Assembly (NCBI GenBank): GCA_964247055.1
Contig: OZ176054.1
Location: 3,782,001-3,846,000, forward strand
Reading direction: 5' to 3'
DNA: 64,000 bases
Origin: Paragordius varius
Taxonomy: Eukaryota; Animalia; Nematomorpha
Both the position numbers and the translations under genes were made by a program. Below are positions 1 to 64,000 of this stretch, piece after piece. Under the pieces are notes generated by a model. The model saw only the letters and a list, made by a program, of their open reading frames with translations, had not been told where the DNA came from and searched no databases. Each line of letters begins with the position of its first letter. Positions within the stretch are counted from its first letter, which is position 1.

Positions 1-36
1 TTATACATATTGATAGACAAATGAATCAAAATTCCC

Positions 37-480
37 ATGGTGCTTTTGGTTTTGGGTGCTAGAAGTGATATAAAAAAGTTATTACCACTTTTGTGCTAAC
101 TACTCCATATCAGAAAATAACGGATTTTCTTAGATTTTAATAAAATTTGGGTGGAAGCTATATGCCTTATTTAAAAAATATCCCTATATATCATTACCTT
201 AATGTAAAAAGCAAAACAATAATTATATAAAATTACGATTTTAGATATGGGCTCCGTATCAATTTTTTTAAACCCGACTAAAATGGGCAAGTTTTCTTAA
301 ACTAAAGGCACAAAATGCCATTGCGCGATGAAAATTTTAAATATATGCTAAATTTTCACAAAAAAAGAGTACTTTCCGAAAAATTGGATTTGATTTATAA
401 CAAACTTTTTGTGAAGCGAGATTTAATGTATTTTGAAGCATGGTGGATACGGTAAAATCACTTCGAAACGTTATTAAAAC
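37..480 (+). repeat. Dispersed repeat of about 450 bp, unclassified family; second copy at about 20612-21010, minus-strand fragments near 8055 and 22190
   Basis: Both copies start atggtgcttttggttttgg. They share internal blocks (aatgggcaag.ttct...aaa, gcatggt...acggta...cactt). No terminal inverted repeat (TIR) or target-site duplication (TSD) recognised. Confidence 0.6.
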
Positions 481-1102
481 ACTTTTTTCAATATAATTCA
501 ATGATGCTTGATAGTTTATAGATACTGTGCTGTTAAAATATGAATGTATTTAAAAAAATGCCGCATTTTTAGCTTTTACCAAAAATTTATTTAGTATAAT
601 GTGGGCTAGTTCTTATTTAACATGAAACAATTATCTTTAATGGGTAATAACATTTTTAAATGAATTGCAAGGCACAAAACCATAAGCTACCTTAAAACTT
701 TAGTACATTTATTTTATCTATAAGAATATATATTTCTTTTCATTTTTTGTGTTCACTGTGTTATACCTATACATAAAAATTAAATTACTATGTATTAAAT
801 GTTAAACATATTATTTAAATTCTAAACGTGTTAATTTTGAAAGCGGTCCATTTAAACCATTCGATCAGACTCAACTTTTGCAGCCAGTTTTAATATTCAA
901 AGGAACACAGACATTATCTAAAACATTCTGTTAATACATTAAGACAAAATTCCAATTGTTTAACTTAAAACTAATAATACGATTATATGTTTTTACCACT
1001 TAAATTAGATAAATTCAAAACAAAAAGCATAATTACAGAATGAAATAACTGAAGATCCTAGATAATTAAAAATTCATGAAGCATATTTTCCAATATTTAA
1101 TG

Positions 1103-2626
1103 TCACATACCATTTACAAAGGCAAAGGGATCTTCACTGACCCATTTCTCCAGGGAATGAGATGTGAATTCAACCGTGTGATCTAATGTGATCATAAGAG
1201 TACCGGCAATACGTGCCAATTTACCCGTTACATGGGCATCATCGATGTAAAAGTAGGGCTGTGTAAAATAAGCTTTATACAATTTAAAGGCCACAGGCGG
1301 TGTTAGAATAATGGACCAACCTGAACAATACGGTTCATAAAATTTGCTGGGATACTGTTCTACCGTAGTAAACCATTTGGAATCGCTAGATCGAAAGACT
1401 TCCGTGTTAATTTTCATGGGACACATTATGATATCACGTAAATGGGAGGGATTCGGACCAAACAAGCTAATGTATTCCTTAATCAGATCAGAATCCGTAT
1501 TTAACATGTGATATTTTAATGGATCACAGGTATTGTTAATTGTGAGTGATGAATTACTTGTATTCCTATCATAACGAGTATTTACTATGGCGGCGGTGCT
1601 ATTGTTAGCAGCCTCTTCCTCTAGTTTAAGAAATTTACTTAAATGATCTCCATACATGATATACGGAAATTGTGTTATAGGCCAAACTTGAGTTTGGTTA
1701 TAGGTGTAAGGAAATATCTGAGAAGGGGGTCGCAATTCATCAATTTTATTCCGCAGGAAATCTCCATACCTATTTTTAAAGTTTGTTAAGGATGTAATCA
1801 CTTGAAATATATCAACGTATATGTCATCATCCATTTTTAGGATGAATTCTGCATGTGGGCAATAATGTGAAATCCATTTGTAACCCATAGCCATTTTATA
1901 TGTCAGATTATTATACGCATCGTGGAAAGAAAATTGTACAATATCATTGTATATCAAACTTTCATTTGCAATGTGTGATTGTACTGATGTATCATTAGTC
2001 GATCCAAGGATAAACACTAAACGTAAATTGAGATTAAAATAATTTCGGACTGAACCCCACGTTTCTCGAATCGAGTCCCGCAAATCATAATGTTTAGGTG
2101 CTGTATGTATCATTGAAATAATGAAAACATTTGTCGGTATGGAGCCTATGTAGTCCCTTGCAATATTGTTCGAAGTGGGGTCGAAAGTCGTTGACGCATT
2201 GTTAACTGTTGTGTAACACATACTTTTAGGATTGATAATGTAATCAAAATCTTGAGGTAGGGTAGATATATTGACGGATTTATCGATAAAAACACCATTG
2301 TATAGCGTATAATTTTGTTTAAACTGTTCGACACATATATCGCCAAAATCAGCTTGGGTCGCAAACATCGTTTCATCCCCAGCAAAATAACTCAAATTAT
2401 AATATTTGTTTGAGGCTAGGGCTTGTTTTACACTATCACTGATTTTATTTATGGAGTTGGCGAATATTTCAAATGATGAATGCGATATATCAGATGTATC
2501 GGTTAAAACAATGGGCTTATTAAATGAAATGGGAATTTTGTGAAATGTATTGTATGTAATAAATACTACCAAACCAAAAAATAGGGGATATAAATAATAT
2601 TTTCGCATCATATTTTTTGAAAACAT
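1103..2626 (-). CDS. Glycosyltransferase family 31 (beta-1,3-galactosyltransferase/brainiac-like), type II membrane protein
   Basis: 507-aa ORF with an N-terminal TM segment (YYLYPLFFGLVVFITY). GT31 motifs: R..IR.TWG, VFILG, E...Y.DI.Q..F.D.Y.NLT.K, CP.AEFILKMDDDIYV (DxD), KW....E.YP...Y.PYCSG, and IDDAHVTG in place of EDV. Confidence 0.93.
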   Translation of the reverse strand: MFSKNMMRKYYLYPLFFGLVVFITYNTFHKIPISFNKPIVLTDTSDISHSSFEIFANSINKISDSVKQALASNKYYNLSYFAGDETMFATQADFGDICVEQFKQNYTLYNGVFIDKSVNISTLPQDFDYIINPKSMCYTTVNNASTTFDPTSNNIARDYIGSIPTNVFIISMIHTAPKHYDLRDSIRETWGSVRNYFNLNLRLVFILGSTNDTSVQSHIANESLIYNDIVQFSFHDAYNNLTYKMAMGYKWISHYCPHAEFILKMDDDIYVDIFQVITSLTNFKNRYGDFLRNKIDELRPPSQIFPYTYNQTQVWPITQFPYIMYGDHLSKFLKLEEEAANNSTAAIVNTRYDRNTSNSSLTINNTCDPLKYHMLNTDSDLIKEYISLFGPNPSHLRDIIMCPMKINTEVFRSSDSKWFTTVEQYPSKFYEPYCSGWSIILTPPVAFKLYKAYFTQPYFYIDDAHVTGKLARIAGTLMITLDHTVEFTSHSLEKWVSEDPFAFVNGM

Positions 2627-5006
2627 AACAATACTGCTTATATTTTAAACGAAAAATCCCGTTTATAGATTTATACCTGTTTTATACCGTTTATTCAAAC
2701 AAAGGTCAGTTGTGGGGGGCTTTTATGGCTTCATATTTAATATATACACCAAATTGATCAAATATTTGTGACCAAGGTTGCGACCCATTTCTTATACCAA
2801 ATTTACCTTGCTAATACAAGAAGTATCAACATTGATAATGGTAACACCTAACAAAGTATGTTAATCAAATATTATAATTTTTAAACTTTGAAATTCTTTC
2901 AGCTTAAATACTTTGCATAAATATAAATGTAGTAAGTTCATATTCAATTTAACAATAATAACATGCAGATGTAAATTTTAAACACGGGCATATTTAAGTT
3001 GTAACCGTCTCAAGTAATATTTTATTTTAGCCTACAAAATATATTTTGAAAAATATTTTAAAAGGTATAAATATATATTATAAAATAATAATTTATTGAA
3101 AACTTTGTTAAAAAATCAATTGCGTGTTAGCGGGGTTAAAAAAATCATTAATTATTTGATTTTTGTTAATATATATATATATATATATATAATTAAATTA
3201 TTTTGTGTCGGCGCTGAAAGCCTCTATTAGGGTAAAAAAACTTGATAGTAGTATTTTTAACAGGCATAGTTTAATAAAAATTTTAACAAATGATTAGCGA
3301 ATTAATGAAAAAATATGTTTTTCAAACCTATTGAATATTATTTATTTTTTATATTTGTTTTCGTTTGTATAACACAAAAACAGGTTGTTTTTTTCGAATA
3401 CTATCTCCTATTATTTACACACCAAATATATTTTATTTTTCAAAAATGTTATTGTCAAACTTAATTATTGGATAAAAAATGTTGTAATTTTTTTCTACAG
3501 TCGAAAATTTAATCCTTTTAATCAAATTAGGTGACTTTTAATTATTTCATTTATAAAAATATATAAGCACTCCCCATTTATATACAGTAACACTCCATTA
3601 TATTTTGTGGTAGTTTATTATCCCAGAGTTATCATTTGAAATTGAATATCTTAAAAAGTATTTAAAATATTAAGACGAATTTAAAAATATGCTTTCTTTA
3701 GTCTTTAAGGCACATTATACAATTTTTTAAATTTAAAATTGTAAAAAAATTATCATCTCAAACTTTTTTTCCGCAATTTTTTCAAATTTTTTTAAATCGC
3801 TAATGCAGCGGCCAAATAAATGTATATTATGGTTGGAAAATGTAAATTAACTTCAAAAAGCTACAGGCTACGTTTTACAAAAAAACTTGATATATTTTCA
3901 TTTAGATATCAACTGTTCATTTCAATTGTGTTTTGGAGCTGTCCTAATTTTAGGCTGTAGAAGCCACAAAACTGTTAATAATATTATGTGACCAGATAGG
4001 CTGTTTTTCGCAGTACAGTACTGGATTTTCAGAAAAAACTGCGACTCTACTCCGCCCACTTTTGTAATGCTTTTTTAAAAAAAAATAATTAATTATGAAT
4101 ATGTATTAATTACCTATTATTCATTTAAAATTTTTTATTAGAATTTGATATAGTACCCTCTGTAAGAATAACTTCATAATTTGTAAAGAAATGGTTCATT
4201 TTGAGGTAAACTAAGATTGGCCTATTTTAAATTGGTTAATATTTTATTTTCTGCTCGAATCATACATAAAATTGGATTTTGGATCGCCGCTTGTGATTGC
4301 AGCCTTTCGCGCAATGGCGAAACCATAAATCTCGGACTCCACCGTAAGATTCAGGCTAATGGCTCTTTCACTCAGGGCTTCCGCAAAAGGAAATGCCTCA
4401 GAATTTAAAATTAACAAAATTAATTTATGATATTATAATAAATGTGATCAGGTTTAGAAAGTTCATTTTTTTAAACTTATCAAACGGAAAATTATATAAA
4501 TTGTTATTCCCGTATATTTAAAATTTATTATATATGGCATATGATTTCGTTACGTTTTCTATAACTCAGGGGGGGGGGGTGTGATATTTAATTTTTTTTC
4601 CTAAACTTTAATTTTATAAGTATTCTATTTTTTGCATAAACAAATTTGAAATAGAAGCGTACTTGAAACTATTTTGAAGCATGAGAAACGATAACGTTGT
4701 ACGATGTAATAAAACCCTTTTTCTAAATAACTCGATGATGTTGAACAATACTATAGGTTGAGAATTTTAATATAAAGATTTGTTTGCTTGCATATTTTGG
4801 TGAATTTTTGTAAAAAAACACATTTTTTATTTAACATAAATTAGAAAACGAGAGAATATTTTAAAATCTAATAAATGTATAGCATTATCGAATTATATAT
4901 ATAAGTGTTATACCATCTTAACCGTTTATATCGTTTCCATGATACTGAAATTATTATGAAGTACGCTTCAATAAAGTTTTGCTAAAATATGCATTTTTTA
5001 AATATA

Positions 5007-5648
5007 CCATTTGCAATCCAAGAGTGTCCTTGAACACTTCAAGTTTGTCCTTGAACATTTCAAGTTGATCCTTGAACACTTCAAGTTGGTCCTTGAACAC
5101 TTCAAGTTGGTCTTTGAACATTTCAAGTTGGTCCTTGAACACTTTTGGTCCTTTGACTTTTTTGTTTTGTTTTTAACTTTTATTGATCAAATTGTAAATA
5201 ATTCATCTATTTTATTTTTTTATAATTTTCTATTATTTAACATAAATTTTAAATCGATATCAACTTTTAATCTTTGAGAAACCGTTTATTATTATTAATT
5301 TCTTAAAATAATTTTGGATATTTATAAGATTTTAACACGAAATAAAAAATATATATAAGTTTTCTAGGTTATTTATTACAATTTTTCATTAAAAACATTT
5401 AAAGGTAATATAATTTTGTTAAATTGAGAAAAAAATAGTTGGAAACAAAAAAATGGTTTTTCAATAAAAAATTTTATTTTTAAATTAATAAATATATAAT
5501 AAATAAAGAAAATTTGGTTAATAAATAAAAAAATAAAAAAATAAATGCAAAAATTATGGTTAAATTAAATCTTAAAAATTTTATGGACCAACTTGAAATG
5601 TTCAAGGACAACTTGAACTGTTCAAGGACACTCTTGAAGTGCAAATGG
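5007..5648 (+). mobile_element. Foldback MITE with CCATTTGCA termini, TA target and 21-bp subterminal tandem repeats (ttgaacacttcaagttggtcc)
   Basis: tata|CCATTTGCA...TGCAAATGG|tata. The repeat arrays are inverted between the two arms. A second copy lies at 40463-41100. Confidence 0.85.
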
Positions 5649-5977
5649 TATATATTTACTGATATCAAAATTTAGCATATATTTAAAATGATTGCACAAT
5701 GTAGAATTTTAGCGTTTTCTTTAAGAGAACAGTCCATTTTAAAAGAGCCAAAAAAATTGTTTCAGAGCCCACAACTAACAATTTAAAATTTTTGAAAATA
5801 TTGTTTTGATTTTTTTATGTGGTTTATGTTGTATGCGATATTTTTTGAAATAATGCATTTTGTTTTCACCAAAATATATATATTTAAAATAATTGAGCAC
5901 TTTTGCAATTTTATACGGAGCACCTACCATAAAAGTCTAAATAACTTTCTTTAATAACTCGTAAAGGTTAAAACTAA

Positions 5978-8045
5978 AGTGACCAGATAGGCTGTTTTTC
6001 GCAGTACAGTACTGAGTTTTCGAAAAAAAAACGCGCCTGTACTGCCCTGACTTTTGTACTGCTTTTTTAAAATTTTTTTTTTATAAATATGTTTTAATTA
6101 CCATTTATTTATACAAGTTTTGTTTGTAGAATTCGATAGAGTACCCTTAGTTAAATAAATAAATGGTTTTTTTAACTGTAAAAAACTATGGCCTTAAATT
6201 TTAATATTTTATTTTCTGCTCTAATTATACATGGAGTTGGGTTTTGGACCGGTCAAATCGCTTATGAATGCAGCCATTCGCGAACGAAACTATTAAAAAC
6301 TATTAATATCAGACTCCAGATTTAGGCCAACCTTTCACCCAGGGCTTCAGCAAAAGCGACCTCAAAATAAACAAATAATAATTAATATTTCAGTAATTTT
6401 ATCTTTTGAAAATTCATCTCGTTTCATATAAGTTTCAGCTAAATTAAATTCATTTGAGTTTACTTTAATTATAATTATCAAACGGAAAATTTTTATATTT
6501 CCGCAACATATTTTTCGATATAACCTTTTTTCTAGGAATAAAACAACTTTTTTATGTTTTGGGTGGGAGGTATGCTCCTTAATTTTTTGCTTCATTAAAC
6601 TTTAATTTTTAGCCAGTCATTTCATTCTTTTGTGCATAAACAAATTTATAGACCTATTTTAATTTTGGCACACACACATATTCATAATAATTTTTTTATT
6701 AATTCCATTTTAATTTTCTTTTCCGTGCCTTTCCCTATAAACAAAATATGGACTACGGAAAACAACTCACAATAACTTTGAAAGCAAAATAGTCAAAAAT
6801 ACAGAAGAAAATTGAGCTTTTTTAGAAAAAATTTCGCAAAACCATAAATTATTGGGACAAATACATAAATCTGAAAAATATATATAATTTATTATTTTTA
6901 GATATTATTACTATTATAAAATAGTTATTTAGTAGTAATTATGTCACGTCATATATCATTGCTTGGGTAGACTCAGAACTATTTGAATTATTTTGAATTT
7001 TACACTGTAGCAAAGTCGGCATTTGAATAATTTTTTATCCATTCACCTATCTTTTTTATCAACGCATAGTTTTACCTGCTGTCAAATAGTCATTTTTTCT
7101 AAAAAGCTATGGAACAGAACTTTCATAAGATCGTGTATGAATGATTTTATCTGCACGGCAACATTTTATAAAAACCAGATATATTGTTTCCCCCTATTTT
7201 TATTTTCATATATTGGTAATTATATTGTTTTTGATAATTAGCATTTTTTAAAACAAACATACCATTATAATCTATGTATTTATAAAAATGCAAAGTAGTG
7301 GCTTGGTGATCTATTTCCGGAATAGACCCATTCAAATTCAAATGTCGAAAAAATTTAATCATTAATGAATGCCCCGACAATAGCTTCGCCCTTTTTTTTG
7401 AATTAGGCCCCCAGTTCGTGCCTACCCCGTCTAAAAAACGGTTTTTTTGAAAACAGAAGTCCACAAAAATCGTGTATTTGAGAGAATTTACTGGAAAACG
7501 TGTTGGACCATTCAATTTCAAATATGATTTTTGTATATTTATATTCGATTGCACCGAACATAATCCGCTCGCTTTTTTAACTAAGGCCCTCTTTTTACCC
7601 GCTCCTCGCGTAAAATGCCATTTTACCAAAAAATTCAAATTGTTAGAATCTATTTTTCGCCCGAGTAAACAATATATTAGTATGAATGCACCGCTTTGAA
7701 ATTCCTATGAGATCTAGCTAATATATAATGTTTCGAAATAATCCACATATGTGGATCATTTTATTGTCCCTTTTTTCAAATACCCACCAGTCCGAAGAAC
7801 TTCCTCGGGCTGCGTAGCAGCACGAGATTTACGCTAGTATTATTATATATCCATATATATAACATATGATATAATTATATGTACATACATTATTAAATTT
7901 TTAATAAATTTATTGTTGGATATTTTAATTGTTACTAATGAGCTTATAAATAGTAACGAACAATATCATTTAATATAACGGTTTAAAAATAGGCAAAGTA
8001 TGTTTTAATTTTGTACTGCGCCAGGGTTCTAAATATCTGGTCACA
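5978..8045 (+). mobile_element. TWA-target element, inner copy B nested in copy A
   Basis: taa|AGTGACCAGATAG...TATCTGGTCACA|tta. Its first ~650 bp duplicate 3987-4650. Confidence 0.65.
7271..7837 (+). mobile_element. Non-autonomous Helitron
   Basis: A|TCTATG start and CTAG|T end. A GC-rich hairpin (ctcgggctgc-gta-gcagcacgag, 7804-7826) sits 7 nt before CTAG. No TSD. Reverse copy at 42942-43539. Confidence 0.9.
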
Positions 8046-10399
8046 TTAGTTAAAACCAAAAGTACCATGATAATCCTGATATTTTCCTATCCGAACAAAT
8101 ATATTCATCAGGATATTATTTTGTAGAAACTGTGTAAAATACCACACCGTTGGTGTAAAAACAGGCAAAGTATGTTTTGTACTGCGAAAGTTCAAAATAT
8201 CTGGTCATATTATAATAATATAAGCTTTTTTAATACATGAGAACAATGTTTGATAATTTTTAACTAAAATAACTTTCAAAACTGTAATTGATTCGCAAAA
8301 TTGAGCTCTGGGATATAAAACTTTCCCAAAATGTAAACTAGGACAAAAAGGTGAGACGGTAATGAAGTGTTAATATCAATTTGTACACTACTTTACAAAA
8401 TAACTTAAAATGTTTGGCGGCAAAAAAGCTAGAAATGAGGTTTTTTGCTTTACATTTGTTTTAACTAGAATACCCATAAAAGGCTGAAAAATGCATATTT
8501 TAAATTTAGTTTAACATAATTGATAAATTACACTTGACAACGAATTTTTCTGCTACTCAAGTTTTTTGCATTTTCTGATATTTGCTCACATTTTAACAGT
8601 AAATCTGAAATAAATTTTATAATTTTACCTAAGAATTTTATATAATTTGATTTTTTATGATTATGCGCCTTCTTTATCAAAATTTCACTAAAAAATGTTT
8701 TTCTTTGGATACAACAAATGCCCATTTGATATATCATTCAAAAGACTAATGAAAACTCTATAAAATGCATACTAACATGTTTTGCATCGATAGTTAATAT
8801 TGGACATAGGAAGCGACAAACCCGCGAAGCGAGATCGATTTTCTTATTAATACATTTTTAAAACTAATCGATGAAAATAATTCAAACGTTGTGTAGATGG
8901 CAATGAATGTCTAAAAAAGATAACACCAGAAAGATTTTTTGATTAAAACACTCATCTATTGCTTTTATGTCATTCAAACAGCCATTGTTTAATTTTTTGT
9001 TTCTTAAAAATTACCATCATATCAATAATAAATATTTCCTCTAGAAGGCATATAATTTCAAAGATCAGAAATATTATTTAAGGTATTCTTGATATTTTAT
9101 AGCGATGGTAATAAATTAAGAGTTATAACTATGCATTATAGTATCCACTAGGTAAAATAATTATGATAATAATAATTTTTATTAAAAAAGCAAACCGAAA
9201 GCTTTTTCAAAGATTTTTTTTAAATTAGACTAGTGTAACACTAATAATTATATTAAAATAATTTATATGATTTGAATTAGTTAGTCTGTAAAAAAATTTG
9301 ACTTAAATGGTTAAAAATTTTGACTATATTAACCCAAATAACTTTCATATCAGATTGATGTAAATGACTAAGTACCTTTCGAAAGATTGAGTTTTTTGCG
9401 CTCTTTCGAATGATATAAAATACATGGCTCTATTTCCAAAACTTTAATTTAAAAATTTAGAGTTTTATGTTAAATCGGAGCCAAAAAATTTTGATAAACC
9501 TTAATTTCAGATATACTATTTATGTACTTTGATGAAATAAATTTTGAATTTACGAGAATGGCACTAAAAGAGTCAAAATTTGTTGTCTTGGGTTATATTA
9601 CATAAACTGTTCAAAAACAAATAATTTTTGTTAATTACTTGAATATCTGGTATTTATTTAAACTTCTCTATTAAATGCGTAAACTTAAAGTTTAAAAAAA
9701 GAATTAAGCATCTTGTGAAATCATTGACTTGCCTAAAGGTGTTTGCAAATACTAGGATGATGGAAAAATGTTTTGAGAGTTATATATTTTACAAAGCAAT
9801 TATTATGCAGGCAAAAAAATGATATTTCAAATATAGATAATGATTATAGAATAATTTATTAAAAAGCTTTGTTCATTTAATAATGATGAGTGACAATATT
9901 ATTCAAATTTTTTTAAAATTTAAGCCAATGACTTTTAAACAAAAATATCTATTTCGGTAAATTATTTATATTTATAATCCCATTGTTCAGTTTCCGGCCA
10001 CGAGTTCGTCATCTCTAACACCTAAATAAAAAAGTAAAAGTTAATTATTCATAATTTTAAAAGATTTTATAACTCGGTTAGTTATTAATTTCTCGTCTAT
10101 CAACACATTAAGAGCAGAATACTATGGTACTTTTCTATCTTTAATATAAATTTTATTCTAATTTGGCAATTTAAGTTTTTTAATATGAAATCGCCTTCGT
10201 CTCTTAAATGTTTTAAAATTCTCTTTTCGAACTATAAAAAATCCACATATATATTTTCTTGAAAACACAAATTGGAATATGCTACTTTAAAAAAATATAA
10301 ATATTAATAATTATATTTTTAATGCGATAATATACCATAAAATATATTTTAATTTTTTTAAAAATTTATCAGATTATTTTTAAAACTTCATTACCTTCT

Positions 10400-10877
10400 G
10401 GGGTAGTTTTGTATCCCAGAGCGATTAAGCCAAATTTAAAAATGTGCTTTCGCTAGTCTTTTAGGCGCATTGGGCAAAAAAAAAATTTTTGATGTAAAAT
10501 TGTAAAATAATCCTCATCTCAAACTTTTTTGCCGCCATTTCTATAGATTTTCGTAAATCGCTAATATAACAGGCAAATAAATGCATATTATGGTTAGATG
10601 ATAATAATTAACTTTAAAAAGCTTACAGGCTACATTTTACCAGCAAAAACATATTATATTTTAAATTTATATCAGCTGTTTAATTGTGTTTTGGAGCTGT
10701 CCCAATTTTAGACTCTAAAAGTCACAAAATTGTAAAAATATTAACTTTTTATCTATACTACATGAAAACAATGTTTGATAATTAAATTTTACCTATAACT
10801 TCAAAAACTGTGGTTTATTTACAAAATTGAGCTCTGGTATATAAAACTTCCCCACAAGATAAACTAGGTCAAAAAAA
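10400..10877 (+). mobile_element. 'GGGTAG' family element, intact copy
   Basis: Starts ggggtagttttgtatccc. Has a subterminal inverted copy (ggtatataaaacttcccc) followed by a conserved tail aaactaggtcaaaaa. Colinear with 56141-56620. Confidence 0.75.
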
Positions 10878-11059
10878 TATATTTTACGCATAAAACCCGA
10901 TTTTGTATAAATTCCTCAATTTTAGAGTTTTTGAAATTTTTGAACCATACTCTTATAAAGTTATGTGTGTATTATTTTTACCCATAAGATTATATTTTAA
11001 ACTTTTAAAAATGACTGCTATATGTTAAAACGATATATATGATTAAAAAATTAAAACAC

Positions 11060-14000
11060 TATGTGCCGTATGTAATCCTGAGAGCAAGGTTTTATATTGC
11101 CAAAAACTCCGCTTTACCTCTATAGTTATTCAATTATGTGTTTTAAAAAAATATTAAAATATTTAAATTACTTCGTTTTTCAATCAATTGCGCTAAATAT
11201 ATTAAATAATTATTATTATTAGAAAAAAAATATATTTTATAAATTAAATTTTTACGTTTAGGCGTAGTTTCATAGGTTAGAATTGTTTCATCTGCATCTT
11301 TAAAAATATATATGTATTAATAATTGTAACTTTTTTATGTGAGTGTCAAATTTATAATATATTTTAACATCGCGTTATGCGCGTATTTACTGAATATTTT
11401 ATGGGACAATTATGTTAGGTCAATACCCTTGCGCATAAAGAGAGACAAGGCCGAAATAACGATTAAAAACGGCAATTTGATTTGGACATAAAGTTTTCTG
11501 TTTATACATCTAATTTTTTATTGCGTTCCCAAAAATCATGGTTAAATGTTTGAAAATGTAATATTTATTTTTTTATGTCGACTCGCTGACTAGGAAGGTA
11601 CCACTTAGCAAAATTTTATTCAGATATAAACTACTGAAGAATATAGAAGTACATATTAGTAAATTCTACACTTCAGTATTAGAGGATTTAATACCTCCAG
11701 TTTGGAAAAATGCTTAAAAGTTTAGCTTGACGATTTAAATAATCATAATTAATCACCATTATTATAATATAATCTATCTACCTCTTTTAACAACTATCTT
11801 TTGCTCTAGATAATAGGAATAAAAAATATTAAGTAATTGAATCGGAAATAATTATAATCCAATATATGTAATTTAGAATAAAGCAAGCTATGAAATATTT
11901 TCTAAATACCTTCATCTTCGCCTAAAACATATAATAATTTAATGAAAAAAAATGTTAATAAATTAACTTTTTTTATTATCAAATCTCTTTGCTGGGAACG
12001 ATCGTTTATATGTGTTGTAAATTTTATATCATTTAATAAAATTTCAAATAATTAGACTCACGTTGTTTAACACAAAAATTTATATTTGAAATATATAGGA
12101 GACATTTATTAATTAAAAAAAAAGTGTCAAAAAGATATTTTGTATATTTTTGTCCATTTTTGCATTTAGAACCCTAATGTCGAAATTTTAAAATTGGATT
12201 AATTAATATTATAGTATGATACCATCTTCATCATCATAATCTTCTATATCATAATCATCTTCACTATTCTCATCCATACGTTTATTTATCCCTAAAAAGC
12301 ATTATAGTTAAACTTTACGATTTTAATTTAATCAGTATTTTATACATAAAAAAATTCTAATTAGTACCCATAGCATAGAGTTATAATTTTTGGAGTTAAA
12401 TACTAGCTTAAGGTTTAACCAGATCGGTATACGATGAAGGTTTGCCCGTTTGGCCATCATAATGAATTAAAATTATATATAATCGAACGGGAATTGTATT
12501 ATTTAACTAACTTATATTTTAATAAATTAAAACCATAATAGTATATTTTATATTAAATGGTGGCATCTATTAATTACCGCTTTTCGAACTTTCTTAAAAA
12601 GATGGTTAAATGTTGGCTTTAATTAAAAATCAAATTAAAAAAATTATATTGAGAAATTTACAAAGTTTCATAGATAATTATTCTAATTATTTGGCTTCTT
12701 ATTTAAATTTTGTAGATTTAAAAAATCTTATGACTTTCGAGGCACATTGTGACAATTAGATGTTTTATAGATATCGTTGTGATTAATTTTATGCAGAAAT
12801 GATTGATCTTTTTATAAAAATTATATGTTTTTGTAGGTTTATATAAACATAAGTCAATTGCAATACTAAATATATGGGTATTATGAATTTTTAATAGGTG
12901 ATGCTTATATGTTAAATCTTTTCGAGTTATATGTTTTAAAAATAGGGTTAATGACGTTTGATACAGGATATCAATGTTATAATTTATTCAAAAGATTGAT
13001 TTTGAATATTTATTGTGACATTGGCTAAATATAGTAAAAATGGTTTATATAGTATATTTTTTTAATTTTTAATATGGGAATGCTTTTGAAAATTTTGGTC
13101 ATTTTAGAATATCATGAAATAAATACACCAACATTTAAATAAGTATTATGACTTCAAAACATAATAATATATTTACCTCTTTTGGCAACTATTTGCTCGT
13201 CTGTTCCTAAAGAGTACAGAAAAAGCAAATTAATTTATATATTGAATTTTATTTGTTATTAATACATATGTTTAATTTTAAAACAAGATTTGTGTGATTT
13301 TATAATCAAGCATTTTATATTTAAACATCTACCACTGTCATCGAACCATATGATTAAAATATCTTACCATAATCTTCAGGATAATCTACAATATCCTCAT
13401 TCTCATTATCACCATGCATACGTTTAATCATATCTAAAAATTATTTTAGAGTGAAAATTGAAATTATACAGACAAAACGTTAAAATATTAGACAATTTTT
13501 TTCAAAAGAGATATAAAAATGTCTTTATGTTTACACACTTTGTATAATTTCATTTTATTGTAAATTTACAATCAGTTAATAAAATTTGTTAATTAAGATA
13601 AAAATTTGTAATTTCTAATATTATAATACTGACTTCCTTTATCGACGACAACATTAGCTTCATGTCCATCTAAAATTATTAATAAAATAATTAATAAAAT
13701 ATGTAATTAATATACTTTATAGCAGGGTTACCAACGCAATTGGCTTTTTAGAGCAGCATTAAAAAAATAACAAATGAACATAAACAATTATTTTAATACA
13801 TTATATATACATGGGAGGGCAAAATGATGTGTACCTCGATATATTAACAAATTATTTAATTTTATGTTATTTATTCCGTTAAAAATTTGGAAAGACTTAT
13901 TCAGATTTTTTAAAAAATAACTTAAATTTAACCTCTATAAAAAATATTTGTAATTAGTTATTTTTGAGGTTTTCATCCATAAAATTTTTTAATGGATATA

Positions 14001-14458
14001 AACTCTAAAATTATAGTTATTACCTTAAAGAACCCAAAGTAATTTACAAAATCCAATTTAATAATAATCAGTTAGGCATAATTAATTAAAGGCCCTAAAA
14101 ATAACACTTTACTGAACAATGAATGGTGTTAATAAAATTATAAAATATTTTATTTCGTTGGTGTATTGTTTGCAACTTCTCTCTGGCCGTACAAAATATT
14201 TGGAAGGGCCGCATGAGGCCCGCGGCCGAGTGTTAGATACCCCCTGCTTTAGAATATTCTCTTAAAAATAATTAACATATGATAGATAAAATATTAAAAT
14301 ACCCATATTGATGCTCTTGCTTTCTGAAACATGAACTAGAAAATTAAAGAATATCATCATATATTATTTCAGATAAATATGAAATTTAAACATTAATTTT
14401 TACCATAAATAGCCAAAGCCACGAAGCAAAAAAGCAAGAAAAATGTTACAGTTTTCAT
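11060..14458 (-). CDS. Uncharacterised secreted peptide precursor encoded by symmetric phase-1 micro-exons; 3' end unresolved (candidate exons near 10897-10951 and 10200-10220)
   Basis: Exons (minus): 14404-14458 (MKTVTFFLLFCFVALAIY, signal peptide), 14303-14323, 13634-13669, 13368-13433, 13177-13206, 12223-12291, 11910-11921, 11782-11805, 11256-11297, 11060-11119. All are AG/GT bounded, all internal exons are multiples of 3 in phase 1, and they join into a stop-free reading frame. Confidence 0.75.
13723..14246 (+). mobile_element. hAT (Buster-type) MITE in intron 2 of the micro-exon gene
   Basis: CAGGGTTACCAAC...GTTAGATACCCCCTG termini. Degenerate 8-bp nnnTAnnn TSD (ctttatag/ctttagaa). Subterminal ggcccgcggccg. 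Confidence 0.8.
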
Positions 14459-15395
14459 CTTTGTGGCTGAATTGGGATGTCAGAATAAGTCAGGCAAAAA
14501 ATATGAATTATATTAAAGTGAAAAATGATTTTGATTTTTAATTAATATTGTATATAACTAAAAATCTAAAGAAAGGGTCAACATTTGTGTAAATAATAAT
14601 CTTTTCCGTTTTTTTCAGGAATAAATGAGTTATTCTATAACATAACCTCTTTTATAAAAAATTAATTCCCAAAATTTCAATATACCATTTGTGTAAATAA
14701 ATTTTTGTAATAAACAATCTATCGTATGAGTAATCAAAGAAATTTTTATTTTTTGGTAACTTGTAAAATATATTTTTCATTTCTCCAACCCTAATAATTA
14801 TATTTTTTTGTAAAAAAAACTGTAACTAACGCTGACATGCAATTAATTTTAAAAATTGCAATTGATAGTTAGATGAGACATAATAGAAATTGTATTTAAA
14901 ACCGGGCACATTTTAATTTAAAAAGTATTTTTTTAAATTATAAATAAAATATGTGTGAAATATTCATTATTAATATTACTGGAATTAACTTTTTTCTAAA
15001 TAACCATTTATTCAAATTGGTATTTTATTTAAAAAATTATAAATATTTTATTAGCTAATTGTTTGGTATTGCGATTCGAAACGACGATTTTGATTAAAAG
15101 TAGTTTATATTTTTTCTTTGAATTAAAACATCATGCCGATACAAAATTTTAAAAAGTACAAGGCGTAAAAAAATTTATGAGAGGCCTAAATACATGAATG
15201 ACGATTACTAAGTTGGATAAAAACTTTTTTATGATGCATATTACCCCACCTGTTAAAACAAACCGGATGGCGGTTCAAATTAGTTTATAGGTTGGCAAAT
15301 TTTGGTTTACAAGGTTATATCGATGGAAAATAGCGACCATCTTTGCATATTTAATATAAAACGCTATAAAGTTGCCATCAATATATATATATATA

Positions 15396-16857
15396 CAATT
15401 TCCCAGTCTAAATAAACGTTTTCCCAGTCAATCGAAACAATTTCCCAATCAATCGAAACATTTTCCCAGTCAATCGAAACGTTTTCTCAGTCAATCGAAA
15501 CATTTTCCCAGTCAATCGAAACGTTTTCCCAGTCAATCGAAACATTTTCCCAGTCAATAAAAACGTTTTCCCAGTCAATAAAAACAATTTTATTTTCAAT
15601 GATAAATATCAAAACAAGAATATAAAAACAACTTTTAACCATTATTAGCGTAATATATGGAGATAATTTTTAATTAAAAACGCAATTATTGAATGACAAT
15701 TTTTCCAAGTATATTCCAGTGCACAATTATTAATGACTTATTTGAATGTTATATTTTTGGAATTTGAGTTAAGATAATATTTTTTATTTTATCGATGGTT
15801 CGCATTAATATATGCGGCTAACTTAAAAAATCTATGGTTACGGAGGAATTAATAAAATTTATAAAAATACACCATTTTTTTCACAAAGGTCATTTAAAAC
15901 TTTATATTGGATCTTTAACATAAATTTTAGGCTAATTTTATAATATTTAACATTTGGTTGGGGGCCTAAGGCGGCCTTCCGAGTATTTTGTGCGGCCCGC
16001 AAAAAATTTGAAAATCCATATGCAAAAATATGCCCACAAAATCTTAGTAATATTCATATTTCTTACGCAATTATTATGAATGAATCTATTAAATTGGTAA
16101 TGAATTAAAAAAATTGTTATATTGTGTTTGTATTTTACAATCTTATTAATCGAAAAATTATGTGAATGCCTCTATATATTTTTAATGGGGAACCGTGTGC
16201 TTTTTGAGTTAAAAATGCCGCCCGCGAAGGCATTTAGTTACATTCTTGTTTTAGTCAAATATCCTTTTTATTAAATATTTATAAATCAAAAAGATTTTTA
16301 TCAAAATTTCGTTTAGATATTTTTTCCGACAGTATTTTTATCGACAAACCGGACAAATTTAAAAACTATTTGAAGCATTCCGCATACATAAATGCGAACC
16401 ATCGATAAAATAAAAAATATTATCTCAACTCAAATTCCAAAAATATAACATTCAAATAAGTCATTAATAATTGTGCACTGGAATATACTTGGAAAAATTG
16501 TCATTCAATAATTGCGTTTTAAATTAAAAATTATCTCCATATATTATGCTAATAATGGTTAAAAGTTGTTTTTATATTCTTGTTTTGATATTTCATTGAA
16601 AATAAAACCGTTTTTATTGACTGGGAAAACGTTTTTATTGATTGGGAAAATGTTTTTATTGACTGGGAAAATGTTTCGATTGACTGGGAAAACGTTTCGA
16701 TTGACTGGGAAAATGTTTCGATTGACTGGGAAAACGTTTCGATTGACAAAAACGTTTCGATTGATTGGGAAAACGTTTCGATTGACTGGGAAAACGTTTC
16801 GATTGATTGGGAAAATGTTTCGATTGACTGGGAAAACGTTTATTTAGTCTGGGAAAT

Positions 16858-16859
<2 letters not shown>
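15396..16859. mobile_element. 1.46-kb foldback element inserted in (TA)n, with arms of about 420 and 480 bp carrying 21-bp tandem arrays (tttcccagtcaatcgaaacgt)
   Basis: Arms 15396-15817 and 16380-16859 are near-perfect inverted copies. Termini CAATTTCCCAG / CTGGGAAATGG are flanked by (TA)n. The spacer holds a degraded Buster-like MITE (gcggcccgc, about 15955-16230). Confidence 0.88.

Positions 16860-16892
<33 letters not shown>
16860..16892. repeat. (TA)n microsatellite flanking the foldback element; others near 3170-3190 and 15381-15395
   Basis: Uninterrupted TA dinucleotide run. Confidence 0.95.
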
Positions 16893-16895
<3 letters not shown>

Positions 16896-17492
16896 ACAAT
16901 GAATTTAATCGATCGAATCAATTTATCGGTTAAATTTATTAATATAAAATTATATAAGAAGAATCGGGCTAATAAACTCGCCCATACTCTCATTATGTCC
17001 ATGCTCTTTTTTCTAGTCAAACCCTTAATGACACCCAAAAATGCGAAATTTTTTCAGTTTAGTTGTGGATAATTTTCAAACTCCTTAAACAAGCATCTCT
17101 AATTAGGAGAATAATATTACGTCTTTATCCTTTGAATTTTTATGTGAAGAATACATTTTATAATTTCTATTTCAGGTGATAAAAAATATACTACTAAAAG
17201 GTTTAAGTTATATGTTAATCGAACAATATAAAAAAATTTATTATTTACAATTTTATAAATTTTAGAGTTTAGGATTTGTAGCACCCGAATCCACTTTTGA
17301 AAAACAGCTGAATTTATATTGAGATCATCAAAAATTTGCAATATATTCAAAAGCCTGTTTATTTTATTGCATAATATATTTTTTTGTCATTTTGGGTACT
17401 TTTATTAAAAAATTTGGAGGTCAAAAGCTTTAGATAAAAATTTTTTTCAACTTTACATTTTCGGAAATACTTTTTGTTTAATTCGTCTAAAA

Positions 17493-18898
17493 CAGGGATG
17501 GCCAACCTTTTTTCCCGGGGCTACTTTTTTGGGAGAAAATTTCACGCGGGCCCGTATGAATATTACATTTATCACTTTACAATATATATCTCTATTTACC
17601 GATCGGGATCATTAGCACAGGCCATTTTAAAATAAAAATTACAAAAAATGATTATTTTGGGGTAGTTAGTTTTATATATAATCTTAATTTTATCAAAATA
17701 TATGATTCAGAAGACCTCTGGTTGTCACAATTAGTGTACAAATACTAAAACATTTACATTATTTTATTTATTAAATTTACAATGGATAATTAACTGGACA
17801 TCTTACGACGGATATTGGATGATTGAAGTAAAAAATGGATTGTAGCTCTTGGCAAAGATCTTCAAAATTTACCAGATTTTGGATTACTGCATTCCAGAAA
17901 TAATGATATACTTTAAAATAGTCGTCAAATCAAAAAGAGTGTCGCGCCGCAGTTTTAAGTTTAGTTAAAATAAATTGGTGTTGACATAGTTAACTTGTTA
18001 ATACAGATGAAAGATGGTTAAGTCGTGCTGCATTTTTAGAAAGTTTAAGTCAATTTTTACTACAACTACATCTATTTAACAGACGAAATATTATTTATAT
18101 CCACAATTAAAAGATGTAAATTCGCTGCTTGGTCTTGCTTTTTGAGATGCAATCTCTCAAAAAAATTGCACATTGCAGATCAATTAAAAACAGTGATTTA
18201 AAACATTTTTCTAATTTGCCGTAATCCGAAATGTTTCTTTTAAAAATGTCGATGATATTGGAGAAAAGATATTTGTCAATACATAAACACGAATACATTT
18301 CCATGTTATATTTCCGTTTGATAATGTGTAATGTAAAATAAAATACTCTACCATTTTCTTAAAGCAAATTTGCCAGATTTGGATGTCAAATAAAAACTAA
18401 TCAGAGATCATTAACATTTGGAATTTCGGTTACAATTTATCTTGATGTCATATGAACTAGATGTGTAAACACCTAATTTTTTTAAAAATATTTAAAAAGA
18501 TTGATTATCCCATAATTCAGAAAGTTTTTCAAATTTGGGTTCATATGAAGTCAGCGCTATTCTCAGGCAAAATTCCAAATGTTTCAATAAATCGTGATCT
18601 TTTTTTAGTTTTAATGACATTCATATATGAAAAGGCCGATACATAAATATGTGGATCCAAAAACAGAATTGAAAAGTGCATTCCAAATATGTGGGTATTT
18701 ATTTGTATTTCAGTTAGTTAAATATTAATTTTTGTTAACAGGTAAATTTTTTCAACAAATAAAAAAAATTTAAAATTTTGTGGGAAAAAAATTCTATGCA
18801 AAAATATTTTTTACATTTTTTATAAAATTTTCAGGCGGTCACGTTTAGAAATCTCGCGGACACAGTGTCGACCGCGGTCAACTGTTTGGCCACCCCTG
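17493..18898 (+). mobile_element. Internally deleted hAT-Buster transposon with transposase relic
   Basis: TIRs CAGGGATGGCCAAC / GTTTGGCCACCCCTG. TSD gtctaaaa/ggctaaaa (7 of 8 match, nnnTAnnn). Relic peptide ERWLSRAAFLES at about 18009-18045 resembles the hAT (T)EVRWLSRG motif. Confidence 0.88.
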
Positions 18899-19471
18899 GG
18901 CTAAAAGATAAGCATATATTTGTCCAAAGATACTTTTAAGATAGTTTTTGAAATCGCAAGGGTAATGGAGTGTTTTAGTTAGCATGTTTAACACTATGCA
19001 CCCACATTTTATAAAATGTAATATAGATTATTTTATTATATAAATTATTTACTATATCAATACATTAGCTCAAATAACCTCCAAATTAAATGCAATCTGG
19101 TTAAACATTCATTATTATATTAAGTAAAAACGTATTGTTCGGGAATAATTTTTATATTTATAAAATCAGATCTATATTTTATACGAATAGGTTGGATTAG
19201 AAGCCATTTAACGTTTAAACCAGCGAGACTCAAAATGCGGTCCAGATCATTTTTAGGAAAATGATGTCAATTTGACTAAGAAAAACTTATAATAATCGTA
19301 TAAAATCAATAAATTTGGAATTTCGTCAAAGGTTATATTAGCTGATAAAACTGCGGCATCTTCATGCGTCGGACAGAACATGTATATATTACAATTGTGT
19401 TTAACATAATTTATAGAATTTTATCCAATATATATGTCCAATCCAATATGCAACCTTGATTTTAACCAACT

Positions 19472-20051
19472 CACTTGGATACAACACAATCATTTCAGTC
19501 CTTCGATTCGAATTGGGGTAGTTAGATACCCCAGGCGTGTTAAATATTGAATAATTAAAAAAATATGAAATGAATTGAAACCATGGTAAAATTTAGCACC
19601 TATAAAACAGTAATAAACCGAAATATATAAAAAAATTCATTTGAAAATATTTGATATTACTTATTTTTACGTAAAACCTCAAGGTGAAAATTTGGTCAAC
19701 ATGACATTTGTTTATTAGTTAAATTTAAAAAATAATAGAAAAAAACCACTTTTTCTGTTTCTATCAATGTTAGATGTGATTTAAATAAAAATTTGGCTTT
19801 CATTTTAGCTTTAAAATCAAATAAACACGATATTTTGCAAAAATGTTGTAAATTCAAAATGGCGTCCAAGTAGTTTGATATGAAACTTTTCTCAAAACTA
19901 AATTTCATTTAGATATTTCGGCTTATTTATATGATTTTCATTAGAATAGAAGCATAAATTTAAATTGGGACCGTTTCCTTCAGTAGTTTTTTAAAGATTT
20001 TAACTTAAATATAGTCTGGGGTATTTAGATACCCCAATTTGAATCGAAGTG
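19472..20051 (+). mobile_element. piggyBac-like MITE (about 580 bp) with CAC...GTG termini and TTAA target
   Basis: CACTTGGATAC...GAATCGAAGTG|TTAA. Internal repeat cttcgattcgaattggggta is offset at the left end and terminal at the right end. Confidence 0.75.
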
Positions 20052-21731
20052 TTAAATATTTTAACATTTCTCCCTGCTTGTTTATGTCCCATAATTTAAA
20101 ATACGCTATTAGTCTTAATTTAACAGGGCATAATTGAATGTAGAATTAAAAAACCGCATCTCAAACCTTTAGCCACCAATATTTTTTATTATGATAGTTA
20201 TAAAACTGGCAAAAATAAATGTAAAATTTAAACAATTGACAAAAATTCACGCCGTCGATATAAAATCTGCTTTATATTAAGATATCAGCAGATAAAAGAA
20301 CTTTTTAGATTTGGTCAAAAATTGATATGATAATCGAATAAGCGTAATAATTTAAAAATTATACTCAGGATATTATTAGCGAAAATGCAATGACATTATT
20401 TATATGGTTAAAAATAAAATAAATTAATTTAAATAGTTTACACATTGCAGCAAATTTTTAAAAATTGTTAATTTTAATATATATTTTTTCAAGTAAATTT
20501 GAACGCCGTTTTTAGACTTTAAAGATTGGAAAACTGTAAAAAGTTGCGTTTTTTTTCACACAATGCTAACAAAAAATAACCTTAAGTATATATACACTTA
20601 TAAATAACGTATATGGTGCTTTTGGTTTTGGAGATTACGAAAATTTAAAAATATTTTTTGGGTTTTTTAAATGCTCCATAATCACAAAAATAGCATTGAT
20701 AAATTTGGCGATAAAGGCTTCATTCCAAAAACATCTTTAAATATGTCCAAAATTATATTTAAAAGAGAAAACAATATTTAGCCTCAAAAGTCGCCAAAAT
20801 TTAGACCATAATGGGCAAGCTTCTTAAAAAACGCAAAATTTCAGACATGTTGTAATAAATATTTTTATTATATGCCAAATCATGTCATCAAAAAAATAAC
20901 GTTCGAAAAAATGCATACTTTGTTTAAATTCTTTTTTAGTGAAAAATTGTGTATTAGAATATAGTGTTGAGCATGGTCAAAACGGTATCAAACACTTTAA
21001 AATATTATAGAAGTGCTTATTCTGTATAACTGATAAACATTTATCTCGCATAAGTTTCTGATTATTTTATTGTCTGTAAATTTTAACTGGATATAAAGAT
21101 CTAAAAAAATCATAACTTTAAGGACGAGCAGTTATTTTGATAATATTTTCAGAACATTTATTTTATATCGAAAGAGTGTTTTTATAAGACCATAAAATGT
21201 TACCATTCAAAACACTAAAATAAGATTACATAAAATTTATAAAAATATATTTTAACAAAATACAGATAAAATATATGGAACTTTATGTTAAATGTGTCAT
21301 AGAAATAATAAATTAATAAAAATGCGAACGGTTTCGGACGCTATAAATGATGTCCATCGTCAGCATTAAAAAGAATAAGATAATGGATGTACGAATAATC
21401 GTTGTTCTTTATATACAATTTTTTTAAAAATATTTATTGTTTTATTTTATATCCAAATAATAAGTTAAATTTTGTCACAGGGAGGGTAACAATGCCATAT
21501 AGTGTCCGAAATCGCGCTTTTCATTTATTTATTATTTTATTAAACACGTTTATTAAATTTCCATACATTTTATACAATTCACGTGGCGAAAATGAATTAT
21601 AATGGTAATGAACGGATTGGTTATGTTTTGTAATAACAGTTGTTAAAATCCGTAATATAATGATAAAGGATAATTAAATACAATTAAATGAAATTATAAA
21701 TAGAAATTATAAACGACATGTGAAACCCTTC

Positions 21732-21797
21732 GTCAATAGTAATCGCAGACTAGTTTCGTGCTTGTTAGCACTCATCAGTACGACACAACTATTTGAC
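21732..21797 (-). ncRNA. Minimal type I hammerhead ribozyme
   Basis: Minus-strand RNA: GUCAAAUAGUUGUGUCGUA-CUGAUGA-GUGCU(AACA)AGCAC-GAAA-CUAG-UC^UGCGAUUACUAUUGAC. The core is intact, stem II is 5 bp, helix III is the palindrome ACUAGU, and stem I is extended. Confidence 0.88.
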
Positions 21798-22269
21798 TTG
21801 GAGTTTTCACATATCGATTTCGTATATATATCCAACTTTGCAATTTTGGTATAAATGCAGTTGGTCATACGAATTTAAATTAAATTTAATGTAATTTATG
21901 AAAATTAAACTGAAAATTTGAAAATAAACTGAAATTAACTCTAGGGGTGAGCCTAGATTTAGATATTATAGAAATATATAAATCTAAAAAAAAAATTTTA
22001 TGTCTGGTCTAGCATACACTTTATAGAAATATTGTTTTACTTATATAAATCTATGAATGAATGTTATTTGGGAATCATTTAACTTTCATAAAAAAATATT
22101 TAACATAATGTGTGCAAATTTTGCCATTTTTCGATTTATTAACAAAAAAGTAGTAATAGCTTTTAAAATCATTGGTGAGGCCCAATATCAAAAGTACCAT
22201 AATGCTGCTCCTTTATCTACAGAAAATATATATCCAATTATTTTTTGTTTGCTCTGTGTTATCATTAGT

Positions 22270-23380
22270 AATTTAACAAACGCATTCATTTCAGTCCATC
22301 GATTCGAATTGGGATAGTTAGATCCCCCCGGCTTGTTTAAAATTAGATATTATACGGAAAATATTGAAACCATGCAAATGTTTGCACTTATATAACCTTA
22401 CTGAACCGAAATATAATAAAAAATTTATTCAAAAATACTTGATAATAAAAGGCAAAATCCAAGGGTAAAAATTTAGCCAACATTACTTTGCATGAGCTCA
22501 ATAAAAATTAATGTAAAATATACCACTTTTTTCTTTATATAAATGTTGAATGTGATTAGTAAAAAATAAACTTAATATTAGGTTTAGTATTAAATAAACA
22601 CGATATTTTGCAAAAATGTTGTAAAATAAAAATGGCGTCCAAGTAGATTAACACATGGATACAACACATTCATTTTAGTCCTTCGATTCAAATTGGGGTT
22701 GGATACCCCAGGCCTTTTTAAAATTAAATTGTTTAAAAATATAAGAGTATTCGAAACCATGGCAAAATTTTGCACTGATATAACATTCATAAACCGAAAT
22801 ATAAAAAAACTTTTATTCAAAATAATATGATATTACTTATTTTAAGCTAAAACCAAAGGTAAAAATTTAAGGAACGTGACATGTGTGCAATGGTAAAATT
22901 GAAAAATAATACAAAATAAACTACTTTATCTATTTTTATCAATGTAAGATGTTGAAATTCAAATTAAAAATTAGCTTTGATTTTACCCTTAAAAGTAAAT
23001 GAAAACAATATTTTTAAAAATTTTGTAAAATAAAAATGGCGTCGGAGTAGTTTGGCATGTAACTTTTTTTTCAAAACAAAATTTTATTTAGATATGGCAT
23101 ATTTCTATAATTTTTATTAGGATAGAAGCATAAATTTAAATTAAGACAGTTTCCTTCAATATTTTTTTAAAATCCTAATTTAAATTTATTTAGAGACCCC
23201 AATTTGAATCAAAGTGTTAATACAACCTTTTTTTCCAAAACTACTTTATATATTTTGTTTTATTTATAGAATTTAATTAGGATATAAGAATAAATTTAAA
23301 TTGGACCGGTTTTTACTGTAGTTTTGTAAAAATATCAACTTTTGTCTTGGGCATTTAAATATCCCAACTTAAATCGAAAC
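22270..23380 (+). mobile_element. Older piggyBac-like MITE copy split by a same-family insertion
   Basis: The halves at 22270-22651 and 23217-23380 rejoin across a TTAA into the family consensus. Confidence 0.65.
22652..23216 (+). mobile_element. piggyBac-like MITE nested in its own family
   Basis: TTAA|CACATGGATAC...GAATCAAAGTG|TTAA with a perfect TTAA TSD. Confidence 0.85.
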
Positions 23381-23402
23381 ATTGAAGCTTTATATTAATA
23401 AC

Positions 23403-23810
23403 ATTCGATTCAAATTGGGGTTATAACCCTGACCATATTTATTTAGATATTACTAAAAAATACAGAATCGGTTCGTCTATTTTAAATTTAAGGTTATATC
23501 CTAATAAAATATAAAGCTTGATCTAAATAAAATTTAGTTTAAAAAAAGCTTCATATCAAACTACTTCGCCATTTTTATTTCAGAACACTTTTGGAAATTC
23601 GTGTTTTTCTTTTTAACGCTAAAATTTAACTTAATATGATCAGGAAAAGTGGTTTATTTTTATATAACCAATGCAACATGTCATGTTGGCTAAATTTTAA
23701 ACTTCAAGTGTATACATAAAATAATTTTAATTTAAATTGTTTTTTATATTTAGGTTTAGCAATGTTTTTAACAATGTTTTCAATTCAATATTTTTCAATA
23801 TTTGAGTTTA
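23403..23810 (-). mobile_element. Degenerate piggyBac-like MITE copy (approximate ends)
   Basis: cattcgattcaaattggggtt start. The body is reverse-complementary to 19472-20051. Confidence 0.6.
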
Positions 23811-23827
23811 ACACTTCATCACATTTT

Positions 23828-24860
23828 TGAGTAGTTTTGAACCCGAAGCATTCAAATTTTAAATATCATAAAAATAAATACATTAGGCAAAATTAAAAAA
23901 TATACTTTTTTCACTTTTATAGGCACATGCCACAAATTTTTTTTGACACCTGATTCAATTTGGGGTATCTAAATACCCCAGACTAAATCCAAGTTAAAAT
24001 TTAAAAAAAACTACTGAAGGAAACCGTCCTAATTCAAATTTATGCTTCTATCATAATAAAAATGAGCTAAAATATCTTAATAAAATTTTTTGAAAAAAAG
24101 TCCATGTCAAAGTACTTGATGCCATTTTTATTTTGCAAAATATCGTTGTCATTTATTTTTCATGGTATAATTAAAATTAATTTTCTATTTAAACCATATC
24201 TAACAATGATATTAATAGAAAAAATGGTTTATTTTGTATTATTTTTTAATTTAGCCAATGTACACATGTCACGCTAACTAATTTTTACCATTGGGTTTTA
24301 CCTTAAAATAAGTATCATCAAGTATTTTTGAAAAAAGTTTTTTATATTCGGTTTATTAATGTTATATGAGCGCAAAATTTTGCCATGGTTTCTATTCCTA
24401 CCATAGATTTAAAGAATTTAATTATAAACAGGCCTGGGGTATCCAACTACCCCAATTTAAATCGAAGGACTAAAATAAATGAGTTGTATCCAAGTGTTAA
24501 CGAAAAATTGTAATAAAAGACCTCATCGCAAACTTTTTCACCGTTATTTCTTATTTTAATTTTTTATACCGATGTAACAGGCAAATAAATGTATATTATG
24601 GATAAAAAATGTAAATAATAAACTTTGAATAGCTTTTAGGCTTCATTTTATCAGGAAACATGATAATTGATTTTAACAGCCGTTTAATTCACCGTGTTTC
24701 GGAGCCGTCCCAATTTTAGACTTTAAAAGTTATAAAACTGTAAGAAATATATATTTAATACAGGAGAACAATTTTAAATTAAATTTTAACCCAAACAAAT
24801 CTTAAAACAGTAGTCTATTTACAAAGTTAGTCTTGTGATATAAAACTATCCCAAGTCGCG
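23828..24860 (+). mobile_element. 'GGGTAG' family element split by a piggyBac-like MITE
   Basis: 23828-23946 plus 24497-24860 are colinear with 10400-10877. Confidence 0.65.
23947..24496 (-). mobile_element. piggyBac-like MITE, reverse orientation
   Basis: ttga|CACCTGATTC...GTATCCAAGTG|ttaa. Confidence 0.8.
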
Positions 24861-24929
24861 GAAAAAAATAAAAATGGAATGAAGTGTTCAGGATTCGGTT
24901 ATCCAAAGACCTTGCCTGTTTATAAAATT

Positions 24930-25370
24930 TTTTAAAAATTATGGAAAAAATTGTTTGCAAAAGTTTGCACTTATATATAACATTTAAAGTTTAATCATAA
25001 AAACATGTAATTACATATTTTTTGGATAAACCTCAAGGTAAAAATTTAGTCAACATGACAAGTATGTATTGGCTAAATATAAAAACAATGCAAAATAAAC
25101 CAATTTTTCTGTTTTTATCAATGTTAATATAAAATAGCTTTCATTTTAGCGTTAGAATCATACAAACATGATATTTTGCAAAATTCTGTAAAATAAAAAT
25201 GGAGTCTAAGTAGTTTGAAACGTGACTTTCTTCAAAATTAATAATATTTAGATATTTTGGTTATTTATTATTAGGATAGAAGCATACATTTAAATTATAA
25301 CCGTTTCTTTCAGTATTTTTATAAAATATCAATAAAGTCTGGTATACGATACCCTAGTTCGAATTGTAGG
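24930..25370 (+). mobile_element. 5'-truncated piggyBac-like MITE copy (approximate ends)
   Basis: Colinear with about 19580-20050 (tttgcacttatat, cctcaaggtaaaaatttagtcaacatgac, aaaatggagtctaagtagtttg). Confidence 0.6.
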
Positions 25371-25410
25371 GTTATAAACCATATTTGTGCTATGGGACGT
25401 TCTACGCAAT

Positions 25411-25981
25411 ATGTTCAGCGAAGAAACGCTTGAAAAAGTTTTCAATTTTTAAATTTTAGGCTCAAATAGAGGAACGTAAGTGCGACTATTATTTAAAAAT
25501 AAATCAACCGCAAAAAGCCGTCGATTGCCTAAAAAAAGCTATCAGTATTTTTGATTATTATATTTGAGATAATATTAGCTTGACTGTTAAAAGTGTGAAT
25601 AACCAAGAAGTTACTGACATCTTAACTCAAAAATTAAAATATGATAACACCTTTTTAAAAGCTCTTTGTTTAACTTATAGCCTACCAATGCCACTTGATA
25701 CGCAAGAAATAGATCTTATTAAGCAAGAAATTGAGAAATATTTTGAAAAAAATACGGAATTCATAAACAATTTATATAATTCATTTCAATTACGACCTGT
25801 TGATGATTTAAAGTTAGTTAAAATAATATTTAGCATATGTAATGATCTCCATATATTAACAGAACTTAACGATAACTTTGATCACTTAAAAAGTTGTGTA
25901 ACATCACTTTTTAACAAATTAAATCTCACAGAAATAAAAACTACAGATAATTTGAAATTCGATCACAAAAACAATAATTAA
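25411..25981 (+). CDS. NRBF2/Atg38-like MIT-domain protein, 174 aa
   Basis: Exons 25411-25437, 25460-25544 and 25569-25981, with introns of 22 and 24 nt. The N-terminus TLEKAQIEERKCDYYLKINQPQKAVDCLKKAI resembles, from memory, NRBF2 PLNLAHQQSRRADRLLAAGKYEEAISCHKKAA. Confidence 0.6.
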
Positions 25982-26045
25982 TGTGATTTGTCTTTAGACA
26001 AACCCAGATTTAATATTTAAAAAATAAATATGAGCAAAATATTAT

Positions 26046-29000
26046 TTATTGAGAACAATTCGAGTATATTGGCTTCCATTTTTCATTAAATTTAAAAACA
26101 GTGGTTTTCATTACATCAAAATGTAATGTCTGAGGTTTTCTCCATAAATTAGGATTTTCGATATGCATTAATCCACCCAAAACTTCCTATTTAGATAAAT
26201 AAATTTAAAAAAGATAATATTTCTTAAATGAGTAATTTTTTAATAAATGGTAAAAAATATATGAAAAATGATCAAAATAATTTTTTTATTTTTTATTCGT
26301 AAGAGTGAGTCAAAAAACCAAAATGGATATATTTAGGTGTAAATATAACATTAACAAAACCTTAAAAAATGTTGAAATGAGATAATAAATTAAGGAAATT
26401 AGCTGAGATTGGTGCGCCTTGGCGGATTCATTTGTTGGGAACGACAAAATGACAATACTAAATAAAATACTTAGGCGAGTCAAAAAATTTGGACATTTAA
26501 TTAAGGTTATATGTATATAGAATCACTTACAATAAAATGCACATAATCGTAACTTATTTTTAAAAAAAATCTTAATTGTTATGCAAAATGGGGAAATAGA
26601 TATTTTTTAATAAAAACTAAACGGCACACGTCTCTGAATAAAATTTATGTATTTGTGACCTAGAAAAGTAAATGACAAAATATAAATGGTTATTAAAAAT
26701 ATTTTGATTGAATAGCTAAGGGTCAATTATATGATGCCAAATATATTCGTTTACCTAGATAGCGACACTAAAAATTTGAATAATATCTCTGGATTAGTAA
26801 TATAACAAATTACAGAAAGCTGTGAAAACCATAGAAAAAATCAAATTTGACAACAAATAAAAGTGATAAAAAGGTATTTTAATATATTTTATTATTTCTA
26901 CGGGAAAAATATATCTGGGTGGACATCGCGAAATGCGCTAAATATAGCCTGATATTAGCTGTCACACTAGATCAAAAAAAAATTATGGAACAAACAAGAA
27001 CCAAACTCAATTTTAGCTAGGATTATTAAATTACAAGCTCCAAACAAAAATTTTAATCTGTTAAATAAAGAGCATTTGTTAAAAACTTTGTTATAAAGAT
27101 TCAGCATTGTAAAATTTTTTTATTATTGATAAGGACCATAACTATAAACCCCACGAATATCTTGAAAAATAATAAATCAGAACATTCTCATTAGGATGTT
27201 AGGATAATATGCCAGCAGTATCTAGCCAACAAGCGAAATGTAAGGGAAACAAGCAATCCATATTAAATTATTTTACATTTTAGTATCCCTGGAAAAATTA
27301 TATTATTTTTTATATCGAAAATCAACCGCTTTGCTTTATGGCGTTTACTCACCTCATTAAAAAGAAAAAAAACAAAAAAATATAAACTTTTCCAAAATAA
27401 GTTGGAAATGCTTCGGCATTTTCAATAACATGAGCGAATCCTTGACGTACAAAGTCAGTCCCTTCCTTGTTTAGGGCTAAAACACTAAAAGCAAAATACG
27501 GTAATTCTCTGGGTACTACACCGATAGGGAACATACGTGTGCCCATATCAATAATTTTTTTGTTACTTGCCCATTCATATTCACCCGACAAAATGGCGTT
27601 CTATAACATTATAAACACAATAATCATAAATAAAAAAAATTTCCTTTATATATTCCATTTTATATTCATTCCTACCTTAAAATACATTGGTACGTCTGAA
27701 GCTTTATTTAGCGGTATGGGTATAATGGTAATTAGTGCGTGATGAAATTTTTTGGGATCAACGCACGTATATAGCAGTACAGGAGTTTGATTCATACCAA
27801 GGTACATTTGTCCCAACATATTCAGGTAATCCTTGTATATACAGTATGCATTTTAATGGTTGCTTATTTTACACTATAGTAGGGCAATTCACCACAGTAG
27901 TGTTGGAAAAAACAATAAAATGTTAAATAAACAATTATTTCCTTTCTTTTTTCCATAGACTGGGGTGTTGCGAATTGCCCTAGTATAGTGTGAAATAAGC
28001 AACCATTAATATGCAGACTATAATATTACAAAAATCAAAAGATAATTTGTTTTTAAACCGATATTGATGCTAAAAATGGAGGTTAAAAACTTTTTATAGT
28101 TAGCAATTAATTTTGACACTATATATACCTTAAAGTCTTCAAGGACATCTGGTTCCATGTCATGTATGAGAGTAACGTGATTTATACATGTTAGATAACA
28201 TTCGTACGGTACCAAGGGTTGACGATTAGGTAATCCCAAATATATCTAATTTTAAAATTTATAGATAATTTTTGGGTTAAAAAATAAATAATTTTATTAT
28301 TGATTGGTTTGATTTAAAAAAATGGATTTACAGTCAATGCGAAAAAAAATTCTATTTTTTTAATTACATAAAAAATCATGATAAATTGATAACATGGACA
28401 AATCGTTAAAGTCAACAAAATCAAGAATGATTGCGAAATCAAAGGTTCCCGAAACGCTAATATAAAAAAATGCACTTTTGTTCAAAATTATTGAACAGAC
28501 AACCGCGAATTCAATCGTAATTTCCAATAGACAGAATAAATTTTAAAAGAGGTTTGATTATTTTCAATAAAATCCATTGTTTATATAAAGATACATGGAT
28601 ATTAATCGCTCTTCGAAAATCCTAAATCATGGTATTTAGGGCCATTATCACAGGGTATTAATATTTTGTCATAAGTTTCTAAATAGAATAAAGTATATTT
28701 AGTGACCCCCTCCAGATATTGCAAAATACCGTAACACCTCTTAAAACCTAATAAGAAAGATGAGACTAATGGCGTTTAAAAAATCATTAAAAATTATCAT
28801 GGTGTATTATAAAACTGTAAAAACAAACTCCGAATAAATTTAGTTAAAGTGATGTACGTTAACCTCCACAATTCGTAGATATATTTTAATGAAGAGCAAT
28901 CGGTAGAGGCTTCATAAAATAAACAGGAAATGTGTATATAATTGTATAATACCTGGTTTTTATAACTAATAATGCTATGTTTAATCATAGATGGACTATC

Positions 29001-31779
29001 CAAACAATATGGGCAACTAGTGATTGCAGAAACTGCTTGTTTGTAATCTATATAAATTCAATTGTATCATAATTAAAACAGTTCATAATGCATTTAGTGT
29101 AAATTTAGGGAAATATATTGTACCACCAATTTAACTATAAAAAGAACTAAGATCAAGAATCAAAATACATTTTTAGACAATGTAATATTGAGGACAGATT
29201 TTCGCCTTAGTTTAATAAAAAATAAAATTACGGTTATTAAAATTTATCTATTTTCATATTGTATGGCCATGAATTTATAAATTATACAAAGCGTTTAAAA
29301 CTAAACACGCAAATACTGCAAATATGTAAAATTTTCACTTAAAAGAAATAAAAAAAAATAAAAAACGTTGAATAGAATATATTATACTAAGTATCGTGGC
29401 ATCTCTGTTCCTAGAGATGGATTGTTTAATTTCTTGTTTAACGCGTTTGGAGTTGGGATCATTCTGATAATTTTCAGTCGCATTTGGATCCTGTTTATGT
29501 TTCCAGGATTTTTTGTCACTTACGGCACCCTTAGTCACGTATTGACCAGTTAGGATATCAAAATGAGTATCTTCATACTCATTTTGTGTGTTGAAAGATT
29601 GTTCATTACGATTATATGACTTGTTTTTTGGTTGATGATGTGATTGGTTTGAATTTTTATTGGTATTATGTGATTTCGCTAACAATAAAAAATATGTAAA
29701 AGCTTAATTAATGCATCGGTTATTTTAAAATTTGCATAACAATTTGAGCCAAATTTTTAGGCCTATGATATATTTTTCTAAACAAATATAGTAAATGCCA
29801 GTAACTATATAAACATATTAGCCCTATTCTCAAAGTAACTTAAAAGAGAAAATTCCAAAAAATAGACTCTAGGAGAATTAATGTTATTTGTTAGGATTAT
29901 ATAATATAAAAAACTAAAAATTTTGCCACTATTCATATAGACTCGTTTTTGGCTCTTACTAGCAATATCTGAGGATGGACGCTATAAAATTTGACGATAT
30001 CGTATTTGAGCACTGCTTTAAGTAATAATGACTGTTCAGAAAATATATTTGTATCGAAAAAGTTATAAATGATAAAACCAAAATATATAAAATGTTTTCA
30101 CATATCTCCATAATATAAAAAACCATTTTAAAACTTTAAAAAATAGTAATATGAATCCATATTAGATTAAAATATTAAACACATTAAATTGATTTTAATA
30201 TTATATTTGAAAGTTTAAATAATACCAATATTTTTAACATTTAGATGGAAGAACAGCTCTGTTTCTCAAGTATATTAATTTTTTGGTTTATTTCTGAAAT
30301 CTTTAATATATTATTTCAAAAAAATGAACCAAAATGTAGAATAAGAAAATATATAATTGATATATAAACATATTCAATAATAAAAAATACTTAGAGTATA
30401 TATATAACTCAGTAAGTAAAATTCTAAACGATATTCATCGGATTTTGCGAAAATTCTATTTTGTGAAACAAAAACATCCGAATTTTTCTTGTTACCGGTA
30501 CCATACACAATTTTAAACTACTTTTATTTGTGATGTAACCCTAATTACCCAGTGTTATACCATATTTTACTAGGCAACTTACATTTCAAAGTAATATATT
30601 AAAAATTATTACATTTTGAAGGGTGAATTGTCTGTTTTTCAAACACGTGTTGAGCTTTAACAAGTAACTCAGCCCAAGCTTTGTACGTTTTTCTGGTGGA
30701 AGCATTTAATTCAGTTTTCTTATATTCATCAATCTGATCTTCCAAATAATATTTCATATATTCGGCACCGATTCGATTTAAATTGTTTAGAGTTATGGTT
30801 TGTGAATCAACCATCCGATTAAAATAACATAATTCTGGTGTGTCGGTTTCAGAAGCAATTATTGTTTTTTTCGATTCATTAAGGGGTATGAAAGAATCAT
30901 CACCAACAATTGAATTTTCTTTTTCTGGCTCCACTATATGTTGCCTTTCAGACCTGTCTTTATCATATTTTCGATTGTAAGGACGTGGTTGTGGTTGCTT
31001 ATATTTATTATAAGGCTGAGGCTGTTGGGATCGAGGTGGATTTTGAGATGAAAGCAGTCTTTCTTTTTGTTCAGCTTCATCAAGCAATCGTTTATAATTT
31101 TGCATACTCTGTCACAAATAATATAAAATAATTGTTTTAAAATATAGTCATCAATTACTTTGTTTTTGTATAAAGTTCATCAATATTACAAATTTAAAAA
31201 GTTGACACTAATATTTGATGATAAGTTATTTTAATAAATTTTACTTATTTTGCTAATTTTTATCGCATTAAAAAGCCAATTATCACAGCAATATTAAATA
31301 TGGGAAGTTTTCTCAATTTTGGTATGGGCAAATCAATTCATAAAATAATAACATAGCTTACCCCCCATCGTTCGGAGATTAATTGTTGCAATGGTTTACC
31401 TGTTTCTCGAGCTTGTTCTTTGGCTCTTTTAAAGGATTTGCGTAACCAACTCGCACCACCATCTCCAATTGAAATTGGATTAGGTTGTGACGCATTAGAG
31501 TTTTGATTATTTGGATTAAGTTTGCTTATAAAATCTTTATTCAATTCTCTAGAGTCTCGTACATCCTAAAATATATGGTAACTTTATTATATACTTGATA
31601 TGCGTTTGATTGGTTCTGTTTTATTTGGTTTTTAATCACCTTATTATCTATTGTAGAATATTTCGATAGTAAATCGTCAAATAATATTTCTTCCTTATTT
31701 ATAGGTGTAGCGGCCTTTTCGACCCAAACTTCTTCATACTAAAAAATTATTTTTATGATACCTCCTCTGTAGTACTCAT
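26046..31779 (-). CDS. CWF19L2: CWF19-like protein 2 (spliceosome-associated)
   Basis: Motifs: RELN, IGDGGASWLRKSFKRAKEQA..ERWG, CPYCLDS...KHSII, YLGLP, HALITIIPIP..DVPMYFKNAILSGEYEWASNKKIID, VPRELPYF, GFAHVIEN...FP.YFGK|EVLGGLM..NLWRK..KWKP. Exons placed: 31762-31779, 31640-31738, 31362-31565, 30613-31108, ~29388-29678, ~28950-29055, 28129-~28248, 27676-27831, 27388-27600, 26046-26186. Some middle exons are unresolved. Confidence 0.92.
27842..28020. mobile_element. Tc1/mariner-type MITE (179 bp) in a CWF19L2 intron
   Basis: TA|CAGTATGC...GCAGACTA|TA with inverted arms of about 50 bp. Confidence 0.8.
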
Positions 31780-31859
31780 TGGAGTGGGGCTGAATTCGGT
31801 AACTTTCGGTTTTACAGATGTAGTAATTTCAAATACAATTGAATTTTTAGGATAGCAAG

Positions 31860-34800
31860 ATGATAAAGGTCCCACAACCCCTTAATCCATCAATTATTTT
31901 ATTGTCCACTGAAGAAATTGTTAAAAAAGTTCTGAACCGTGAAGTTTTTATATTTGTTATAATAATAGTTATCATGCGTTAATGTTGTTTCAAGTTTTAT
32001 AAAACGAATAAAAGAAGTCAATAGCCTTATTAATGCCATAGCAGAAGAAAACTATGATGATGCTATGAAGAAAGCAGAAGATATTGATATTGAAATCAGT
32101 AGCGTCCAAGGAAATGTTCATAACGCCTATGCTAACAAACCCTTGTTGGGAGTTCCTGTGACAATTAAAGAATGTTTTGCCGTATCAGGGCTAAATCATA
32201 CATGTGGATTATATAGCAGACGAGATTGCAGAAGTTCTAATCATGCTTCAGTCGTTAATCTTTTGCAGGATGCTGGTGCCATTGTAGTAGCTACGAGCGT
32301 TATGCCGGAATTGGGTTAATTCTTTTGTTAAAACATATATATATAACAACTGTTTTATTGGTAATTCTGTTATGGTATTAGATATTTTTTTAATAAATAT
32401 AGTTAAGCGTTCATTTTGATAAAAATTTAATATTGAAAATATTTTAATAAAATTTACTAAGTTTATAACTTTGTCCTTCATTAAACTTTGGCACAAAACC
32501 GGCTACTATTAGCCACAAAATTGAATCTCTACAATAGTGTAATTGCATTAAATTGTTTTAAATGACCAAAAAATTAATATATTAAAACTATTGTTGAGCC
32601 ACGATTTTTTTAAAACAATAAATTATCTAAATGTTTGAAAATATTGGACTAATTCTGTAATCATTTCAATGTGATCATATATAAGGTATGTGGTGGGAAA
32701 CTTACAATGCATTAAAAGGAAGGTGCAAAAATCCATATGATACTAGAATGATTACGGGTGGATCTTCTGGTAATTTTAATGTAAATAATAAAGATTTAAC
32801 AAATCTGTAATTGATGTAAATATTAAATGGATTATTTGGCAAATTATGTTATCAAATGTAAATAACAATATTGTTTTGCCTTTATCTTTTTTAAAACTCC
32901 ACAATAATTTACCTTTTTCTCGATTTTATGTTTGAAATATGATTTATATATCCCCATATCTAGTTATTTACAAAAGGGATTTTTTAAATTCGCAAAATAA
33001 TGAAACTCTTTTGATTTTAGACACGACGTTTATAATTGAAAATCTTTTAAATCTTATAAATCAATATAATGTCTTATTTTCACATTAAGTACTTTTTCCT
33101 TATTACATATATATAATTGATTATAAATGGTTACTTTAACAAGGCGGTGAAGGAGCTTTAATCGCTTCGGGGTGTTGCCCTATTGGGTTGGGCTCTGATG
33201 TTGGAGGCAGTATTCGGATGCCAGCTTTTTTCAATGGAATTTTCGGACACAAAGCAACTGGAGGTAGCTAGCATTTGAATTTTATTTCAAAATCTTATCG
33301 TATTTGATAAAACATTTTTAATATATTTATGAAAGATTCATAATATGAAACCGAATTTGCAATCATATCGATTCTTTTGGTAAAAATTGGGACCGCAAAA
33401 CTTAACAAAAAAGTTTTTAATTAAGAAATAACCCTATACCTATTCAGATTCGAAAAAAAGTTATTTATATGTTTAATCTTTTGTAAATAATATTGCTATA
33501 ATATTTTACCTATTATCTCTTATTCATGTAACATAAATATAGCTAAAATTGCATATATTTTTATTTTAATGACTATTTTTATGGAGACCAAGGTAATGAA
33601 TAACTAACCATTTAATGCTATGTAGTTAATTGATTTTAAAACATTTCTATTATTTTAAAATGCCAAAGCGATTTTCTGTGGGCACGAATATATTTTGTGG
33701 TAATCTTTTGTTATATTTCGTTATGCATATAAATAATGTAAAAAGTTTTTAAATGAATATATTTTGATATTTATAGGTATCATATCGAATGAAGGGCATT
33801 ACCCAGCAACTCGCGGTGAATTAGATAAATATCTAGTTTGTGGTCCTTTAACAAGAAGTGCTTCTGATCTCAAATTGCTTGTCAATATTTTAGCCAAACC
33901 ATCTCCTCATTATGAGCGCCTTAATTTAAATGAAACTGTAATTTTCATATTTTCATATTAATCAAATTTACTCTAATAATATTTAGGTCGATTTGAAACA
34001 ATGCAAATTTTATTCATTTTGTGATAATTTTATGAGACCATGGGTTTCACCCATACATCCTCAATTAAATGCCGTTCAAGAAAAAGTAATTGAATTATAA
34101 TTATAAATGATTAATATACAATTTTTGCACTCTTTGAATAAGTTTTATATCCCAATTCCAAATCAAATTCTATATTCAGGTTGTTGCTCATATCGAAAAA
34201 CGATATAATACCAATGTTGAAAGAATTCATCTTAAGGATCTACCTGAACTTGACAAGGTTTATATGGTTAATTTATCGATAAATAATATTAGAAAAAAAA
34301 TCTTTAAAATGTTTAATATTTAATTTTTTAAAGGCATTTCATTTATGGGTCGCAGCCTTGGAACGCAGTAATGGACCCTGGTTTTCCGAAATTATTTTGG
34401 GTAAAGATGAAATTGAAGGGTTATCTAAAGCCAACCTTATAACTGAAATTGTTAAAAGTATGATACGTAGAAAGGATGCTCACAGTCTTCCATGTAAGTA
34501 AAAGTTTGTTTTTTATTATAGCATTCAAAGAATTTTTAAGTCGTTTTTATATGATCTTAAAATATTACATTGGTTTGAATAAACAATAAAATAGAAAACT
34601 CTATAAATGTCGTGACGATCATGGTAAAAATGTTATAATTTTGTTTAACCATTGAATTAGGTTTTATCTTGATAAGTTTTTGTCCTTGATTATCATATAT
34701 AATTGGTCCGCATGTTTGGATCGTTATAAACTACGAATTTAATACAGATATGATACTTTTTATCATAAAGATATTTATTGAAATATAATAGGTTAACGAT

Positions 34801-35303
34801 ATATAATTTTTAAATTCTAACACCATATATGGTATATTTGTGTTTAAGGCCTATCATTCTTGGCTCAAGAAGCATTTATCAAACGTTTCATACCAAAAAG
34901 CTTACTTCAAAAAACGATTGGTGAATTACAACACCTTAAACAACGTTTCTCCCAACTCCTCGGGACCGATGGGGTACTTTTGTTCCCTAGTAATCCAAGG
35001 TTTGCCTACAAACATAAACGGCCCTTTTTACGCCCGCTTAATTTTGTGTACACAGCCATATTTAATGTGCTGGAGTTCCCTGTAACTCAATGTCCTTTAG
35101 GTCTTGCATCTACGCTTCAAATTTCAACAACAAACAATGAAAAATTATCCAAATCAACCAATAATATTACACCTTTTGTAAAGTATAACCATATGCCTTT
35201 GGGTATACAACTCATATCCAACATGTACAATGATCGATATTGTTTAGCCCTTGCAAGTGAATTAGAAGATGCTTTTGGAGGCTGGGTTCCCCCATGGACT
35301 TGA
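31860..35303 (+). CDS. Fatty-acid amide hydrolase 2-like amidase, about 528 aa
   Basis: Exons 31860-31943, 31969-32314, 32686-32769, 33144-33263, 33777-33937, 33987-34085, 34180-34257, 34334-34493, 34849-35303, all phase-compatible. Amidase signature [46 protein letters not shown]-terminus PLGIQL...[20 protein letters not shown]. Confidence 0.93.
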
Positions 35304-36909
35304 TACTATTTTCATTTGTGCATTTATACGATTATTACATATACAATTAGTATAGTTATTATCTCCTCCAAAAAATGCATTTAATCTTTGTATGATAATA
35401 AATATTTATTTTATTGAATGTACGTACCAATTATAATCAATGTATTACAGTGTAAGTAACTTGCTGGTTTTTTAATTAATATTGCCAGATGGCATATACA
35501 GCAAAAAGAATATGGAATAGCAAGAAAAAGCGAAAAAATTAATGACAAACTAGCAATGTATTTTCCTCATACTGTAACAAGTGCACTTAGATAAATATAG
35601 AATCTTACAATTATTATTGTTTTTTTATTTTTATAGAAAAATAAATTAGTTTGTAATCCAAACTTATTATGATAACATTAAACGGTTATAAGGATCATTT
35701 AATTGATCAATAGAGAAAATTAGTGTATCTTGCTTTAATCTTACATATCAATAGTGGCCTACATACAATATTTTTGACTCCCAATTAAAATACTCTTGTC
35801 AAAACTAATAAATAATCTTTTTTTAACTATAACTTTATAAACCGGTATTCGCCAATAATATTTGCCCTACATATATAATTAAAAGTATAATACTTTATGA
35901 TAAATTTTAAAAGAGAAAAAATGGCATATAAATTGTTTTAAATCCAACCTAAAGTATGATAAAGCATATAAAAATTGTTTTTTTTTTCAGTTAACGAGTC
36001 ATAATATTATATAAAAAGATTTTTCTAATAAATATGTTTGAAAATACTTAAGTACAACATTTGTGATATCTAATGATGAAACTGTTAAAAAAATCAAAAT
36101 TTTGCCCAAATAAATAAAATATATCAATGGCCTGTTGAAAAATATTAAAATTATTTTAAACAATTTTCATATAATAATTTGAAGCCCTACATTATGGCCT
36201 GATGTAGTAATATCTAGAAGTTTCCCCGGTAAACCAACCCCTCAAGTGGGTTCGTTTTGTGGATCAGGCACTGATTTATTCCATATTGCTATTAAATTAA
36301 AAAACGAAAAATATCGGGTCATAGCTCGAGTGTCTCCATTGTGCCTAGTAAAATTAATAATTCAGGAAAATATTAAATTTATACACATTATATTTGACTA
36401 TACTAGGAGGAGTTTATTATCAAGCGGCGCTGTGACTTCGACAAAATCAATCTTTAAGATCGGTTAGAAAGAATTATTTGAAATAGTTTGCCATACCATA
36501 TATAATTTGGAAACTAAGAGCTCATTTATTAATAAAAATTTAATTGTTAATTTGTAATTAGTTTACGATATTTAATAAACGGCTTAGCCTTTTGCAAATG
36601 TTTCGTTAATATTTTCGACGGATTAAATGTATGAAATGGATTAAATTGCGTTAGATATATCTACCGTCATCATTCGACCATAAGTGCGCATATAAAAACT
36701 TTGGGCACAATCAAATTTAAATGGCTCTATAGAATTTTCGAAATTTGCATCGTAAATTAACATTTTATATTACAGATGATTATTGATATTCTAAGATTTT
36801 AAAAAACTGTTTTTTTGAGAACGACTTGGATACCTTAATAACTATTATATGTGAACTTCCCACTTTCTAAAACTTTAAACAACTATAGACGATTACATAT
36901 GGTGTCCAA

Positions 36910-37349
36910 ACAAATTAATTTTGTTAATTTTAAATTTTGAGGCGCCTCTATTTGCGGAAGCCCTGGGTGAAAGAGCCATTAGCCTAAATCTTACGGTGGA
37001 GTTCGAGATTTATAGTTTCGCCATTGTGTGAAAGGCTGCAATTATAAGGTTTGACCGATTCAATCCATATGTTTGATTCGAGCAAAAATAAAATATTAAT
37101 CAATTAAAATTAGGCCAATGTTAGTTTTTTACCGCAAAATGAACAATTTACAAATTATGGGTTTATTTTTACAGAAGGTACTATTTCAAATTATATAATA
37201 TTTTTTTTGAAAAAAAGGTAATTAATATATATTCATAAATAATTATTTGTGTTTAATTTCAAAAAGCAGTACCAAGGGGGCGCAGTACAGTCGCAGTTTT
37301 TTTCTCAAAATCCAGTACTGTACTGCGAAAAACAGTCTATCTGGTCACT
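36910..37349 (-). mobile_element. Truncated TWA-target element, copy C (one end only)
   Basis: Reverse complement of about 3987-4430. Ends TATCTGGTCACT|tta. Confidence 0.8.
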
Positions 37350-38408
37350 TTATCCAAAACCCCATAAAGCCTTTAACCAATAAACCTAATATTTTTGGCC
37401 ATTTAGTACAAATGTTATAAATGCGGAAAATCGCTTAAAATAGTCGTTTTTTCAGTTCTCACCTCTGTGTGTATATCAGAAATATAAACGGTCAATATTA
37501 TAAATATTCGAAATTTTCGGAGATGCAGAATCCTACAAAGTGTTAATTAAACAAATTTTAAAACCATCAAATATTTACTTCCTTATTTATAAATATTTGT
37601 AACGAAAAAAATATAGTAAAATACCAATTACATATTGTAAAAATACCGCCAGGTTCTTTAAAATATAAATTTTAATTAATTTTAACCCACAAATTTACAC
37701 TAGAAATTGCAGTTAATCTTTATCATTATTTTCAATTAATAATAATGAAAATAGGCCACGTATTGTCCTAACCTTTTAATTTATTATTTTATATTATACT
37801 ATTTCAGCTTTTCGCATAAATTATATAAAAATCTGTTCATTTTTACATAGGGTGTCTACAATGACTTCCTTTAATTTATTTACTCTATTATGCTTTTAAA
37901 CTTTGAAAGATAATGAGGTGAATCTTCAAAATTATCCAAACTTTTGCATAAAATTAATCTTTTATTGAAAAACAGAAGAAAAGAGACCACCCACTCTCTC
38001 CGTATAATGCATTTTTATTTTTCAATAAAATAAAAAAAAATAAACAGAAAATAGGAGGAACTGTACTTTATAAATTGTGTTTGGTCATATCTCATATACA
38101 CACAGTGTAAAAACTTTTTTTTCATAATTTTTTTATTGCATTTTTCCCATACAGACAAACAAACTAAAGAAAATCATTTTTTTATTTGTATGTGTATACA
38201 CTTTATTCGTAGAAATTTAGCGAGTGGAAAAAGAAAACACATTTTATTACTCTAGCCTGGGTGGACGAGCCTCTTTTTTCTATATTGTGATGCGATTCAT
38301 ATGGAATTAATTTTATCATGCATAATATCCACTTCAATTTTATCAACTAAAGGCAAATAATTCTAATTATTAAATGTTACGGTATCATATAATTTAGAGA
38401 AAATATAT

Positions 38409-41400
38409 ATGAAACAAATTCGATTGGTTTTGGTAAGATATTTAACCCGAAAAATTGTTAATTCACCCAAAATTATTTTAACAATTGCTATACTTATCAA
38501 TATTATTCCGATCATATTCATTTTTTCAAAAGAAAAATTAAAGGTGTCATTCGATACAGATTATTATTTATACGGTAAATTATATCATAATTATTTATAA
38601 CATTTTGTGTACGTTTTTTAAATATATTTTTCAAAAAATTTAGATCCTTTATTCAATATGTTTGATTGGGAGAATACGGATCAATCTCAGCTCCAAATTA
38701 TAAATTACAACAGCATTGGTTCTCATAACAAATCCTATCACATTATACCAAAAATTAAATCCAATAAAAATAGGTATTTTCAACAATTTGATCGCTGGAA
38801 AAATGAATTTACTTCAAAAAAATTTAACTACCATTCTTCCATTATTCCCCACCAAAATGAAAATATACTTTCGATTCCATTACTTCAGATTTGGAATCCA
38901 ATTGACAGCGAGACAGCTGATTATCAGTTTTCTGAAGTTATGGACAAACATTTATCACTTGTTAAGAATTTAACCCATATCGAAATATTCATGTTCGGCA
39001 GGTACTTTAAGTTAATTAATATAAATGTAGTTTATGTAAACTAATTTCATACGTTTATATTTATAAGTTTTTGGGGATCCCAGGCCTGTTTAAAAACATA
39101 TTTCTAAAAATATGCAACAAATTGAAACCATTGCAAAAGTTTGCACTTATATAACAAAGCGAAATATAAAAACTTGATAATACTTATATTATAAATAAAC
39201 CTCAAGGTAAACATTTAGTCAACTTGACCATGTATGCATTAGCTAAATATAATAATAATAATGTAAAATTAACCACTTTTCCCATTCGTATTAATGTTAG
39301 ATGTGATTGAAATTAAAAAATAACTAATTAATGTTAGGATCACATAAACAAAATGGATCGAAAAAGTTTGATATGGAACTTTCTTTAAAAAACTAAATTT
39401 CATTTAGATATGTTGGCTTATTATTTTTTTATAGGATAGGAGCACATAAATTTCAATCTAAACCGTTTCTTTAAGTGGTATAAATTTTAACTTAAATATA
39501 TCTGTTGTCCTTAGATGGCCCAATTTGAATCAAATGTTAAATATTGTTTTATAGAGAAGAATTAGACAACTAAAACAATTACAGTCATGCATCCTTTATT
39601 TTACGAATTTTTTTTTAAAGAATGGAAAAAAACAAGAGCTTTATGGTATTAGTAACATTATCATATTCATTAAAAAAGTAGAAGTGTGGGTGGGGAAAGG
39701 CGTCGAACTTATATGGTGAATTCCATACTAACATTAATTTTAAGATGAAGGGTTAGTTGTTAGTGTATTTTCATTATAATTAATACTTGGATTCAAATCG
39801 GGATATCCTAATACCCCAGACTAGGGTTGTGATTTTGACCCCCTTTTTCAAAAAAAAGGGGGTCAGACCTAGGTCGGACCTAGGTCATACCATATGTTAT
39901 TGCCAATAATAAATAACCACATACATAAACACTTGATTAAACATAAAAAAGAATTTACATAAAGTATATAATTTTGTAAAAGTATATACTTTCACCAATA
40001 CTAATAATTTAAGTTTCTACAATTAACGATCTTTCCTGGAATCATACATAAAGACTATATTTTTAAATCACAGAAATAAGACTAACAATATGGATATTGA
40101 AACCTATTTATGCTCTAATTATTTTTAATTATGAATAAAATGCGATGTTTATTTTCAATGAAAGTTGAGGATTTAAAATAAATTTTAAATGTTTCTGGCT
40201 AATTTCTTCTTGAAAACAGAAATTTGTAAGACGAAACTTAAATTAAATACTTAGCTTGCTTTCGACCATCACCTTCTGTCATATAATTTATTTAATTAAC
40301 TTCTTTTAGATGTTTCTTCATTCGGATTTTATTTAAATATATAGTGTAATTGCATTTCTTGCATGTAACTTGATTTTTTTATCGATAAATTTCCACAAGG
40401 CTGATTTTATGAGGATGTAAAGAAAAAATGTATATCATATGATATTTATATCAAAATAAACATCATTTGCACTTCAAGAGTTTAAACACTTCAAGTTGGT
40501 CCTTGAACAATTCAAGTTGGTCCTTGAACAGTTCAAGTTGGTCCTTGAACATTTCAAGTTAGTCCTTTGACTTTTTTGTTTTGTTTTTAACTTTATCAAT
40601 CAAATCGTAAATAATTCATCTATTTTATTGTTAACCTATTTTCTATTAATTAACATAAACTTTAAATCGATATCAACTTTTAATCTTTGATAAACCGTAT
40701 GTCTTTATTAATTTCTTAAAATAATTTGGATATTTATAAGATTTTAACTCGAAATGGAAAAATATATAAGTTTTCTGGGTTATTAATCAAAATTTCTTAT
40801 TAAAAACATTTAATATTCAATAATTTTGTTCTTTTGAAAAAAAATAGTTTGATACAAAAAAGTGGTTTTTATTTAAAAAAAAAATTATTTTTAAATGAAT
40901 AAATATATAATAAATAAAGAAAATTAGTTTAATAAATAATAAAATAAAAAAATAAATGCAAAAATTATGGTTAAATCAAAATTTATAAATTTTAAGGACC
41001 AACTTGAATTGTTCAAGGACCAACTTGAGTTGTTCAAGGACAATGAAGTGTTCAAGGACACTCTTAGAAGTGTTCAAGGACACTCTTGAAGTGCAAATGG
41101 GATATATAAATAATATAAGGTTTTGTTTTCCTAAAAATTGTAAAGCTAATAAAATAAAAAAATAAAAAAAATTGACCTAGGTCATTTTTTTTCGTGGTCA
41201 TGACTATAGTCATGCCCTAGGTCATGACCCTAGGTCATTGACTAATGGGCACAACCCTACCCCAGACAATATTTAAAATGATATGTTAAAATACCAAAGA
41301 AAAGGTCCCAATTAAAATTTTAGTTTCTGTCATGATAAAAATATATAAATAAGCCGAAATATCTAAATAAAATTTGGATTTTAAAAAAAAATTCCACATT

Positions 41401-44400
41401 TTTATTTTACAGCATTTTTGCAAATATCGTGTTCATTTAATTTTAAAGCTAAAATTAAAGCTAATTTTTTATTTAAATCACATCTAATATTGATAGAAAT
41501 AAGAAATAGAAATGGTTTATTTTATATTACTTTAAATTTAACTATGCACAGGTATCATGTTGACTAAATTTTTACCTTTGAGTTTTACCTTATTATAAGT
41601 AATATCAATTACTTTAAAAAAATTTTTTATATTTCGGTTAAATAATGTTATATAAGTGCAAACTTTTGCCATAGTTTTAATTCCTTATATTTTTTGAAAT
41701 ATTTAATTTTAATCAGGCCGAGGGTATCTAACTATTCCAATTTGAATTGAAAAACTGAAATGAATCATGTATCCAAGTGTAAACACATTTTTACAATAAA
41801 AGATTTTCGACGCTGTTCTGCTACACTTCTTTTATTGATAAATGTGATATTGTTAAAGAGGTCTTGTTTTTTCCATTTCACAAAAATTTATACCCATTTA
41901 ACAAAAAAAATAAATTTTTGCTAAAAAAAGTTGCACAACTGTAATATATATACAATGTTTTATATTTAAAAAAAAATTAATATATTACACGTAATCCATT
42001 TTAATTACCAATATAAAAAATATATATTCTATTTCCATTATAATATTGAATAAATGGCTCATTCTCCAATAAAATTTTTATAACAGAAAATTTGTGAGTG
42101 TAAATCGGCCATCTATTTATTAATTAATTCAAGATCAAATTTTAATTTTTTTCCATATTTATATGCATACTTTTTAAATTAAAAAAAATATAAAATTTAA
42201 ATTTATAATCCTCTAGCTAATATATCTCCTATATTTCAAGTTACTGTCATGCTTGTTACATAATAAAACCTATCTATTTAAGTGATGAGATTTCACGGTT
42301 TACAGTATAAATAAAATATATCAAAACGTTAAATGTGTTGAAAACCAATTCTGAAAGATTAAAGGAAGCTTGGTACCGGTTCCAATCTTTGGAATTTCAG
42401 TAACTAAAGTTGTTATATATTTTAGATAATGGCTAGGCAAAGTATATATTCTGGTTTCAATTTTAGTTCCAAGTTATTTTTGTTCATCTTGGTTTTCTAT
42501 ATTTAATAACAAAAACGGTTGTGGATGAATATAATAAATTTTAATTTATCATTGTTTTTTGGTCAAATGGTTTATTTTTCAATTTCTTTAATAGGGATTT
42601 TAATGAAATGTGGATAAATAGCCATAAAATCGAAATTTAAAAGCAACAAAATTTTGTTGTATTCAATTAAAAATTGTAAAAAAGTATTATTTTGAATAAT
42701 ATTATATTTGAACTATTTTTTGGCCCCCAAAAACAAGCATCATTTAGGTTAAATAGAGGGTTTGGCTACAATCTCTGTTATTTTGATCTCCAATTTATTT
42801 AGGTTAAATAACCTGTTTTTTACTTTATATTTATATATATTTAGTAAATGGACTTATAAAGATTTGTGCCACAAACCCAACATTGATCCACTAGATTATT
42901 TTTCAACTCAGGTAATAAATACACTTATAATATATAATTAACTAGCGTAAATCTCGTGCTGCCACTCGGCCCGAGGAAGTCCTTCGGACTTCTGGGGAGG
43001 GGTGGGGATATTTGAAAAAAGGGGCAATAAAATGATCCACATATGTAAATTATTTCGAAACATTATTTAATCGCTATGATCTCATAGGAATTTCAAAACG
43101 GTGCATTTATGCTAATATATTGTTTACTTGGGCGAAAAATAGATTCAAAAAATTATTTTTGTGGACTTTGTTTTTTGAAAAAAATGGCATTTTACAGAGG
43201 GAGCGGGTAAAAAGAGGGCCTAAATTAAAAAAGCGAGACGACTATGTTCGGCGCAATCGAAAATAACTAAACAAAAATCATATTTGAAATTGAATGGTCC
43301 AACACGTTCTTCGGAAAATTGTCTCAAACACACGATTTTTGTGGACTTCTGTTCTCAAAAAAACCCGTTTTTTACACGGGATAGGCCCGAACTGGGGGCC
43401 TAATTCAAAAAAAAGGCGAAGTTATTGTCGGGGCATTTATTAATGATTATATTTTTTTGATATTAGTTTTGAATGGGTTTACCGGTTTTTCGGAAACAGG
43501 TCACAAAGCCAGCATTTTCCATTTTTATAAATATATAGATTAAAAACTAATTTAGCAATAAGTTGATGCATTTCGATAACAAATATTTTTATTTTATATA
43601 TAATTTAGTTGGCCGATCACATAATACCTTGCAGTATTCCAACGCCACTTGATTGCTTTTATCAAGGATCTCAAATTCACCCACAAAAAATAACAAAACT
43701 TCCGTATAAATTTAATTTTATTTATCGTGTCTTAAATAATATAAATTGTAATTGCTGGGAGTAGCATAGATTTAGAGTTATAACTTATAAACCCTTTAGT
43801 TCAGTTTATACCCTAAAAATATGAGTGGCTATTTATAATTTAAAGTTTTGGGTTATCAATTTATTAACTTTGATGCTTTTTGCTTGTTTTTTAAAATTAG
43901 AATTTAGCTGAAATATTATTTGATGTAAATAGTCGAATTCAACTGAAATCGTCACATTAACAAAATATATTATTCATATTCATTGTTAGTTTAATCAAAC
44001 GAAAAACATATAATGAAAGCACATCAGGGATCGTAAAATTAATTTTATTTAAGGTAAAAATTTTACAGCATTGCGTTTTTGCCCCACTTTTATATTTTCA
44101 AAAATAATAGATAATTTTTATATAGAAGGGTAGTTAAGATTTTTTGCTTTTAAAATGTATAAAAATTTCCAGATTTTAAAACCCAGTTAATTTATGTAAT
44201 AGATTACCAAATGGAGATATGTATGATATAAAGTACACTGTTTTGCGTCCTTATGAACTTGTCCAAAAATTACGCAATGAAACTGACTATAGTTTTAAAC
44301 CGCTAGAGAAATATCTTGATTACGTATTTTCTTGAATTTTTATAAATTTATTATATAAATATGATGGAAATATAATGTTTTAATTGTCAAATAATGTTTC

Positions 44401-47400
44401 TTGTAGGTTAACATAAGTCCATGTGGATACATTAATAAACCAAATTATATGGATAACAATATATCTTTAAAAACAATGTTGGAATCGGGACATTGTTCAG
44501 GTATATCTCACAAATTTCAAACATGGCCAAAAGAATCAATTTTTGATTTTGACAGCGCAACGAACGAGTATAGAAATATAATATAAAATAAATTGTTTAA
44601 TATCGGGAATAAGGAATAGAAAATTAAATTATCATAATTTCTCAACATTTTATGTTATATAAAGACTTAGCGATGATTACTAAAAAGTCTACTCAAACAG
44701 CATGTTTTAATATGTTCAATCTAATTTATATATGACGAAAAATATTTTTAATTAAACACCTTTTCGGTTTCTTATGTAGATACGCATTTCAAACAACATT
44801 CCAACTCATGAATGCACAAACTTTATATAACTTTTGGAGACTGTCTTTGCGGAAATTCAAAAATCCTAACAATAAAGGTCAGCATAGTCAACATACTCCT
44901 GTCTGGACACCAGATGCTGCCGAAATGGTTTTGAAAAAGTGGCAAAACGAGTTCCAAAAGCATTTCGCATCTTTTGACTCTAAACACAATCTAAAAAATA
45001 CGGCATTTTATGTTTCATATCCTGATCTGACCCAAGAGGCACATGGCAAATCTCTGTTATACCTGACAAAATTTTATAACCATAAAGTGGCAATTTTGAT
45101 CCTGTTTTCACTAGTAAGTTATTTTATTCCGATTGATGTGGACAAACAAAATTGGTTGTCTTAATATTAATTTTAAACGTTTTTAAGAGGACACTCGTAA
45201 TTTTTATTACTAAAAATCTATTGTAAATGAATGAAAAACTAAAATAATAAATTTTAGTTGAAGTCAAGTTTTAATTATAAATGTAAATTGTATTAATAAC
45301 TTGCACACGTAAAAATATAAATTTAATAAAAAATAAAATCATTCGGATCTGAAAGGATTCTTTATCAATTATATATTTAAAAATTATAAAAACTAAATTT
45401 ATTGATGAAGTTTTGGATCCATATTTTATTTTTTTAATAAATTTTTTATTTATATATACGAGTTATTATTTTTTATTTAAATTTTGAAATGTCCAATTTA
45501 TGTGTAAATAAATTTAACATGGATAGTTATTTATTCGAAGCTATTTTATTTTCTAACTGAAAATTTGTGGTCATGGTGTCTGTGAATATTTTAATTGACG
45601 ATATATATTTATTTCATTAAATGCTAGATACTGCTGGTGTTTATTTACAATGTTTGGAACATATATGAATGGAACCTAAAGAATTTATTTAATGAAACAT
45701 TGTCTTTAAGTGCAATCCTAACTTTATTGCCTATTGGAATAAATTTTTTGACTTTATTCGCATTTTATGGATATACCCTGATACTTCGGTTCACTACAAA
45801 TACACTAAGTGATTTAACCTACATCATACCATTTATGCTTTTCCATTTAAACCTATTGGGGTTACTACATACATTTTATCGCACCCTATTTGAGGTTCGA
45901 ATCATGAAAAATTTACCGATAACATCGGATAGCAATAGTGTCGCTTCATCGTTTCCACCAAATATTTCGGTAATATATACAATATTTATTATCTTATAAA
46001 TTAATACAAAATTCAGGAATGAAATAAAGAAAATTGTATTATATACATTCGGCCTAGGTCTTTTTCCATAGTTGGATGGAACATTTTGCGGTTTTAATCC
46101 TACCATTGCTTGGCGTGATGTGCTCTTTCGGTATGTTAGCATTTATTCCTGTCAAAGTGTTACGGGACATATCTTTACAGGTAAATAAGTTATTTTTGAC
46201 GGATCTTTAATTTGATTACGATTTTTATGTTTTATAAGATGTTGTTTTAAGCCTTTTTAGCCAACATTATTTATTAAAAATACTATATGGATAAAAGGGA
46301 CAGATTAGATCAGCCCCTATTGTTACTTAATTACGTTTAAATAAAGCTTTGTGTTAGATTGTTACATCTAGTAAGTCAAAAAAATAATTAGCGATCTTCT
46401 TTTGCCTCTTAAGTGGCATACTCTCCCAAAACTAAGCTAAAATATGTAATACAAATATTTAAATTTTATAATACTTAATAAATTAAAATAGGTTTATTTA
46501 TTGGAATAACTCTTTTTTATATTATTATTAGATTGTTTTACATCTTGTTATAAGCCAAATATCCCTGTTCATCCTCTTTCCCACTCTCATCAGATTTCTA
46601 TTCAACTTTAATTGGTTTATAAACCTAATTCCTTCAATATCAAAAAACGAAATTCGGCAAACTAATACACTCTACCAAAATATTACGCAAACTTCTTTTA
46701 ATCAAAACTTATCAGAAGATGCAAACGATCAAAATAAACAAATTTTCCCTGATAATCAATGCAAAAACCAATTTTTAACTTTAAAGTCAACACCTCTTTT
46801 ATCAAGGCATAATAGACGTTCAAAGATATACATGTTTTATTTTGATCTCTACTTCATACCCGAATACAAAATTATACCATATCCTAGCAACAGAACAGAT
46901 GAAAATCGAATAACCCAACATAATTATAATAAAAATGTGTATATTTCAAGACCAATAACAAAATATTGTATAATTATTTTAATGGTTATAATTATTTTTT
47001 CTATTCTTTTGACCAATCAAAATGGCTTCAACAAAAAATGGAAAGATTTTTTTGATTTTATAGCCTTTTGGAAGCATGTCTATTTTAACATTGACACCAT
47101 GTTTGCCTGGGCTTCAACTCCGGTTTATCAAAAAAGATTGACTCATTTTGACACGAATTCGGCAAAAATGGTTTGGTCTCATGACCAAAACTTTATCAGT
47201 GAAAATCCATTGAAACTAAATAATTATTTTAGTGTTCGACTGCAACAATCTATATATATTGTGTTGCAGTATCTTCATACAAATATAAGGGCATCACCTA
47301 ATAAAGAAACGAAGCCAATCGCATATGAGGACATGTGCACAGCTTATAAGTTTTGGTTGTGCGAAATGCGGTAATTATTATTTATTAACATTCGGAATTC

Positions 47401-50400
47401 ATTGTTGTAAAATAATTATTTAAATAATCATTTTCATAAAAAATATTTATTGCTTTATAATGTCCTTCATATATACTGATTGGTTTGATTTAGTTATTGG
47501 CTGATAAATTTACAAAGCAGCTTTATAGCCGATTTTGAAAAGGGGTCCATTTATGTTACCAAGTCAAGGAATGATATTTCATTAGCATGGACTTACGACG
47601 CAAGTCGAGATGGAATTTTGGCAGGAATGTTAATGGAAACAATTTACAAGAAATGTCAAATATATCAAAGTTATCTCTCCCCAAACGATGGTTCTTTGTT
47701 CTTTAAGGTAAAATTATCTCTAAATTTAAAAAATGCAAAGAGCTTTACGCATTAAAAATATTAAATAATTGTATGTAATGCGTACAAATAATTGTAAAAT
47801 TATTCGAAGTGTCTACGGTTTAATTAAATCTTAATTTCACAATGCATGCATAAAATTAAATAGAGTTAAAGTGCAATATTAGTTATCACCAAATCACTCC
47901 TTCATTGAATCGAACATTTAAAAACCTCCTAAAAATTTAAGTTTAGTAATTAACCCATAAAAAAATTGGCTTAATTTTATATGGCTCTTTTAATTTTGTT
48001 TAGAAAAAATGAAATGAGTATTTGTAATAGAGTACACATGACAAATGTGTTCCAATTGTTTCGTTCAATTGATAAATTAATCAAAATATATAAAATACCA
48101 GGCTATAAATTAATCGTTTACCAATAAATATATTTTTTCAAAAAAAACGTTAAAATCTGTTAAATTGCCTATCTAAACCTTATAAGTAAAATTTTTACAA
48201 AGATCAATAACTCAGGTCAATATTACTAATACTTTTAATGTTAGATATTAAATAAAACGACACCCTCTTCTATTACCGATATAAAACTGGTGGATGATTC
48301 AATGCAATACATAAATCCTTTAGGATTCGATTATTTTTTAACCACTTGGATTAATAGCGAAAAACAAAAATCTGTTCATGATATCAACAATGAGCTCTAT
48401 TTTAACAACCATGCCTCAATCCCCTCTTGGAAATTTGACATTTATGATCTAAGTTTTCAAAGTAAATTTTTATCAACGTTTCTGAGACGCTTAAAACGGG
48501 TGTCCAACACAAATTTGCGGGCCGTATTTTTGCATCCAAAAATCTGGGCGGGCCGCATTCAAAAAATATATGGGCATCTACAAATATTTTGTTAGATATT
48601 AAACATACTGTAAAACTACCATTTTAACATTTTTTGCTAGTTCATTGCCAAAAATTCAAAAATTTGTTGCCAAAAAAAATCAATTGATTTCGTAGAATTT
48701 TGTATTTTTCCGGCGGGCTGCAAAAATCTTTGGGGGGTGGTTTAAGAAATTTATTAATTATAATATATGAACATTCCTTTCATTTTAATAAGGACAACCA
48801 TATTTTTAAACCATGAATTTTTAATATAACCCATTCAATAATAAAGTTGTGAATTGGTAACACACTCAAATTCAAATTAGACATTATTGGTATTCATATA
48901 GTTTAGATAAAAAAGGTTAAAAATTATGCTGTTCCGTTTAAAAAAATACTTTAACGTGTTGTCTTGATAATTTTTATTGTTATTGCAAATTTTTACCATC
49001 ATGTTTATAATTTAGTACCGAAATCGGAAAAACTTTTGAGCTGGTCCATGCCATTACAACTTAATCATTACAATATTAAAACTATGGCGGGTAAAGAACG
49101 GATTGAAAATTTGATACGTGACATATTACCAATACATGCCATAGAAATTAATGAATCTCATTTCGTGTTCCCTTATGAAATATTTATCATGAATCAAAAT
49201 TTTGACCAGTATAAATGTTACAGCACCTTTTGGAATTGGATTTTGTTAATTGTGTCAATGCAACTTATTTTTTGGGGTCTGATAACTACTTTTAATATCA
49301 CAAATCAAAAGTGCTACCAATTCAAAACCTTTTTAATTATCACTGGAGCAACTAGCTTATTGATACTATTGTACGGCGTGATCAATAATTTTGGCAAACG
49401 GTCCTCTATAAACTATTACAATTTTTTAACAACTATGCTGGTGTTACTCGTTTGTGTTGGAAAACTGGTATACATAATATCGGTAAAGTTTACTTCTAAT
49501 TATTTAGGTTATTAACACTATTCCAGGAACAAACTTCAAATTAAAATTTCTAGCCAGTGTTGATATTTTACTGATTCCTTCACTTTTTGAAATCTGCTCA
49601 ATTTTAATTATTTCTATCTATTTGAGATACTCACCCATTCCCTTTTTACAAAAGTATGAATTTTTGTGTTATTTCAAAATAAGATTATACGTTAAATCAG
49701 GAGTATCCAGCACATATAAAGTGGGCCGGATCTGAAAAATATATGGGCCAAAAATATTTCTTTAGATTCCACACACCAGGCTGTAATATAATTTAAAAAA
49801 ATATAACTATCTATTTTACCAATTTTTGCTATCATTGTGTTAATTAGAAAAACTTATTCAAAAAATTAGTTTTACAAATATCAATTTTACTAAAATTTCT
49901 TCAGCATATTTTCGCAAATTGCGGATATCGTATTCATTTGGTATTTTCCAAATTTTTCGCGGGCCCATAATATCTCGGAGAAGGGACGAATGGTCACCCC
50001 TGACTTAAATTATAATTCTTTGTTTATATATTTTTTAGCATGGTTTCTCCACTTTATATTACCTGTATTTTTTCATTCCTAATGATTGGATTATTCCCAT
50101 ATATTTGTAAAACCTTGTTTAATATATCTGACGAAAATGCCTCCAGTGACCTAAAATATTCAAATTCATTAAATTTGGGCGAAAACCAAAACACACAAAC
50201 TCGGTTAAATAATAATGAACAAAGTAAAGAAACATCGCAAAACTTACTTGAAATAAAAATGAATGTGCTGAGAAAACCTTACTGCGAAAATCAGAGTTTA
50301 AGCAATAAATGCATAATCTTGACTGATGCAAAGGAAATCCTAAATAATAATGAAAATCAAATAATCAACTCACAATTAAGTCGTTTCCCTTTGATATCGA

Positions 50401-50606
50401 ATGAAATGTTCACTAACAAAATTATAATCAACAATAATTTTTATGCAATGCCTAACAACAACTCTCAAAAATACTACTCATCGAATATAAAATTGACGAC
50501 ACACCAAAACCACGTTGGTAAAAAGCGTAATAAACAAAATGTTCCATACCATATATCATATAATTCCTTATCAACTATTTCAGGTTTTTACACTGATCAT
50601 TTTTAA
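38409..50606 (+). CDS. ptc: Divergent Patched (PTCH-type RND/sterol-sensing protein), about 1405 aa
   Basis: 15 phase-compatible exons: 38409-38574, 38644-39001, 42845-42911, 43609-43703, 44203-44323, 44407-44567, 44780-45113, 45628-45969, 46058-46180, 46532-47370, 47494-47707, 48245-48461, 49016-49482, 49508-49653, 50039-50606. Patched-type motifs: WTYKDLCHK, IPC.IPTPLDCF.QG, AFQTTFQLM, WTPDAAEMVLKKWQ, IPVKVLRDISLQ, SRDGILA, LVD..INP.GF..FLTTWINS. Confidence 0.88.
39065..39536 (+). mobile_element. piggyBac-like MITE, 5'-truncated, in Patched intron 2
   Basis: ggggatcccaggcctg...caatttgaatcaaatg|ttaa. Colinear with 19472-20051. Confidence 0.7.
39822..41259. mobile_element. Non-autonomous hAT (Ac-type TAGGG termini) with GACCTAGGTC subterminal palindromes
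   Basis: TAGGGTTGTG / CACAACCCTA TIRs and a perfect 8-bp TSD CCCCAGAC (39814-39821 and 41260-41267). Confidence 0.9.
40463..41100 (+). mobile_element. Second copy of the CCATTTGCA foldback MITE
   Basis: Colinear with 5007-5648 over its whole length, with different numbers of 21-bp units. Confidence 0.85.
42942..43539 (-). mobile_element. Non-autonomous Helitron in Patched intron 3
   Basis: On the minus strand A|TCTATA...CTAG|T. Reverse-complement copy of 7271-7837. Confidence 0.88.
48497..48735 (+). mobile_element. Degraded Buster-type hAT MITE in a Patched intron
   Basis: cgggtgtccaacac...gcgggccg left end. The right TIR was not recognised. Confidence 0.5.
49698..50002 (+). mobile_element. 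Buster-type hAT MITE in the last Patched intron
   Basis: CAGGAGTATCCA...TGGTCACCCCTG with nnnTAnnn TSD cgttaaat/acttaaat. Confidence 0.8.
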
Positions 50607-51099
50607 ATGTATAAAATAATTTATTCAAAATAATTTATTAATATATAGAAGAAACTGAATTTTCAGCATGATACGATATGGTGAGATTAAAATGTTTTGT
50701 GCTTGTCCTATGCAATATAACTAATGTCCAATTAGCAATATATAACTCAAAATGCAATCAAATTTTTATACATAAAAAATGTTGATTAATAAATTCCATT
50801 ATAATAATAATAATATTAAATTAACGGATTGGGGTAGGGAGTCTAAATATATTTGGTAACATCTCGCAAATTCGTTCGAAAGCTTTTTGACTCAACCCAG
50901 CAGGTAATTGAAATTGGATTGTTTTACACCGATCATTCTGGTTATGATTATTGTAGGCAAAAGGAAAATTTTCTGTAAATATAAATAAAAAATGTTGTTT
51001 TATGTATGATTTTTCCTATTCGAATGTATGAAAGATTTATACCAAACAGTATACCTATCCAACGATAGAGCCATGGTAGTGATTATTTTTTTGAAAAAT

Positions 51100-52150
51100 G
51101 AGTACCCTGTAATCATAATCTTTACCGTTTTTTGATTGAAAACGCGTAATTTTAAAGGGATATCAATAATTTATTTTAAAGATTGTCCATCGGCTTCTAT
51201 ACAAGGCCCCATCTCTCAGGCAGGTAATACATGTATGTCATGCAAAAAACTGATTATCTTTTGCGAAAAAACCGTTCGTCATCCATTTTCCAGCGTCTTA
51301 AATTATTGGTGCACTGGCAGCGTGTGCTCCATTGAATATCCAAATTGTGCCAAATCAGGAGAATACAGCCGTTGCAGAAGAATTTCACATCTGAGCGATT
51401 TCAAGTTTTCTTTCACATTAGATTTGCTGTGAAGAGCATTGTCATTTAAATATTATGTTTTCTAGCTCGTTCCGGTAGTTTTCCCGTAAATTAAGGGTTT
51501 AAACTAATTATTTGTTGACGACGTTGTTTATTAACAGTATTAGGCTTCAAAAGTTCATAATGACAAATCCGCTCTAATCCCACCAGAAACAGAGCATGGT
51601 CTTCTTGCCAAAGCAAATTGGCTTTGATGCTGATGGACTGGCTTGACAAAAAAGCTACGATTCTTTCCGCTTTATATTTACAAAGCACCTTGATTTCGTT
51701 TCGTGACGTTGTTGAAGCAGGATATCAAAAGTCATTTTGTAATTATAATTTGACATTCGAATTGTGTGGACCCATTTACCGGATTTATTAATCTTTCCTA
51801 TTGCTCATAGACGTCTGCTGATTGTTTTTTGTGATGCACTGAATTCTTATACCAATTGTTGAGTTTGAGCTGGGTTATCATCCAATCTCTTTCATTTTAT
51901 CGACTTCGCTTCGAATCTATGTTTCAACCAATGGAGAATGCATAAGTTTGTGCACGCAGACAATCACTTTCAACAACCTTTTTCTTTTGATTAATATAAG
52001 AAAAGCATTGCGCGCATTTCCCAGGCACAAAATTCGATATGATCAATGAATGATAAAAATAAGACGTTTGGCAACTTGCGTGTGATTGTCGGTCTCAACA
52101 AATTGGCGTATGTTCGAAATTAATCGGCTGCGCCCTTTTCGCTTATAGTA
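51100..52150 (-). pseudogene. Decayed mariner (Mos1-like) transposase
   Basis: Frameshifted minus-strand fragments: LDDNPAQTQQ...SQKTISRRL.AIGKINKSGKWV (WVPHEL region), YELLKPN.TVN..RRQQIISLN, YSPDLA (51348-51365), and ERW..C.EADGQ. Confidence 0.88.
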
Positions 52151-52399
52151 TATGTAATAGGCATATTGCTTTAGTATTTTTTAAATAAGATGTTGCACTT
52201 AAAGCCCAATTAATTTGTCCCTTGAATAAAAGAGTTACACTAAATTTCAAAAATTACCTTATATTTTCGTGAATTTTTTTAATGTGCATGTATATATTAA
52301 AATTAATCCATAACTTATATAACTCGCCCGCTGTTACGCAATTAAAATATTGAATCGCTTTACAACATTATATTAATAGGCGTAACAAAAAATGTCAAA

Positions 52400-55300
52400 C
52401 TAATTCAACACATAAAAATGCGTTGTTAGATCATAGCAATCTATTATACAATTACTTAGGGTTGCAGAGGCTATATCCAATAACTGAGAATTATTTGAAA
52501 ATGATTGTGTTTCAATAACATAGCCCTTGACACATTTAAATACAAGTTCTGCACGTTTCAAACACCAAGGAAGAGTTGTTTTCTATACAAAACATAAATT
52601 TATGTATGTTATTTAAAGGCAAATTGTTTCCTAATTTGTTTTTGCAGTAAACTTATAAATCTAAAAAACAGTAAATTTTTCAAATATGCCACCTCGTTGG
52701 TCTCAGTGGTAAGTAAGAGAGGGATAACAAGATCCTGCACACCAAAATATCCAAATGCACATCTTATAATGGAACGTAAACTGTCAAACAGAGCAGCGTG
52801 ACATCTAACATTAGTATCATGACCATGAGATATCCAAGATTGCTCAGATGAATTAGGTAGGCATATATGAAAAAGTATGTGAGTTCGTGAAAGTGTAGAA
52901 TGTTTAGTTATGTAAACAGTCCCATCATCCAAAGAAAATGTGCTGTTTGACTGCTTAGTAAAAGTTTGGCCATTGGCGGCGTTTGATGTTTTTAGCTAAA
53001 AATAATTGGATAAAATTATTATTATATAGAACATAAGAAAAGGGAGGCTAGCCTTGAATGTCTTTATATAAAAATTATAAAAGTGTACCGCAAAAATATG
53101 TTCCGCCGTAACTGCGTGACAAAAAAGAATTAAAAATTCTTAATAAAAAATTTAAAAAAAAAACCATGAATTTACAATACATTTTGTCAAATATAACAAT
53201 TTTTCTTTTTTAAAAAAAACAGCACATTTTTTATCGAATAAAGTGGTCAAACAATGTAGTCTTTGTAAAATATTTCCAGATTAAAATTTTACATCTACCT
53301 AATTTCATTATCGCTTAAACATATTAAAATAAAAATAAAAGAGTGAAATACGGAAACGATTTAACTTGAAAGTAATATACCTACCATGTTATAATCTTTT
53401 CTCACGGCATCAAGTTGTACATCCAAATTTTTAAAATGATATTCGGTATCTTTCTCACATATTTCATTTAAACCTATTTAAAAAATTTATAAAAGTTTCA
53501 AAAAGTGAATCCATTTCACTTCTTGTTTCAAATTAAAATCTAAGTTTTTGATGTGAAAAATAATAGTATTTAAATTCAAAGGACATAATAATAATTGCAT
53601 TTTGAAAAAAAAATCAAAATTTCATTAAATCTCAAGTAGTAATAATTACGTTGCAAAGATCCATTATCTTTCACATCAAGTCTACCATCCTCAATAACAA
53701 CTAAACCATGTAACTTATCGCTGTATAATGTTAAAAGAGTCAATAATTTCTGCGAATTGACCGTAGATATTTCGGATGGTAAGTGATCGTTCATGTTTTT
53801 ATTACAGTTACCATTTTCTGATTTGATTGATGAATGAAGAGTACCACCACAAAAATAATCGATTAGATCACATCGAATGAGGCGTAAATTATACATAGTT
53901 TTTAGTTGACAACCCAAATTGACTGTAAAACTTTCTTCTAATAAAGCATTATTATTGTCGGCTAAGCTTAAATTCAAGTTTCCAAACTCATTTTCAATAA
54001 AATGGGAACTGCTAGTTAATGGTTCAATGTCAAGACTGTGGGATTTATGTAAATTTTCACCCCTATTGACTACGAGGTTAGGGAGAAACAATGATGTACC
54101 CTTCAATAATTTCCCAATTCTACTATTCGGAGATGGCAAAACCAATGAAAGAGATTTAGATGGGCCTAAATCCAAAAGATGTTTTATATCGTTAAATCTG
54201 ACCAGTTGTAAAGCCAGTCAAAAATAACTTGTCAATTGATTTTATGTTCATGTTTGATAAAAAAAAGGGAATTAAACTTTCTATTAATACAATATAAGAA
54301 AAGTTGTCAAATTTTGATATTTTATCAGAGTTAAAATAATTTTATTAATTAACTTTATGCTGTTTCGTTTATTTATAAATGTAATACTCTACTAGGTAAT
54401 AATTATCTGGTTTATGATCGTAAATGACAACATTTATCAGCGGTCAGACCGGTTTTTAAGGATCGACCTGAAAACTTAACCCCAAAATTATGTAATCTTT
54501 AATTTATATTCCTACCAAAGGAAAATGAAGCTTTTGTGGGCTCATTGTCCTTTATATTCGTCGTATTTTGTATAATCGATGATGATGTGGGTAAGTAGTG
54601 TTGTTCCATCCTATCATTACAAATTTTTTGGAAATCGTCTGTTCCCTTAATTTTTTGCAAAAATATATAAAATATAATTATAGATTTAAAACCGGGGGCC
54701 ATATCGGGTGTAAAATGGTTTCTTCGTAAACTATATTTCCGATTTATAAAACTTTAGGTTATTTATTATATAAAAACGTTTAATGCTCATACGCATACTA
54801 ACATTCTTTATTTTAATTTTATTTTTATGTTGATCCGAAGAAGTTAGAGAAATCTGACAAAAATTCATTTATAAATTTATTATTAATTTGCTGATATTAC
54901 ATCATATCATTCTAAAACATACTGATTCAGCCTGATCCATAACTTAACATAAGTTAAAAACCATTAAATTGATCAATAATACTTGAAAAAATAAAAATAG
55001 AGCTGTTTATTAAATACAACAACAACATTGATTCGAGACGACGGTCAAGCATTTTTAAAAATAAATACAGGTTTCTAAAGCCTCCCGTTTCATTATTGAA
55101 GAATCGCAATTAATGCGACAATCAACGACAAAACTTTGTCTCTTATTTTTCATTATTTAATAATTATGTTTATATTCAAATACTATCATTTATAAAAAAA
55201 ACGGCAAAATGTTTTTATATGGCATTTTATTTTTTGTAGCATTACATTTTTTTGCTCTTCGGAAGTTAGTATGGCATGTTCATAAACATTCATGACCCAT

Positions 55301-57560
55301 TCTCTCAACTCCTTACATTGAATAGCTTTTAAACAATGTATTTTGCTGGCCCACCGACATTCAGCCACGTGAAATTCTTCATTCGTTTGATTAGCTAAAG
55401 AGGTCACATACCTAAACAACAATTATCAATATAATAGCGAAAGAATAAAGTGAAGCTAATAAATTGTGATGTATATTTATATTGGGATAGAAAATACATG
55501 GCTCAATATCTGCATCATTACGCTTTTTAAGAATAAAATCAATTAAATATATTTTTTCTAATAATACAGAAGATTCACCCTTCACCAATGTCTCACAACA
55601 CAATATTATGCATAAATTTAGTGCCAATATGATGATAAAAAACAAGGATATCGCTTAATGTGATAATTGATAATATCATATTTATATATGTTGTATCACC
55701 AATTATTTAATATTATAGGGGTTGACCCGCATTATATTTTGGTGAGTACTACTGCTTTAGGCGATTAAAGGAACTTATTTGGAGAAAATGCATGATATTG
55801 ATATGTTAATTGATGAGTGCTATTACTTTAAAAAGGCTTATTACGAAAAACAGCCAGTAAGGGAGAGGGGTTTATTATATATATTTTAATTAATGACATA
55901 TGCCAATTTTCTTTATAAATGTAGCAAAAAAATGTTTTTTTAAAAAATAATTGTTTAATACAACCAAAATGTTAAAAATTACTCTTCATAATCCGTTGGT
56001 GTAAAGGCGTTAATAGTTTCATTTGAGGTTGCCAATGCATTATCCATAATGTTTTTATGTCTATAATAATTTGTATTAACAGAGGTCTAAATATTCTAAT
56101 AATAACACCATGCTTTTATTTTAACATTCCATTCCCTTTTGGGGTAGTTTTATATCCCGAAGCGATTTGAAATATGAATATCTTAAAAATACTTAAAATA
56201 TTGGGCCGAATTTCCCTATATGCTTTTTTAGCTTCTTGGGCGCATTATACAAATATTTTTTAAAAAAATGTAAAACCGTAAAAAATCATCACCTCAAACT
56301 TTTTTCCCCATCTTTTTTTCTATTTTATAATCGCAATTGTAACAGGTAAATAACTGAATAATTATTTAAAAAGCGTCAAGGCTACATTTTACCAGCAAAA
56401 ACTTGTGATTTTTTTTTCGTTTCAATCGTGTAATGGAACTGTCCCAATTTTAGACTCTAGAAGGCAAAAACTAGAAAAAATATAAGCTTCTTTATTTAAT
56501 ACATGGAGACAATGTTTGATAATCAAATTTTAACTAAAACAACTTAAAAACTTTAGTTTATATACGAAATTGAGCTCTGGGATATAAAACAACCCCAAAG
56601 AATAAACTAGGACAAAAAAGTAAAAAGGTATTTACATAAGACACTTCATTTTATTATGGAAATATATTATAGACATATCATATATACATTGGATAATATA
56701 AAATTTTTAACCGTACTATATTATATATATTTCACATATTAAAAGTTAATAACATTGTAGGTTAAAAATCATTACTTTGATTTCAAAAAGTTCATTTCAA
56801 CATCCCGATCTGTCAAAAGTTGTGTTAAGGCCAAATGATGATCATTCTCAATCCGCAATAAAGTGTCCAAATGCGGAGTTTCTATTAGGTAGGAAAATGC
56901 TTCCGCAAATATGACCTCATCGTCCTTAATAGGGTTATGGTACTTTTCCTTTAAGAAAAAACAGCATAAGTGAGTTAATTTAAAAAAATTTACAAATTAT
57001 CAACGACACTGAGAAATATAGAGACCAAAGTATTTTTATATATATGTGAAATAAGTTTGTTATGTTTTAAGTTTGAACAACTCTTGTATGTTAGTTTTAA
57101 ACCATATATGCCCAAAATCACCCTATTCACGTAAATCTCAACTTTTGACTAATGATCAGTTTGCTATCCTAATAATTTCTATATTTTATTTAAAAAAAGG
57201 AAGAATAAAGATTGAATATAAACTCATATAAAGTTTAACCAAAACTTTGATAGAGCCATCGTCCCAAGAATTTACCAATTCGTCAATGTTTTGACCATAT
57301 ATATCTATGCTTTTAAAGCTTATTTGCGATATTTTTATTGTTTCATCCAATATAAATTTTTGCAATTTATTTGATAAATCTATGGTCAAAATTTAATTAC
57401 TTTTTATGTGCTTTAAAGGAATAAAATACTTTCTTATGATATCATTAACTATATCGGAAAACTGATCAACGATTGGTAATATAATGGGATGTTTTAAGGA
57501 ACAAGTATTATTTTGAAACAAATACTCGTATTCAAAGACACATTTCGCGTTTAGGTTCAT
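52400..57560 (-). CDS. C12orf4: C12orf4/FERRY3 homolog
   Basis: Motifs: [106 protein letters not shown]. Exon 1 is 57401-57560, followed by a 21-nt intron. Internal and last exon boundaries are partly approximate. Confidence 0.92.
56141..56620 (+). mobile_element. 'GGGTAG' family element in a C12orf4 intron
   Basis: GGGGTAGTTTTATATCCC...GGGATATAAAACAACCCC followed by the tail aaagaataaactaggacaaaaa. Confidence 0.75.
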
Positions 57561-57591
57561 CTTTTTTAATCATTTTCTTGTACGGCCACTC

Positions 57592-60077
57592 ATGGTATAT
57601 ATTTTTTATAAAAATTGTAGCCTCAAAACGAATATGTTGAACGTTTTAGAAAAAGACACGGGCGAAGATTAGATTATGAAGAGAGGAAAAGAAAAAAGGA
57701 GGCAAGAGTTGGCCATGAAAAAGCTTTAAAGGCCAAAAAACTTAGAGGTTTGAAAGCTAAATTTTACAATCAAAAAATGCATGCTGAAAAAATTGCTTTG
57801 CAAAAAACTATTAAATCACATCAAATGAAGAACAAAAAAACACAATCGACACCGACTATAAGTAATAAAGGAGCACTTCCCTCATATCTTTTGGATCGTC
57901 AAGATGTGGAACAAAACTCGTCAAAAATTTTGTCAAATATGATAAAACAAAAACGAAAGGAGAAGGCTGTAAGTTATATTCAAAATTATACATATTGGAT
58001 TTTTGTTTTCAAAAGTTGGTCATAAATATTTGCCTCAATTTCAGAAAATTTGGCCCTTTTTTATTTAATTTTTATATATTTTTCTAGGTTTTTTTCGAAT
58101 CATTTTTGTGGATTATAGCTAGCATAGGAATTATATATTAATACAAATGGCACACACATGGCTAAATGCACTATATTTATTAAATAAATATTTGGAATAT
58201 TAGAAATGACACATAATTATATATTTTTTATATATAGGGTAAATGGGATGTCCATCTCCCTAAAGTTAAGGGTGTATCTGAAAAAGAAGTCTTTAAAGTC
58301 ATAAGGACCGGAAAATCGAAAAGTATCACTTTTATGATATGTTCCTTTTGAAATAAATTAATTAAATTATAATTGAAGATTGAATGTTTATAATTAAATT
58401 TTTATAAAGACATTCTAAAATATGCTTTATTAAAGGATTAATATTTAAACAGAATCGAACAACTGGCCTTCTAATATTGAGTAAACTTTATCGAAGCATT
58501 TTAGATCTCTTTGTTTACGAATTTTGTTAAATATATGTAAATTAGTTTTATTTGGAAAATAGAGAATACATAATTAAAACTTTTAAAGTCCATGCTGAGA
58601 CATGAATACTTTATGCTAATTTTATCATAATGCTCTAAATCCTTTTTATTTAAAATTCGGCTCCAAAAATTCAAATATTTTTATTCAAAAATAAATTTTT
58701 ATATACGACCATAAAATATAGAAAAAGCTTGGAAAAGAATGGTGACAAAAGTGTGTTTTGTGGGAGAAAATTTTACCCGAAAACCACCCAAATTTGAACG
58801 ATTTATACGCCCAATGGTATTTTTAAACTCATTAAATTAATTAAAATTTTATAATAATAAAGCTTTTATCATAATTATTCCCTAATTTTTAGGAAAATAT
58901 TTTCAATGACCCTATTTACAAAAAATCGATTCCATATTTTAATTATACTTTATTTTTTTCTTTATCGAAAAAGGTTTCACCAATATAACCGAAAATTAAA
59001 AAATTTATCAAATTAGCTAACTTATTTTTTAAACATCATATATACGCGTTTTTTTCCATCAAATATAACTATAATTTTAAAATACATGGATTCTTTACTT
59101 TTCTCAATTTTTATTCAGTTTTTTATGATTTATATCGTTTAACTTTATTCTAAAAATATATTTTAAATTTAAGATATGATTAAACTTTATTTTTTTCAAG
59201 ATTATGGCTTCAAAAATCACAATACTTTAAACCATTGTACCTTGAAAATTAGAAAATTGATGATCAGCATGAGCTCATTAGTTTATAGGCGCTTGTTATT
59301 TTATTAAGCTCCTTATGAAGAGGGAGGGTTCCACTCCACTTATATTTATAAAATTATCTATCTAATAGGGTTTACGGTTCAATAAAGCAAATGTAACTCA
59401 TCCCGAATTGCGTACGACTTTTCAATTACCCATTATGGGTGTTAAAAAGAATCCTACATCACCACTCTATACCTCTTTGGGTGTCATAACCAAAGGCACC
59501 ATATTAGAGGTTAATGTTAGTGAATTGGGCCTCGTTACACAAGGGGGGAAAGTTGTGTGGGGTTAGTTTTTAAATATATATACAAATATATAAAGTTTTT
59601 GAATTAGCACGATATTAACTAATTAGTAACTTTTAAAACGATTTAGAAATATTAAATTAAACGTTGCAAATGCCTTTTTATTTTTTGTTTCAAAGTCAAT
59701 TTTTATAAAATGCTTTTATAAATTTGTATTCTTTGTTAAAGAAAAGCTAATTCCACTTGTTGAAGGAAAAATGGTTGTATGATGTTAGTTTTTAATTAAA
59801 TTTATTAATTGTGATTTTGTTTTTAATAGCACGAGTGATATAGACTGGTTTATTTGTAAAATTCTTAATTGTAATATTTTACAAAAGTTTTTAATTAAAA
59901 AAATTAAAGCAAATTAACACGCATGATTTATGTCAATACTGTAAATAAAATTTACGCCAAATATATCATTCATCAATATATTATATTTTTATATACGTGT
60001 ATATATTAGGTAAATATGCACAAGTCACCAATGTACCAGAAAACGATGGTTGCATAAATGCAGTTCTTTTAGTGTAA
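57592..60077 (+). CDS. NSA2: Ribosome biogenesis protein NSA2, 263 aa
   Basis: Exons 57592-57594, 57621-57968, 58238-58322, 58722-58816, 59369-59561, 60010-60077. Motifs: [63 protein letters not shown]. Confidence 0.97.
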
Positions 60078-60487
60078 TAATGATATAAATAAAATAAATA
60101 ATATTTTATATAATTTTTCCTGTCAATGTTGAAACTATGACATTTTTAACGTCCATTTGTATGAAAGTTTCTCTGCCTCCATTTGTCCAAACATCTTTGA
60201 TGTATTTACGTATTATATCGGTCCAAATTGTTTTGCATTTCTTAATTATATATATATATATAATATGAAAAAAAAGTATATAATCAAAATTTGAATATGT
60301 ATCAATTAAATATCGAGTTTATGGGTAAAAGTCGCCCTATAACAGTTATTGCTTTTTTGAAGTAAATTCAAATTGTTAGCCATAAATTAAATAGTAACTG
60401 TTTGTTCAATTTAATACTCTAAGAAGCGAAAACGAAATATGATTTTTAGCTACAAAAAATATATATATAAAATATTGATTAGGGTAC

Positions 60488-63385
60488 CTCCATTTTGTAG
60501 TGAACGGTTTTCTCATCACGGTCTACCAAATGAAATGTAAAACTTTCTAAATATTTAAATATGTATTATTAACCATTTATTGCCTTTAAGTTTCTATGGA
60601 TAAAAAATAAAATTGTCTTGATTGGTAAAAAGCTAGAAAACAATTTATATTATGATTGAAAAATAAATTTTATTAATTATAAATGTATTTTATTGTACAA
60701 TTTTTGTTATATTTTTTCTAATATTATAAAAAATTTAATATATAAAATGAAATGTTTGATAAGTTATAGACATTAATTATTGCAAACACTATTTTAATTT
60801 TTACCATTAAGAGTGTTATGGTAAAGTTTTTTGTGTATTAATGTCCATGGTACGTGGAAAATTATGCGAATCGTCAAATCGATAATGAATGCGAGGCTTA
60901 AGATAACTAAACGCATCTATATACAAAAAAATTTAATATTACTCTCTAAAATATATGTTTATAAAAATATAGGAAATAAAATTAACTTAAAAATCTAAAT
61001 TTCACCAAGGTTATAAAACATTTACTGAGTAATTTACAAGTTTTTAGGCCTGACATAAAAAATTAATAATAAAAATAATTCTTATTGGTCAAAAAAATGC
61101 AACGTTTAAATAAGGCGAATAGATAAATCCATTATAATGTTCACTTAAGTTAAAAAAAATCCAATGCCTCATATCTAGGGTTGGGGTTAACCCGTCAAAA
61201 AAATAAGCCCGCTAATAAATGCATTCATTGGGTCATACCCAATATATATTGCTTCCAAATAAACTTTTTACAACAAATCAAACTTAGTATAAATTGTTTC
61301 AATAAAGTTAAAATCAAATATAATCATTAGAATTTTTTCGCTTATTCTTTCATTAAAGCAGTCACATTCATGCTAACCCAACTTTACTTAGATCCCACAA
61401 ATTAAATTATGTATCAACATATCTCGGGTTTATTTATAATACTTATTGTAAAATACTTCGATAAATTATTTTATTTCACTATAAATATAAATTATTTGTA
61501 ATTTACCCAAGTGAACATAATGTAAAAGACTAGTATAGATGGTAGTATGAAAAGGAGAACACTAAAGAAAAACGTTCCAATAAATAATTGGTCCATTTCA
61601 TAATTGGCATGGTCGACCCTTTTCCTAAGTGGATTCCATTTACAGCCCCGGAATAAACGGAATAGAGATCGTAAGGCAGTGAATACTAAACCATATAATC
61701 TAATTTACATGGTGGTTATCTTATAGCATAACTATAAACCTTAACATAATTCAATTATATTTTGGCTCTCATCTAATAAATCAATCTTAATTAATTTCTA
61801 ATTTCACGATTCAGACCCAGAAATGTAAAAGGACATTATCTTATAAAAATGGTTAATATAATCTGTTGTGAACACATTGGTTAAAATGGTTAACATCAAT
61901 TATAGTCTAATACAAAAGGTTCCAAAAGTGGCTTAGGATTTTTCTACCCGCGAAAAATATGGAAAAAAAACAAATAAATACTATTAAATTGAAAAAATAT
62001 CTTAGTATAATTTTGTATCATCTACTTTAAAATATTATTTTGTAATAATATTTTTTAGTATTATATCCCTTTTGTTAATTAACGCCATTAATTGCCGTGT
62101 AAAGTCGTTTAATATTTGTATATACCACATATTACCATTAAATTAAATTTCGGGTACTGTGACTTGACTTCTTCAAGGTAAAAATTATAATTTATACAAA
62201 TTTTTTATATACGATAACCGTAATATTCAAATTAATTAATAAACTAAAATATTTTAAAATGTCGGCAAATCTGAATATGTTTTTTTCAAATTTGCCAACG
62301 GAATAAACAAAAATGAAAATAAATAGCAGATGTATCGTGGTTGTAATTGTTACGTTTGAAATATATTAAATATTTGTTGTCAATGCTATATTTTTTCAAC
62401 GCGGCCCGCAGATTTTTTCAGCTGAAAATACGGCCCCTAAAGTCAATTGGATACCGTTGTCTTATAGCATTAACAAAAATTTAAAGATTCTAACTATTTC
62501 TATAAATATATGTATACAGTCATGTATCTCTTATTTTATCAAAAAAATATTTTTTTTTGTTAAATGGGTATACATATTTGGTAAAGAATGGAAAAACCAA
62601 GAGCTCTATGGTTATTCTTATACTTTTTTGATGAATATGATCCATTGTTAATGCCATAGATATTTTTTCCATCCTAAATATTTATACCCATTTAACGAAA
62701 AAAAATAAATTTTTGATAAAATAAAGGATACATGACTATATATTATAGCAAATTGTTTATTAACGGATTAAAAAAATGTGCATATATTATTGGTTAAAAA
62801 TTAATAAAAAAAATACTTGGAGGCATATACATAAATGCAGTAAATATGAAATGTGAGTAATGATATGGTATCGACCAATATGGCCAAAAAGTAGGTAAAA
62901 CCAAACCATAAGGAATACTTTGCAATCATAAACAAGTAGATCAGCGCAAAGCCAGATAATTTGACATATTCTATATGTATAATTAATAAATTATATAAAC
63001 AATTTTTTAGCAAAAATTAATAAAATTTTAAAATTTACCTGACCATAGTTTAACGTGAAAAAGATAAAAATATCCAAGAGATGATGTCAGAGGCCGTACT
63101 AATTTAAGACCAGAGGGAATACCCATTAACCAATTTATATTGTTTTTCAATCGAGATGATACCACCTTAACGTTAAAAATAATTTACCTCCATTAGATTC
63201 AATACCATAAGGCCATACTTATCATAATCAAAAAATTTGGCGAGTAAAAAATAAAATAGTAGGCCAAGAAAGGCGTTAAAAATTATAAATGCCACATGAG
63301 CTTTAATATCATAAAAAGTTTGGACTAAATGATATCTAAAAAAAGAATTAATTATTTTATTTTTTTTGTCCATGTGTTTATACAT
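60488..63385 (-). CDS. PIGQ: GPI-GlcNAc transferase subunit Q (Gpi1); last exon unresolved (probably about 60300-60430)
   Basis: Exons 63188-63385, 63039-63165, 62817-62970, 61507-61699, 60805-60916, 60488-60546. Motifs: WLMGIPSGLKL, DTISLLTFHIYCIYVYA, SLFRLFRGCKWNPLRKRVD..YEMDQLFIGTFFFSVLLFILPS. Confidence 0.9.
62517..62738. mobile_element. Tc1-type MITE in a PIG-Q intron
   Basis: TA|CAGTCATG...CATGACTA|TA with inverted arms of about 55 bp. Confidence 0.8.
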
Positions 63386-63432
63386 TTTTTATCATCTGAT
63401 TTACTTATTTTGAGTATATATTTACATCCGTC

Positions 63433-63962
63433 ATGGTATTTTTAATTTTTATTTTGTAGAAAGTAAAAGCACGCGCCTTACGGGGAAAGAAAAAGGCAGA
63501 ATTATTAAAACTTTTAGATGATTTGAAGCAAGAATTATCTGAATTACGTGTCGCCAAGGTCACGGGTGGAGCACCGACCAAATTATCTAAAATGTAAATA
63601 TTTTATATGCATGTATTACCCTTAAATAATTTTTATTATTTAAGTTTAGACCATGCTAAACTATTGGCAATCAAAACCATTGTTTTTTTGATTAATGAAA
63701 AATTCACTGATTGTATCGCAATATTTATAGACATACCACCAGAAAATCAATTGCTCGTGTTTATACTATAATTAATCAAACACAAAAGGAAAACCTGCGA
63801 AAGTTTAATGCTAAATCCAAACGGTTACCATTGGATTTGCGTAAGAAGAAGACCCGTGCTATGAGGAGACAACTTACAAAACATGAAGCCAACATTAAAT
63901 CCAGGAAACAGCTTCGAAGGGAGAGATTATACCCTAGACGTGTTTATGCACTTAAGGCCTAA
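63433..63962 (+). CDS. RPL35: 60S ribosomal protein L35 (uL29), 122 aa
   Basis: Exons 63433-63435, 63460-63593, 63731-63962. Motifs: [48 protein letters not shown]. Confidence 0.97.
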
Positions 63963-64000
63963 TAATTTATTTGTATTTTATGGTTATGATATAAAAATAA

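Follow-up and report, generated by a model that had tools for sequence, protein, structure and literature searches.

Probable spliceosomal introns of 21-29 nt near gene starts, beside ordinary introns, in a likely horsehair worm genome

The closest described counterparts of the introns analyzed here are the microintrons of flatworms (Opisthorchis, Gyrodactylus and Echinococcus), which lie near the transcription start, dominate intron positions 1 and 2, occur in clusters and coexist with introns of thousands of bases (PMC6530080, PMC4040987). Introns of less than 30 nt are found in myxobolid myxozoans and in Dicyema japonicum, where GT-AG introns have medians of 22-27 nt, a donor reduced to GTA and A-rich positions upstream of the AG whose spacing from the donor is approximately constant (PMC13644364). 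That survey, which dates from 2026 and compared 51 animal genomes, found introns below 30 nt in myxobolids and Dicyema only, and hairworms go unmentioned in it. Among ciliates and nucleomorphs, introns of ~25 nt are reported in Paramecium and of 15-16 nt in Stentor (PMC5014332, cited in PMC13644364).

The window, the whole stretch of 64,000 nt that was analyzed, comes from an ecdysozoan with an AT-rich genome, probably a nematomorph and most likely a gordiid horsehair worm, as judged by the best match of one protein. It contains ten tiny introns or candidate introns of 21-29 nt, mostly 22-25 nt. The likeness to flatworm microintrons lies in a short class near gene starts, clustered and beside ordinary introns; however, the phylum is unrelated, and the flatworm modes are ~32-37 nt (and 58-90 nt). 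The tiny class fits near-start compaction as in flatworm microintrons, but is shorter. With myxobolids and Dicyema the shared features are introns below 30 nt, a GTA donor, parasitism and an AT-rich genome. There, tiny introns form the great majority, whereas here only the near-start ones are, beside introns of 49 to ~1,100 nt, and the tiny class does not make up the bulk of introns as it does in genomes of ultra-short introns. The dicyemid comparison drawn in the initial annotation stands as an analogy only; the best match of the RPL35 protein is to a horsehair worm. Ciliates and nucleomorphs have introns of similar length, and multiple-of-3 introns carry in-frame stops there, as do 3/3 here; unlike here, these organisms are unicellular and their introns are uniformly tiny.

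We consider it probable (about 0.8) that the tiny segments are true spliceosomal introns of the GT-AG kind, presumably U2-type, compacted near gene starts to near the lower size limit. They are predicted from the DNA to be removed from RNA. Nine of the ten, of 21-26 nt, had been listed by the initial annotation, and all nine are present with the coordinates, strands and lengths that it gave. On the coding strand every segment has GT at its 5' end and AG at its 3' end (10/10); the donor is GTA in eight and the terminal triplet TAG in eight. GC content is 12-24% in all ten vs 37% in the exons of NSA2 and RPL35. An A is found at position 15 or 16 from the donor in 10/10 (background 0.57, p ~0.003 in a post hoc comparison with n = 10 and AT-rich sequence), and this A is the putative branch site. 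An A also occupies position -9 in 8/10, and positions -3 to -6 are T-rich, in what is a small and AT-rich sample. Three of the nine listed segments have multiple-of-3 lengths, and all three contain a stop codon that is in frame with their respective phase; retention would therefore end translation early, but with three cases in AT-rich sequence the pattern is not significant. All segments but that of gene D, nine in total, are at most 190 nt from the start codon, in agreement with the claim that tiny introns are mostly first or second in their genes. Two occur consecutively in CWF19L2 and, as candidates, in gene A.

The case is compelling for two introns. In NSA2, the exon past 57620 aligns with human and yeast NSA2 from residue 2 (PQNEY), and a 26-nt GT..AG segment (57595-57620, forward strand) separates it from the ATG at 57592-57594, which the segment adjoins. 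In RPL35, the exon past 63459 aligns with RPL35 from residue 2-3, and the 24-nt GT..AG segment before it (63436-63459, forward strand), which includes an in-frame TAG, adjoins the ATG at 63433-63435. In both genes the sole ATG is fused to the donor, with an in-frame stop immediately ahead of the conserved coding part. Both are single-copy in the genome, and splicing is therefore required for the conserved protein; no processed copies (cDNA fossils) of NSA2 or RPL35 were found in the genome.

Ordinary introns follow in both genes. Four in NSA2 span 57969-60009 on the forward strand: 57969-58237 (269 nt), 58323-58721 (399 nt), 58817-59368 (552 nt) and 59562-60009 (448 nt), with exons placed by NSA2 motifs and junctions from the sequence. 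The second RPL35 intron (63594-63730, forward strand) is of 137 nt and phase 2. RPL35, whose closest match is a horsehair worm protein, is the gene for which orthologous intron positions were compared. In a Gordionus hairworm, its ATG is followed at the identical codon by a GT..AG intron of 44 nt, which points to further shrinkage of already short introns. The site of intron 2 is likewise common to Gordionus (~169 nt there), and the two introns have a conserved core.

Gene identity and reading frame give good support to five further cases, in four genes. The first intron of PIGQ/Gpi1 (63166-63187, reverse strand, GT..AG) is 22 nt long and begins 186 nt past the ATG at 63373; its retention would shift the frame. 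Exon 2 (63052-63165) matches the Gpi1 profile at positions 71-106, and the 62 codons of exon 1, counted from the ATG, are consistent with the absent length of the profile. Exon 1 itself has no profile match, and its codon usage is indistinguishable from that of chance open frames. The first intron of FERRY3/C12orf4 (57380-57400, reverse strand, GT..AG), of 21 nt and 160 nt past the ATG at 57560, has stops in 3/3 frames and lies between open frames of 56 and 63 codons. The downstream exons match the Pfam family Fy-3; exons 1 and 2 have no profile match and the codon usage of chance open frames, and FERRY3 is absent from PDB. In the amidase gene, a 25-nt GT..AG intron (31944-31968, forward strand) lies 84 nt past the ATG at 31860. 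Exon 2 aligns with the Amidase profile starting at position 2, begins at the equivalent of residue 20-27 in solved amidases and lacks a start codon; the codon usage of exon 1 is coding-like, and no paralogues of the amidase exon were found. The introns of this gene are of 25 nt, then ~365-500 nt, then 49 nt. The last (33938-33986, forward strand) is the shortest ordinary intron, and its GT..AG pair is the only one that joins both open frames without a stop.

CWF19L2 is identified by exon 3, which matches residues 218-260 of the human protein and contains the conserved GDGG..W..K motif, and by CwfJ_C domains downstream. Its first intron (31739-31761, reverse strand, GT..AG), of 23 nt, lies 18 nt past the ATG at 31779, leaving a putative exon 1 of six codons. 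On its upstream side, the TAG of the acceptor closes the exon 2 frame, in which no Met occurs. A second intron of 29 nt (31566-31594, reverse strand), additional to the nine listed, joins exons 2 and 3 without a stop. Alternatives of 17 nt and 74 nt likewise keep the frame open; the shorter was taken as too short, and the longer cuts into exon 2.

The remaining three segments belong to genes A and D, for which no relatives were found (word search, 1.84 billion cluster representatives, Atlas, Pfam, PDB). Homology searches were run exon by exon rather than with joined spliced models. The word-based protein search covers proteins of 0.55-1.75 times the query length, and single exons therefore cannot reach full-length orthologues, such as those of the genes other than RPL35 in Gordionus. 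Frame logic alone points, weakly, to candidate introns in both genes. Gene A has one of 22 nt (25438-25459, forward strand), proposed from GT..AG and frame logic only, and one of 24 nt (25545-25568, forward strand), which is GT..AG and in phase 1 contains a TGA in frame. Its exons have coding-like codon usage, and exon 2 shows a weak TPR-like match (E 0.003) under the family cut-off. In gene D, the open frames on either side of a 25-nt GT..AG segment (49483-49507, forward strand) are 176 and 75 codons long, and their codon usage is that of chance open frames; no paralogues of the gene D exon were found. This is the least supported of the ten and the only one away from a known start codon; if real, it is possibly far from the start codon and would break the near-start rule. 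The label 'Patched' that had been given to this gene found no support in any search. The view that the listed segments are needed to keep conserved frames is confirmed by homology for NSA2 and RPL35 and supported for PIGQ, amidase, CWF19L2 and FERRY3, and it is not borne out for 25438-25459, 25545-25568 and 49483-49507, whose genes lack relatives.

We scanned the window for GT..AG segments, 18-32 nt in length, whose removal would connect two open frames of at least 30 codons, and observed 64 vs 43 expected by chance. Frame logic by itself is therefore no proof of an intron. The enrichment is only 1.5-fold, and was dropped as a significance test. A 22-nt candidate at 29959-29980 was rejected, its flanking sequence not being coding-like.

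Later introns measure 49-552 nt where they could be placed exactly, and the largest placed is ~1.1 kb. The range of 49-3843 nt given in the initial annotation is thus confirmed at its lower end, by the 49-nt amidase intron, but its upper end is reached only to ~1.1 kb. Within single genes the sizes run from 26 nt to 269-552 nt in NSA2 and from 24 nt to 137 nt in RPL35. Since these genes and the amidase carry both tiny and ordinary introns, one splicing machinery must handle both, as had been claimed for the spliceosome. In kinase domains across the genome, ~18 pairs of neighbouring exon matches are separated by gaps of 37-834 nt, none below 30 nt. Matches to a 200-kb genome sample cover 22% of the window, which indicates a repeat-rich genome. 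This sample is 0.18% of the genome, and therefore only families of several hundred copies are detectable with it. Interspersed repeats occur in four larger introns. One is a high-copy foldback repeat (62513-62743, no strand assigned) in a PIGQ intron of ~1.1 kb, with 4 matches in the sample, a word depth of ~1,000x that of its flanks and opposite-strand joints; another (56115-56630, no strand assigned) is in a FERRY3 intron of ~1.1 kb and has 5 matches. Repeats make up ~20-45% of the length of these two introns. The four later NSA2 introns have no repeat matches in the same sample of 0.18% of the genome. Of the claim that many large introns contain transposons, the part that stands is the presence of repeats in four.

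Several other explanations were weighed against near-start compaction. That the segments are small false insertions made in assembly or sequencing, an outcome that the initial annotation had proposed to look for in raw reads, is scarcely credible: 57380-57400, 57595-57620 and 63166-63187 are unchanged in DNA contigs from three runs and two studies, with no gaps or joints. The PIGQ segment is spanned in run X1, that of FERRY3 in X4 and that of NSA2 in X1 and X4, and the contigs include a form 3-5% diverged. These three are therefore not assembly errors; nor would such errors be expected to end in GT..AG and to match introns in GC content. The sequencing-run search for RNA at the locus gave DNA runs only (X1, X5 and X4), and run X6, presumed to be RNA, contained nothing at the locus. 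It is conceivable that some or all of the segments are chance GT..AG pairs, with other starts or longer introns being the real ones. The frequency of chance bridging segments in the scan is in line with this, as are the lack of relatives of genes A and D and the fact that gene D, exons 1-2 of FERRY3 and exon 1 of PIGQ resemble chance open frames in codon usage. Such gene-model errors are impossible for NSA2 and RPL35, given homology from residue 2-3, the fusion of ATG and donor, the single copies and, for RPL35, the Gordionus counterpart. PIGQ, amidase and CWF19L2 require an upstream start, and the nearest spliceable ATG is the proposed one. As a full explanation this one is excluded, and overall we hold it to be very unlikely; as a partial one, it may apply to at most three or four segments. 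For NSA2 and RPL35, the AG might instead be a trans-splice acceptor, with the AUG supplied by a spliced leader as in some flatworms. Both coding exons begin at the acceptor without an ATG of their own, and both genes have head-to-head neighbours with just 31 and 57 nt between start codons, which speaks for this reading. However, both genes have an ATG fused to GT at a distance of 24-26 nt upstream, Gordionus has one at 44 nt, and ATGGT at such spacing would arise by chance in ~1 in 80 genes. To our knowledge, no spliced leader is known in Nematomorpha. Trans-splicing is highly improbable here.

The initial annotation had itself read the tiny introns as survivors of a lineage-wide miniaturisation, as in dicyemids, followed by re-expansion through transposons. 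The repeats in four larger introns and the repeat-rich character of the genome speak for this history, as does a genome size of 110.6 Mb, smaller than the ~280 Mb that the Gordionus genome paper set when checking its assembly. Survivors would nevertheless be expected to be scattered along genes, whereas nine of ten lie near the ATG. With the 200-kb sample, no repeats are seen in the 269-552-nt introns of NSA2, and in the two ~1.1-kb introns repeats account for less than half of the length. The intron at the RPL35 site in Gordionus is not tiny, and the kinase-domain gaps include none of the tiny class. We consider re-expansion improbable, and the miniaturised lineage is not upheld, the tiny introns being near starts and the NSA2 introns repeat-free in the sample.

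Under near-start compaction, a likely history is that introns near gene starts, short already, were compacted to a floor set by the spliceosome. The tiny introns would be confined to the first one or two positions, within ~200 nt of the start codon and, in NSA2 and RPL35, immediately past the ATG. An intron of ~24 nt would offer almost no target for neutral insertion and would remain tiny, while downstream introns would be free to vary and to gain repeats. A candidate cause of the bias is the cap-binding complex, which may aid recognition of the first donor. A more specific proposal is position-dependent splicing in horsehair worms: 21-29-nt introns that have a fixed donor-branch spacing of ~15-16 nt would be recognised only within ~200 nt of the transcript start, perhaps through the cap-binding complex, while ordinary introns further down would be removed by the same spliceosome; this is speculative and, in our judgement, rather unlikely. 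If true, animal introns below 30 nt would have arisen independently a third time, and for the first time with the tiny class and the ordinary class occupying different positions within single genes.

If the tiny introns are real, the presence of 21-29-nt and 50-1,100-nt introns in the same essential genes of a bilaterian would be a natural experiment, which would show what determines the minimum length and by what means a single spliceosome deals with the two sizes. Gene predictors that apply a conventional lower limit on intron length would leave many genes cut off or mis-started in such genomes, and mis-predicted genes can inflate apparent gene loss in a little-studied phylum. A codon-usage gene finder, which was left out of the gene models because it skips short exons, recovered the tiny introns of both NSA2 and RPL35.

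The nine segments that the initial annotation proposed as introns have GT as their first and AG as their last dinucleotide, on the strands and with the lengths claimed, as read directly from the sequence. Their GC content is 12–24%, versus 37% in the exons of NSA2 and RPL35 and 20–23% in the larger introns of these two genes, and the three segments with a length divisible by three each carry an in-frame stop in their own phase. Frame logic alone is little proof, because 64 GT..AG segments of 18–32 nt in the window bridge otherwise closed open frames of at least 30 codons where 43 are expected by chance. The claim that the segments are needed to keep conserved frames holds by homology for NSA2 and RPL35 and stays a candidate reading for two genes in which searches found no relatives, here called gene A and gene D.

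In NSA2, the alignment of the exon from 57621 begins at residue 2 (PQNEY) of the human, fission-yeast and budding-yeast proteins. The codon directly upstream is the acceptor TAG, and the 26-nt segment begins, with its GT, immediately after the ATG at 57592–57594. The RPL35 exon from 63460 likewise aligns from residue 2–3 of RPL35 from many species; an in-frame TAG again stands before it, and ATG-GT lies 24 nt upstream of the exon. Since each gene is present in one copy in the genome, the conserved proteins are, as far as the assembly shows, obtainable only with the segments removed. We consider these the two decisive cases, with removal inferred from sequence. Intron position was compared with an orthologue for one gene, RPL35: that of the horsehair worm Gordionus has ATG, then a 44-nt GT..AG intron, then GGT AAA GTT, and its second intron (phase 2, ~169 nt) occupies a site shared with the 137-nt ordinary intron of the window genome.

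Five further introns lie in PIGQ, an amidase, CWF19L2 and FERRY3/C12orf4, for which, as for all genes other than NSA2 and RPL35, the models are approximate. Translations of joined spliced models served as frame checks alone. PIGQ exon 2 (63052–63165) covers positions 71–106 of the Gpi1 profile and later exons cover 94–164 and 162–227; after removal of the 22-nt segment (63166–63187), a 62-codon frame from the ATG at 63373 supplies the missing N-terminal length. In the amidase gene, exon 2 aligns to the Amidase profile beginning at position 2, starts at the equivalent of residue 20–27 of solved amidases and lacks a start codon, which is provided by a 28-codon exon with its ATG at 31860. Exon 3 of CWF19L2 corresponds to residues 218–260 of the human protein, with CwfJ_C domains downstream. 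Its exon 2 contains no Met and its frame is stopped on the upstream side by the TAG of the acceptor, so the simplest start is a six-codon exon with an ATG that lies 23 nt upstream. A 29-nt GT..AG intron (31566–31594) between exons 2 and 3 was absent from the initial list and is included in the ten tiny introns considered below. In FERRY3, the 21-nt segment (57380–57400) has stops in all frames, and the frames on either side stay open for 56 and 63 codons; downstream exons match the Pfam family Fy-3, and exons 1 and 2 have no profile match and unremarkable codon usage.

The remaining three candidates are weak cases. Gene A (25411–25981, ~175 residues; candidates 25438–25459 and 25545–25568) has coding-like codon usage, a TPR-like match under the family cut-off and no relatives in sequence searches. 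Gene D (about 44736–50603; candidate 49483–49507) is large and multi-exon and had been labeled Patched, a label that finds no backing: there is no match in Pfam even at E 10 or in PDB, no relative of the exon adjoining the candidate among 1.84 billion cluster representatives, and none of the largest exon in a word search. Gene D seems to encode a lineage-specific membrane protein, or else is not a single gene.

An assembly artefact is refuted at the three sites examined. The sequencing runs X1, X5 and X4 are DNA and cover all of 57300–63299; their contigs span 57380–57400, 57595–57620 and 63166–63187 without gaps, and none of the joints listed for the runs falls at these sites. X4 belongs to a separate study, is filed under a different organism name and has contigs diverging by up to ~5% from the window; it may stem from a close relative or from a cryptic species, or differ merely in labeling. 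Its intron lengths are identical to those of the window at both sites spanned. A presumed RNA run contained nothing matching 57300–63299.

The tiny introns share GTA at the donor end (8 of 10) and TAG at the acceptor end (8 of 10), and are T-rich at −3 to −6 (ten cases). An A at position 15 or 16 is found in all ten (background 0.57); this post hoc observation on ten cases would be compatible with a constant spacing between donor and branch point, which has been proposed for myxozoans. Nine of the ten lie 3, 3, 18, 27, 84, 112, 160, 162 and 186 nt from the A of the ATG in the mRNA. The tenth, in gene D, is >3 kb in or, should a separate gene begin in that exon, ~400 nt. A miniaturised lineage re-expanded by transposons, as first suggested, is not supported by this distribution; in the predicted transcripts the pattern is one of position in the gene, not random survival. 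Flatworm microintrons cluster, are located close to the transcription start and predominate at positions 1–2 (PMC6530080, PMC4040987). The introns described here resemble them in position but form a shorter class, with lengths so far reported among animals only for myxobolids and Dicyema (PMC13644364). Two hairworm genome papers are silent on introns, and a literature search on hairworm introns returned nothing relevant. Six of the genes form head-to-head pairs, all six with a tiny first intron. Start codons are 31 nt apart in FERRY3/NSA2 (57560/57592), 57 nt in PIGQ/RPL35 (63373/63433) and 80 nt in CWF19L2/amidase (31779/31860), which leaves room only for very short or overlapping 5′ untranslated regions.

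Tiny and ordinary introns occur in the same genes, and this coexistence of size classes, already noted in the initial annotation, is real. Ordinary introns measure 269, 399, 552 and 448 nt in NSA2, about 365–500 nt in the amidase and ~1.1 kb in PIGQ and FERRY3 (one each). The claimed 49-nt intron is present in the amidase (33938–33986), and the claimed 3,843-nt intron was not found in the window. Comparison with 200 kb from other chromosomes, which detects only families of at least several hundred copies, placed repeats in introns of CWF19L2 (27835–28034), gene D (48563–48737), FERRY3 (56115–56630) and PIGQ (62513–62743) and none in NSA2. The PIGQ repeat is a very high-copy foldback repeat resembling a miniature inverted-repeat element: in two DNA runs its word depth is ~1,000× that of the flanking sequence, and it shows many opposite-strand (foldback) joints. 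Genome-wide, ~18 neighboring exon matches to protein-kinase domains are spaced 37–834 nt apart and none under 30 nt, a count in which tiny introns of length multiple of three could hide in matches read through stops.

The second RPL35 intron contains a core kept between the window genome (63650–63720) and Gordionus (L001, 10255–10325), with an identical 20-base run and TTCACTGAT common to both. This core, which matches no Rfam family at E 1 or better, may represent a small RNA hosted by the intron, e.g., a C/D snoRNA. A weak match to the C/D-box snoRNA family snoZ182 in NSA2 intron 3 (58419–58502; 23 bits versus a gathering score of 80, E 0.77) is probably chance.

The genome containing the window comprises 110.6 Mb in 44 contigs. 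GC is 22–31% across the whole window, which contains split animal genes, and 26.9% in the genome of Gordionus sp. m RMFG-2023 (that species' genome paper). A protein of this species is the best match of the third RPL35 exon (79% identity), the remaining matches listed being 60–73% identical. The window is accordingly assigned, with moderate confidence, to a gordiid hairworm outside the genus Gordionus. At 1106–2644 on the minus strand, an intronless open frame of 513 codons with a galactosyltransferase domain has heavily split neighbors. A long tandem array (minisatellite) at 15400–16930 encodes a repeated 7-residue unit in open frames on both strands, and the repeat unit is thus ~21 nt.
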